The translations under genes and the position numbers were made by a program. The notes under the pieces were generated by a model. The model saw only the letters and a list, made by a program, of their open reading frames with translations. It did not search any database and had not been told where the DNA came from. A stretch of DNA of 64,000 nt from Haplodiscus bocki (taxonomy: Eukaryota): contig OZ296649.1 in the NCBI GenBank assembly GCA_965655095.1, forward strand, positions 95,666,001 through 95,730,000, in the 5' to 3' direction. Positions 1 through 64,000 of this stretch are shown here, in pieces (positions within the stretch are counted from its first letter, which is position 1; each line of letters begins with the position of its first letter).

Positions 1-2399
1 TTCAACCAATATTTATCTCTGCACACGCAGAAGGCAGAATTCACCCGAATATAAAAAATGTTTTCTTTTGAACAAAATTTTGTGGACAAAGTAATCCTCC
101 CCGAGCATCAGATGCCGTTCAAAATTTTTTTGACCGACGTAATACTTAGTATCTCCAACGTTTTGATGCTACTATTGATTCCGATGATACACTAGAATCG
201 TATAGTTTTGTTAATATAAATCGCTCACTAAGTTTCAGCTCTCCAAAACAGACTAAAGGAACTGAAAGTCTACAAAAACTGGACATAGATTACCACATTG
301 TAAAGTGTGTTGATTTCACAATTTTCTATGCTCATCCAATTCCAGTTTTTCAGGCAGAAATTACGTATCAAACCTCCATTTCTTCCTTTGTTTTTCCTAG
401 ACTTTTATTTGACTTTGATCCTAGTGAAACTTCCGCACATGGTAAATTGACCCTCTATAAAACATGTTCAAATGTAACTTATCCATCTTCCTTCTGGTTC
501 TTCCACCCTACTTCACTAAAAATTTACCAACTACACACGTCGATAACCTCCTTTTGTTTTTGAGAGCAACTCACCAAATCCAAATCAACTATCAATGATA
601 GATGAAAAAGACTTTAAAAAACGTCTTGATGTGCGCCTGAATCCAGTTGCTGATTGTAGCGCAACTCCGCCAGATGTTGCCAGTAAAAATGCACTGTAGG
701 CCTATATAGAAGAGCTAACGCAACAATATACACAAGAATAAGATTATTTCTCTCATATAACAAACACACAGAACATTGCGGATAAATTGCTAACTCGAAC
801 AATTTTCATGACAACCAAAGAAAGCTAATATCAAAACTTAAATCTTTGATAATATGCTGTTATCTGCAGCGACTGTCAAAATGTTGTACGTGATTTTTTG
901 GATTTTCCCAAGAAAAAGCTAACAGAACTGTCGAACCTCCTAAACCAAATGCTTTCCCAACAGCTTCCGATCAACGAGAACCGTCAAGAAAATTTCAAGT
1001 CAAAATTCAAGCAACTGCGTTTGATCAAGATAATTATTGAGTTTTGGTATATTTGGTCATTAAAAAAGGTACTAACTCTGCTTTGAAGTGAACAAACTCC
1101 AGTTTCGACAAAGTTGCTTTGGGGGCATAAAGTAACCTTTTTTACGGCACGATGTCTAGTAGTAGGAAAGAGAAGTTGTTTCGTTCTTATGGAAATGGCT
1201 TCGCGGTGGTTACAAAAGTGCCAACATTATCTTTCACCTTTCATGTAGAACCTAAAAGTGGTCAAACACATTTGTTTGCTACACAAAACGCTAGTGATAC
1301 TAACCAAGCTAATCATATTTCATCAGAGCCTGATGGAAATGATACTTGGCTGTCAATAACAAAACCAGTGAAAAAACCCTCCAACTTGTTTTAAACCTTC
1401 ATATGTTCAAAGTAATATTCAACCAATATTTATCTCTGCACACGCAGGAGGCAGAATTCACCCGAATATAAAAAATGTTTTTTTTTGAACAAAATTTTGT
1501 GGACAAAGTAATCCTCCACCGAGCATCAAATGCCGTTCAAAAATATTTTGACCGACGTAATACTTAGTATCTCCAACTTTTTGATGCTACTATTGATTCC
1601 GATGATACACTAGAATCGTAGAGTTTTGTTAATAAAGATCGCTCACTAAGTTTCAGCTCTGCAAAACAGAATGAAGGAACTGAGAGTCTACAAAAACCGG
1701 ACATATATTACCACTTTGTAAAGTGTTTTGATTTCACAATTTTCTACGCTCATCCAATTCCATTTTTTCAGCCAGAAATTACGTATCAAACCTTCATTTC
1801 TTCCTCTGTTTTTCCTAGACATATATTTGATTTTGATCCTGTTGAAACTTCCGCACATGGTAAATTGACCCTCTATAAAACATGTTCAAATGTAACTTAT
1901 CCATCTTCCTGCTGGTTCTTCGACCCTACTTCACTAAAAATTCACCAACTACACACGTCGATAACCTCCTTGGGTTTTCCAGAGCAACTCACCAAATCCA
2001 AATCAACTATCAATGATAAATGAAAAAGACTTTAAAGAACGTCTTAATGTGCGCCTCAATCGAGTTGCTGATTGTAGCGCAACTCCGCAAGATGTTGCCA
2101 GTGAAAATGCACTGTACGCATATATATAAGAGCTGACGCAACAATATACACAAGATTACGATTATTTCTCTCATATAAAAAACACACAAAACATTGCAAA
2201 TAAAACGCTGACTCGAACAATTTTCATGACAAACAAAGAAAGCTAAAATCAAAACATAAAACTTTGATAAGATGCTGTTAGCTGCAGCGACTGTCAAATT
2301 CTTGTACGCAGTTTTTCTGATCTTCCCAAGAAAAAGTTAACAGAGCTGTCGAACCTCCTAAACCAAAATCCTTTCCAACAGCTTCCGATCAACAAGAAC

Positions 2400-5300
2400 C
2401 GTCAAGAAAAGTTCAAGTCAAAGTTCAAGCAACTGCGTTTGATCAAGATAAACATTGAGTTTTGGTATATTTGGTCAATAAAAGGTGTACTAACTCTGCT
2501 TTGAAGTGAACAAACTCCAGTTTTGACAAAGTTGCAATGAACCTAAAGTAACCTTCCTTTTTTACGGCACGATGTCTAGTAGTAGGAAACAGAAGTTATT
2601 TCGTTCTTATCGAAAAGGCTTCGCGGTGGTTGCAAAAGTGCCAACATTATCTTTCACCTTTTTTTTTACTCACAGAGTAAAATAAGAGACAACACCCATT
2701 GTTTTCAAAATCAATCTTTCATGTAGAACCTAAAAGTGGTCGAACACATTTGTTTGCTACAAAAACCGCTCGTGATAATAACCAAGCTAATCATATTGCA
2801 TCAAAGCCTGATGGAAATGATATATGGCTTTCAATACCAACACCAGTGGAAAAGACCCTCCAACTCGTTTTAAACATTCATGAGTTCGAAGTAAATTTCA
2901 ACTAATAATTATCTCTGCACACGCAGAAGGCAGAATTCACCCGAATCAAAAAATAGGTTTTTTGAACAAATTTTTGTGGACAAAGTGTTCCTCCCCCGAA
3001 CATCAAATGCCCTTCAAATTTTTTTTCACCGACATAATACTTAGTATCTCCAATCTTTCGATGCTACTATTGATTTCGATGATACACTAGAATCGTATAG
3101 TTTTGTTAATAAAAATCGCTCACTGAGTTTCAGCTCTCCAAAACAGACTGAAGGAACTGAAAGTCTACAAAAACCGCACATAGATTACCACTCTGTAAAG
3201 TTTGTTGATTTCACAATTTTCTATGCTCATCCAATTCCAGTTTTTCAGCCAGAAATTACGTATCAAACATTCATTTCTTCCTTTGTTTTTCCTAGACCTA
3301 TATTTGACGTTGATCCTGTTGAAACTTCCGCAAATGTTAAATTGACCCTCTATAAAACATGTTCAAATGTAACTTATCCATCTTCCTTCTGGTTCTTCCA
3401 CCCTACTTCACTAAAAATTTACCAGCTACACACGTCGTTAACCTCCTTGGGTTTTCCAGAGCAACTCACCAAAACCAAATCAACTATCAATGATAGATGA
3501 AAAAGACTTTAAAGAACGTCTTGATGTGCGCCTCAATCGAGTTGCTGATTGTAGCGCAACTCCGCCAGATGTTGCCAGTAAAAATGCACTGTAGGCCTAT
3601 ATATAAGAGCTGACGCAACAATATACACAAGATTACGGTTATTTCTCTCATATAACAAACACACAGAACATTGCGGATAAAACGCTAACTCGAACAATTT
3701 TCATGACAACCAAGGAAAGCTAATATCAAAACTTAATTCTTTGATAATATGCTGTTAGCTGCAGCGACTGTCAAAATCTTGTACGTGATTTTTTGGATTT
3801 TCCCTGGAAAAAGTTAACAGAACTGTCGAACCTCCTAAACCAAATGCCTTCCCAACAGCTTCCGATCAACGAGAACCGTCAGGAAAAGTTCAAGTCAAAA
3901 TTCAAGCAACTGCGTTTGATCAAGATAATTATTGTCTTTTGGTATATTTGGTCCTTAAAAAACGTACTAACTCTGCTTTGAAGTGAACAAACTCCAGTTT
4001 TGACAAAGTTGCATTGGGGGCCTAGAGTAACTTTTTTTACGGCACGATGTCTAGTAGTAGGAAAGAGAAGTTTTTTCGATCTTATCGGAATGGCTTCGCG
4101 GTGGTTACAAAAGTGCCAACATTATCTTTCACCTTTCATGTAGAAACTAAAAGTGGTCGAACACATTTGTTTGCTACACAAAACGCTAGTTATAATAGCC
4201 AAGCTAATCCTATTGCATCAGAGCCTGATGGAAATGATAATTGGCTTTCAATACCAACACCAGTGGAAAAGACCCTCCAACTCGTTTTAAACCTTCATGA
4301 GTTCGAAGTAAATTTCAACTAAAAATTATCTCTGCACACGCAGAAGGCAGAATTCACCCGAATCAAAAAATAGGTTTTTTTAACAAATTTTTGTGGACAA
4401 AGTATTCCTCCCCCGAACATCAAATGCCCTTCAAAAAGTTTTTGACCGACATAAAACTTAGTATCTCCAATTTTTCGATGCTACTATTGATTTCGATGAT
4501 ACACTAGAATCGTATAGTTTTGTTAATAAAAATCGCTCACTAAGTTTCAGCTCTCCAAAACAGACTGAAGGAACTGAAAGTCTACAAAAACCGGACATAG
4601 ATTACCACTTTGTAAAGTGTGTTGATTTCACAGTTTTCTATGCTCATCCAATTCCAGTCTTTCAGCCAGAAATTACGTATCAAACCTTCATTTCTTCCTC
4701 TGTTTTTCCTAGACTTATATTTGATTTTGATCCTGTTGAAACTTCCGCACATGGTAAATTGACCCTCTATAAAACATGTTCAAATGTAACTTATCCATCT
4801 TCCTGCTGGTTCTTCGACCCTACTTCACTAAAAATTCACCAACTACACACGTCGATAACCTCCTTGGGTTTTCCAGAGCAACTCACCAAATCCAAATCAA
4901 CTATCAATGATAGATGAAAAAGACTTTAAAAAACGTCTTGATGTGCGCCTCAATCGAGTTGCTGATTGTAGCGCAACTCCGCAAGATGTTGCCAGTAAAA
5001 GTGCACTGTAGGCCTATATATATAAGAGCTGACGCAACAATATACACAAGATTACGATTATTTCTTTCATATAACAAACACAAAGAACATTGCGGATAAA
5101 ATGCTAACTCGAACAATTTTCATGACAACCAAAGAAAGCTAATATCAAAATTTAAATCTTTGATAATCTGCTGTTAGCTGCAGCGACTGTCAAAATCTTG
5201 TACGTGACTTTTTGGATCTTCCCAAGAAAAAGTTAACAGAGCTGTAGAAAATCCTAAACCAAATTCCTTTCCAACAGCTTCCGATCAACGAGAACCGTCA

Positions 5301-6966
5301 AGAAAAGTTCAAGTCAAAGTTCAAGCAACTGCGTTTGATCAAGATAAACATTGAGTTTTGGTATATTTGGTCAATAAAAGGTGTACTAACTCTGCTTTGA
5401 AGTGAACAAACTCCAGTTTTGACAAAGTTGCAATGAACCTAAAGTAACCTTCCTTTTTTACGGCACGATGTCTAGTAGTAGGAAACAGAAGTTATTTCGT
5501 TCTTATCGAAAAGGCTTCGCGGTGGTTGCAAAAGTGCCAACATTATCTTTCACCTTTTTTTTTACTCACAGAGTAAAATAAGAGACAACACCCATTGTTT
5601 TCAAAATCAATCTTTCATGTAGAACCTAAAAGTGGTCGAACACATTTGTTTGCTACAAAAACCGCTCGTGATAATAACCAAGCTAATCATATTGCATCAA
5701 AGCCTGATGGAAATGATATATGGCTTTCAATACCAACACCAGTGGAAAAGACCCTCCAACTCGTTTTAAACATTCATGAGTTCGAAGTAAATTTCAACTA
5801 ATAATTATCTCTGCACACGCAGAAGGCAGAATTCACCCGAATCAAAAAATAGGTTTTTTGAACAAATTTTTGTGGACAAAGTGTTCCTCCCCCGAACATC
5901 AAATGCCCTTCAAAATTTTTTTGACCGACGTAATACTTAGTATCTCCAATCTTTCGATGCTACTATTGATTCCGATGATACACTAGAATCGTATAGTTTT
6001 GTTAATAAAAATCGCTCACTGAGTTTCAGCTCTCCAAAACAGACTGAAGGAACTGAAAGTCTACAAAAACCGCACATAGATTACCACTCTGTAAAGTTTG
6101 TTGATTTCACAATTTTCTATGCTCATCCAATTCCAGTTTTTCAGCCAGAAATTACGTATCAAACATTCATTTCTTCCTTTGTTTTTCCTAGACCTATATT
6201 TGACGTTGATCCTGTTGAAACTTCCGCACATGTTAAATTGACCCTCTATAAAACATGTTCAAATGTAACTTATCCATCTTCCTTCTGGTTCTTCCACCCT
6301 ACTTCACTAAAAATTTACCAGGTACACACGTCGTTAACCTCCTTGGGTTTTCCAGAGCAACTCACCAAAACCAAATCAACTATCAATGATAGATGAAAAA
6401 GACTTTAAAGAACGTCTTGATGTGCGCCTCAATCGAGTTGCTGATTGTAGCGCAACTCCGCCAGATGTTGCCAGTAAAAATGCACTGTAGGCCTATATAT
6501 AAGAGCTGACGCAACAATATACACAAGATTACGGTTATTTCTTTCATATAACAAACACACAGAACATTGCGGATAAAACGCTAACTCGAACAATTTTCAT
6601 TACAACGAAAGAAAGCTGATATCAAAACTTAAATCTTTGATAATAGGCTGTTAGCTGCAGCGACTGTCAAAATCTTGTACGTGATTTTTTGGATTTTCCC
6701 TGGAAAAAGTTAACAGAACTGTCGAACCTCCTAAACCAAATGCCTTCCCAACAGCTTCCGATCAACGAGAACCGTCAGGAAAAGTTCAAGTCAAAATTCA
6801 AGCAACTGCGTTTGATCAAGATAATTATTGTCTTTTGGTATATTTGGTCCTTAAAAAACGTACTAACTCTGCTTTGAAGTGAACAAACTCCAGTTTTGAC
6901 AAAGTTGCATTGGGGGCCTAGAGTAACTTTTTTTACGGCACGATGTCTAGTAGTAGGAAAGAGAAG
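2400..6966 (+). repeat. Recent near-identical duplication with a 2896-bp offset (dimeric higher-order step), ~2400-4070 vs ~5296-6966
   Basis: ORF translations are identical at 2699/5595 and 3793/6689 (offset 2896). Both copies share private variants (aaaggtgtac, ccttcctttt, ccgcacatag, gacgttgat). Confidence 0.85.
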
Positions 6967-9900
6967 TTATTTCGTTCTTATCGAAAAGGCTTCGCGGTGG
7001 TTGCAAAAGTGCCAACATTATCTTTCACCTTTTTTTTTACTCACAGAGTAAAATAAGAGACAACACCCATTGTTTTCAAAATCAATCTTTCATGTAGAAC
7101 CTAAAAGTGGTCGAACACATTTGTTTGCTACAAAAACCGCTCGTGATAATAACCAAGCTAATCATATTGCATCAAAGCCTGATGGAAATGATATATGGCT
7201 TTCAATACCAACACCAGTGGAAAAGACCCTCCAACTTGTTTTAAACCTTCATAAGATCGAAGTAATATTCAACCAATATTTATCTCTGCACACGCAGAAG
7301 GCAGAATTCAACCGAATATAACAAAGGTTTTTTTGAACAAAATTTTGTGGACAAAGTATGCCTCCCCCGAGCATCAAATGCCGTTCAAAAATTTTTTGAC
7401 CGACGTAATACTTAGTATCTCCAATCTTTTGATGCTACTATTGATTCCGATGATACACTAGAATCGTATAGTTTTGTTAATAAAGATCGCTCACTAAGTT
7501 TCAGCTCTGCAAAACAGAATGAAGGAACTGAAAGTCTACAAAAACCGGACAGAGATTACCACTTTGTAAAGTGTGTTCAAATACCAATTTTCTACGCTCA
7601 TCCAATTCCAGTTTTTCAGCCAGAATTTACGTATCAAACCTTCGTTTATTCCTTTGATTTTCCTAGACTTGTATTTGACATTGATCCTGTTGAAACTTCC
7701 GCACATGGTAAATTGACCCTCTAAAAAACATGTTCAAAAGTAACTTATCCATCTCCCTTCTGGTTCTTCCACCCTACTTCACTGAAAATTCACCAACTAC
7801 ACACGTCGATAACCTCCTTGAGTTTTCCAGAGCAACTCACCAAATCCAAATTAACTATCAATGATAGATGGAAAAGACTTTGAAAATGTCTTGATGTGCG
7901 CCTCAATCGAGTTGCTGATTGTAGCGCAACTGCGCCAGATGTTGCCAGTAAAAATGCACTGTAGGCCTATATATAAGAGCTGACGCAACAATATACACAA
8001 GATTACGATTATTTCTCTCATATAACAAACACACAGAACATTGCGGATAAAACGCTAACTCGAACAATTTTCATGACAACCAAGGAAAGCTAATATCAAA
8101 ACTTAATTCTTTGATAATATGCTGTTAGCTGCAGCGACTGTCAAAATCTTGTACGTGATTTTTTGGATTTTCCCTGGAAAAAGTTAACAGAACTGTCGAA
8201 CCTCCTAAACCAAATGCCTTCCCAACAGCTTCCGATCAACGAGAACCGTCAGGAAAAGTTCAAGTCAAAATTCAAGCAAAAGCGTTTGATCAAGATAATT
8301 CTTGAGTTTTGGTATATTTGGTCCTTAAAAAACGTACTAACTCTGCTTTGAAGTGAACAAACTCCAGTTTTGACAAAGTAGCAGTGGGGGCCTAAAGTGA
8401 CCTTTTTTACGGCACGATGTCTAGTAGTAGGAAAGAGAATTTGTTTCGATCTCATCGGAATGGCTTCGCGGTGGTTACAAAAGTGCTAACATTATCTTTC
8501 ACCTTTCATGTAGAAACTACAAGTGGTCGAACACATTTGTTTGCTAAACAAAATGCTAGTGATAATACCCAAGCTAATCATATTGCATCAGAGCCTGATG
8601 GAAATGATAATTGGCTTTCAATACCAACACCAGTGGAAAAGACCCTCCAACTTGTTTTAAACCTTCATAAGTTCGAAGTAATATTCAACCAATATTCATC
8701 TCTGCACACGCAGCAGGCAGAATTCACTCGAATATAACAAAGGTTTTTTTGAACAAAATTTTGTGGACAAAGTATTCCTCCCCCGAGCATCACATGCCGT
8801 TCAAAAATTTTTTGACCGACGTGATACTTAGTATCTCCAATCTTTTGATGCTACTATTGATTCCGATGATACACTAGAATCGTATAGTTTTGTCAATAAA
8901 GATCGCTCACTAAGTTTCAGCTCTGCAAAACAGAATGAAGGAACTGAAAGTCTACAAAAACCGGACAGAGATTACCACTTTGTAAAGTGTGTTCAATTAA
9001 CATTTTTCTATGCTCATCCAATTCCAGTTTTTCAGCCAGAATTACGTATCAAATCTTCGTTTATTCCTTTGATTTTCCTAGACTTGTATTTGACATTGAT
9101 CCTGTTGAAACTTCCTCACATGGTAAATTGACCCTCTAAAAAACATGTTCAAAAGTAACTTATCCATCTCCCTTCTGGTTCTTCCACCCTACTTCACTGA
9201 AAATTCACCAACTACACACGTCGATAACCTCCTTGAGTTTTCCAGAGCAACTCACCAAATCCAAATCAACTATCAATGATGGATGAAAAAGACTTTGAAA
9301 AACGTCTTGATGTGCGCCTCAATCGAGTTGCCGATTGTAGCGCAACTCCGCCAGATGTTGCCAGTAAAAATGCACTGTAGGCCTATATATAAGAGCTGAC
9401 GCAACAATATACACAAGATTACGATTATTTCTCTCATATAACAATCACACAAAACATTGCGGATAAAACGCTAACTCCAACAATTTTCATGACAACCAAA
9501 GAAAGCTAATATCGAAACTTAAATCTTTGATAATCTGCTGTTAGCTGCAGCGACTGTCAAAATCTTTTACGTGATTTTTTGGATCTTCCCAAGAAAAAGT
9601 TAACAGAGCTGTTGAATCTCCTAAACCAAATTCCTTTCCAACAGCTTCCGATCAACGAGAACCGTCAAGAAAAAATCAAGTCAAAGTTCAAGCAACTGCG
9701 TTTGATCAAGATAAACATTGAGTTTTGGTATATTTGCTCATTAAAAAATGTACTAAATTTGCTTTGAAGTGAACAAACTCCAGTTTTGACAAAATTGCAT
9801 TGAACCTAAAGTAACCTTTTTCACGGCACGATGTCTAGTAGTAGGAAACAGAAGTTATTTCGTTCTTATCGAAATGCCTTCGCGGTGGTTACAAAAGTGC

Positions 9901-12900
9901 CAAAATTATCTTTCACCTTTCATGTAGAACCTAAAAGTGGTCGAACACATTTGTTTGCTACACAAAACGCTAGTGATACTAACCAAGCTAATCATATTTC
10001 ATCAGAGCCTGATGGAAACGATATTTGGCTGTCAATACCAACACCAGCGGAAAAGACTCTCCAGCTTGTTTTAAACCTTCATAAGTTCGAAGTGATATTC
10101 AACCAATTTTTATCTCTGCACACGCAGAAGGCAGAAATCACCCGAATATGAAAAAATTTTTTTTGAACAAAATTTTGTGGACAAAGTATTCCTCCCCCGA
10201 GCATCAAATGCCGTTCAAAAATTTTTTGACCGACGTAATACTTACTATCTCCAATCTTTTGATGCTACTATTGATTCCGATGATACACTAGAATCGTATA
10301 GTTTTGTTAATAAAGATCGCTCACTAAGTTTCAGCTCTGCAAACTAGAATGAAGGAACTGAAAGTCTACAAAAACCGGACAGAGATTACCACTTTGTAAA
10401 GTGTGTTCAATTAACATTTTTCTATGCTCATCCAATTCCAGATTTTCAACTAGAATTTACGTATCAAACCTTCGTTTATTCCTTTGTTTTTCTTAGACTT
10501 ATATTTGACTTTGATCCTGTTGAAACTTCCGCACATGGTAAATTGACCCTCTAAAAAACATGTTCAAAAATAACTTATCCATCTCCCTTCTGGTTCTTCC
10601 AGCCTACTTCACTGAAATTTCACCAATTATACACGTCGATAACCTCCTTGAGTTTTCCAGAGCAACTCACCAAATCCAAATCAACTATCAATGATAGATG
10701 AAAAAGACTTTAAAAAACATCTTGATGTGCGCCTCAATCGAGTTGCTGATTGTAGCGCAGCTCCGCCAGATGTTGCCAGTAAAAATACACTGTAGGCCTA
10801 TATATAAGAGCTGACGCAACAATATACACAAGATTACGATTATTTCTCTCGTAAAAGAAACACACAAAACATTGCGGATAAAACGCTAACTCGAACAATT
10901 TTCATGACAACCAAAGAAAGCTAATATCAAAACTTAAATCTTTGATAATATGCTGTTAGCTGCAGCGACTGTCAAAATCTTGTACGTGATTTTTTGGATC
11001 TTCCCAAGAAAAAGTTAACAGAGGTGTTGAAAATCCTAAACCAAATTCCTTTCCAACAGCTTCCGATCAACGAGAACGGTCAAGAAAATTTCAAGTCAAA
11101 TTTCAAGCAACTGCATTTGATCAAGATAAACATTGAGTTTTGGTATATTTGGTCATTAAAAAATGTACTAACTCTGCTTTGAAGTGAACAAACTCCAGTT
11201 TTGACAAAGTTGCATTGGGGGCCTAAAGTAACCTTTTTTACGGCACGATGTCTAGTAGTAGGAAAGAGAAGTTGTTTCGATCTTATCGGAATGGCTTTGC
11301 GGTGGTTACAAAAGTGCCAACATTATCTTTCACCTTTCATGTAGAAACTAAAAGTGGTCGAACACATTTGTTTGCTACACAAAACGCTAGTGATACTAAC
11401 CAAGCTAATCATATTGCATCAGATTCTGATGGAAATGATATTTGGCTGTCAATACCAACACCAGTGGAAAAGAGCCTCCAAATCGTTTTAAACCTTCATA
11501 AGTTCGAAGTAAATTTCAACCAATAATTATCTCTGCACACGCAGAAGGCAGAAATCACCCGAATAAAAAAATAGGTTTTTTGAACAAATTTTTGTGGACA
11601 AATTATTCCTCCCCCGAACAACAAATGCCCTTCAAAATTTTTCTGACCGACATAATACTTAGTATCTCCAATCTTTCGATGATACTATTGATTTCGATGA
11701 TACAATAGAATCGTATAGTTTTGTTATTAAAAATCGCTGACTAAGTTTCAGCTCTCCAAAACAGACTGAAGGAACTGAAAGTCTACAAAAACCGAACTTA
11801 GATTACCACTTTGTAAAGTGTGTTGATTTCACAATTTTCTATGCTCACCCAATTCCCGTTTTTCAGCCAGAAATTACGTATCAAACCTTCAATTCTTCCT
11901 TTGTTTTTCCTAGACTTACATTTGACTTTGATCCTGTTGAAACTTCCGCACATGGTAAATTGACCCTCTATAAAACATGTTCAAATGAAACCTATCCATA
12001 TTCCTTCTGGTTCTTCCACCCTACTTCACTAAAAATTCACCAACTACACACGTCGATAACCTCCTTGGGTTTTCCAGAGCAACTCACCAAATCCAAATCC
12101 ACTATCAATTATAGATGAAAAAGACTTAAAAACGTCTTGTTGTGCGCGTCAATCGAGTTGCTGATTGTAGCGCAACTCCGCCAGATGTTGCCAGTAAAAA
12201 TGCACTGTAGGCCTACATATAAGAGCTGACGCAACAATATACACAAGATTACGATTATTTTTTTCATGTAACAAACACACAAAACATGGCGGATAAAACG
12301 CTAACTCGAACAATTTTCATGACAACCAAAGAAAGCTAATATCAAAATTTAAATCTTGGATAATCTGCTGTTAGCTGCAGCGACTGTCAAAATCTTGTAC
12401 GTGATATTTTGGATCTTCCCAAGAAAACGTTAACAGAGCTGTAGAAAATCCTAAACCAAATTCCTTTCCAACAGCTTCCGATCAACGAGAACCGTCAAGA
12501 AATGTTCAAGTCAAAGTTCAAGCAACTGCATTTGATCAAGATAAACATTGAGTTTTGGTATATTTGGTCAATAAAAAATGTACTAACTCTGCTTTGAAGT
12601 GAACAATCTCCAGTTTTGACAAAGTTGCATTGGGGGCCTAAAGTAACCTTTTTTAAGGCACGATGTCTAGTAGTAGGAAAGAGAAGTTGTTTCGATCTTA
12701 TCGGAATGGCTTTGCGGTGGTTACAAAAGTGCCAAAATTATCTTTCACCTTTCATGTAGAACCTAAAAGTGGTCGAACACATTTGTTTGCTACACAAAAC
12801 GCTAGTGATACTAACCAAGCTAATCATATTGCATCAGATTCTGATGGAAATGATATTTGGCTGTCAATACCAACGCCAGTGGAAAAGACCCTCCAACTCG

Positions 12901-15239
12901 TTTTAAACCTTCATAAGTTCGAAGTAAATTTCAACCAATAATTATCTCTGCACACGCAGAAGGCAGAATTCACCCGAACAAAAAAATAGGTTTTTTGAAC
13001 AAACTTTTGTGGACAAAGTATTCGTCCCCCGAACAACAAATACCCTTCACAAATTTTCTGACTGACATAATACTTAGTATCTCCAACCTTTCGATGCTAC
13101 TTTTGATTTCGATGATACACTAGAATCGTATAGTTTTGTTAATAAAAATCGCTGACTAAGTTTCAGCTCTCCAAAACAGACTGAAGGAAATGAAAGTCTA
13201 CAAAAACCGAACTTAGATTACCACTTTGTAAAGTGTGTTGATTTCACAATTTTCTATGCTCACCCAATTCCAGTTTTTCAGCCAGAAATTACGTATCAAA
13301 CCTTCAATTCTTCCTTTGTTTTTCCTAGACTTACATTTGACTTTGATCCTGTTGAAACTTCCGCACATGGTAAATTGACCCTCTATAAAACATGTTCAAA
13401 TGAAACCTATCCATCTTCCTTCTGGTTCTTCCACCCTATTTCACTAAAAATTCACCAACTACACACGTTGATAACCTCCTTGGGTTTTCCAGAGCAACTC
13501 ACCAAATCCAAATCCACTATCAATTATAGATGAAAAAGACTTTAAAAAACGTCTTGTTGTGCGCCTCAATCGAGTTGCTGATTGTAGCGCAACTCCGCCA
13601 GATGTTGCCAGTAAAAATGCACTGTAGGCCTACATATAAGAGCTGACGCAACAATATACACAAGATTACGATTATTTTTTTCATGTAACAAACACACAAA
13701 ACATGGCGGATAAAACGCTAACTCGAGCAATTTTCATGACAACCAAAGAAAGCTAATATCAAAATTTAAATCTTTGATAATCTGCTGTTAGCTGCAGCGA
13801 CTGTCAAAATCTTGTACGTGACTTTTTGGATCTTCCCAAGAAAAAGTTAACAGAGCTGTAGAAAATCCTAAACCAAATTCCTTTCCAACAGCTTCCGATC
13901 AACGAGAACCGTCAAGAAAAGTTCAAGTCAAAGTTCAAGCAACTGCATTTGATCAAGATAAACATTGAGTTTTGGTATATTTGGTCAATAAAAAATGTAC
14001 TAACTCTGCTTTGAAGTGAACAAACTCCAGTTTTGACAAAGTTGCATTGGGGGCCTAAAATAACCTTTTTTACGGCACGATGTCTAGTAGTAGGAAAGAG
14101 AAGTTGTTTCGTTCTTATCGAAACGGCTTCGCGGTGGTTACAAAAGTGCCAACATTATCTTTCACCTTTCATGTAGAAACTAAAAGTGGTCGAACACATT
14201 TGTTTGCTACACAAAACGCTAGTGATACTAACCAAGCTAATCATATTGCATCAGATTCTGATGGAAATGATATTTGGCTGTCAATACCAACACCAGTGGA
14301 AAAGACCCTCCAACTCGTTTTAAACCTTCATAAGTTCGAAGTAAATTTTACCTAATAATTATCTCTGCACACGCAGAAGGCAGAATTCACCCGAATAAAA
14401 AAATAGGTTATTTGAACAAATTCTTGTGGACAAAGTATTCCTCCCCCGAGCATCAAATGCCGTTCAAAAACTTTTTGACCGACGTAAAACTTAGTATCTC
14501 CAATCTTTTGATGCTACTATTGATTCCGATGATACACTAAAATCGTATAGTTTTGTTAATAAAGATCCTTCACTGAGTTTCAGCTCTGCAAAACAGAATG
14601 AAGGAACTGAAATTCTACAAAAACCGGACAGAGATTACCACTTTGTAAAGTGTGTTCAATTAACATTTTTCTATGCTCATCCAATTCCGGTTTTTCAGCC
14701 AGAATTTACGTATCAAACCTTCGTTTATTCCTTTGTTTTTCGTAGACTTATGTTTGACTTTGATCCTGTTGAAACTTCCGCACATGGTAAATTGACCCTT
14801 TAAAAAACATGTTCAGAAGTAAATTATCCATTTCCCTTCTGGGTCTTCCACTCTACTTCACTGAAAATTCACCAACTACACACGTCGATAACCTCCTTGG
14901 GTTTTCCAGAGCAACTCACCAAATCCAAATCAACTATCAATGATAGATGAAAAAGACTTTAAAAACGTCTTGATGTGCGCCTCAATCGAGTTGCTGATTG
15001 TAGCGCAACTCCGCAAGATGTTGCCAGTAAAAGTGCACTGTAGGCCTATATATATAAGAGCTGACGCAACAATATACACAAGAATACGATTATTTCTCTC
15101 ATATAATAAACACACAAAACATTGCGGATAAAACGCTAACTCGAACATTTTTCATGACAACCAAAGAAATCTAATATCAAAATTTAAATCTTTGATAATA
15201 CGCTGTTAGCTGCAGCGAGTGTCAAAATCTTGTACGTAG

Positions 15240-17420
15240 TTTTTTGGATCAACCCAGGAAAAAGTTAACAGAACTGTCGAACCTCCAGAACCAAATGCCT
15301 TTCCAATAGCTTCCGATCAACGAGAACCGTCAAGAAAACTTCAAGTCAAAATTCAAGCAAATGCGTGTGATCAAGATACTTATTGAGTTTTGGTCTACAA
15401 CCATCAACCCAAACAGAACACACGGATACCTGTGGCTTCACGAAATAAACACCCATTCTGTAAAACACAATCAACTTTTATGTATTTTAACACTATCCTT
15501 CGGAAGTTACGGATCTCAAATACGCAAGTTCATAATCATTACACATACCATTATATTTTCTTTTTTCCGTGTCCTACCTTGTTTATACTCAAGCGATTAT
15601 TATGAACCAACTGGTTTTTTCCCCGGTTCAATACTTTGATTCCAAAAAGACATTTGTTTTATTCACTTTTCTCATCAACTTGACGAAGCTGCGACAGAAA
15701 GCAACAACCGAGACTGGGTAGAATCTTTCCCATAGGGACAAAGTATCCAAATTTTGGGCTTTTCTTAATCATTCACGTTTACCAAAAAACAAGATATAAA
15801 GTTTCACCAGAAATAATCTGTTTTTGCAACGAACCTTGACAATTCTTTAAAACTCAGTAAAACATGATCTTTGTCATATATCAATTTGGTTTTAATACTC
15901 ATACCGGTTCAACGGAATAGCAAAAAAGTATTGGTAGCCCTATAGACTGACACACGAAAGGAAAATTTGAAAACGATTTGAAAATTAATTACTGTTGATG
16001 TTCGCGGTAAAAAAGTTCAACAAATGATGGATATGCTCAGCGTTATAGATCAAAACTCAAGTGTTAGATTTGGAACATTGGACATAAGTGCATCTTTTCA
16101 CTCAAAAGTTGTTTCCCCTGTGAACTTGTTTAATGAAATCAAGACGACTAGTTAAAAAATATACTAACTCTGTTCTGAAGTGAACAAACTCCAGTTTTGA
16201 CAAAATTTTATTGGGCCTAAAGTAACCTTTTTTAAGGAACGATGTCTAGTAATAGGAAAAAGAAGTTATTTCTTTCTTATCGAAATGGCTTCGCGGTGGT
16301 TACAAAAGTGCCAACATTATCTTTCATCTTTTTTTACTCACAAAGAAAAATGGGAGACAACACCCATTGTTTTCAAAATCAAACTTTCATGTGGAACCTA
16401 AAAGTGGTCGAACACGTTTGTTTGCTGAACAAAACGCTAGTGATAATAACCAAGCTAATCATATTGCATCAGAGCCTGATGGAAATGATACCTGGCTGTC
16501 AATAACAACACCAGTGGAATAGACCCTTCAACTCGTTTTAAACCTTCATAAGTTCGAAGTAAATTTCAACCAATAATTATCTCTGCACACGCAGAAGGCA
16601 GAATTCACGCGAATATAAAAAAGGTTTCTTGAACAAAATCTTGTGGACAAAGTATTCCTCCCACGAACATCAAATGCCGTTCAAAAAATTTTTGACCGAC
16701 ATAAAACTTAGTATCTCCAATCTTTCGATGCTACTATTGATTCCGATGATACACTAGAATCGTATAGTTTTGCTAATAAAGATCGCTCACTAAGTTTCAG
16801 CTCTGCAAAACAGACTGAGGAACTGAACGTCTACAAAAACCGGACATAGATTACCACTTTGTAACGTGTGTTCATTTAACAATTTTCTATGCTTTTCCAA
16901 TTCCAGTTTTTCAGCCTGAAATTACGTATCAAACCTTCAATTCTTCCTTTGTTTTTCCTAGACTTACATTTGACTTTGATCCTGTTGAAACTTCCGCACT
17001 TGGTAAATTGACCTTCTATAAAACATGTTCAAAAGTAACTTATCCATCTCCCTTCTGGTTCTTCCACCCTACTTCACTAAATATTTACCAGCTACACATG
17101 TCGATAACCTCCTTGGGTTTTCCAGAGCAACTCACCAAATCCAAATCAACTATCAATGATAGATGAAACAGACTGTAAAAAACGTCTTGATGTGCGCCTC
17201 AATCGAGTTGCTGATTGTAGCGCAACTCCGCAAGATGTTGCCAGTAAAAATGCACTGTAGGCCTATATATAAGAGCTGAGGAAACAATAGACACAAGATT
17301 ACGATTATTTCTCTCATATAACAAACACACAAAACATTGCGGATAAGACGATAACTCGAACAATTTTCATGACAACCAAAGAAAGCTAATATCAAAACCT
17401 AAATCTTTGATAATATGCTG
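15240..17420 (+). mobile_element. Representative long monomer: decayed, internally deleted Penelope-like retroelement (RT + GIY-YIG) relic
   Basis: Frameshift-tolerant reading across copies gives collinear PLE-like motifs: LIPVQGNSKKELVARW (~LRPI..S..LAKW); SVIDQNSSVRFGTLD..(S)FT (~SFDV.SLFT); KLFRSY.NGFAVVTKVPTL (~YKQ.DG.AMGSPL.PTL); THEEK..TPIVFK...CR...NTFVC (~FKP.FY.RYVDDTFV); ILHQSLMEM (~LHP.L.FTME); WKRPSNS (~YRKPT); EFTRI..F.EQNFVDKV; LVLPPYF; HCRPIYIRA...IYTRLR (~C...YIG.T...TR..EH); KHTEHCG; KLKSLII (~LESL.I). Catalytic residues are degenerate. Confidence 0.62.
15395..16151 (+). repeat. ~757-bp segment found only in long monomers (copy 1); PLE N-terminal/RT fingers region
   Basis: Lies between gagttttggt and ttaaaaaatatactaactctg. 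Shorter monomers have about 11 nt (atatttggtca) in its place. Confidence 0.9.
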
Positions 17421-17609
17421 TTAGCTGCAGTGAGTGTCAAAATTTTGTACGTGATTTTTTGGATCTTCCCAGGAAAGAGTTAACAGAACTGTCAAACCTC
17501 ATAAACCAAATGCCTTTCCAACAGCTTCCGATCAACGAGAACCGTCAAGAAAAATTCAAGTCAAGATTCAAGCAACTGCGTTTGATCAAGATAATTATTG
17601 AGTTTTGGT

Positions 17610-18365
17610 CTACAACCATCAACCCAAATAGAACACACGGGTACCTGTAGCTTCACGAAATAAACACTCATTGTGTTAAAACACAATCAACTTTTATGTA
17701 TTTCAACACTATCATTCGGAAGTTACGGATCTCGAATCCGGAAGTTCATAATGATTACACATACCATTATATTTTCTTTTTTCCGTGTCCTACCTTGTTT
17801 AAAACCAAGCGATTATTGTGAACCAACTGCTTTTTTCCCCGGTTCAATACTTGATTCCAAAAAGACAATTGTTTTGTTCACTTTTCTCATCAACTTGAAG
17901 AAAATATGACAGAAAGCAACAACCGAGACTGGGTAGAATCTTTCTCAGAGGGACAAAGTATCCAAAATTTGCGCTTTTCTTAATCATTCACGTTTACCAA
18001 AAAACAAGATATAAAGTTTCACCAGAAATAATCTGTTTTTGCAACGAACCTTGACAATTCTTTAAAACTCAGTAAAACATGATCTTTGTCATATATCAAT
18101 TTGGTTTTAATACTCATACCGGTTCAACGGAATAGCAAAAAAGTATTGGTAGCCCTATAGACTGACACACGAAAGGAAAATTTGAAAACGATTTGAAAAT
18201 TAATTACTGTTGATGTTCGCGGTAAAAAAGTTCAACAAATGATGGATATGCTCAGCGTTATAGATCAAAACTCAAGTGTTAGGTTTGGAACATTGGACAT
18301 GCGTGCATCTTTTCACTCAAAGTTGATTCCACTGTGAACTTGTTTAATGAAATCAAGACGACTAG
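17610..18365 (+). repeat. Long-monomer segment, copy 2
   Basis: Same boundaries as 15395-16151, and near-identical to it over most of its 3' portion. Confidence 0.9.
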
Positions 18366-19519
18366 TTAAAAAATATACTAACTCTGTTTTGAAGTGAACA
18401 AACTCCAATTTTGACAAAGATGTATTTGGCTTAAAGTAACTTTTTTTACGGAACGATGTCTAGTAGTAGGAAACAGAGGATATTTCGTTCTTATCGGAAT
18501 GGCTTCGCGGTGGTTACAAAAGTGCCAACATTATGTTTCACCTTTTTTTACTCACAAAGAAAAGTGGGAGACAACACCCATTGTTTTCAAAATCAAACTT
18601 TCATCTGGAACCTAAAAGTGGTCGAACACGTTTGTTTGCTACAAAAAACGCTCGTGATAATAACCAAGTTAATCATATTGCATCAGAGCCTGATGGAAAT
18701 GATTATTGGCTTCGAATACCAACACCAGTGGAAAAGACCCTCCAACTCGTTTTAAACCTTCATAAGTTCGAAGTAAATTTCAACCAAGAAGTATCTCTGC
18801 ACACGCAGAAGGCAGAATTCACCCGATTTTAAAAAAGGTTTTTCGAACAAAAATTTGTGGACAAAGTATTTCTCCCCCGAACATCAAATGCCGTTCAAAA
18901 GTTTTTGACCGACATAATACTTAGCATCTCCAATATTTCGATGCTAGTATTGATTCCGATGGTACACTAGAATCGTATAGTTTTGTTAATAAAAATCGCT
19001 CACTAAGTTTCAGCTCTCCAAAACAGACTGAGGAACTGAAAGTCTACAAAAACCGGACATAGATTACCACTTTGTAACGTGTGTTCATTTAACAAATTTC
19101 TATGCTCTTCCATTTCCAGTTTTTCAGCCAGAAATTACGTATCAAACCTTCATTTCTTCCTTTGTTCTTCCTAGACTAATATTTGACTTTGATCCTGTTG
19201 AAATTTCCACACATGGTAAATTGACCCTCTAAAAAACATGTTCAAAAGTAATTTATCCATCTCTTTTCTGGTTCTTCAACCCTACTTCACTAAAAATTTA
19301 ACAACTACACAAGTCGATAACCTCCTTGGTTTTTCCAGAGCAACTCACTAAATCCAAATCAACTATCAATGATAGATGAAAAAGACTTTAAAGAACGTCT
19401 TGATGTGCGCCTCAATCGAGTTGCTGATTGTAGCGCAACTCCGCAAGATGTTGCCAGTGAAAATGCACTGTACGCCTATATATAAGAGCTGACGCAACAA
19501 CATACACAAGATTACGATT

Positions 19520-19797
19520 CTTGTTCTTCCACCCTACTTCACTCTGGTTCTTCCACCTTACTTCACTAAAAATTATTTAACAACTACACACGTCGATAAC
19601 CTCCTTGGTTTTTCCAGAGCAACTCACCAAATCCAAATCAACTATCAATGATAGATGAAACAGACTGTAAAAAACGTCTTGATGTGCGCCTCAATCGAGT
19701 TGCTGATTGTAGCGCAACTCCGCAAAATGTTGCCAGTAAAAATGCACTGTAGGCCTATATATAAGAGCTGACGCAACAATATACATAAGATTACGAT
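19520..19797 (+). repeat. ~277-bp internal duplication within one monomer, with a 24-bp stutter at the junction
   Basis: After attacgatt the sequence jumps back to ct(t/g)gttcttccacc(c/t)tacttcact, present twice, then re-reads about 250 bp. This explains the 1748-bp period. Confidence 0.9.
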
Positions 19798-22700
19798 TAT
19801 TTCTTTCAAATAACAAACGCATAAAACATTGCGGATAAAACGCTCACTCGAACAATTTTCATGACAACCAAAGAAAGCTAATATCAAAACTTAAATTTTT
19901 CATAATATGCTGTTAGCTGCAGCGACAGTCAAAATCTTGTATGTGATTTTTTGGATCATCCCAAGAAAAATATAACAGAGCTGTCGAACTTCCTAAACCA
20001 AATGCCTTTCGAACACCTTCCGATCAACGAGAACCGTCAAAGAAAAGTTGAATTCAAAATTCAAGCAACTGCGTTTAATCAAGATAATTATTGAGTTTTG
20101 GTATACCTGGTCAATAAAAAATGTACTAATTCTGCTTTGAAGTGAACAAACTCCAGTTTTGACAAAATTGCAGTGTGCCTAAAGTAACCTTTTTTATGGC
20201 ATGATGTCTAGTAGTACGAAAGAGAAGTTATTCCGCTCTTATGGAAATGGGTTCGCGGTGGTTTCAAAAGTGCCAAAAACATCTTTCACCTTTTTTGTAC
20301 TCACAAGGAAGAATAGGAGACAACACCCATTGTTTTCAAAATCAATCTTTCATGTAGAACCTATAAGTGGTCGAACACGTTTGTTTGCTACACAAAAGAG
20401 TAGTGATAAAAACCAAGCTAATCATACTGCATCAGAGCCTGATGGAAATGATATTTGGCTGTCAATAACAACACTAGTGGAACAGACCCTCCAACTAGTT
20501 TTAAACTTTCATAAGTTCGAAGTAACTTTCAACCAATATTTATCTCTGCACACGCAGAAGGCAGAATTCAACCGAATATAAAAAAGGTTTTTTCGAACAA
20601 AATTTTGTGGACAAAGTATTCCTCCCCCGAGCATCAAATGCCGTTCAAAAGTTTTTTGACCGACGTGATAATTAGTATCTCCAATCTTTTGATGCTACTA
20701 TTGATTCCGATGATACACTAGAATCGTATAGTTTTGTTAATAAAGATCGCTCACTAAGTTTCAACTCTGCAAAATAGACTGAAGGGACTGAAAATCTACA
20801 AAATCCGGACATAGATTACCACCTTGTAAAGTGTGTTCATTTAACAGTTTTCTATGCTCATCCAATTCCTGTTTTTCAGCCAGAAATTAGGTACCAAACC
20901 GTCATTTTTCCCTTGTTTTTCCTAGACTTATATTTGACTTTGATCCTGTTGAAACTTCCGCACATGGTAAATTGACCTTCTATAAAACATGTTCAAATGT
21001 AACTTATGCATCTTCCTTCTGGTTCTTCCACCCTACTTCACTAAAAATTTACCAACTACACACGTCGATAACCTCCTTGGGTTCTTCAGAGAAACTCACC
21101 AAATCCAAATCTACTATCAATGAAAGATGAAAAAGACTTTAAAAAACGTCTTGTTGTGCGCCTCAATCGAGTTGCTGATTGTAGCGCAACTCCGCCAGAT
21201 GTTGCCAGTAAAAATGCACTGTAGGCCTATATAAAAGAGCTGACGCAACAATATACAAAAGATTACGATTATTTCTTTCATATAAGAAACACACAAAACA
21301 TTGCGGATAAAACGCTAACTCGAACAATTTTCATGACAACCAAAGAAAGCTTACATCAAAACCTAAATCTTTGATAATATGTTGTTAGCTCCAGCGACTG
21401 TCAAAATCTTGTACGTGATTTTTTGGATCTTCCCAAGAAAAAGTTAACAGAACTGTCGAACCTCCTAAACCAAATGCCTTTCCAACAGCTTCCGATCAAC
21501 GAGAACCGTCAAAAAAAATTCAAGTCAAATATCAAGCAATTGCGTTTGATCAAGAGAAATATTGAGTTTTGGTATACCTGGTAAATGAAAAATGTACTAA
21601 CTCTGCTTTGAAGTGAACAAACTCCAGTTTTGAAAAAATTGCCTTGTGCCTAAAGTAACTTTTTTTATGGCATGATGTCTAGTAGTACGAAAGACAAGTT
21701 ATTTCGTTCTTATGGAATTAGGTTCGCGGTGGTTTCAAAAGTGCCAACTTTATCTTTCACCTTTTTTTTTACACACGAGGAAAAACAGGAGACAACACCC
21801 ATTGTTTTCAAAATCAATCTTTCATGTAGAACCCATAAGTGGTCGAACACGTTTGTTTGCTACACAAAACAGTAGTGATATTAACCATGCTAATCATATT
21901 GCATCAGAGCCTGATGGAAATGATATTTGGCTGTCAAAAACAACATCAGTGGAAAAGACCTTCCAATTCGTTTTAAACCTTCATAAGCTCGAAGTAACTT
22001 TCAACCAATAATTATCTCTGCAGACGCAGAAGGCAGAATTAACCCGAATATAAAAAAGGTTTTTTGAACAAAATGTTGTGGACAAAGTAATCCTCCCCCG
22101 AGCATCAAATGCCGTTCAAAAGTTTTTTGACAGACGTGATACTTAGTATCTCCAATCTTTTGATGCTACTATTGATTCCGATGATACACTAGAATCGTAT
22201 AGTTTTGTTAATAAAGACCGCTCACTAAGTTTCAGCTCTGCAAAATAGACTGAAGGAACTGAAAATCTACAAAATCCGGACATAAATTACCACATTGTAA
22301 AGTGTGTTCATTTAAGAATTTTCTATGCTCATCCAATTCCAGTTTTTAAGATAGAAACTACGTATCAAACCATCATTTCTTCCCTTGTTTTTCCTAGACT
22401 TATATTTCACTTTGATCCTGTTGAAACTTCCGCACATGGTAAATTGATCCTCTATAAAACATGTTCAGAAGTAACCTATCCATCCTCCTCCTGGTTCATC
22501 CACCCTACTTCACTAAAAATTTACCAGCTAGACACGTTGATAGCCTCCTTGGTTTTTCCGGAGCAACTCACCAAATCCAAATCAACTGTCAATGATAGAT
22601 GAAAAAGGCTTCAAAAAACGTCTTGATGTACGCCCTAATCGAGTTGCTGATTGTAGCGCAACTCCGCAAGATGTTGCCAGTAAAAATGCACTGTAGGCCT

Positions 22701-24516
22701 ATATATAAGAGCTGACGCAACAATATAGATAAGATTACGATTATCTCTTTCATATAACAAACACACAAAACATTGCGGATAAAACGCTAACTCGAACAAT
22801 TTTCATGACAACCAAAGAAAGCTAATATCAAAACTTAAATCTTTGATAATATGTTGTTAGCTCCAGCGACTGTCAAAATCTTGTACGTGATTTTTTGGAT
22901 CTTCCCAGGAAAAGGTTAACAGAACTGTCGAACCTCCTAAACCAAATGCCTTTCCAACAGCTTCCGATCAACGAGAACCGTCAAGAAAAGTTCAAGTCAA
23001 GATTCAAGCAACTGCGTTTGATCAAGATAATTATTGAGTTTTGGTATACCTGGTCAATAACAAAAACACTAACTCTGCTTTGAAGTAAACAAACTCCAGT
23101 TTTGACAAAATTGCATTGTGCCCAAAGTAACCTTTTTTATGGCAAGATGTCTAGTAGTACGAAAGAGAAGTTATTTCGTTCTTATGGAAATGGGTTCGCG
23201 GTGGTTTCAAAAATGACAACATTATCTTTCACTTTTTTTTACTCACAAGGAAAAATAGGAGACAACACCCACTGTTTTCAAAATCAATCTTTCATGTAGA
23301 ACCTAAAAGTGGTCGAACACATTTGTTTGCTACACAAAACGCTAGTGATGATAACCAAGCTAATCATTTTGCGTCAGAGCCTGATGCAAATGATATTTGG
23401 CTGTCAATAACAACACCACTGGAAAAGACCCTCCAACTCGTTTTAAACCTTCATAAGTTCGCAGTAAATTTCAACCAATAATTATCTCTGCACACGCAGA
23501 AGGCAGAATTCACCCGAAGATAAAAAACGTTTTTTCGAACAAAATTTTGTGGACAAAGTGTTCCTCCCCCGAACATCAAATGCCGTTCAAAAGTTGTTTG
23601 ACCGTTGTAATACTTAATATCTCCAATATTCTGGTGCTACTATTGATTCCGATGATACACTAGGATCGAATAGTTTTGTTAATAAAGATCGCTCACTAAG
23701 TTTCAGCTCTGCAAAACAGACTGAACGAACTGAAAACCTACAGAATCCGGACATAGATTACCACTTGGTAAAGTGTGTTTATTTAACAATTTTCTTTGCT
23801 CATCCAATTCCAGTTTTTCAGCCAGAAATTACGTATCAAACCTTCATTTCTTGCCTTGTTTTTCCTAGACTTATATTTGACTTTGATCCTGTTGAAACTT
23901 CCGCACATGGTAAATTGACCCTCTATAAAACATGTTCAAATGCAACTTATCCATCTTCCTTCTGGTTCATCCACCCTACTTCACTAAAATTTCACCAATT
24001 ACACACGTCGATAACCTCCTTGAGTTTTCCAGAGCAACTCACCATATCCAAATCAACTATCAATGATAGATGAAAAATACTTTGAAGAACGTCTTGATGT
24101 GCGCCTCAATCGAGTTGCTGATTGTAGCGCAACTCCGCCAGATGTTGCCAGTAAAAATGCACTGTAGGCCTACATATAAGAGCTGACGCAACAATATACA
24201 CAAGATTACGATTATTTTTTTCATGTAACAAACACACAAAACATGGCGGATAAAACGGTAACGCAAGTAATTTCATTGACAGCCAAAGAAAGCTAATATC
24301 AAAACCTAAAACTTTGATAATATGCTGTTAGCTGCAGCGACTGTCAAAATCTTGTACGTGATTTTTTGGATCTTCCCAAAAAAAAGTTAACATAATTGTC
24401 GAACCTCCTAAACCAAATGCCTTTCCAACAGCTTCCGATCAACGAGAACCGTCAAGAAAAGTTCAAGTCAAGATTCAAGCAACTGCGTTTGATCAAGATA
24501 ATTATTGAGTTTTGGT

Positions 24517-25271
24517 CTACAACCATCAACCCAAATAGAACACACGGATACCTGTAGCTTCACGAAATAAACACCCATTGTGTAAAACACAATCAACTTT
24601 TATGTATTTTAACACTATTATTCGGAAGTTACGGATCTCAAATACGCAAATTCATAATGATTACACATACCATTATATTTTCTTTTTTCCGTGTCCTACC
24701 TTGTTTATACCCAAGCGATTCTTGTGAATCAACTGCTTTTTTCCCCCGTTCAATACTTTGATTCCAAAAAGACAATTGTTTTGTCCACTTTTCTCATCAA
24801 CTTGAGGAAAATATGACAGAAAGCAACAACCGACATGGGTAGAATCTCTCCCAGAGGTACAAATTATCCAAATTTTGCTCTTTTCTTAATCATTCACGTT
24901 TACCAAAACACAGGATATACAGTTTTACCAGAAAAAATCTATTTTGCAACCAACCTTGACAATTCTTTAAAACTCAGTGAAACTAGATCCTTGTCATATA
25001 TCAATTTGGTTTTATTACTCATACCGGTTCAAGGGAATAGCAAAAAAGAATTGGTAGCCCGATGGACTGGCACATGAAAGGAAAATTTGAAAACGATTTG
25101 AAAACTAATTACTGTTGATGTTCGTGGTAAAGAATTTCAACAAATGATGGATATGTCCAGCGTTATAGATCAAAACTCAAGTGTTAGGTTTGGAACATTG
25201 TACATGCGTGCATCTTTTCACTCAAAAGTTGATTCCACTGTGAACTTGTTTAATGAAGTCAAGACGACTAG
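24517..25271 (+). repeat. Long-monomer segment, copy 3
   Basis: Same boundaries. ORF 24835 is nearly identical to ORF 30000 in copy 4. Confidence 0.9.
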
Positions 25272-28200
25272 TTAAAAAATATACTAACTCTGTTTTGAAG
25301 TGAACAAACTCCAGTTTTGACAAAGTTGTATTTGGCTTCTTTAAAAAAACCTTTTTTACGGAACGATGTCTAGTAGTAGGAAACAGAAGTTATTTCTTTC
25401 TTATCGAAATGGCTTCGCGGTGGCTACAAAAGTGCCAACATTATCCTTCACCTTTTTTTTACTCACAAAGAAAAATAGGAGACAACACCCATTGTTTTCA
25501 AAACCAAACTTTCATGTGGAACCTAAAAGTGGTCGAACACATTTGTTTGCTACACAAAACACTCGTGATAATAACCAAGCTAATCATAATGCACTAGAGC
25601 CTGATGGAAATGATTATTGGCTTTCAATACCAACACCAGTGGAAAAGACCTCCAACTCGTTTTAAACCTTCATATGTTCGAAGTAAAATTCAACCAATAA
25701 TTATCTCTGCACACGCAGAAGGCAGAATTCACGCGAATATAAAAAAGGTTTCTTGAACAAAATCTTGTGGACAAAGTATTCCTCCCCCGAACATCAAATG
25801 CCGTTCAAAAATTTTTTGACCGACGTGATACTTAGTATCTCCAATCTTTGATGCTACTATTGATTCCGATGATACACTAGAATCGTATAGTTTTGTTAAT
25901 AAAGATCGCTCACTAAGTTTCAGCTCTCCAAAACAGGCTGAAGGAATTGAAAGTCTACAAAAATAGGACAAAGGTTACCACTTTGTAAGGTGTGTTGTTT
26001 CCACATTTTTCTATGCTCATCCAGTTCCAGTTTTTCAGCCAGAAATTACGTATCAAACCTTCATTTATTCCTTTGTTTTTAACAGACTTATATTTGACTT
26101 TGACCCTGTTGATACTTCCGCACATTGTAAATTGACCCTCTATAAAACGTTTTCAAATGTAAATTATCCATCTTCCTTCTGGTTCTTCCACCCTGCTTCA
26201 CTAAAGATTCACCAGCCACACACGTCGATAACCTCGTTGGGTTTTCCAGAGCAACTCACCAAATCCAAATCAACTATCAATGATAGATGAAAAAGACTTT
26301 AAAGAACGTCTTGATGTGCGCCTCAACCGAGTTGCTGATTGTAGCGCAACTCCGCCAGATGTTGCCAGTAAAAATGCACTGTAGGCCTATATATAAGAGC
26401 TGACGCAGCAATATACACAAGATTACGATCATTTCTCTCATATCACCAACACACAAATCATTGCAGATAAAACGCTAACTGGAACAATTTTCATGACAAC
26501 CAAAGAAAGCTAATATCAAAAATTAAATCTTTGATAATATGCTGTTAGCTGCAGTGACTGTCAAAATCTTGTACGTGATTTTTTGGATCTTCCCAAGAAA
26601 AAGTTAAAAGAAATGTCGAACCTCCTAAAACAAATGCCTTTCCAACAGCTTCCGATCAACGAGAAGCGTCAAGAAAAGTTCAATTCAAAATTCAAGCAAC
26701 TGCGTTTGATCAAGATAATTATTGAGTTTTGGTAAATTTGGTCATTAGAAAATGTACTAACTCTGCTTTGAAGTGAATAAACACCAGTTTTGTCAAAGTT
26801 GCATTGGGCCTAAAGTAACCTTTTTTACGGCACGATGTCTAGTAGTAGGAAGGAGAAGTTATTTCGTTCTTGTCGAAATGGCTTCGCGGTGGTTACAAAA
26901 GTGCCAACATTATCTTTCACCTTTTTTTTACTCGCAAAGGATAAAAAGAGACAACACCCATTGTTTTCAAAATCAATCTTTCATGTAGAACCTAAAAGTG
27001 GCCGAACACATTTGTTTGCTACAAAAAACGCTCGTGATAATAAACAAGCTAATCATTTTGCATCAGATTCTGATGGAAATGATATTTGGCTGTCAATACC
27101 AACACCAGTGGAAAAGAGCCTCCAACTCGTTTTAAACCTTCATAAGTTCGAAGTAAATTTCAACCAATAATTATCTCTGCAACGCAGAAGGCAGAATTCA
27201 CCCGATTATGAAAAAGGTTTTTTGGAACAAAAGTTTGTGGACAGAGTATTCTCCCCCGAGCATCAAATGCCGTTCAAAAAATTTTTTGACCGACGTAATA
27301 CTTAGTATCTCCAATCTTTTGATGCTACTGTTGATTCCGATGATACACTAGAATCGTATAGTTTTGTTAAGAAAAATCGCTCACTAAGTTTCAGCTCTTC
27401 AAAACAGACTGAAGGAACTGAAAGTCTACAAAACCCGGACATAGATTACCAGTTTGTAAAATGTGTTGATTTCACAATTTTCTAGGCTCATCCAAATCCA
27501 GTTTTTCAGCCAGAAATTACGTATCAAACCTTCATTTCTTCCTTTGTTTTTCCTAGACTTTTAATTGACTTTGACCCTGTTGAAACTTCCGCACATGGTA
27601 AATTGACCCTCTATAAAACATGTTCAAATGTAACTTATCCATCTTCCTTCTGGTTCTTCCACCCTACTTCACTAAAAACTTACCAGCTACACACGTCGAT
27701 AGCCTCCTTGTGTTTTCCAGAGCAAGTCACCAAATCCAAATCAACTATCAATGAAAGATGAAAAAGACTTTAAAGAACGTCTTGATGTGCGCCTCAATCG
27801 AGTTGCTGATTGTAGCGCAACTCCGCCAGATGTTGCCAGTAAAAATGCTTTGTAGGCCTATATATAAGAGCTGACGCAGCAATATACACAAGATTACGAT
27901 GATTTCTCTCATATCACCAACACACAAATCATTGCGGATAAAACGCTAACTGGAACAATTTTCATGACAACCAAAGAAACCTAATATCAAAACTTAAATC
28001 TTTGATAAGATGCTGTTGGCTGCAGCGACTGTCAAAATCTTGTACGCAATTTTTCTGAGCTTCCCATGAAAAAGTTAAAAGAACTGTCGAACCTCCTAAA
28101 ACAAATGCCTTTCCAACAGCTTCCGATCAACGAGAAGCGTCAAGAAAAGTTCAATTCAAAATTCAAGCAACTGCGTTTGATCAAGATAATTATTGAGTTG

Positions 28201-29680
28201 TGGTAAATTTGGTCATTAGAAAATGTACTAATTCTGCTTTGAAGTGAATAAACACCAGTTTTGTCAAAGTTGCATTGGGCCTAAAGTAACCTTTTTTACG
28301 TCACGATGTCTAGTAGTAGGAAGGAGAAGTTATTTCGTTCTTGTCGAAATGGCTTCGCGGTGGTTACAAAAGTGCCAACATTATCTTTCACTTTTTTTTT
28401 ACTCACAAAGGAAAAAAAGAGACAACACCCATTGTTTTCAAAATCAATCTTTCATGTAGAACCTAAAAGTGGTCGAACACATTTGTTTGCTACAAAAAAC
28501 GCTCGTGATAATAACCAAGCTAATCATTTTGCATCAGAGCCTGATGGAAATGATAATTGGCTGTCAATAACAACACCAGTGGAAATGACCCTCCAACTCG
28601 TTTTAAACCTTCATAAGTTCGAAGTAAATTTCAACCAATATTTATCTCTGCAACGCAGAAGGCAGAATTCACCCGATTATGAAAGAGGTTTTTTGGAACA
28701 AAAGTTTGTGGACAGAGTATTCTCCCCCGAGCATCAAATGCCGTTCAAAAAATTTTTTGACCGACGTAATACTTAGTATCTCCAATCTTTTGATGCTACT
28801 GTTGATGCCGATGATACACTAGAATCGTATAGTTTTGTTAAGAAAAATCGCTCACTAAGTTTCAGCTCTTCAAAACAGACTGAAGGAATTGAAAGTCTAC
28901 AAAACCCGGACATAGATTACCAGTTTGTAAAATGTGTTGATTTCACAATTTTCTAGGCTCATCCAAATCCAGTTTTTCAGCCAGAAATTACGTATCAAAC
29001 CTTCATTTCTTCCTTTGTTTTTCCTAGACTTTTATTTGACTTTGACCCTGTTGAAACTTCCGCACATGGTAAATTGACCCTCCATAAAACATGTTCAAAT
29101 GTAACTTATCCATCTTCCTTCTGGTTCTTCCACCATACTTCACTAAAAACTTACCAGCTACACACGTCGATAGCCTCCTTGTGTTTTCCAGAGCAAGTCA
29201 CCAAATCCAAATCAACTATCAATGATAGATGAAAAAGACTTTAAAAAACGCGCCTCAATTGATGTGCACCTCAATCGAGTTGCTGATTGTAGCGCAACTA
29301 CGCAAGATGTTGACAGTAAAAATGCACTGTAGGCCTATTTATAAGAGCTGACGCAGCAATATACACAAGATTACGATCATTTCTCTCATATAACAAACAT
29401 ACAAAACATTGCGGATAAAACGCTAACTCGAACAATTTTCATGACAACCAAAGAAAGCTAATATGAAAATTAAATCTTTGATAATATGCTGTTAGCTGCA
29501 GCGACTGTCAAAATCTTGTACGTGATTTTTTGAATCTTCCCAAGAAAAAGTTAACAGAACTGTCGAACCTCCTAAACCAAATGCCTTTCCAACAGCTTCC
29601 GGTCAACGAGAACCGTCAAGAAAAGTTCAAGTCAGAAATCAAGCAACTGCGTTTGATCAAGATAATTATTGAGTTTTGGT

Positions 29681-30436
29681 CTACAACCACCAACCCAAAC
29701 AGAACACACGGATATCTGTACCTTAACGAAATAAATACCCATTGTGTTAAAACACAATCAACTTTTATGTATTTTAACACTATCATTCGGAAGTTACGGA
29801 TCTCAAATACGCAAGTTCATAATGATTACACATACCATTATATTTTCTTTTTTCCGTGTCCCACCTTGTTTATACTCAAGCGATTATTGTGAATCAACTG
29901 CTTTTTTCCCCCGTTCAATACTTTGATTCCAAAAAGACAATTGTTTTGTCCACTTTTCTCATCAACTCGAAGAAAATATGACAGAAAGCAACAACCGACA
30001 TGGGTAGAATCTCTCCCAGAGGTACAAAATATCCAAATTTTGCGCTTTTCTTAATCATTCACGTTTACCAAAATACAAGATATAAAGTTTTACCAGAAAA
30101 AATCTATTTTGCAACCAACCTTGACAATTCTTTAAAACTCAGTGAAACTAGATCCTTGTCATATATCAAGTTGGTTTTATTACTCATACCGGTTCAAGGG
30201 AATAGCAAAAAAGAATTGGTAGCCCGATGGACTGGCACATGAAAGGAAAATTTGAAAACGATTTGAAAACTAATTACTGTTGATGTTCGTGGTAAAAAAT
30301 TTCAGCAAATGATGGATATGTCCAGCGTTATAGATCAAAACTCAAGTGTTAGGTTTGGAACATTGTACATGCGTGCATCTTTTCACTCAAAAGTTGATTC
30401 CACTGTGAAATCGTTTATTGAAATCAAGACGACAAG
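29681..30436 (+). repeat. Long-monomer segment, copy 4
   Basis: Same boundaries; closest to copy 3. Confidence 0.9.
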
Positions 30437-31199
30437 TTAAAAAATATACTAGCTGTGCTTTGAAGTGAACAAACTCCAGTTTTGACAAAGTTGTGTTGGG
30501 CTTAAAGTAACCATTTTTACGGAACGATGTCTAGTAGTAGGAAACAGAAGTTATTTCGTTCTTATCGAAATGGCTTCGCGGTGGTTACAAAAGTGCCAAC
30601 ATTATCTTTCAACTTCTTTTACTCACAAAGAAAAATAAGAAAGAACACCCATTGCTATTAAGATCAATCTTTCATGTAGAACCTAAAAGTGGTCGAACAC
30701 ATTTGTTTGCTACACAAAACGCTAGTGATAATAACCAAGTTGATCATAATGCAACAGAGCCTGATGGAAATGATAATTGGCTTAGAATTCACCCGAATAG
30801 AAAAAAAAGGTTTTTTGAACAAAATTTTGTGGACAAAGTATTCCTAAGGAACCCTTAGAGTCCTTTGTAAAACGTTACGCTATGATTTTTTTTCACGATA
30901 GCATTCCAACTACCGAAGAAAATAGAAACCTTTGCAGTCTCGTGGGACAATCCAAATGGGAATAGGAACAACGAATCTCATTTGAACATTGAACAAATGT
31001 TTCACGGAAACGATTCAAAGCAATGCCGGTTAACGCATTTGCATGGCTTTTTATATCCTAACAAAATGTGGCTTTTGTTATGCAAAACACAATTTTCTCT
31101 TTTGCAGCTACAACACTCAGGTACATTGACACTCAGGTACAATTTCTCGCAGTCTTGTTAACGTCATCAAGAGGAATCAGTCTAAAACAAACAGTAAGC

Positions 31200-34100
31200 T
31201 TTTAGAACAAAATTCTTAAGAAGAAAGTGATGACGAGAATCTGAAATTACCTCCACCAAGTCAATCATTTTCTAATTCAACCAATTCGATTAAAACAGAT
31301 TCCTCAAACACACCCATAGTATCTAATCCAACTACCCAAAAAGTTATAGAAGAAAAAATTACTCCACCTCAAGTCAATACACCTACCTCCCTTCCTATTT
31401 AATCAATTCCAACAACCACTAATCTAAGCGCACCTCTAGATTATCAAACAACCAATTGTTTCTACTATCCCAAAAATTTTATTGAACTCGTAAGCAACAG
31501 GCATTATCAAGAAAACAAATTGGTATTGACAAATTAAATTACTGGTTTCTCCTCAAACATCCGTCTTCTCAAAACCCTTTTCTTTATAGGGATTGCATTA
31601 TTACAATACCACAAATTACAGAACTGCCAGAAAGTTTTCAAGACTGACTTGTTTTTGATCAAATTAAATTCTGAATATTAAACTGTTGCCAAGGAACCTA
31701 TCAAAATTGTGTCTCTTGAAACCGTTGTTTGAGCTATATATCTGCAGCAGATCTTCCACACAAAGTTTTTTCGCCTTTCATATATACCTTGATAGTTTCA
31801 CATAATGAAAAAAAATGTCACAAGATAAACCAACAGTAAAGTTTGAGAAGATATCTCCAAAAGCAACTTCTATATGCTGTTTTTGACATCTACTGTGCAG
31901 TTTGGCGTCAATTAAAGAAAAACTTACATTTAAGTTGCCTCATTTTCGTTTTTTCTCTATTATATTTGTGAAAATAGTTGAAAATAACTGTTTCTACCTG
32001 TGCATTTGAAAACTGTAAGCATTTTTTGCAGAATTTCCCACAATCACATTATGCTAATCAAACTCTCGACCCAGGTATTTAGTTTGGCCACCTTCAAAAG
32101 CCCCCATTTTCACGACTTTTACTCATTTCTGAGCTCCTATGCCTTCAAACTTTTTTAATTTTCTGGAAACTCTTGATCAAAAATTAACACTATTTTCAAT
32201 TTAGACCGGATGGAATCCGCTGAAACATAAGTTCCCGCTACTCCAATCCAAGATGAGGATCCAACCCTATAGCCCTTCGACACTCTAGTCTCTAACAACG
32301 CTCCATCGCCTCAACTCCCTATCCCACAAACTCAGACGTCAACATGGTCTAGTCCATCCCCTCCACCACTGAATCCCTATTCTCATTCGCAAATAAACTT
32401 TGACTTGCAGGAACGTCCATAAACGTTATTAACAACACATAACACTCAAAACCCCCAAGTCAATAATCTTACAAATTCTTCTTATACCACTCAACAAATA
32501 CTTACAACAACTCATTCTCAACAACCAACTTCTTTTACCCTTACTTCTCTAACTGCTGTATCGACTCTCCAAACAATCCTTGCATTTCCACTAACCATTC
32601 AAAAGACCATTCATTAGCAGCAGTGCATCTATACTTTTTACACTTCTATTAAGCAGTCCATCTATTCTTTCTAAATTGTCTACACAGTTTCCAATTAGTT
32701 TACCCAGTACCCAATCAATGCACGCTGTAGATGTAACCTAAAATTCAGCCCACATGCCAATTCACCAACGACTTACAATCCCTTCTTCTCCTTTACCTCA
32801 GTTTTCAGCAGCTCCCAATTGGATCACAGAAGCCACGCGACCCTTATGTCCACATACACCTCCGTCTCCCATCACAATTAAAGAATCCAGTGACATTCGC
32901 AATCCTCAATTGAACTCGCAAGCCTTTCGTTGTAGCCCTACATTATATCAATTGCGTATGCAGGAAACCAATGACCAATTTCAAAGCACTGCATTAAACT
33001 AAACCAAAGATCACATATTTTCACGTGTCAAAAAACCGACTGAATTTTATGATTTTTCTTTTAAATGAAGTTTATCTTCATGCACTTAAACTTCAACCTA
33101 ATTCAACCCAGTAAACTTGAATTTTTAACTTTAACCACTTCAAACTCTTCCTTTTATCAAATTCCCACATGCACAAAATTTACGCCATCACTCTTCCAAA
33201 GACTTCTAGAGTCATCACACACTGTATTTGAGAAAAAACACACCGTAACATCAAGCTTTCTCCACTTTTTTCACCCTGAGCACAGTACACACTTGACTCC
33301 TCTTACTTGCATAGCTGTATCCGTAAATATGATTCTCTTAAAATTTATTTTTTATACTATTCAAAAAACTACCTAAACCAACATCTCATTGTCCAACGAG
33401 AAGCAAGTTCTTTTAACACATGGCCTCTACCACGTATACTGTAACCAACCACCACCTCACCAACACTTCAAAATCACTCACGTTTCTCTTCTCACTTTTC
33501 TTGACCTATCCCTCCTACCGCACTTCACGTTCATATTCATCTACTAACCTCTTCTGTCAATACTGCACAAGATCACTTTAGAAGCTTAGAAGCACAAAAT
33601 TGATATATAGTCTTCAAACAACTCAACCCCATACAAACAACACTTTTTCTTCGCATGATTCACCTGAAAACTTCGTAATTACCTGCGCGCTATGCAATCT
33701 ATTGCAGGAACCTAACTCGGCACGGTTTGTTGACATATGTAATACTACCAATGAACAGGTTGGACAGTTACAAAATTAACTTCACGAATTGATCTGGAAA
33801 CTAAGTTTTTATCATGAGTTTCTGAAAAAAAAACTTTCTCTCTTAAGGGAACACCTTAATTTATCGGAAGAGTCACACAACCATTTCAACAGGCATTCAA
33901 CAACAACCTTTCATAATAATAAACCCTTTCTCACTGGTGCAGAGCAGTTAGTGGATTTGTGAATGATATTTTTTTCACCTCTACGTTTTCTTGAGAGCAT
34001 TTTCCTAAATATAAATAATCTGGACTGAGCCTTTTTTGTTTTTTCTTAAACTTCAACTGTTTTAGTATTTTTTCAAGATTTAATCATTGATAAATCAAAA

Positions 34101-35300
34101 TGATTGGTCAACATTTTTTGAATAAAGTCAAAAATCCAGTTGTCAGTTTAGTTTTTTGCTTAAAATGGACTTTGCTACCGTTGTGGTATATGTCATCTCT
34201 ATGTACCCGTGTATTGACGATAAAAACCAGGGTCCCATCGAAACGCTTCCGCGATCAGACATTTCACCTTTTCGTCACAGTCCCTAAAAAAACTGTTGCA
34301 ATGTTCATCACTTTTGCTACGTCCAAGATGCGGATACGACAACTCAACTCAGAAGATTTTTACAACAACTGAACACAGAAGACATAAACAACTAATAATT
34401 TTTTATAGACAACAGTTTTAATGAATTCCTAAAAGGAAGTATTGAAGCCAATGTTATAGAACCAATATTCAACTCTGTTGCATAAAGGTTAGAAATTGAA
34501 GTCCTACACTTCGTACAAAAAAAGAAATTGTCGAACTCGACTAAGATTCAACTCGAATTGACTTATGTAATTACTGTGCAGCAACAAAGACTACAATTAC
34601 TGTTTTAGACGACTTAATTTACGACAAACTCACTTCAGTACTCCCGATCCCTATATCTTCTCCTCAAAGAAAAGTAACTGAGACAATTTCTGGCTGCTAT
34701 CAACCAACCAACTTCTCAGTTGTTATCAGCTATCGTTGGCGACAGAAACGTTTTTTCACAGACATCTTCTTTTAAGAAACAATACAAACCGTTTCTGGCA
34801 GCTAATGAACTGTGGAATAGATACTACTCTCATTGCTGATGCTTTCAAGAAAACTTGTAGTAAAACAGAACAACTCTCGTCTTCTTATAAAACATAACAA
34901 CCAAAAAATTACCATTGTTGCTGAATGAAAACCGACTCTAAAATACAACAACATAGAAACAAGCGTTTTGAACCCCGGATAGGATGGACTAATTAACTAA
35001 TTAAAAGAATAAACTATCTAACTAAGGAATGGTAACCAATGAATTGAAAATACAATATACGTTAGAAAGATTGAAGAATTAAACAAAGACGACACAGTAC
35101 ACAGTTTTCTGGAGATTATTGTAAGGCTAACATTTGGGTGACTCGAAATCTAAAAAAAGGTCGTGTGTTCTAGAACTTGCAGTTAACGCGATCAGTACAC
35201 CTCATTTAAGAGGTATATTTACAGAGATTCCTACTAAGACGTTGACTTAGGATCGGGAACAACCTTTGCACATGAAAGACTGCTCAACTTGCTTAGTCCA
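31200..35300 (+). mobile_element. Possible very old LTR-retrotransposon gag-like relic (C/A-rich, low complexity)
   Basis: Strong C/A strand skew with Pro/Thr/Asn/Gln/Ser-rich broken frames. Only weak motif hints: DYCK at ~35115 (knuckle-like) and VDLGSGT at ~35240 (protease-like). Confidence 0.22.
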
Positions 35301-36149
35301 CATACGAAAACTTTACAAATCAGAGAAAACATCTTCCTGCAATTTCGGCAAAATGTTTTTCGAAGTTCATTTTTGGAAAAAAAATTCAGCGAAGAATTCT
35401 TATAGAGCTCAAAAGTTATTTACATGCATTTCTTAATATTGAGGTTTATTGCAGGAGAAAAACGTCCCGATCAGCTTTTTTCGGCATTGGTTAGAATGAC
35501 ATTGGATTAAACCGAACAAGGAAAACAGCAGCATGGTGATGTTTTCTGTCAACCGGAACGTAAAAATGTTTGAGTAGAAACGCTAAAATTAGTTTGACAC
35601 AGAGAACTTGTAATTTAGTTGTAGCGCGAATCCGAGAATTGTGATACGCAAAAACAACTTCGATTCCATTACAGACAGCAGCATCACCAATAGCGCTGTC
35701 CGAATAGCGAGAAAGTACACAACAAAACAAAGAAGGAGATGGAGGGTCTAAAGTAATAAAGCAAGACTTAACAAGTACTCCTATGAAATACCTTGAAAAG
35801 AACATTTTTGTGCAATAAAGATATCTTATAAGTGTTACTATTTCTATACGTATTTCAAAATATACATAATATTATTAACATGAAGTACACTATTAAATCT
35901 ACAATGTATGCTACAAATTTCTGTCTTTTACATTTAAGTGAAAATTGCAACCCAACCTTCTCTTGTCTTCTACTCAACGTTTTTTTCAAACAGTATCCTT
36001 TAAAGTCTGCCATCGCTCCCAAAATGAAAACCCAGTGATGCTCACGCAAACAACTTCCATCAATCAGCTGCTGCAAAAACGACCAATTGAAACCTGCTGT
36101 TCTACTGCTCACTGACCAGAAAAACATAATTTCTTCAAATATTCGAATT

Positions 36150-37400
36150 CTTCGCTTTATATCTTTTACAATTCCTTATTCAATGGGGTCAACCCCAAAA
36201 AAAATGACAGGAACCCAAAAAACCAATCGTCGACGAATCTGAAAGTTAAATTCCGCTCGACCGATTCACTTTTATCAATCAATGCTGTGAAGGTTTCAAC
36301 ATTCTGACTATCAATACAAACTTCCCATGCATTACAAAACTGACGCTAGCTTTCATTAAGAGCCTTCCAAAAGTTGAATACTGTCGCCTGGGACCTTGAA
36401 TGCTAAATCCCAGTTGGCACGATAAGATAAAAATTTTTTTACAAAACTGATGAAAATTCCATTGATAGACAAAAACAATTGATCAGAATTCCAAAGGGAA
36501 GAAAACTGATAAGCACGGTTTGGAAAAACGTTTAAAAGCAAGACGTGGTAATATGACACCGTGATGGAAAAAAATCAACGACGTTTTCACAGAAAGTTTT
36601 GGCTTCAATACCAAACAAAGTCAAAATTAATTGCAGTTATTGGCACTCTTGGCCTATCTGTTTTCCCATAAAATCTACAAAATACTTAAAAGCTTTTGAA
36701 GACCCCGCAACAAATACCAAACTGTCGAGTTAAGAAGCGTTGATAGCGAATATCCATCAGGCAGTTACGGAGAGGAGAGATTTTGTACATATAGAAAGAA
36801 CCACTATTGAAGGCGAGCTCCTTAGCATTATCAGCCTAAGATGTTCTCAAATTAGGGAAAATATTGCGTATCTAATTTATCGATAAACTTTTCATACATA
36901 AAAAGCTGCCAGCAGTCCTTGATTGGCAAAATCTAGTCACTTTTCCTGGAAGAACTTGAGTTGAAAAATAGATGAAAACTATAGCGAAACTCAAATTTGG
37001 CCATTTTGCAGTTTCGGTTAGTCAATGGAAGGATCATGACCCGCGAAAATGACATTGACAGAAAAATTGCAAAATAGAAACGAAAAAGGGCGATGGATAC
37101 ATTAATTATTGAACCAAGCTGGATAGTTTTGAAGAATAGAGAACTTGATATTCAAGAGAAATCAATTTTTTTTTGCAATTTTGGACAATTTTCTCTGAAA
37201 GTTTCCTGTGCAACGAATCAAATCGTTGCAGATTTTCTGGACCAAAAGATTGCAGATATCTGACAATTGAAAATTTGATGGAGAAAATGCGACCGACCGT
37301 TACTTCCAGAAATTGCGTGAATGAGATTCTTTTCCGAAAAAAAAACAATTCTTTCTGCAGTTTCTTGGCAATTCTTATCTAACGAACTCAACTTATGATT
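36150..37400 (+). mobile_element. Decayed non-LTR (LINE) reverse transcriptase relic
   Basis: Collinear degenerate motifs with frameshifts: KKMTG (~K..GPD), PSW, IPL, FGFNTKQS..LQLL at ~36598 (~QFGFR..RST..QLL), LKAFE at ~36689 (~KAFD), ERRDFVHI (~NR.Q.V.I), LEEL (~ADDL). Confidence 0.45.
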
Positions 37401-38779
37401 TCTCATTGATTATCTGCAAAAAAACTGTGAATCGAGGTTTCAATGAAAGTTTCTGACCCGCTAGTTTTAAATGAAAGTTGAGTTTGAGTTTTTTTTTGAA
37501 AAAATATTATATGTTGCTGTAATTTTTAACACTTTCCGAACCAGTTTGTTATTCGTGAAAGGATAAATTTTCACAAAATGGATCTTTCCAGTTGAGAAGA
37601 TGATGGTTAAAGCCCAACCCAGTTTCGGAGAATTCTGTTTGAGTTTCCCAAGACTCTTTTTTTTATATTTTCGAGTTTTTGGGTCTTTCGATTTTGCACT
37701 GAAACTCACAAAAGAGACCAAATGGACACTTATTTTATTGAATGAAATTCTAGAAGTAGAAATCGTTGATGGATTCCCTGATGGATGAAGCCCAGTTGAA
37801 AGTTTTGAGAAAAAGGGTTTTTGAAAAAAATATTGATACTTATGCAATTTTTAGCTTCCTTTACTGTCATAATTGCTATGCACAGAACGGATATTTTCGC
37901 TAACTAATTTCCTCGAAGTGGAAATTTGTCGGTTGATATTTTGATGAAGGATTTTTTGTCAGGTAGTTTTGGAGAAAAACAAAGACCTTAAACAAGAAGA
38001 ATAATTGATGCCACATGTTTTTTGGCCTTCTCAGGGCTGTGACTATATTCCTGGAAAAGGTTTAACAAATATTTTCGAAATTCATGCAGCAGAATCACCC
38101 AGTGTACAAATAGTTGAATGAGCTTTCCAGGAAAAACAATTCAAGTTTTTAAGCTGAAAGCATTATAAAAAAGGAAAATCAAAAATTATCAGGCGGTCGT
38201 AGTATTTTCCTGTTTCTTGTCACATAATTGAAAAATGAAAAGAAAGTTGTCTCATGTAATTAAAAAATGCATAAGTTTTGAGAAAAAGAAAAAGATGTGT
38301 CAAAACCCCAAGAAAAAGATTGAATAACCCTGTATCTTGGGACAAAAATTATCGAACATTGTTAAAACTTTGAAAGTATGAACATAGTAGGTTTTTAGTT
38401 TGTACAACGATTCGAATCGACTACGTTACCAGTGGGCTACCTAATCGCAGTAACATCTGCCATATGTATTATACAAAACGCTAGGAAGTCTGCATCACGA
38501 AGTCTGCACGGAGTCGGAAAATTGTGAAAAAAGAGAAAAAACTCCGATATCGGATTGAATATTTTCGTTTCGATGTTTTGACGAAAAATAACAGTTTGCC
38601 CCAGGACTAATTGTTTCATTTTGAAGAAAGCAGCCAAAAACATGCTTTAATTTCGACAAGCTAAATTACATCTCTTCTTTGGGTCTGAACTAATCCAATA
38701 AATCCAATATGCTATTTTACCTAACTTGCCTCTGAGACGTTCGGACACATCGGCAGTTTGTTGATTTCGTTAGTAGTTT

Positions 38780-39260
38780 GGGGACGGCGCCAAGGGCGAA
38801 AAGAAATTTTTCTAAAGGATGATCCCTAAATCCGTTTCGCAATAACATCTAAAGGCATCGTATGCTCATGCGGCATCTAAAAATCTAAACACATCGAGTG
38901 TAAGACGTTAGTCCTTTGGATGTTGTCCCTGGAGAAGTGGTATATACTCCGTCCCCTCGATATTAAGGCCAGTCATTTTTGCAAAATAATCAGTCGGCTA
39001 TCGACATATTGTGAAAACAAGCTCGCAGCAAAAGACAAGTCAATACCAATTTTCGTTCCTCGACTTCTAGGCATAATCTTCAAGGTGATATTGCACCAAA
39101 ATTATGAAAATCAAAGATGTTACGCCTGTTCTTTGGAAGAATCTTTCGAAAATGAAACCGGAAATTTTAGATATCTCCAAGAAAATTACTAAATTAAGTT
39201 TTCTTCTTTTGCTTAATATGAGCTGGTGCCTTACTCGTGAGATCCAACAGACTCTTATCT
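38780..39260 (+). mobile_element. Decayed Tc1/Tc3-like (DD34E) transposase relic
   Basis: EKKF/LKDDP at 38798 (~DEKKFNLDGPDG); SKH....LVLW (~GGSVMVW); GYRHIV; LQGDIAPKL*KSK..FF at 39078 (~FQQDNAP.H.SK); EILD...NMSWCLTREI (~LDWP..SPDLNPIENLW..L.R). Order and spacing fit. Confidence 0.55.
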
Positions 39261-40149
39261 TGTTACCCGAGTTTATGGAAGAAGATATCCAGGTCGAAAA
39301 ATACGAGCTCATTTTGTTCGAACTTCTCATTCGTTCAAAAAGATGCTCGGAATAAAAATGGAGAACCAAAGGCAATTTTCTTGCATACGACGAAGGCAAC
39401 TATCCACTGGCTACGGATGGGCTGCCAAAAAAAACAAAAGTTTCATATTGTTAACGTATCAGAATGAAGAAATTTTCGGCGAACAAACTGATTTCGGTTG
39501 AACAATTTCATGAATATTAATAATAAATGAGCACAAAATCTCCACCGCGTAAAGCAATCTATATATAGTAAACTTTTGACTAAGTCCGAGATAACAGAAA
39601 ACCCTTTTTGGTAGTTGACTAAAACTGACAACACATGCTTTTGAAGCAATGTTAATTCAATCTAAATGTAGTAGGCTTTCGATTAATCCCTAAATAAAAA
39701 AGAATGCAGTGGATATTTTTATTTAAAAAATACTTTTACAAGTTGATCAAAATCAGCATTGTAGATTTTTTTGGTGGCACTTTTAGACTATCATATCAAT
39801 ACAATAAAAACGAAACGCGAAATTAGGATCTGATTTCAGGGAAACCTTGGCTGGAAACGAGAAAAGAAGACGTTTTTCAGAAAAACTGTTTTTTAAAATC
39901 AAAAATTTTGAGGTAGAAAAAAATACTTGGATATCATATATTTCCTGGGAACTTTTTTCCTCGGTCCTAAAAATTTAGTTTCAAGGTACACTTCCAAATT
40001 ATCCAAGGACCATCATGAATACGATCGTCACGCAAGATTCAGGGAAGAGTTTTTAACGGCGTTTCAAAAAACGAGACCCTAGTTCTCCTTTCATCGAGTT
40101 ATAAATTAGGTAATGCTAACGCACGACGAAGGAGGAAGAGCTTTAAATT

Positions 40150-40720
40150 GTTTTCACTCGGCAAATCCTGAATTGCTCAAGTGATGTCCGAAAATTGAGA
40201 AAAAAATGGAACCCGTACATTTCCAAACTCGACACACTTTCTATTCTATTTACTGACGTTTGGTGAAAGAAATTCGAGGAATCAAGATTTTTTCGACAAA
40301 TCCGATGTCTTTTGGAATAAAGTGACAATTATTAGAACGTTTTTTTTTATACGCATTGAAAAAAAAGGCTGCAAAACGTCAATTCTTGAACTTCTGTATG
40401 AGTGCGTATACAGTTAATGGAAGAATGAAACTGTAGAAAGCCACGATTAAATCTACCATAAATTTCCTGTCTCTTCCGAAAACATTTTTGGCAATTTTCT
40501 AAACAATATTGCCATTTATGAGCATGTTATCGTAATACGCCAGATGTGGAATGAAAGCAAACAATTAATTGAAGCCTCTAGTCCGGATTTTCTGGCGGGA
40601 ATATGCCAACTCGCCTTGCAGCCAACCCAGGTTCAACAACAATGATTTTAATATTTTCATTATTTCTGGAAATTTCTCGAGTTTGTTTAAAATCTTTACG
40701 TTTACAGTGAAATAGCGGAG
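40150..40720 (-). mobile_element. Possible LINE apurinic-endonuclease relic
   Basis: FTVNVKILNKLEKF..IIVVEPGL (~NVR.L.NK...II.V.ETWL), followed by an R.RG-like stretch; weak. Confidence 0.27.
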
Positions 40721-41349
40721 CTCCACAACCGCTTTACCCGAAAAATTATCCGAGCTCACCCATACTTGTATTGAGCGTTTTTAAGAATTGAACCGAATTA
40801 ACCTTTTGCTTGCCTATTTTTGGATGAACCAGATTTCTTTTAGGGGCTATTATTGTCGAAAATTTATCGCAAAATTGAAACATTTCATGTCTCACCTGCG
40901 TTTTATTTGTTACGTATATATACAGAACGCATCAAAAATTTGTCTCAGCAGCACCCAACGTAAAAACGTCTATATTTTGCAGAAACTGCAGATTTTACCG
41001 AAAATTGACGGTAACAAAAGTTTCTGGGGATTTGCGAAAGAATGAAACGCTTTTGCTTGAAATAAATCGGGCTTTTACTTTAAAAGTTTGAGAAGTAGAG
41101 ACGCTTCAACGCTAGTTTGAATGTACAACGATGCTATGATGCCAAGACAACTTCTGACACGTACTATATATTCTAATCAATTGGGTTGCATGTTGCTTCG
41201 ACGCCAATGAAAGCTCGAATGACACAGAAACGGTATCTTAAGAATTATCGCATCTGAATTATCGCATTTTTGGCTCCGAAAGAAATTATTCAACAAGGCA
41301 CCGGACATAAATAACTATTACGCTTTTGTATTCTCCCTTATTGAACCTT

Positions 41350-42350
41350 TTTGTAGTGATCAAAAAGACCAAGACGCGGAAAAGACCAATTTAAAGTGGG
41401 AACATCTCAGAAAATCGATACGAGTTTCTTTGTTTTCAAATACTCGTTGTTGAAATACATAGGATAATTTATTTTTGTTGATTGTTGTCAACCCTATATT
41501 CTCGTTACCCATATCTTCTAGGCTGATATTTTTGTGATTTTCAACTTCCAGAATGATGATTCCCTGTTCTTAGATTCTGCCCGAATAATATTTTAAAGAC
41601 TTCTCCATGGTCGAAAGTTTAATTTGCAAATTTGTCGCCTTATTGGACAATGCAGGCTGCTACGTGTACCTAACAAATTATGCGAGCGCCGGATCGGCAA
41701 TTTGGAGTTTATGCACAGTTTGAGTATTAATGAACAGTTACTCAAAAATATTTTAGGTCCTCGTTCACTTCACCCCATATCATTTAATCTCACGCCCATT
41801 TCAACCCAATTATAATTAGCACCATAACAATGAAAATAGCAGCGTCAAAATCTTTGCTCTATTAAAAGTGTCTTAGTCTAATTAATAGCAATTAGCAAGT
41901 AAAATAACCAACTTTGAGACAAAAATGTTTCGATTCGCACCAATATCAACCATCTGAGAACGAAAATAGTCGGCGCTGCTCCTTAGACTCGAATTATTTG
42001 TAGCGACCAATGGTGTTGTATATTTTGGGTTTTCAGACTTCGATACAAATGAAAACAGGGGCGTGTATCACAATTACGGTATTCGTTTTTTTTAAAAAAA
42101 AACTGTACGTAGATATAAAACTAACATTTTGGGTATTTTTTGGAAAAATTTTGGTGAATGCAAAGGTGAAGTGGTATCATGGGGGAAATTATCTCGAAAA
42201 CTTTTGGTATCAACTCCAAGAACTTTCGGCTTCCGGGAACTTTTTTTTCTTTTTATTTTAGTTGAAAAAGTGTTCGGTAAATCGCAAAGAAAAATTGGAA
42301 ACTAATTACTATGGTATATTAGAAGATTTAGGCATTGTTAAAGTATTGTT
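41350..42350 (+). mobile_element. Decayed LINE reverse transcriptase relic
   Basis: VVNPIF; FSMVESLI (~FSKVFEKLI); RQFG/FMHSLSINEQLL at ~41695; VATNGV (~VTSGVPQG); EDLGIV at ~42322 (~KDLGI). Order fits. Confidence 0.45.
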
Positions 42351-42479
42351 TCTGACAAATCAGAAACTGTAGTTTTTGATTTTTTAAATCATGCAACGGG
42401 TTATCAAGAGAAAAATCAGAAAAAATGGATGGAAGTGGACACAATGAATTTTCACAAACTATTAGAAAAAAGTTAATTG

Positions 42480-43720
42480 TACACGGTTCTAAAAACTGAG
42501 GAACACTTTTGTAAAAAGAAAATGAAATAAAATGTAGTTTGTGGTTGTTTCAGCGTCAGGCCATTTCGTCCAATGCGTTTTCAACTTACCAATCTCAACC
42601 GCCCGCAATTTCAACATATCAAAAATTCGACTAATTACAATTTCGACCTTCTCAGGAAAAATACACGTTGAAAAATTGTTCATCGTTATTTTACCCTAAT
42701 TGTTCAATTAAATCAAATTAAAAGCTAACCTTTTGTTTTCGAATTGCAATATTTCGATTGTCGATATGAAAATTGTTGACTTTCAAATTAGTCTAATTTG
42801 AGCAAAAAGAATTCAGAATTTTCTCCCAAAAAGCACTAGGTTGCCTGCGGTCATTAGAATTGACAAATCCAGTACCTATCAAACGTGGAAGGGACCATTT
42901 TTGTTAAGTTCACAATGAGAAAAAGTTCTGGACTTTCTGAGTTACCCATAAAAACAGGTATGCGAAAAAAATTATGGAACTTTGAAGTAGCTAAAAGTGT
43001 CAACTATCAACATGATCTCAAAAAACCGATGTTACTTCTCTAGTCAGTCAAGTGAACTGCTGACTTGTCTTTCAAACATCAGAGAGAAAAAGGCAAAATT
43101 TCGGTCAGCACAGTCTAGACAACGTTTTTAACGTCGTGAACATGAGCTCGTTGCATTCACACTATCATCCCTCTTGGAGCCGCCTATTATGACCCGCGGA
43201 AAACAAGATAGCGTAATTTGAGAAATTACAATGTCGTCTTGACCAAAATCATCTTTGGTGTTTGATATATATGAGAAAATTTTCATTGATTGACAAAGAA
43301 AGAAAAAAATGGACAATTTTCACGGCATAACTTTAAAATCAGCAATTTCCAAAAGTCATAGAAAAATATAGCTGGGTTCAAACAATGAAGCAAAAGAATC
43401 CAAAAGTTTTCCGTTATTTGATTCAGATTTCAAAATAATTCATAGCCGAACAAAAGATCGTATTTGTTGTTCATGCCGACGGTCTTTTCCGACACAGAGA
43501 CGGAGTGGAACTTCACGACACTCTCTGACATGTCAGCTGTCCTTAACGACAGCCAAAGATTTTTGAAAGTAGAAGCGGAGAGCTCTTGAACATTTTTTGA
43601 ATTACTACACTCACCTCATTCCAGAGTTTGCTCGAAAAGATCAAACTGAGACGACAGCTTTTCGCCGGGCGACAAAGCAGAAATTTTAAAAAGTTAATCA
43701 TGTATTTTCTGGCTACGCCA
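42480..43720 (+). mobile_element. Decayed Ty3/Gypsy pol fragment (RT - RNase H - integrase zinc finger)
   Basis: VSASGHF/RPMRFQLTN..PQFQ at 42541 (~GHYEF.RMPFGL.NAPA.FQ); DFLSY at 42931 (~FLGY); NFEVAKSV; AYYDP at 43182; YMRKFSLIDKERK (~YASR.L...ER.Y); HADGLFR at 43472 (~ADALSR); ELLHSPH at 43599 and SPG...I....SCIF (HHCC finger). The RT-RH-IN order is Gypsy-like. Confidence 0.62.
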
Positions 43721-43799
43721 TTTTACTGCAAATTGTTTAGGGAACCCGCAAAGCAAACAAATCAAAACTGAACCAGCACCAGCCAAACGGACTCCAAAG

Positions 43800-46700
43800 G
43801 GTTTTTCTTTTTGCGACCATCTTCGAAGAAAAATAACTGCGCGGAAAAAAAATTCTGCTTCTGGGGCGGCAGATGTTAAATAAATTTTTTTGATATATCT
43901 CGAATACAAAAAGTCCAAATTGTTTTCAAGACAGAGATGAAGCAGAACTTCGCAACACATTCTGACCTGCCAGTGGAGACAACGCATCCCACAAAACGTT
44001 TAAAAACGTTAGCAGACACTTTTAGATGAATCAAACCAGCTGTCAATGAAAAATTTTTTCAAAAAATGAAAAAATACAGGGTCTCATGTTCAAAAGGATT
44101 TTTTGTCAATCCTATCTCCCCAAAATACGCGTTTTTGCGTCCAATGTTTAGGAGGATTGCGCAGTGAACAACGTGAAATTGGACAAAAGCTTGCCTAAAT
44201 GGAGCCCCCATGACTAGTTAACCTAACTGACTAGTCGAGTTGATGACGTCAAGAAGCACGCCCCGCACAGGCTGGTAAAAACCAAGCCCAGGTTGATTTC
44301 AAGACACATCATTCCTTTCAGTCAAAATTTGTAGAAGACAGACTTTCCGAAAGAAAAAACTTGTGTCCTTTTCTTCAGATACAGTCAATAAAATCCTGAG
44401 AAACCATGGCTTTGAACCAAATCAGAGAAATTTGATGGAGAACATATTGAGAAATTGTTCTAGCCCCAATGGTAATAGAGCGGGCGCTCTCAAGTCAACT
44501 CGAGTAGGTTTTCCTGTTGTTGGATTTGTTGGATGCAGCCAATGAGAATAGACACTCCGAGAAACACTTTTGAACAACAAAAGTGAAACGAAAACATCGT
44601 TTCGCAGCAGAACCTGAGCAATCTCTCTTAGCTAATCAGTACACAATCTAAACCACGGATCCTTGAAAGAGCACTAGATTGAAGCAATCCACTATTTATT
44701 TTGAAAAATCGTTTTTGAAGGACTACAAAAATAAAATCGTCTTCCTTTTTCAAATGAAAAGTCCAAATTTTTTGGCAACTATGTTCAAACGAAACCTTTA
44801 ATTAGTTCACAAACACTCTCTCAGACAAAAAACTAAATCAAGGCCGCATGCAGCCAATCCGACAACTTTTCTCTAGAAGAAACCTTTTTATCGACGAAGA
44901 GAAAAGCAACTTGAATTTCTCTCGGTTGTCGCTCAAGATGTTTTCAGCAACAAACATCAAAAAACTTATCAAGTTGAATTAGAACATCGGCAAGACAATA
45001 ACGGTTGAGACACCACTAGTTAAACCAATACGACCAATTGTTACTGAATAAAGAACAATTTCAATAAACAACGAAAGAAATAACATCCTTCTTAAATGGA
45101 AGTCAAAACATTTGCAATAAAGTAAAAAAAATGGACTAAGCAAGCCACATCAAAGAACCCTTGAGCCTTGATCGTTTGAAATAACGCTACAGAGGTCCCT
45201 TTGGTTAACTAGTCACAGAGGAGAGCTGAATCAATGGAATATGCGAGCAATTAAACCTTCCAATTTTCAAGAACAGGTCAAAATCGTGAGCAACACATCA
45301 CTAAACAGACTGTACAAACTACACAACGGACCTTATTTGACCTGACCAGGTGAGTTGTTTCTGGTAGCAGCCTATCAGCCAATTCTATCACGAGTGTTTG
45401 GTAAAAACATTTTCATCGAAGATCGAAAGTGGAAGCTTTTTTGATGATTTTCCTAATTACAGCTCGATAGTTTTCTGGTCATAAAGGTCAAAAAAAGATG
45501 TTCAAATGCACTGTCGTGAATATCTAGGCATTGAGTTAGTTTACCAATGCTAGATGAACCCAGTTTGGCCAGTAACATTCGAGAAAAAGGGTTTGTCGAA
45601 CAACAAAAGTAGAAGCAATTTTGATTTTTCGCCTAAAATATTAATTCATCTCGATGACAAAATAAAATAGCTGCTCCAAGCAACCAAAAACATTTTATTC
45701 TAAATCAAAACTCGACGCCAGGTGGAGCCTATCTCGTAATTTTCGGTTGAATTAAATTTTTGGAAAGCAACAACAGAAATATGACAGCCGTGTGCTTTTT
45801 TAAGAGAGGAACTTTTCCTAAATAAATTTCAAAGGTTGCCATTACTGCTACTGCACAAAAAACCAAGCATGAAGTTGTTGATTATGTCGGAAATAGACTT
45901 GTGTTATCACTGGTCTCAAACAAAACTGTTTCAAGGACAAATGTAAGTGAATTTATCAAAAACCATTCATTAACAAAACAAAATTTTGCAGAAACATAGA
46001 GTCGGCCTTCCAAGGTACACCGCAAACTCTCAAGGGTATCAGTAGCTGAAGGTGCGCTACACTACATCAAGCGGCCATTACTTGCTGATTAAACTTGTTT
46101 TGGTGGACACCATGAGGAAGAAACACAACATTTTCTTCTAATTTGGTTCAAGATGTCGAACAAAACGTTAAAGAGTTGAACAACCAAGCTGCTGCTCAGC
46201 AGGTGTAATAACCAAGCCTGCATCCAATGCGATCACTAGTCCTGATAGTGGTTTTGTCACCAAACAACAAAAATTCAAGCCCCTTTGACTCCTGGTATAC
46301 AAAACTCAATTTTTCCCAAAGCAAGTCTAAAACAGCTCTTCCAGGCAGCTCCAAAGTTTTTAAAGGTCGAAAAATTCAGGTCAATGCTGGATGGAACCAA
46401 TCTTTTAATTAGTTTTCGAATAAACTTTTTGAAAGTTGAAACAAATTCAAAGTTTTGTTCAAAAATTGGATCTTTTAAATGGAAGTCAAAGGTTGCCATA
46501 ACTGCTTCTAAACCAAAACATCAGTCATGAATTAGTGAAGATGTTGAAAACAGACGCCGTTCTATTACTAGTCATTAGAAAAATCAATTTACCGATCAGT
46601 GGAAGTTCAACGATCAACACTTGTTCAATAACAAGATAATTTTGACAGCCAAGAAATCACAAACTGATTTCACAAGATATACCACAAACACTCCGTGGGG

Positions 46701-49700
46701 TGAATATTTGAAGAATCACTAAAAGGAGACAATCCTGTCACTAGCTACTTAGAAAGACTAATTTAACGAACAATGCGAATGAAACGCTATTCAAAATTTA
46801 AAACAAGTCAACAATCCAAGCAAAAGTTTAAAACTTAGACCATCCAAACCACTCTGTAGAAGTTCTGTGCACTGAGCTGGTGAGCCTGTTCTAAATGCAG
46901 ACAATCGGAAACGTTTCCAAAATGAACAACAAAAAAATGCACATTGGACTCCTACTAATTACAGGTAGAGATACTTCAAAAAAAATATTTCAGGTTTTCT
47001 ACAGAATTTTTAGGAAACAACTGGCTGAGAAAACATCGGGTTTACAGAATTCGACCAATAGTCGTTTAGGAGAACAATTTTACTCAACAACAAGGAAATC
47101 ACCACTGAAATTTCGATTACGAAATTTAGTTTTCCAAGAAACTTCACAAAGTTCTTAGTTCAGAAAAAACTCAGTGAACACAGAACTGAGCAAATCTTAT
47201 TGTTACCCATTGAAGCATGAAGCTTTGAACCTTAACGGGAAGAAACAGTAGTTATTTAAAGTTCAAACATTTTTTCCGAAAAGGTCAAACAATGCCACAA
47301 CTTGGATTCACCAAAAAGGGCGGTCGTGAAGCAGTTGAACAAGTTGAAGGCTGATGCAAATCCATCGAAACTACTGAGAAAAGTATGCTTTAAACAGCAC
47401 TGGGAAAATGATTAACTATCGCTCTTAGCGAAAATGAATTTACTCGCAAGAAACACGTGGACATTCCAAGCTCAAGCTGCACCTCAAATCCTCTAGAGCA
47501 TCAGTAAATATAGGAGTGCCAGATCGCAGAATCTCACATTTAGTGACCGAAACGAAAACTTTTCAGCGACAATACGACAAAAAACACGTCATTTTGTTGG
47601 AAAACAAACCAACAGGTTCAACAACACATCAATTTTTCGACCTTCAAAGCTACCCCGCAGCTAACTCGACGCTCCCCTCAACATTGCCAAAACTGCAACT
47701 CAACAAAACCGCCAGGCATGTAATATTTCAGTAAGTTAGAGACAGACATTTTTCTATCACCAGTCTTTCGGAAAGACCGTTTTAATGAGCGATGCAAGTA
47801 AAAAATTAACGATCAATAGTTTAAAAGCAAGATAGAGCTGTTGGCAAAAAACTCAAAAACGGTTTTTTCAAAAAAAACAGCTCACTCTAAATATTGAGCA
47901 ATTGGTGGAGCGCTGAGTGAAGCTTAACTTGTTACTATTCAGCGACAAAATCTTTTTCAAAACGGACAACATGGAAAAAACGCCTTCGGCATTTCAAAAA
48001 CAGGTCCAGATTTTATGCAAACTTTCGATTTTTGGACCATCCAATCCACTTTGAAGAACTTTTTTACTCTAAACAAAAGAATCAGATGTGCATGTAGCCA
48101 ATCCCCAGACACTACAGCTTGAGAAAAATGGTTCAATTGAACAACGAAATTAAAAGCAACCTTTTTTTCGTCTGAAAAATTTATTACTTTCCAATGAAAA
48201 ATCAAAAGAGGATGCAAGCAATTTCACGGTTTTTAGGGGTCAAAAAAACTCTTAGTCAGCGCCGACTAAAGTAAATCATATTAGACATCGAGCAAAAACA
48301 TGGAACAACGAAAAACTTTTGATTTTCTTAAAAAAATTGAAGTTTTCTACAAAAAAACTTGAACAATGCCGAAACATCAATTTACCACAATTTCCAGGCA
48401 CGAAATATTAGAGTAATTTGCAAGCAAATGCATTTCGACCGCTAGTCTGTAAGACAAGCCGTCTTAACGAACGAGGCAAGGAATATGATCATCGGTCATC
48501 CATTAAAAAATTAAAATTTATCGGATTCAAAATCCCAAATGTACCATCCATGGTACACCTCCAACGGTATGAGTTGTTGCTACTTGATTGATTGCCAGAT
48601 GCAGCCAACCAGGGTTTTTGAAATTTCGACGAATTTTTTCAACTGACAACGTGGGGAAAGGCACGTCTCGTCCTTGAAAAACGCCATAAGATTTTCACCA
48701 AAACGTCAAAACAGAGACCCATCAAACTACTACCAAGAACTTCTGTGCCCTGAGTCTTTCGATTGGAAGATAAAGTTCACCGACTTTAAAACGCCAAAAA
48801 GACCGCCAAAATTGTACCATAAAAGCTCTAAGTTGTGGCTAGTTGAGCGGTTGCTAGATGCACCCAACCGGATTTTCCTACAAAGGAGACGAACAATTTC
48901 AATTGACACAGATAGAACTCACACGTCTCATCCTTGAAAAATAGATTTTTCCCCAAAAACGCCAAAGAAGTGACCCACCAATTTACTGCTCAGAGCTTCA
49001 GTGTCATGAGCTGGTTTTTCAAATCTGGTGCAGCCAGTGCGATCAATATTCTGTTTCTAAATGTTTTCGTAGAACAACGAAAGTAAAATCTGCTTTGAGT
49101 TCCAATTTTCAAGTCGTAGCTTCTCCCCACTAGTTTTTATATTAGCTGCTACAACCAACTTGAAAGTCAGTCTAGGTCAAAAACAGTTCATCCAACGCTG
49201 GATGAGGCTAATTTTTCCAATTACTTTTCAAAGAGAAATTTTCAAGTAACAACAAAGTTGAAAACAACTTATAATATTGATTAAAATCTGATTTTGTTTC
49301 AGTAGACTCCAGAAAATGCTATAAGTGCCACTGAAAAATGAACGCTTTTACAGAGTTGAACAGATGAAAGACAGACGGTTTTCCATCAGTAGTCATTCGA
49401 AAAATCTTTTTAATAAAAAATGTAAGTGTAAAGATTCACAATTCAGCAAAAACAAATCAAAAGTGATCGCAAAAAAGAAACAAATGGAAGTTTCGAGATA
49501 AACTCCAAACATTTTGGGTAGTGAGCAAGGAAAGAAACGTTGACTGGAGCTAGATCTATCACCATTGTGCGAGGAAAGTTAATTTATTGAACAATGCGAA
49601 AAGAAGCATCTCCGCTCTTTGAAGCAAACGGGTCAAGATTTCATTCAAAACGCTAAAAAATACAGCAACTATACTGTTCGGCAGATTTTTCCGGCCCCGA

Positions 49701-52700
49701 GCAGAAGAGTCAGCTCTGCAAGAAATCATTCCGGAAAAAAGGAGTTAGGAAAATTAGTTTGACTGCTCAGCAAAAACGTTACTTTTGTTTTTTCTACTAC
49801 ACAGCCGGTGAAATTTCAAAAAAACTGCAAAATAAATGCCTCATGGAATCTTACAGATTTTTGAAGTCCGAAAACATTCAATATGCGCCGGCTGGAGCAG
49901 ATCTTGCTGTAAGTCGCTGAGGCAAAAAGACGAAAGAACGGGAAAATTTTGAATTTTTCACAACAGAATTCAAAGCGTGTCCTAACAGCTAGTAAAGACA
50001 ACTGCCAGGCAAGAAATACTTGAAAAGGTTGAAGATGGAAGCAAATTTATGCGTAGTTTTTAGGAAAAACTCGTTTTAACGGACCAGGCAATTGTATTGA
50101 TTATAAATCGTACAAAAGCATGATGAAATTGTTCCCAGTATATCACAAAAAAATTTTCCGAGCTGAATTGCAAATACTCTAAGCAATCGGCTGGTGACTC
50201 AACACGGCATGCAGCCAATGTTATACTTTGTTTTTGAGAAAAACGATTTTATTGAACTACGAAACTAAAAAAGCCTTTGTTAACTGGACCACAATATAAC
50301 CTTCGATTTTTGGATACTGTTTTTTCTTAGAAAAACTCATAATAGCTGCTCCAAACAACATCACAGATTTTCAAGTTAAGAAAATTCAATCAGAACAGGG
50401 TGTAGCAGCTCGTGCTGATAATCACTGAGGCATGAAAAAATGAAGAAGAGCAGAAAAGATGTTTTGAATCGAATAATTTTTATTGTTGATAGACAAAATT
50501 CAAACAAAGCGATAACTGCAACTCAACACAAATGCTAGGCATGAAATCTCTAAGTACGTTGATTACAAATGCAATTTGATCACTAGTTTTGGAAAAAAAA
50601 CTGTTTTATCGAACATCGATCAATCAATAACAAGGTAAAGGTTTCGACAGCAAAATGGGCAACTGGACCATCCTAGCTAAAATGCAAAAAGTTTATTTTG
50701 TCCGTAGTTGATTGATTGCGAAATGCGCCAAAACGGACTGTTTGTAGATGGAACGGGTAAGTTTAGCGGACAACACGAACAAGGACACGTACTAACTTTA
50801 AAAACAAGTTGTTTGGCCAAACATTTAAAAGTTGTCTGTTCAAGCTACTTAGAAGACGTTTTGTGCTCCAAGCAGGTAGATCGGCTCTGTATAGAGCCAA
50901 TGCGGTTACTAGTCTGTGGCTGAATTTTTCAACCGAGCAAAAAACGTAAATCGAGACATTGAAATTTTAGGTGTATGTCAAAAACCTTCTCATTAGAAAA
51001 CAAAATTAGGCGTTCCACTCTGCTCCTCAGGAATTTTTTTCCAAGCAACCTGAGACTTTCTAAGTCAAAAGCCGTTTAGTCGGCGTTGGCTGGAATAAAT
51101 CTCACTCTTTGTCTTTGGGGCACAAAGAGACTAAAGAAAACGAAAAAAAACATTGATTTCCGCTGAAAAAGAAAACAGAAGTTGGTCAATAAAAATCAAA
51201 CAATGCCCTAACTGCAAATCAACACAAAAGTCAAGAAGTCAAGTTTCATTGACTTGAGTTGGTTGAAGACAGATTTAGTTCTACCGCTAGTTTCAACAGA
51301 CTTCGGTTTAACCAACAATGCAGGTAGAACGGTCGCCAAAATTTCGTTAACAAAAAGTTGTTTATTGCATTGAAAACCTCAAAAATATCGTCGAAGCTAC
51401 ACCGCAAACGTTCTAAATTGTTGCTAGTTTGAGTAATCGCCAGATGTTCCCAATTGGTGTATTTCTTACCTTGACGAATATTTCTGACTAACAACGTGAG
51501 GAAAGTGAGGAAAGGCATGTCTGGTCCTTGAAAAACCCTTGGAGATTTTCACTGAAACGTCAAAACAGAGAACCAACAAGATACTCCTAAGAACTTCTGT
51601 TCCCTGAGCTTTTCGTTAGGAAGATAATGTTTACTGACATTAAAACCCCAACTGACCACACAAAATGTAACGAAAGAGCTCTTACTTGAGGCTAGTTGAG
51701 CGGTTGTTGGATGCACCCAACCGGTTTTTTATAATTGAGACGAACAGTTTTAACTGATTTAGCTGGAAATCAAAACTCTCATCCCTAAGAAGTAGTTTAG
51801 GATGCTCAACAAAACCTCAAAAAAGTTACCTTTGGAGCCCCTCCGCGGACTTTTTATGCCTTAGGTAGACACGTTGGCTCTTCATGCAGCCAATGCGAGC
51901 ACCAGTCTCCACCAGGAGTATTCTTAACTAACATCGATGAAAAGCTTCTCCGATTTTTCCTAGTTACAAATCGACGTTTTCAAAGTCAAAAGTAGTTGTT
52001 TTAATGCACTCTTCAGAAACTGTAGGACACAAGTAGGTGAGAGACAGCTGGATGGAATTGTTCCGACAAGTATTCTATGAGAAAGTTTTTTTTATTATGC
52101 AACGAAAGTAAACTTTCCCTTGACCTTTCGATCACAAGTTCCAAATTTCCCGAGCACTTTATCACTCTCTGAGTGAAAAACAATTTAATCAACGCCGGTT
52201 AGAGCCAATCCCACTGTTTGCTTTTAAGTCTAAACGATGAAAACGAATAAAATGACTTTTTTAAATCCAGGTTCATATTTTGCTCAAAAAAACGAACACT
52301 GCCGTAACTGCACTCCAAAAAATTGCCAGGCATGGAGTGCTTGAGTAGGTTGAGAACAGATGCAGTTGTACAAGTAGTCTTTAAGAAAAACTGTTTTGAC
52401 AAGCAATGCAGGTATAACGATTCTCGGCCTTCCTTTAGGAGGATACCATTTATTGTCTTGGAAATGCCTAAGTGACCTTCCAAAACACACCCAAAAAACT
52501 CCAAGTTATTGCTAAACTAGAAGCACCCAACGCGGCTATTTAAAACTGAGACGAACAGTTTTGACAATGCGAAAAATGAGGCGTCTCTTCCTAAAAAAAC
52601 AGTTTAGGATTTTCAACAAAACGTCAAAGAAGTGAGTCGCCTTATTACCGCTAAGATCTTCAATGTCATGAGCAAGTTTATCAGCTCGGCAAGTAGCTAA

Positions 52701-54500
52701 CGCAATCACTAGTACTTGACAGAATTATTTTCATCGAACAGTGAAAAGAAAACACCTTTGACTTTAAATTGGCAAATTCAGACTATTCACGACAAAATTC
52801 TCAAACAGCTGCTTATCAGGCAACTTCAAAGACCTGTTAGGTCGGAAACAAATAAATCAGAGCTGGTCGGAGCTACTGTACCATGTTTTTGGAAAAATTT
52901 TTCTTCAAGAACCACCGAAGCATTGGAATTTCCGAGCTGAACCGCACACGTTCGAAGTGCTGATCAAATGAAGGAGGGCTTAATGGATGGAATTATTTCT
53001 GTCACTAGTGAGTGAAAAATGCTTTTCTATTGGGTGAAGCGAGAAAAAAAGAATATCAAGTTTCTCAGAGAACGAGTCAAAATTTAATAGAAAAGATTTT
53101 AATTCAGACCATCTTTGCTACTCCCCAGAAATTTGTTGGCCAGAGAAGGTGAATCAGCTCTGTGTGAAATCAATCAAAAACCAATAGTTGATAAAATAGT
53201 TTTTAGAGCGGCTAAATTGAAAATGTTTTTGATTTTTTGACTAGAATGCCTATCTTTTTCCAGAAAAAGTTTAAACATAGCTGCTGCGCCCAACTTCTGA
53301 GATAATTCAGGTCCCAAAACTTTCCTTGAACGCCAACTGGAGCAACTCCTGCAATAAATAACTGAGGCAAAAATATTAAACAACAGAAAAATTTGTTTTT
53401 TTTTCATAATAGATATCAGAGAGTACCATAACATCTACTAAAATGAATTGCCTGGCATGAAATAGTTGGAGAATTGGAAGACAGAATCATTTCTCGCCCT
53501 AGCCATTAAAAAGGACTCGTTTTAACGCACGATGCAAGTAAGATGATCATGATTTGATCAATAGTAGGATGAAGTTGATACCAGTAAACAACTAAAAGAT
53601 TTTCCAAGCTAAAACACAAACACTCTGAAAAGGAGCAGTTGAAGGAGCGCGGCAATCCAATCACGAGACACTCATAAATGCTAGTTTACCGAAGAATGCG
53701 AAATGGATTTTAGGCCAATTTTTTTAACAATCGGGATTACTTCTCAAAATCTCTGTCATCTGAGAAGTTGAATCAACTGTGCATGCAGCCAGTCCGAAAC
53801 CTAGTAGTTGATAGAAGTGGTTTAATTGAGAAACCAAAGTAAATTTTCTTTTGATTTTTCGACTACAAAGATTGATTGTTAATTGTTTCCGATCAAAAAT
53901 CATATTTGCTGCTCCAGGCAACCTCAAATATTTTTCATGTCCAAAAACTCTCAGTCTTCGCCGGCTGGAGCAAACCCTACTTTAAGTCACTGAAGCAAAG
54001 AAAGTTAAAGACATCGGGAGAAAAGTAAGAAATTAGCAAATTTTTTCAGACAATGTCATCACTGCTATTTAACGCCAACGGGAGGGTCGAAACTTTAAAC
54101 AGGCTAAAGACTGACGAAACTATTCCACTGGTCTTTAGAAAAGAGTAACAGCGAACAAAGCTAAAAAATTGATCATCTAGTTTGAGTTCAAAGATAGAAT
54201 TCAACGAAATAAAAAAAACCAAACGGAACCGCGAAGCTACACTAAAGACAAAATAGGTAGCAATTAGTTGAAAGTGAAAACAACACCATGGACCCATTGC
54301 AACTATTGATGCTCATGGAAACCGGTTTTGACGAGCAACGCAGGAAAAAGTACACTCAATTTGCAAACTTTATTTTAACTATTCGCAAGGGGAACGTAAG
54401 CGGAACCGTTCAAATTGACCCATAGAAATTTCGTACGCCAGTAGTTGAATTAGCATTAGATGAATCCAGTGGAACAATTGCTTGATGGGGAAACAACTTT
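43800..54500. repeat. Block of highly diverged, same-orientation repeated modules of unknown origin
   Basis: atgcagcca(a/g) recurs at 44533, 44848, 48599, 50209, 51884 and 53783. The variant atgcacccaacc occurs at 48858 and 51711. tagctgct-like motifs occur at ~45667, 49143, 50343, 53279 and 53905. gaacaacgaaa and atcactagt motifs are also repeated. Confidence 0.7.
48655..51810 (+). repeat. Direct repeat pair of ~300 bp (48655-48960 and 51510-51810); partial third copy at ~52490-52650
   Basis: Both copies read gaaaggca.gtct.gtccttgaaaaac...aaacgtcaaaacagaga...aagaacttctgt.ccctgag...ggctagttgagcggttg...gatgcacccaaccgg...gagacgaaca. Confidence 0.85.
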
Positions 54501-54849
54501 GAACACTATTGCCGACAAGAAGACGTTCTTTTTCTCAGTTAAATTTCATATTTGCGGCGAATAAAATCAAAACAAGCAGTCACAATCAGTTTGGATTGTC
54601 TCCGGAAATGATTCAGAGTTACTGGAAAAAAACTGAGCAATGCGCGCTTTGGCAAAGACACCAAATCAAAACACAGCTTGAAGAATCTCTGAAGAAACAT
54701 TGCCGGAAAACACAGAAAGTTGCAGATACGTGCGGTTGGAAAAAAGTTTCAGTTAGCCCGGATTCCAAAGCACGTGCTTTCAGTTAATATAACACAGAGA
54801 CAAAGCTATGCTTCCCAACACTGCCAAGACTATTGGTCTTGTTCGAAGA

Positions 54850-56950
54850 AAGTGACCGTTTAAAAAGGCACATGATGGAGGTTACTCTTTACATGAATAC
54901 TAACCGGTACAAAAGAATTCACCATCGAAATGTTTGTTCGCAAAAGGGGATCAAAACTCCCCTCTCGTATTGAGAAATTCTACCTAACCCCCACAGAAAC
55001 AAGATACGGAAAAGCTGATCAGATCGGCAGTAGTTTCCCAGAAAAACACTTTTGGAGAGGGTTGCAATGTAGACTTCATTGTTGCAATAAAAATCTTTGG
55101 AAATGGACAGCAGACAATCGATGATAATGTTCAAAACCTCCAGCCAAAAAAAACGTTGCTTTACTTCCGCAGTGATGCAATTGATTTGTTTGTCTCAAAG
55201 AAATAGCCTTCAAGACACATGTGAAAACTTCATTTTTTGTCTTGCTTCAATCATGGTTTTTCCTGTCAAAATTAATAACCCTGAGGCATTTTGACTTTGC
55301 GTCATCATCAATACATAGTTATTTTCGATCACAAAATCCGGTTTGTACCTGCTATACATAGAGAACAAAGTTCTCAAAAAAAATTTGTTTTCATGTCGGA
55401 TAACGAAGTGGCAATGGAACTTATTTCACATTTTTCGAAAAAAAAATGCAAACAGCCATGACAGAAACCACTCACTTCCCCGTTCCATCACAATTCACTG
55501 GAGACTGGGAAACAACTGCCCCTGGAGGAGCTGGGTACATCATATTTCAAGCTACTTGAATGCCAAACTACACGGAATTGACATGTACTAGGAAAAAGCA
55601 ATTTTGTTTAATCTGCACGGATTTGAAGGTCAGACTTGTTTATCACGTTTCGAAACTCGGACCGAAAATTTTACATCCGATTTTTTTCCACAATGTTTGA
55701 AAAACACGTTTAGTGGAAAAATTCAGTTCGCTTCTCGCGTCCAAAGCTGGCGAAAAAACAAGACTTTGTTGCTTCCTTGCGTTTCCTAGCGAAAACGTGC
55801 AAATTTGGAACTTTTCATGATGCTGCTACGCCGTATCCGCCCATTGAAGGCGTAAAAGTATCCCGTACAAAAATAAAAACATATTGTAGAATAAATTCGT
55901 ATGATTTCACAGCACATTGAGGTTGGTATCGCAACATCAGCGTCCTTCAAAATTTGTTTAAACCGTCTAGTTTTTTTACGTTTTTCTCGAACAAATTAGT
56001 TTCAGTTGGTCCAAACAACCATCAGAAACTTGAAAACAAGAAGCTGTGTTCCGGTAAAATGGGAGACGGTTTCAACAAATTTTGAAGGAGGCTTATGTTG
56101 CGATATCAGCCTCAATGTGCTTTGAAGTCAAACTGCTTTCTCCTAGTACATGTCAATTTCGTGTAGTTTGGCATTCATGTAGCTTGAGATATGATGTACC
56201 CAGCTCCTCCAGGGGACAGTTGTTTCCCAGTCTTCAGTGAATAGTCATGGAACGGGGAAGTGGGTGGTTTCTGTCATGGCTGTTTGCAATTTTCATTCAA
56301 AAAATGGGAAATAATTCTATTGCCATTTGGTTATCCGACAAGAAAGATTTTTTTGAACTTTGTTCTCTATGTACAGCAGGATATCCTTTCATCAGATTTC
56401 TGTGATGTAGTTAAGTTTTTTGTTGCTGAAGCTTGTAAAACATTTTTTGCAAGGAAATTTTTTTTCGCAACATTTTGAAAACCTGTAAGATGGAAGTGTC
56501 GAAGTTGTGTGCCAATGTGATGTTGATTGGGAAAATTCCAATGTTGTTTCTTTGCAGAGAAACGGGAATAAATCGTTTTCCGTTTATTCTACGAAGTAGA
56601 TCAATCGAAATAGGTCCAAGTTTCTTTCAAAACACCGAATCAACGGTAAATTCTATTCAAAAGCCTCTGTTAGTTCAAAAATTGATCTGGCTAACGATTA
56701 TCATCATAATTTTGCTTGTTGCAAAAACAAAAAGCTTGCTCGAATTCGTACTTTCATTCGGGTTGTAGAAGTTCTTACGAGTGGTTTGTGGTAGAAACAA
56801 CTCTCCGAATTTTGAGCAAAAACTGATGGTGGACCGGTTTCGTTAAATTTCTCTATCATATAAGCAACCACGCTCCCACAACTAAAGAAGGTGATACTCA
56901 CCTGCATGCTATTCTAAAATGCATTGAATCAAAACGAATCTTTTCCATTC
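54850..56950 (-). mobile_element. Decayed LINE (APE + RT, CR1/L2-like) relic interrupted by an inverted duplication
   Basis: Minus strand, in order: GSVVAY, NFYNP and NTL (APE-like, ~56550-56880); KEAT; LNVF/SNIVEK; SLAF..QLLQ; WFLSWL; LRTLFSMYSRYKPDFV (~LGPLLF.LYINDLPD, ~55330-55377); CIDDDAK (~YADDAK, 55295-55315); KMKF. Confidence 0.5.
55348..56380. repeat. Long inverted repeat (fold-back): right arm 56064-56380 is the reverse complement of 55901-55968 joined to 55348-55606
   Basis: cctgctatacatagagaacaaag (55348) pairs with ctttgttctctatgtacagcagg (ends 56380). cctggaggagctgggtacatcatat pairs with atatgatgtacccagctcctccagg. gcacattgagg...aaaccgtct pairs with agacggttt...cctcaatgtgc. The central spacer is ~95 bp. 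Confidence 0.92.
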
Positions 56951-59900
56951 GATACATGTGAACTAAGATCGTATTGCTTGGTTTGCAATTTGCTTTAAAT
57001 GTGGTCTCCACTCTTGAAAGTAACGTGGCCCATAAAACTGAAAATACATCAGGATATGCTATCTTTAGCGGCTGCTTTGCGTTTTTCCAGTAAATGCTGT
57101 ACGTTTCATCCGAGATCAGATTGCAAAGTAAGTGAAATTATCGATAGTTCCGCTTTAGTATACGATTTCACTAAATTTTGATCTTTTGACAGAATCCACA
57201 AAATTTGTTAGTAAACATCGTTCTAATTAAGATCAAAAACTTGAAATTTGATGTTTTAAGAAGGAATTGCGAAGCTAGATCAAACATTTTAACTATTTTG
57301 GCCGACTTTAAAATCCCTATTTCAACAAAATTTTCGAGATACTTGAAAACCTGAATTATTTTGTTCAATAATTTTAGAAGATTAAGTGATTCAGGGGGTC
57401 ACAAAAAGCGTTTTTTTTTTAGAAAAATACCAAAATAGGTTTTGCTGCAAACTCAGTGCATGAAAAACAGCCTCAAAATTTTTTTGTTCGAAAGTTGCTC
57501 TTTTCAAAAATCATTTTTTTACTTAAATTCTGATCTAAAGTTCTTGGTAGGTAAAACTGAAAAATGCCCAATTGTTTTAATTACTCAGGTTTAGAAAACG
57601 CGCTAACGCGTAAAATGATTGTAGGTTAACATTTTTACATGGAAGCTGCTTGTCTCTAAGCAACCTGCACAGCAAATATGTTGCACAATTACCAAGTTTG
57701 CAATTTTGGCGTTTACAACCGACGGTACTATGTCTCAAAAGTCCACGAGGTGTACCTATGACATCGGATATCTTCAGCTTCGACATTATGTACGTAAACG
57801 TAATTTGATTTGGCAGTCACCAGTATATCAATGTTTAGAAGTTGAAAAATATTTCATCCGAAATGTCTTTGCTTTTAGTGAAATGGTGCTGATTGAATGT
57901 GGGCTGAAATGAACTTGGGGTGAAATCCATATTTTATGCGTGTCAAAGTATGCATTTTTCTGCAAAATCTGTAAGATTCAAAATCATGCATACCATTCAA
58001 GTTACTTCCCCTTCATATTCTAAAAAAGGAAAAATTAATGCGATCAATGAGAAGTGAGAAGTCTCTCTCGCTCATATAAAGTCCGCCAATTAGAAATTTT
58101 GACTGAGTGACGCAGTGTTTAGGAAAATGTTTTAGATGCTAGTTCGAATCTGCAGTCTTGATACGTTTCCGAAGGAATATTCTCGGAATTTCTAAATTTG
58201 TCCCAAATTTTTTTGAGGGCGAAAATTGTTCCGGTGCTAACCGAGAGTCTTCTTCATTCTGACAAGAAAATATTTTGTAGGAAAAGAGGAGTGAAACAAT
58301 AAATTCAAATTCATTTCGCTAGATATATTAATAATGATAGTAACAGTTGTAGCTTCTTTTGTTTTTGTCTAACTTTTTAAATTGATTTATATGAAAATAG
58401 CAGTTGAGTGAGTAACCATGGATGGCGACGGCGGAGAAAGAGGCGTAGTCTGTCAGGTTGTTAAAGAAGAGGGAAGGGACGCTCTAACTTGATTCACAAT
58501 CACAACAACCTTGTCACGATATTTTCATCATGAGTTTACAACGTTTACCATTGATTGCTTTATTCATTCATCGAAAAGAATCAAATCAAATTAGTCAACA
58601 TTTAAAATATCGAGTACATAACCATCGCAACCAACATTTAGTACCCATGCTAGGTGACAGTATCAGAACACTGCGATGCATTTAACAAACCAGGTGAAAC
58701 AAACATTTTTTTCCGAATAACCCAAAATTTAGCTTTACTTGATTATTACTCGCTTATCACAGCGAATTCGCCAGGTTTTGAATATTTTCCCAAATTGAAT
58801 ATCGCAATTTTCCAGACAGCGCTGTCCCTCCAAATAATTTCTGAAACTTTTTTCAAGTTTTGAAAGGCAACAAATGACTTGACACACTGAAAAATTTTAA
58901 TTCCCGGGACTGCAAATAAAAATTCAAATTAGAGAAACGAGTTCATTTTCGATCAAAATACCGGTTCACCGTCGCCAGCAAACGCAACAAAGGTACATAT
59001 TACTGTTTAGTCACCTTTTTGGCAACCAGAAAAGTGGCGCATTATGTATTACAAGACATTCTGTGACGCTTTTTCGGGACAACTTTTCAGAAGTCAACTG
59101 AATTTTGTTGAATTTGTTCTACTGATATTCTCGAATATTCGAATAAGATCAGTTTGAAGTAGGTCGTGGTTTTCACTCATGCTTTACATTACGAAGTTTT
59201 AAATTAAAGCTTTTTACACAAAGACTTTTGTTTTGAAGTACGAAACTAGTTTTAAAGCAATTTTTTCAAGGGCCAGCACTGTTTCAAGGTCAAGAAAAGT
59301 GAAGTTTTCAAACGTTCAACAGTCAAAAAAACTCCGTGCACGATTGATTTTTCTGGAAATATAGATGAATTGTAAAAAATGAGAACGAAAAATGACTCTG
59401 GGATGTTAGTTAACGTGGTTTTGCTCTGAGTCTAGAGGCAGATAAAGGGAAGAAAGCCCGGTGATTTCAGGTAAAATGATATAAAAATACAAAGCAATTG
59501 CAAAATTTTCAACAAATCACTACTTATATTTATAATTAAATGGTTTTTTAAACGAACCAACCTACAAAATCGCGCCACCCAACAATGCAGGATAATATGC
59601 AAACGGATCAGAAAACTTGTAATCAGTCATGTTATTTTGAAAAATTAACTGTCATTGGGTGGGAGAAGGTAGGCTGGCTTAATTTAATGTCAAAAATGCT
59701 CAGAATTCTCCACTTTCCAAGAAGTGTATTTAAGGCGGAATTTTTCAGACCACAAAAATTAGTCTCGGACTGGACCCGTGGATTTCAAGTGCATCAAAGC
59801 AACTTTTTTTAAATAGTTGGAACAGAAAGCGAAAATTGAAAAAGAGCAGAAAGTTAGAATACACAACAGCAGACAAAGTTTTCAGCCCGTTCATTGTTCT

Positions 59901-60079
59901 ATTTGCTCTGACACATTAATCGCCTTGAATATACCCTGTACACAAAGCCCCAAATCCAAGCTCATTTGCAATCTAAACTTTTGCTTCAATTTTTTATTAC
60001 ACATGTCTGTGTGAACATTAAGACTACAGTTTAAACTTCACAAGAAATAGATCAAATTAGTGTTCAATTGCGTTGAACA

Positions 60080-60085
60080 TTTATT
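60080..60085 (-). promoter_or_regulatory. Candidate polyadenylation signal (AATAAA) of the MARK/par-1 transcript
   Basis: tttatt on the + strand about 590 nt downstream of the stop codon. A second candidate lies at 59993-59998. The motif is common in AT-rich DNA. Confidence 0.3.
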
Positions 60086-60675
60086 ACAATTTGAAGCAAA
60101 AAAATATTTTGTTCGGATTCCGCCTTAAAAACAAAAGATTAAAGAAGAAAAAGCCTGGAGTGTTAAGTCAGCTCAGTGACTTGAAAAGATGCCATTACCA
60201 GATATCCAACTCTAGAATATTAAAGCGGCGGATCAAGAATGAATACGACGTCGTTTTGATAGAATAGATTGAAAGGTGAGAAGAAGAGTGGGCAAAAAGG
60301 AAGCCTGAAGGATGTGCATGGGACACCGGAATGTGGGGTGCTGTTTGTCAGGGAATGGGCGGACAACGGGCGGTCTGCGCAAAGGTGGGTGTTTAGGCTG
60401 CTGTCAACAAACTATTACGTCACAATATCACGAAAACAGAGTACCTATTGATTCTTCGAAACGGTCTTCAGTTTAGTATTTGTTGTGGTTTGTCCGAAAA
60501 AAGGTATTTGTGTATATGATCAGCTCAGTTACTACACCAGCCAACTACTTCATTCTTGGTTGATATTTCACCGAATAAACAAAACTGCAGTGAGCTCCAC
60601 AAAATTTGGTCTTCAGAGGCGTTGTCTGTTCCCCTCAGTGTGACTGACGGAGCGAGAGGAGAGAAGTGATTTGGT

Positions 60676-60891
60676 TCAGAGTCTTAACTCGTTGGCAATT
60701 TTAGATGCAATGTTTTTGAAGCCAATGGAAGTGCCGGATATTCTTTTGAAGCGCACTCCATTCAAAGATAGTCTTGGCAGTTTGCACACTTCCATCTCCC
60801 ACGTAATTTTGCTTTCGTCTGAGTCACTACCATCTGCATTGCATCCACCGGCATAGGTACAATAGTACAAGAACCGTTCTCGGCACTCAAC
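60676..60891 (-). CDS. par-1: PAR-1/MARK serine/threonine kinase, last coding exon (C-terminal KA1 domain)
   Basis: [11 protein letters not shown]...[41 protein letters not shown] matches the highly conserved MARK C-terminus. It is preceded by acceptor ttttcatgcttcag, phase 0, with TGA at 60678-60676. Confidence 0.95.
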
Positions 60892-61405
60892 CTGAAGCAT
60901 GAAAAATCCAACTCAAATAAAGACATTCAACGCTGAAGCGAAGCCCTAGGCATTTTTGTGAAATTCAAAATTGGCAGTCTAAATTTCGAACTCAAGTTTC
61001 CCAGCAAGTCAGGTCTGAAAGTGAATTTTGCGAGGCGACCCCTATTCAAAATTTTAGTTCCTATTTACAAATTCGCTGCAAAGAGGCAGTTCCACCCTTC
61101 AGGCGATCCACTACACTTATGCACAATTGGGAAAAATGACAACCAGTGCCAATTCAAATAAACTTACTATCATAAGAGAAAAAATTGCTTGTTGGTTTGA
61201 AGATAGATGGATTAGGGTTAACAAAAAAGGTACAATGCAATCAGTGTCGAAAACGAATTTCGTAAAAATCTTCAAATTTTTTGCTAACGTAAATCAAAGG
61301 TCAAGCCAAAGACAAATACAAGCACATAAAACACACAAGCACATACTCGCGCAACTTTAACGGAACAGTAGGAACAAATGATTTTTTCTTTACTCGCGTC
61401 CCAAC
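60892..61405 (-). other. GT-AG intron (514 bp, phase 0) of the MARK/par-1 gene
   Basis: cag|gttggg ... cttcag|gtt. Splicing gives AHNVQ|VECRERF, which aligns without gaps to MARK ANNCDYEQRERF. Confidence 0.88.
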
Positions 61406-61571
61406 CTGGACGTTATGGGCTTGTAACACTTTATATATTTCCTGCATCATCTGCGTTGGCTCCATGGCAGATGTTGTTTTCATGCTCCACGTGAATCTAA
61501 GCGACCTTGGTTTCATTCCTCCATTGGGCCCAGCACCTGGCCCTCCTCCACTCAGTGACGTAGTCTCATCC
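61406..61571 (-). CDS. par-1: PAR-1/MARK kinase, penultimate coding exon (start of KA1 domain)
   Basis: Acceptor taatttgtag|G, phase 2. Translation [55 protein letters not shown] contains the MARK signature [15 protein letters not shown]. Confidence 0.92.
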
Positions 61572-63050
61572 CTACAAATTAATAACTAGTTATCACACCA
61601 TAATAACAATTAATTTATAAATGGACATGATAATGTCATCGGAATGAAATGAAATAGTACAGACTGAGTCACCGTTAAGATGGGCTCCATGACCAAGAAT
61701 AAACATTATTAGACAGTCCAGTCAACAAAATTCTACCATTTGGGTGGAAGAGTAAGTATTCATTTTCAAAAGGATTTAATTGGCTCATAATTTGCGTTAT
61801 CATATTTTCACTTCACCTGAAACTTGAATCTTCCGATAAATTTCAAAAACAAGAGGAAATAGGCGCCAAAAGAAACTTGAAACAAATTGAAAGCCGACAA
61901 TGTTGCCACTTGCACAATCATATCGCATCTTCGGCGCAACAGCTAAGTGTGAGAAGTATTTCAAACCTAGAAATCAGGTTGGTTAATTTCATAAAAAAAA
62001 GGAAAAAGTGAGCAGAGGAGGATTACCAAAACATGCGTTTTCTAAATATATGTTCCTATATAAATTGTATGATTTACATACCGAACAGCCTAACTCCATG
62101 GATATTACAGCGATGCTTATCAGTTTTGTGAAACCCTTGACTGAATGTTTTTTGATACATATGTTCTCTCAACATGAAGAGGGTAATGAAAGCGGATTTT
62201 AAATCAATAAGCATGTGTGAAAGAATTATGAAATGATTTGGACTTCTTGACTTTTGCAAATGCAAATCACTTTTTGATTTCTGCCAATACTGAATGAGCT
62301 CGACTTTTGAATTTACCGGCAGTTTTTGAAAGGAACCATAGGTTACGAAATATGGGTATTTTGTGTGATATTCATAGAGTTGTCTGTTTTACGCTATCAT
62401 GGATTGAGACACCCCAATGACACGGATTCAAGGGATGTTTTGGGTTTTATGGTCTAAAAGAGCATGGAAAAGAACTGAATTGGCAGCTGTGAGAACATTA
62501 CTAGATTTATTTGAACGAAAACTACCTAATTGCAGAAGTTCTTAAATCCCATAAAGCATATTGAATGAAATGAAGTTCACCTTGGTACGTAACAGTAGAA
62601 GATTTTATTGCTGGAATGACAACCCCCAATTGAGTGAATTGAATTGAAATGATTCGTTCGATTCGGTCTGAACAAAAAGGGGAACCTAGCGTGAAACAGC
62701 AGTTATTCTTACCACGTACGCACGAAATTGTGAGTCCATCCAACGCAATACTCCCTAGAGATAAAAATTAACTATTTATAGCCGCTGGCAACGAATAACC
62801 TTAGAATATTAGTATGCACCGTAAACTGTCGCCGAATGTCACTTACAAATTCGATTTTTTTTGTTTCAAGAGCAATCTAAACGAGTAAACTACACTACAC
62901 TACACGATCGCAGCAGTACTACCATCAATACGAAAATTTTCAGAATCAGTACAGCAAAAAAGAATACGCCCTGCAAACTCGGGAAATTTTCCGCCTCCCA
63001 ATACAGGGAACAAAAGTTAAAGGAACGATAACTCGAAACACAGAAGGTCG

Positions 63051-63965
63051 GTGACAGGACTTTTGCTACTAGTCCATTTGCTACTATGATACCTGCTACA
63101 ACGTAAATTGCTACTAGGTACTATTTGCTACAACGTAATTATTGCTACTACAGTTCAAAGCTACTACATCATACACAATCACAATACATTTTAAAAATTG
63201 CGCAATTTGATTGGCAGCGTTTATTTTGGACTTGCGGTATGTGCTTCAAAAGCAGCAAAGTAAACCACATTAAACTCCAATAAACAACTTTTCAACTTAT
63301 TTAGTACGCAAGCATAAAAACATTCATCTATCAATCGAAGAATTTAATACGTTGCAGTGTTGCGGCAACAATATTGAACAACTTTAACGTAAACATTCGT
63401 GACCAAACGGTGCCGCTTGTGCCTGTGAAGTTTATGAAACAAGTTGGAACCTTCCATCCACCAATTTTTTCCAGGAAATCCGCGAAATTCGTTTCCCAAC
63501 TTACACAAACTTCAAATTCCTGGATATTGGAAAATCCGGGTTCGGGCAGGGCAACCCAGTAAACCCCTTACAAATGCCCTGATCTAGAGACCAAAAATTT
63601 CGACTCTCAATTCGCAGTAGTTTTTGAAAAAATGCCTTTTTTGAAAAATTGGTTTGAAAAAAAACGAGAAAATTATAGCAACTTGGATAACAAATCGTGT
63701 CAATGCAACACAAACTAAATCAGTCACTGCAGATGAGCAACGCTCCTCAAGAAGGGAATGCTATTTTCTTTGTTTACGTAAAAGGAATCTTTGAGGATTT
63801 GAACTCGGGCATTCAGCTGCAGATATTTGTTGCGTGGTTTCTTTTGGTGACCAGTCACAGCCTGTAGGGCATTGAAAAGATGATTACTTAATTGAAAGAT
63901 TGGTAAATTGCGTTAATTATGCTAAATTTAAAGCCGAAGCGCGTTAGATGTAAATGTCCTAGCAC
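63051..63965. mobile_element. Possible non-autonomous DNA transposon with subterminal repeats, presumably intronic in par-1
   Basis: Left end gtgacaggacttttgc matches the reverse complement of 63950-63965 (gtgctaggacatttac) at 12/16 positions. The left end is followed by the GCTAC array. No TSD seen. Confidence 0.3.
63060..63170 (+). repeat. Seven copies of (tt)gctac(t/a)a spaced 15-17 bp apart
   Basis: ttttgctactagtccatttgctactatgatacctgctacaacgtaaattgctactaggtactatttgctacaacgtaattattgctactacagttcaaagctactac. Confidence 0.85.
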
Positions 63966-64000
63966 AGTAGGTGATAAGTAGTAGCATGGTAGTAATAGTA

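What the first reader, a model, noticed from the sequence alone, without database searches (positions are those of the whole stretch)
1..30845. A >30-kb macrosatellite whose monomer appears to be a dead Penelope-like retroelement
Seen: about 19-20 similar tandem monomers. Seen, read with frameshifts: roughly ten degenerate motifs in PLE order (N-terminal region, RT motifs, thumb, linker LPY, C..YIG-like endonuclease, terminal ESL.I). Known: PLEs often insert as partial head-to-tail tandems. Inference: all copies share the same crippling lesions, so the element decayed first and the fossil was then amplified at the DNA level. The monomer junction fuses the endonuclease end directly to the ORF N-terminal region, with no pLTR visible. 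A tandem PLE insertion may have seeded a satellite that could now be centromeric/heterochromatic or a small-RNA source.
Basis: partly seen in the sequence, partly recalled or inferred. Interest (0 to 1): 0.75.

Follow-up and report, generated by a model that had tools for sequence, protein, structure and literature searches.

The report
Satellite grown inside a dead retrovirus-like element
The tandem array is real, but its repeat unit is not a Penelope element: it is a 2.2-kb inner piece (end of pol plus most of the envelope gene) of one long-dead gypsy-type retrovirus-like element, copied about 50 times in place, which is an ordinary way for satellite DNA to arise.

Summary
The array is confirmed. 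Window 1-30845 holds 19 head-to-tail units that are 89-98% alike. Fifteen units are 1.41-1.75 kb and four are 2.2 kb. Two unit-specific 22-mers show that the array runs 45 kb further upstream. In total there are 50 units over about 76 kb, at a single locus in a 1.5-Gb genome. Short-read contig depth is 10-100 times that of the flank.

The Penelope reading fails. No RT or GIY-YIG signal appears on either strand.

The 2.2-kb unit is the ancestral form. It is collinear, at 65-70% DNA identity, with more than 40 dispersed copies of an 11-15-kb LTR retroelement. That element has:
- 310-bp TG...CA LTRs and a 4-bp target duplication;
- gag, RT, RNase H and integrase;
- an envelope gene of the Monjiviricetes/chuvirus class (PF24664).

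Each unit covers about 400 bp upstream of env plus env residues 1 to about 560. Right after the last unit, the window continues collinearly through the rest of env to the 3' LTR at 35300. The array therefore grew in place inside one element copy.

Stops and frameshifts shared by all units show that the fragment was already dead when it was amplified. The short units carry a 757-bp deletion.

This scan has noted similar single-locus arrays from other dead transposons in the same genome. No function is indicated.

The parts
1..30845 (+). Window part of the tandem array: 19 units. The whole array is about C2:95,620,500-95,696,845, 50 units, about 76 kb.
14345..16564 (+). Long unit of 2220 bp, the ancestral form. 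Positions 93-2217 are collinear with dispersed element copies. About 96-450 is the region upstream of env (tail of the pol-side ORF). From about 450-550 onward it is env residues 1 to about 560.
16565..18778 (+). Long unit (2214 bp)
23470..25688 (+). Long unit (2219 bp)
28630..30845 (+). Last unit, long form. It runs straight on into the unamplified rest of the element.
15394..16152 (+). 757-bp stretch (about env residues 170-385) kept in the four long units (also at 17609-18366, 24516-25272, 29680-30437) and deleted in the other 15 units.
19267..19798 (+). 279-bp internal tandem duplication inside unit 13
30846..31400 (+). Unamplified remainder of the env region of the host element copy, collinear with copy A 10311 to about 10815. 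The end coordinate is approximate.
31401..34980 (+). Post-env internal region of the host element copy, collinear with copies A-F at 67-69% identity. No Pfam domain.
34981..35300 (+). 3' LTR of the host element copy (TGGACTAA...TTAGTCCA). Every genomic match to the element ends at 35300.

Best explanation
One old, decayed copy of a Ty3/gypsy-order LTR retroelement carrying a chuvirus-type (Monjiviricetes class III) envelope gene suffered a tandem duplication of an internal segment of about 2.25 kb. The segment comprises some 400 bp upstream of env plus env residues 1 to about 560. Unequal exchange between the repeats then expanded the duplication in place to about 50 units (about 76 kb). A 757-bp deletion and a 54-bp deletion arose in units and spread as the array grew. 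The deleted form now makes up about 45 of the 50 units. The array is non-coding and most likely functionless. Shown: the array, its single locus, the identity of the parent, the collinear 3' continuation, and the shared lesions. Inferred: the mode of expansion (unequal crossing-over or replication slippage) and the lack of function.
For: Array and copy number.

The long unit is collinear over positions 93-2217 with more than 40 dispersed copies at 64-68% identity, with E down to 3e-196. It is collinear with six copies that I fetched.

Those copies belong to an 11.5-15-kb element with:
- 240-310-bp terminal direct repeats that begin TG and end CA, and a 4-bp ATAT duplication around copy F;
- Retrotrans_gag, RVT_1, RT_RNaseH (E 1.4e-12), rve (E 3.9e-7) and the integrase C-terminus, in that order, upstream of env;
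- a PF24664 fusion glycoprotein in the part homologous to the unit. One copy scores 32.9 bits (cut-off 27), and three others hit at E 1.6e-6 to 4.6e-5 at collinear profile positions 293-484.

Intact 727-749-aa env ORFs elsewhere in the genome score E 1e-49 against PF24664. They match the dispersed copies at E 1e-22 to 1e-27.

Open pieces of the dispersed copies match the four long units in order over positions 91-2205, with frame changes, at E 1e-9 to 1e-26.

Window 30787-35300 continues collinearly with copy A 10253-15540, including the 3' LTR.

In-frame stops are present in 19 of 19 units at several codons. Indels whose length is not a multiple of three are shared by at least 90% of units.
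Against: Direct matches of intact env proteins or of Pfam models to the window units are weak. tblastn gives E 0.001-0.007, my local profile gives E 0.02 at best, and PF24664 does not hit at E 0.1 or better. The link to env is therefore transitive, through the dispersed copies. The 5' flank of the array lies outside the window and could not be read, so embedding in one element copy is shown only on the 3' side. The host copy is only 64-73% identical to any other copy, which makes fine indel calls in the alignment uncertain. The read evidence comes from one study and may include the sample that was assembled.
Confidence: 0.9

Rival explanations
1. The unit is a dead Penelope-like element (RT plus GIY-YIG), seeded by a tandem PLE insertion.
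For: The unit junction does lack any LTR.
Against: There is no RVT_1 or GIY-YIG hit at E 0.1 or better in 89 + strand pieces or 63 - strand pieces. None of the 150 whole-genome GIY-YIG matches lies in the array. tblastn with this genome's GIY-YIG ORFs gives a best E of 0.036, outside the array. The unit matches another family far better. The unit is 1.4-2.2 kb, shorter than a PLE ORF (my knowledge).
Confidence: 0.02
2. The array is an assembly artefact: a collapsed or over-expanded repeat.
For: Long tandem repeats are hard to assemble, and no read that spans the array was available.
Against: The units differ by 2-11% and by four structural variants in a non-periodic order. Unit-specific contig depth is 10-100 times flank depth in four runs from two samples. 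Contig ends mark the same breakpoint at 30845 (table 7).
Confidence: 0.03
3. The array is a functional locus, for example a one-strand piRNA source against the still abundant env-bearing gypsy lineage, a chromosome-specific centromere or heterochromatin block, or a family of domesticated env genes.
For: All 50 units point the same way. The genome holds very many env ORFs of this class, many of them intact. The region is gene-poor.
Against: The units are full of shared stops and frameshifts, so they are not coding. The array sits at a single locus at 63% of a 151.7-Mb chromosome piece. The units are about 30% diverged even from their nearest dispersed relatives, which would make them poor guides against those copies. 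No RNA data are available. Other arrays of the same kind from unrelated transposons are noted in this genome, which fits a neutral process.
Confidence: 0.07
4. The array consists of whole LTR elements joined in tandem (LTR-internal-LTR-internal), as arises by recombination between elements.
For: Another locus, C8:88,304,738-88,321,482, shows three copies of part of this element about 6.5 kb apart.
Against: The unit here holds no LTR, gag or RT. The only LTR-like stretch in the window is at 34981-35300.
Confidence: 0.01

Closest known systems
Satellite or macrosatellite DNA born from an inner piece of a transposable element, e.g. tandem repeats derived from centromeric Ty3/gypsy retrotransposons (PMC3648361) and the review of TE-to-tandem-repeat conversion (PMC6947457)
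   Same: An inner, LTR-free fragment of an LTR retroelement was amplified head to tail at the DNA level. The units are non-coding, and unit variants spread through the array.
   Different: The source is the pol tail and env region of an animal element with a chuvirus-type envelope. The array is at one locus, is not centromere-associated as far as can be seen, and still sits inside its parent copy.
LTR retroelements that captured a Jingchuvirales (chuvirus) glycoprotein as env: Anakin/Pao in mosquitoes (PMC7642597) and Gypsy-associated glycoproteins in other arthropods (PMC10084718)
   Same: The parent family has LTRs and gag-RT-RNase H-integrase followed by a PF24664 glycoprotein gene.
   Different: The pol markers are of Ty3/gypsy type (RT_RNaseH, Integrase_p58_C, SH3_Tf2-1), with no Pao markers seen. 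The copy in the window is long dead, and only its env fragment was amplified.
Penelope-like elements
   Same: Both are retroelement-derived, and PLEs also occur as partial tandems.
   Different: The array has no RT or GIY-YIG signal, the unit size does not fit, and the unit matches another family.
Other single-locus macrosatellites noted by this scan in the same genome (from hAT, MULE, CR1/L2 LINE and a giant inverted transposon)
   Same: The architecture is the same: a 1.3-2-kb inner piece of one dead transposon copied 27-80 times in place (AI notes that I did not check).
   Different: The source element differs. This is the envelope region of an LTR retroelement.

Membership tests
Penelope-like element | PLE-type reverse transcriptase domain | tested here: not met
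   No RVT_1 hit at E 0.1 or better in 89 + strand and 63 - strand open pieces of the array. Pfam has no PLE-specific model, so this is a test with the general RT model.
Penelope-like element | C-terminal GIY-YIG endonuclease | tested here: not met
   No PF01541 hit in the pieces. The whole-genome six-frame scan gave 150 matches, none in C2:95.62-95.70 Mb. tblastn with the genome's own GIY-YIG ORFs gave a best E of 0.036, outside the array.
Penelope-like element | A single ORF of about 2.5-3 kb within the repeat unit | tested here: not met
   The units are 1.41-2.22 kb. The PLE ORF size is from my own knowledge.
Ty3/gypsy-order LTR retroelement with env (the parent of the unit) | Terminal direct repeats (LTRs) beginning TG and ending CA, with a short target duplication | tested here: met
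   Copy F has 310-bp repeats, 87% alike, TGGACTAA...TTAGTCCA, flanked by ATAT on both sides. Copy A has 242-bp repeats, 88% alike. The window 3' LTR ends at 35300.
Ty3/gypsy-order LTR retroelement with env (the parent of the unit) | gag and pol domains with RT and RNase H before integrase | tested here: met
   Copies D and F have Retrotrans_gag (E 1.2e-4), RVT_1 (5.8e-5), RT_RNaseH at D 5145-5597 (1.4e-12) and rve at D 6575-6889 (3.9e-7), with the integrase C-terminus next. This was not shown for the host copy itself, whose 5' part lies outside the window.
Ty3/gypsy-order LTR retroelement with env (the parent of the unit) | An env-like ORF between integrase and the 3' LTR | tested here: met
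   PF24664 hits in four dispersed copies at collinear profile positions. Intact relatives have the integrase-C ORF followed directly by a 727-749-aa PF24664 ORF.
Monjiviricetes/Jingchuvirales-type fusion glycoprotein (PF24664) | Profile match over the curated cut-off | tested here: inconclusive
   The feature is met for the parent family: copy D scores 32.9 bits against a cut-off of 27, and intact relatives score 137-169 bits. For the window units the direct signal is weak (E 0.001-0.02) but always at the expected unit position. Pfam gives no hit. The link is by DNA and protein homology to the dispersed copies.
Satellite DNA in the strict sense (multi-locus, centromeric or heterochromatic) | Arrays at many loci or at centromeres | tested here: not met
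   Both unit-specific 22-mers occur only at C2:95.62-95.70 Mb. Chromatin state is not testable here.
Macrosatellite (single-locus array of kb-sized units) | Tens of head-to-tail kb-sized units at one locus | tested here: met
   50 units of 1.4-2.2 kb over about 76 kb.

The most novel reading that the evidence does not exclude
This genome may have an unusually active, perhaps specific, process that turns inner pieces of single dead mobile elements into 50-90-kb arrays of 1.3-2.2-kb units. Candidate processes are reinsertion of rolling-circle-amplified circles or a replication-based mechanism. The scan has noted arrays of this kind from hAT, MULE, LINE and Polinton elements, and now from an LTR-element env. 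Such arrays, all in one orientation, might serve as small-RNA sources against the still abundant env-bearing gypsy lineage.
Probability: 0.1. Interest if true: 0.6.

Novelty: new member of a known kind. Interest (0 to 1): 0.3.

Why it matters
The result corrects an attractive but wrong family assignment. It also gives a very clean example of satellite birth. The array still sits inside its parent element, so the duplicated segment, its 3' breakpoint (window 30845) and the order of later deletions can be read directly. It shows that this genome carries a large family of gypsy-type elements with a chuvirus-class envelope. It adds one more case to a series of single-locus macrosatellites grown from dead mobile elements in the same genome, and that series may deserve study as a whole. 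Taken alone, the locus is ordinary and shows no sign of function.

Tried and rejected
- Pfam scan of all open pieces of the array on both strands. It found no RT, GIY-YIG or env hit, only scattered chance-level hits (L6_membrane, SAM_LFY and others at E above 5e-4).
- First Pfam scans of the long open pieces of dispersed copies A, D and F found nothing. Domains appeared only when shorter pieces were scanned.
- tblastn of intact env ORFs against the window at E 1e-3 or better found nothing. At looser thresholds it gave weak hits at the expected place.
- A local search profile built from seven intact natural env ORFs was used for one local search only. It gave weak hits (best E 0.02), and the top 14 all lay in the array at one unit position.
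- The ORF downstream of env in the intact relatives has no match in copies A-F or in the window.
- A search for the host copy's pol part upstream of the array, using copy A's pol region, listed 51 places and none near the array. The host copy is probably too diverged to rank.
I did not seek those letters by another route.
- A search for microhomology at the duplication breakpoints failed for lack of the 5' flank.
- No RNA runs were listed, so expression and small RNAs are untested.
- Copies were compared one by one instead.
- The large protein searches, structure prediction and complex prediction were not used, because the family scans had settled the identity.
Full report
**The observation.** Self-comparison of the window shows 19 head-to-tail units from position 1 to 30845, all on the + strand.
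- Ten units are 1414-1417 bp.
- Four units are 1470-1479 bp and carry 54 extra bases at unit position 1241.
- One unit is 1749 bp, with an internal 279-bp duplication at 19267-19798.
- Four units are 2153-2220 bp and carry 757 extra bases at unit position 1048.
- Pairwise identity is 89-98%, mean 91.6%, with no higher-order period. Only a few neighbours are closer, such as units 3 and 5 at 98% and units 9 and 10 at 97%.

**Extent and reality of the array.** The window is C2:95,666,001-95,730,000 of a 1.5-Gb genome. C2 is 151.7 Mb long. A 22-mer present in 18 units of the window has 51 matches in the genome at 1 mismatch or fewer. All lie on the + strand of C2 between 95,621,150 and 95,695,299, spaced 1.41-2.2 kb apart. 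A second 22-mer gives 50 matches in the same span at 2 mismatches or fewer. At 3 mismatches it adds only scattered single matches on other chromosomes. The array therefore has 50 units, spans about 76 kb, begins near C2:95,620,500, and is the only one of its kind in the genome.

Contigs from four public runs (two samples, one study) lie on the flank at depth 15-47. They lie on unit sequence at depth 150-5000, and on the 757-bp stretch at 26-135. Their loose ends mark the same breakpoint at 30845. An assembly artefact is unlikely.

**Where the unit comes from.** The short unit matches more than 35 dispersed places at 65-72% identity, but only over positions 95-1051. The long unit matches more than 40 places over positions 93-2217 without a break, with E down to 3e-196. 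The long form is therefore ancestral, and the short forms are deletion derivatives.

I fetched 20 kb around six dispersed copies, labelled A-F. They are 72-86% alike over 11-15 kb. They end in direct repeats of 240-310 bp:
- copy A: 3979-4220 and 15244-15483, 88% alike;
- copy F: 4130-4437 and 19052-19361, 87% alike.

The repeats read TGGACTAA...TTAGTCCA. Copy F is flanked by ATAT on both sides. A TGG follows the 5' repeat after two bases, as a primer-binding site would.

**What the parent encodes.** Open pieces of copies D and F hit Retrotrans_gag, RVT_1, RT_RNaseH, RT_RNaseH_2, rve and, weakly, the integrase C-terminal domains. In copy D the order along the DNA is as follows.

| Position in D | Domain | E-value |
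|---|---|---|
| 5145-5597 | RNase H | 1.4e-12 |
| 6575-6889 | integrase core | 3.9e-7 |
| 6878-7237 | integrase C-terminus | |
| 9298-9768 | PF24664 fusion glycoprotein | 2.3e-8 (32.9 bits, cut-off 27) |

Three other copies hit PF24664 at collinear profile positions 293-484.

The genome holds very many PF24664 frames: 4115 first-look candidates and more than 100 scored matches, many with open frames of 721-749 aa. In the best of them, an ORF with Integrase_p58_C and SH3_Tf2-1 domains is followed directly by an env ORF that scores E 1e-49. A language-model search places this env among the fusion glycoproteins of negative-strand RNA viruses. These intact proteins match copies A-F in order. The integrase C-terminus matches at E 1e-25. 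Env residues 230-670 match at E 1e-22 to 1e-27.

The parent is thus a Ty3/gypsy-order LTR retroelement with a chuvirus-class envelope. This kind is described in arthropods (PMC7642597, PMC10084718).

**What the unit is.** The long unit corresponds to copy A 8055 to about 10311. From the env alignments, env residue 1 falls near unit position 430-540 and the unit ends near residue 560 of about 730. The first 350-450 bases of the unit are the end of the ORF upstream of env. The 757-bp deletion in the short units removes about env residues 170-385.

Open pieces of copies A, C, D and F match the four long units in order from position 91 to 2205, with several frame changes, at E 1e-9 to 1e-26. Direct matches of intact env ORFs to the window are weak. 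tblastn gives E 0.001-0.007, and a local profile gives E 0.02. They always fall at the expected unit position, and they are the top hits among 1731 six-frame pieces of the whole window.

**The array sits inside one element copy.** After the last unit, window 30787-35300 runs on collinearly with copy A 10253-15540. It passes through the rest of env and a 3.5-kb region without domains, and ends in the 3' LTR at 35300. Every genomic match to this stretch ends at 35300.

At the junction, every unit reads ...GTATTCCT followed by CCCCCGAGCATC... (the unit start). The last unit reads ...GTATTCCT followed by AAGGAACCC... (the parental continuation). The array is therefore an in-place amplification of an inner segment, not a chain of insertions.

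The host copy is only 64-73% identical to its nearest relatives, so it is old.

**Dead before amplification.** I aligned the 19 units with the six dispersed copies. Projected onto the open frames of those copies, stop codons occur in 19 of 19 units at several codons, for example alignment columns 360, 432, 459, 1004, 1071 and 2076. At least ten indels whose length is not a multiple of three are shared by 90% or more of the units. At 65-70% identity, single indel calls are uncertain.

**The Penelope test.**
- No RVT_1 or GIY-YIG hit at E 0.1 or better in 89 + strand and 63 - strand open pieces.
- None of 150 whole-genome GIY-YIG matches lies in the array.
- The genome's own GIY-YIG ORFs do not match the array.
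- The unit is too short for a PLE ORF (my knowledge).

**Mechanism.** Shown: one segment, one locus, one orientation, a parental flank, and deletion variants that dominate the array (about 45 of 50 units). Inferred: a first duplication by illegitimate or microhomology-driven exchange, followed by growth and turnover by unequal sister-chromatid exchange or replication slippage. The 757-bp deletion arose early in a unit and was carried along. The mean divergence of 8.4% between units suggests the array is old. I give no date, because the mutation rate of this organism is unknown to me.

No function is indicated. The units cannot encode protein. The array lies about 25 kb from the 3' end of a MARK/Par-1-like kinase gene.

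**Context.** Notes from this scan describe several other single-locus arrays in the same genome, grown from inner pieces of a hAT, a MULE, a CR1/L2 LINE, a giant inverted transposon and Polinton-like elements. They also include first-reader remarks on chuvirus-like env genes. I did not check those loci. They suggest that such arrays are common here, which lowers the surprise of this one and raises a question about the genome as a whole.

**Limits.** No RNA data were available. No long reads were available.

Noticed in passing
G000, e.g. L035:1321-3513 (+), L036:1456-3702 (-), L037:1456-3636 (-), and many 721-aa frames listed: The genome holds a very large family of open PF24664 (chuvirus-class) envelope ORFs: 4115 first-look candidates, many with uninterrupted 721-749-aa frames. 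In the best hits the env ORF is preceded directly by a gypsy-type integrase C-terminus and followed by a 312-362-aa ORF with no Pfam match. This looks like a young, possibly active, env-bearing gypsy lineage.
   Followed up: partly
G000:C3:133.75-134.31 Mb, C4:117.5-117.8 Mb, C9:18.6-19.0 Mb, C11:74.9-75.1 Mb, C23: GIY-YIG domains lie inside very long open frames (2,691-2,780 aa). They are clustered and spaced about 15-17 kb apart on several chromosomes. This could be a giant GIY-YIG-bearing element or gene family arranged in tandem clusters. It is unrelated to the array.
   Followed up: no
G000:C8:88,304,738-88,321,482: Three copies of the pol-env part of the same parent element family lie about 6.5 kb apart in one orientation. 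This is a second, different tandem arrangement of this family.
   Followed up: no
window 60679-60807 (-): An exon encodes a KA1 domain (E 7e-20 in Pfam; 71 bits in the genome scan). KA1 is the C-terminal domain of MARK/Par-1-type kinases. The gene runs on the - strand, so its 3' end points towards the array, about 25 kb from the element's LTR.
   Followed up: partly
L029:2902-4418 (copy A, C11:82,531,901-82,533,417): A 760-bp tandem duplication, 98% alike, lies in the post-env region of dispersed copy A. It is a recent small duplication inside another copy of the family.
   Followed up: no
L024:1648-2396 (C5:34,728,147-34,728,895): A tandem array with a period of about 84 bp (82-93% alike) lies a few kb upstream of dispersed copy B.
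   Followed up: no
window 32001-34000: This stretch has a strongly negative GC skew (-0.44) in the post-env region of the host element. The strand is C-rich and has no Pfam domain.
   Followed up: no
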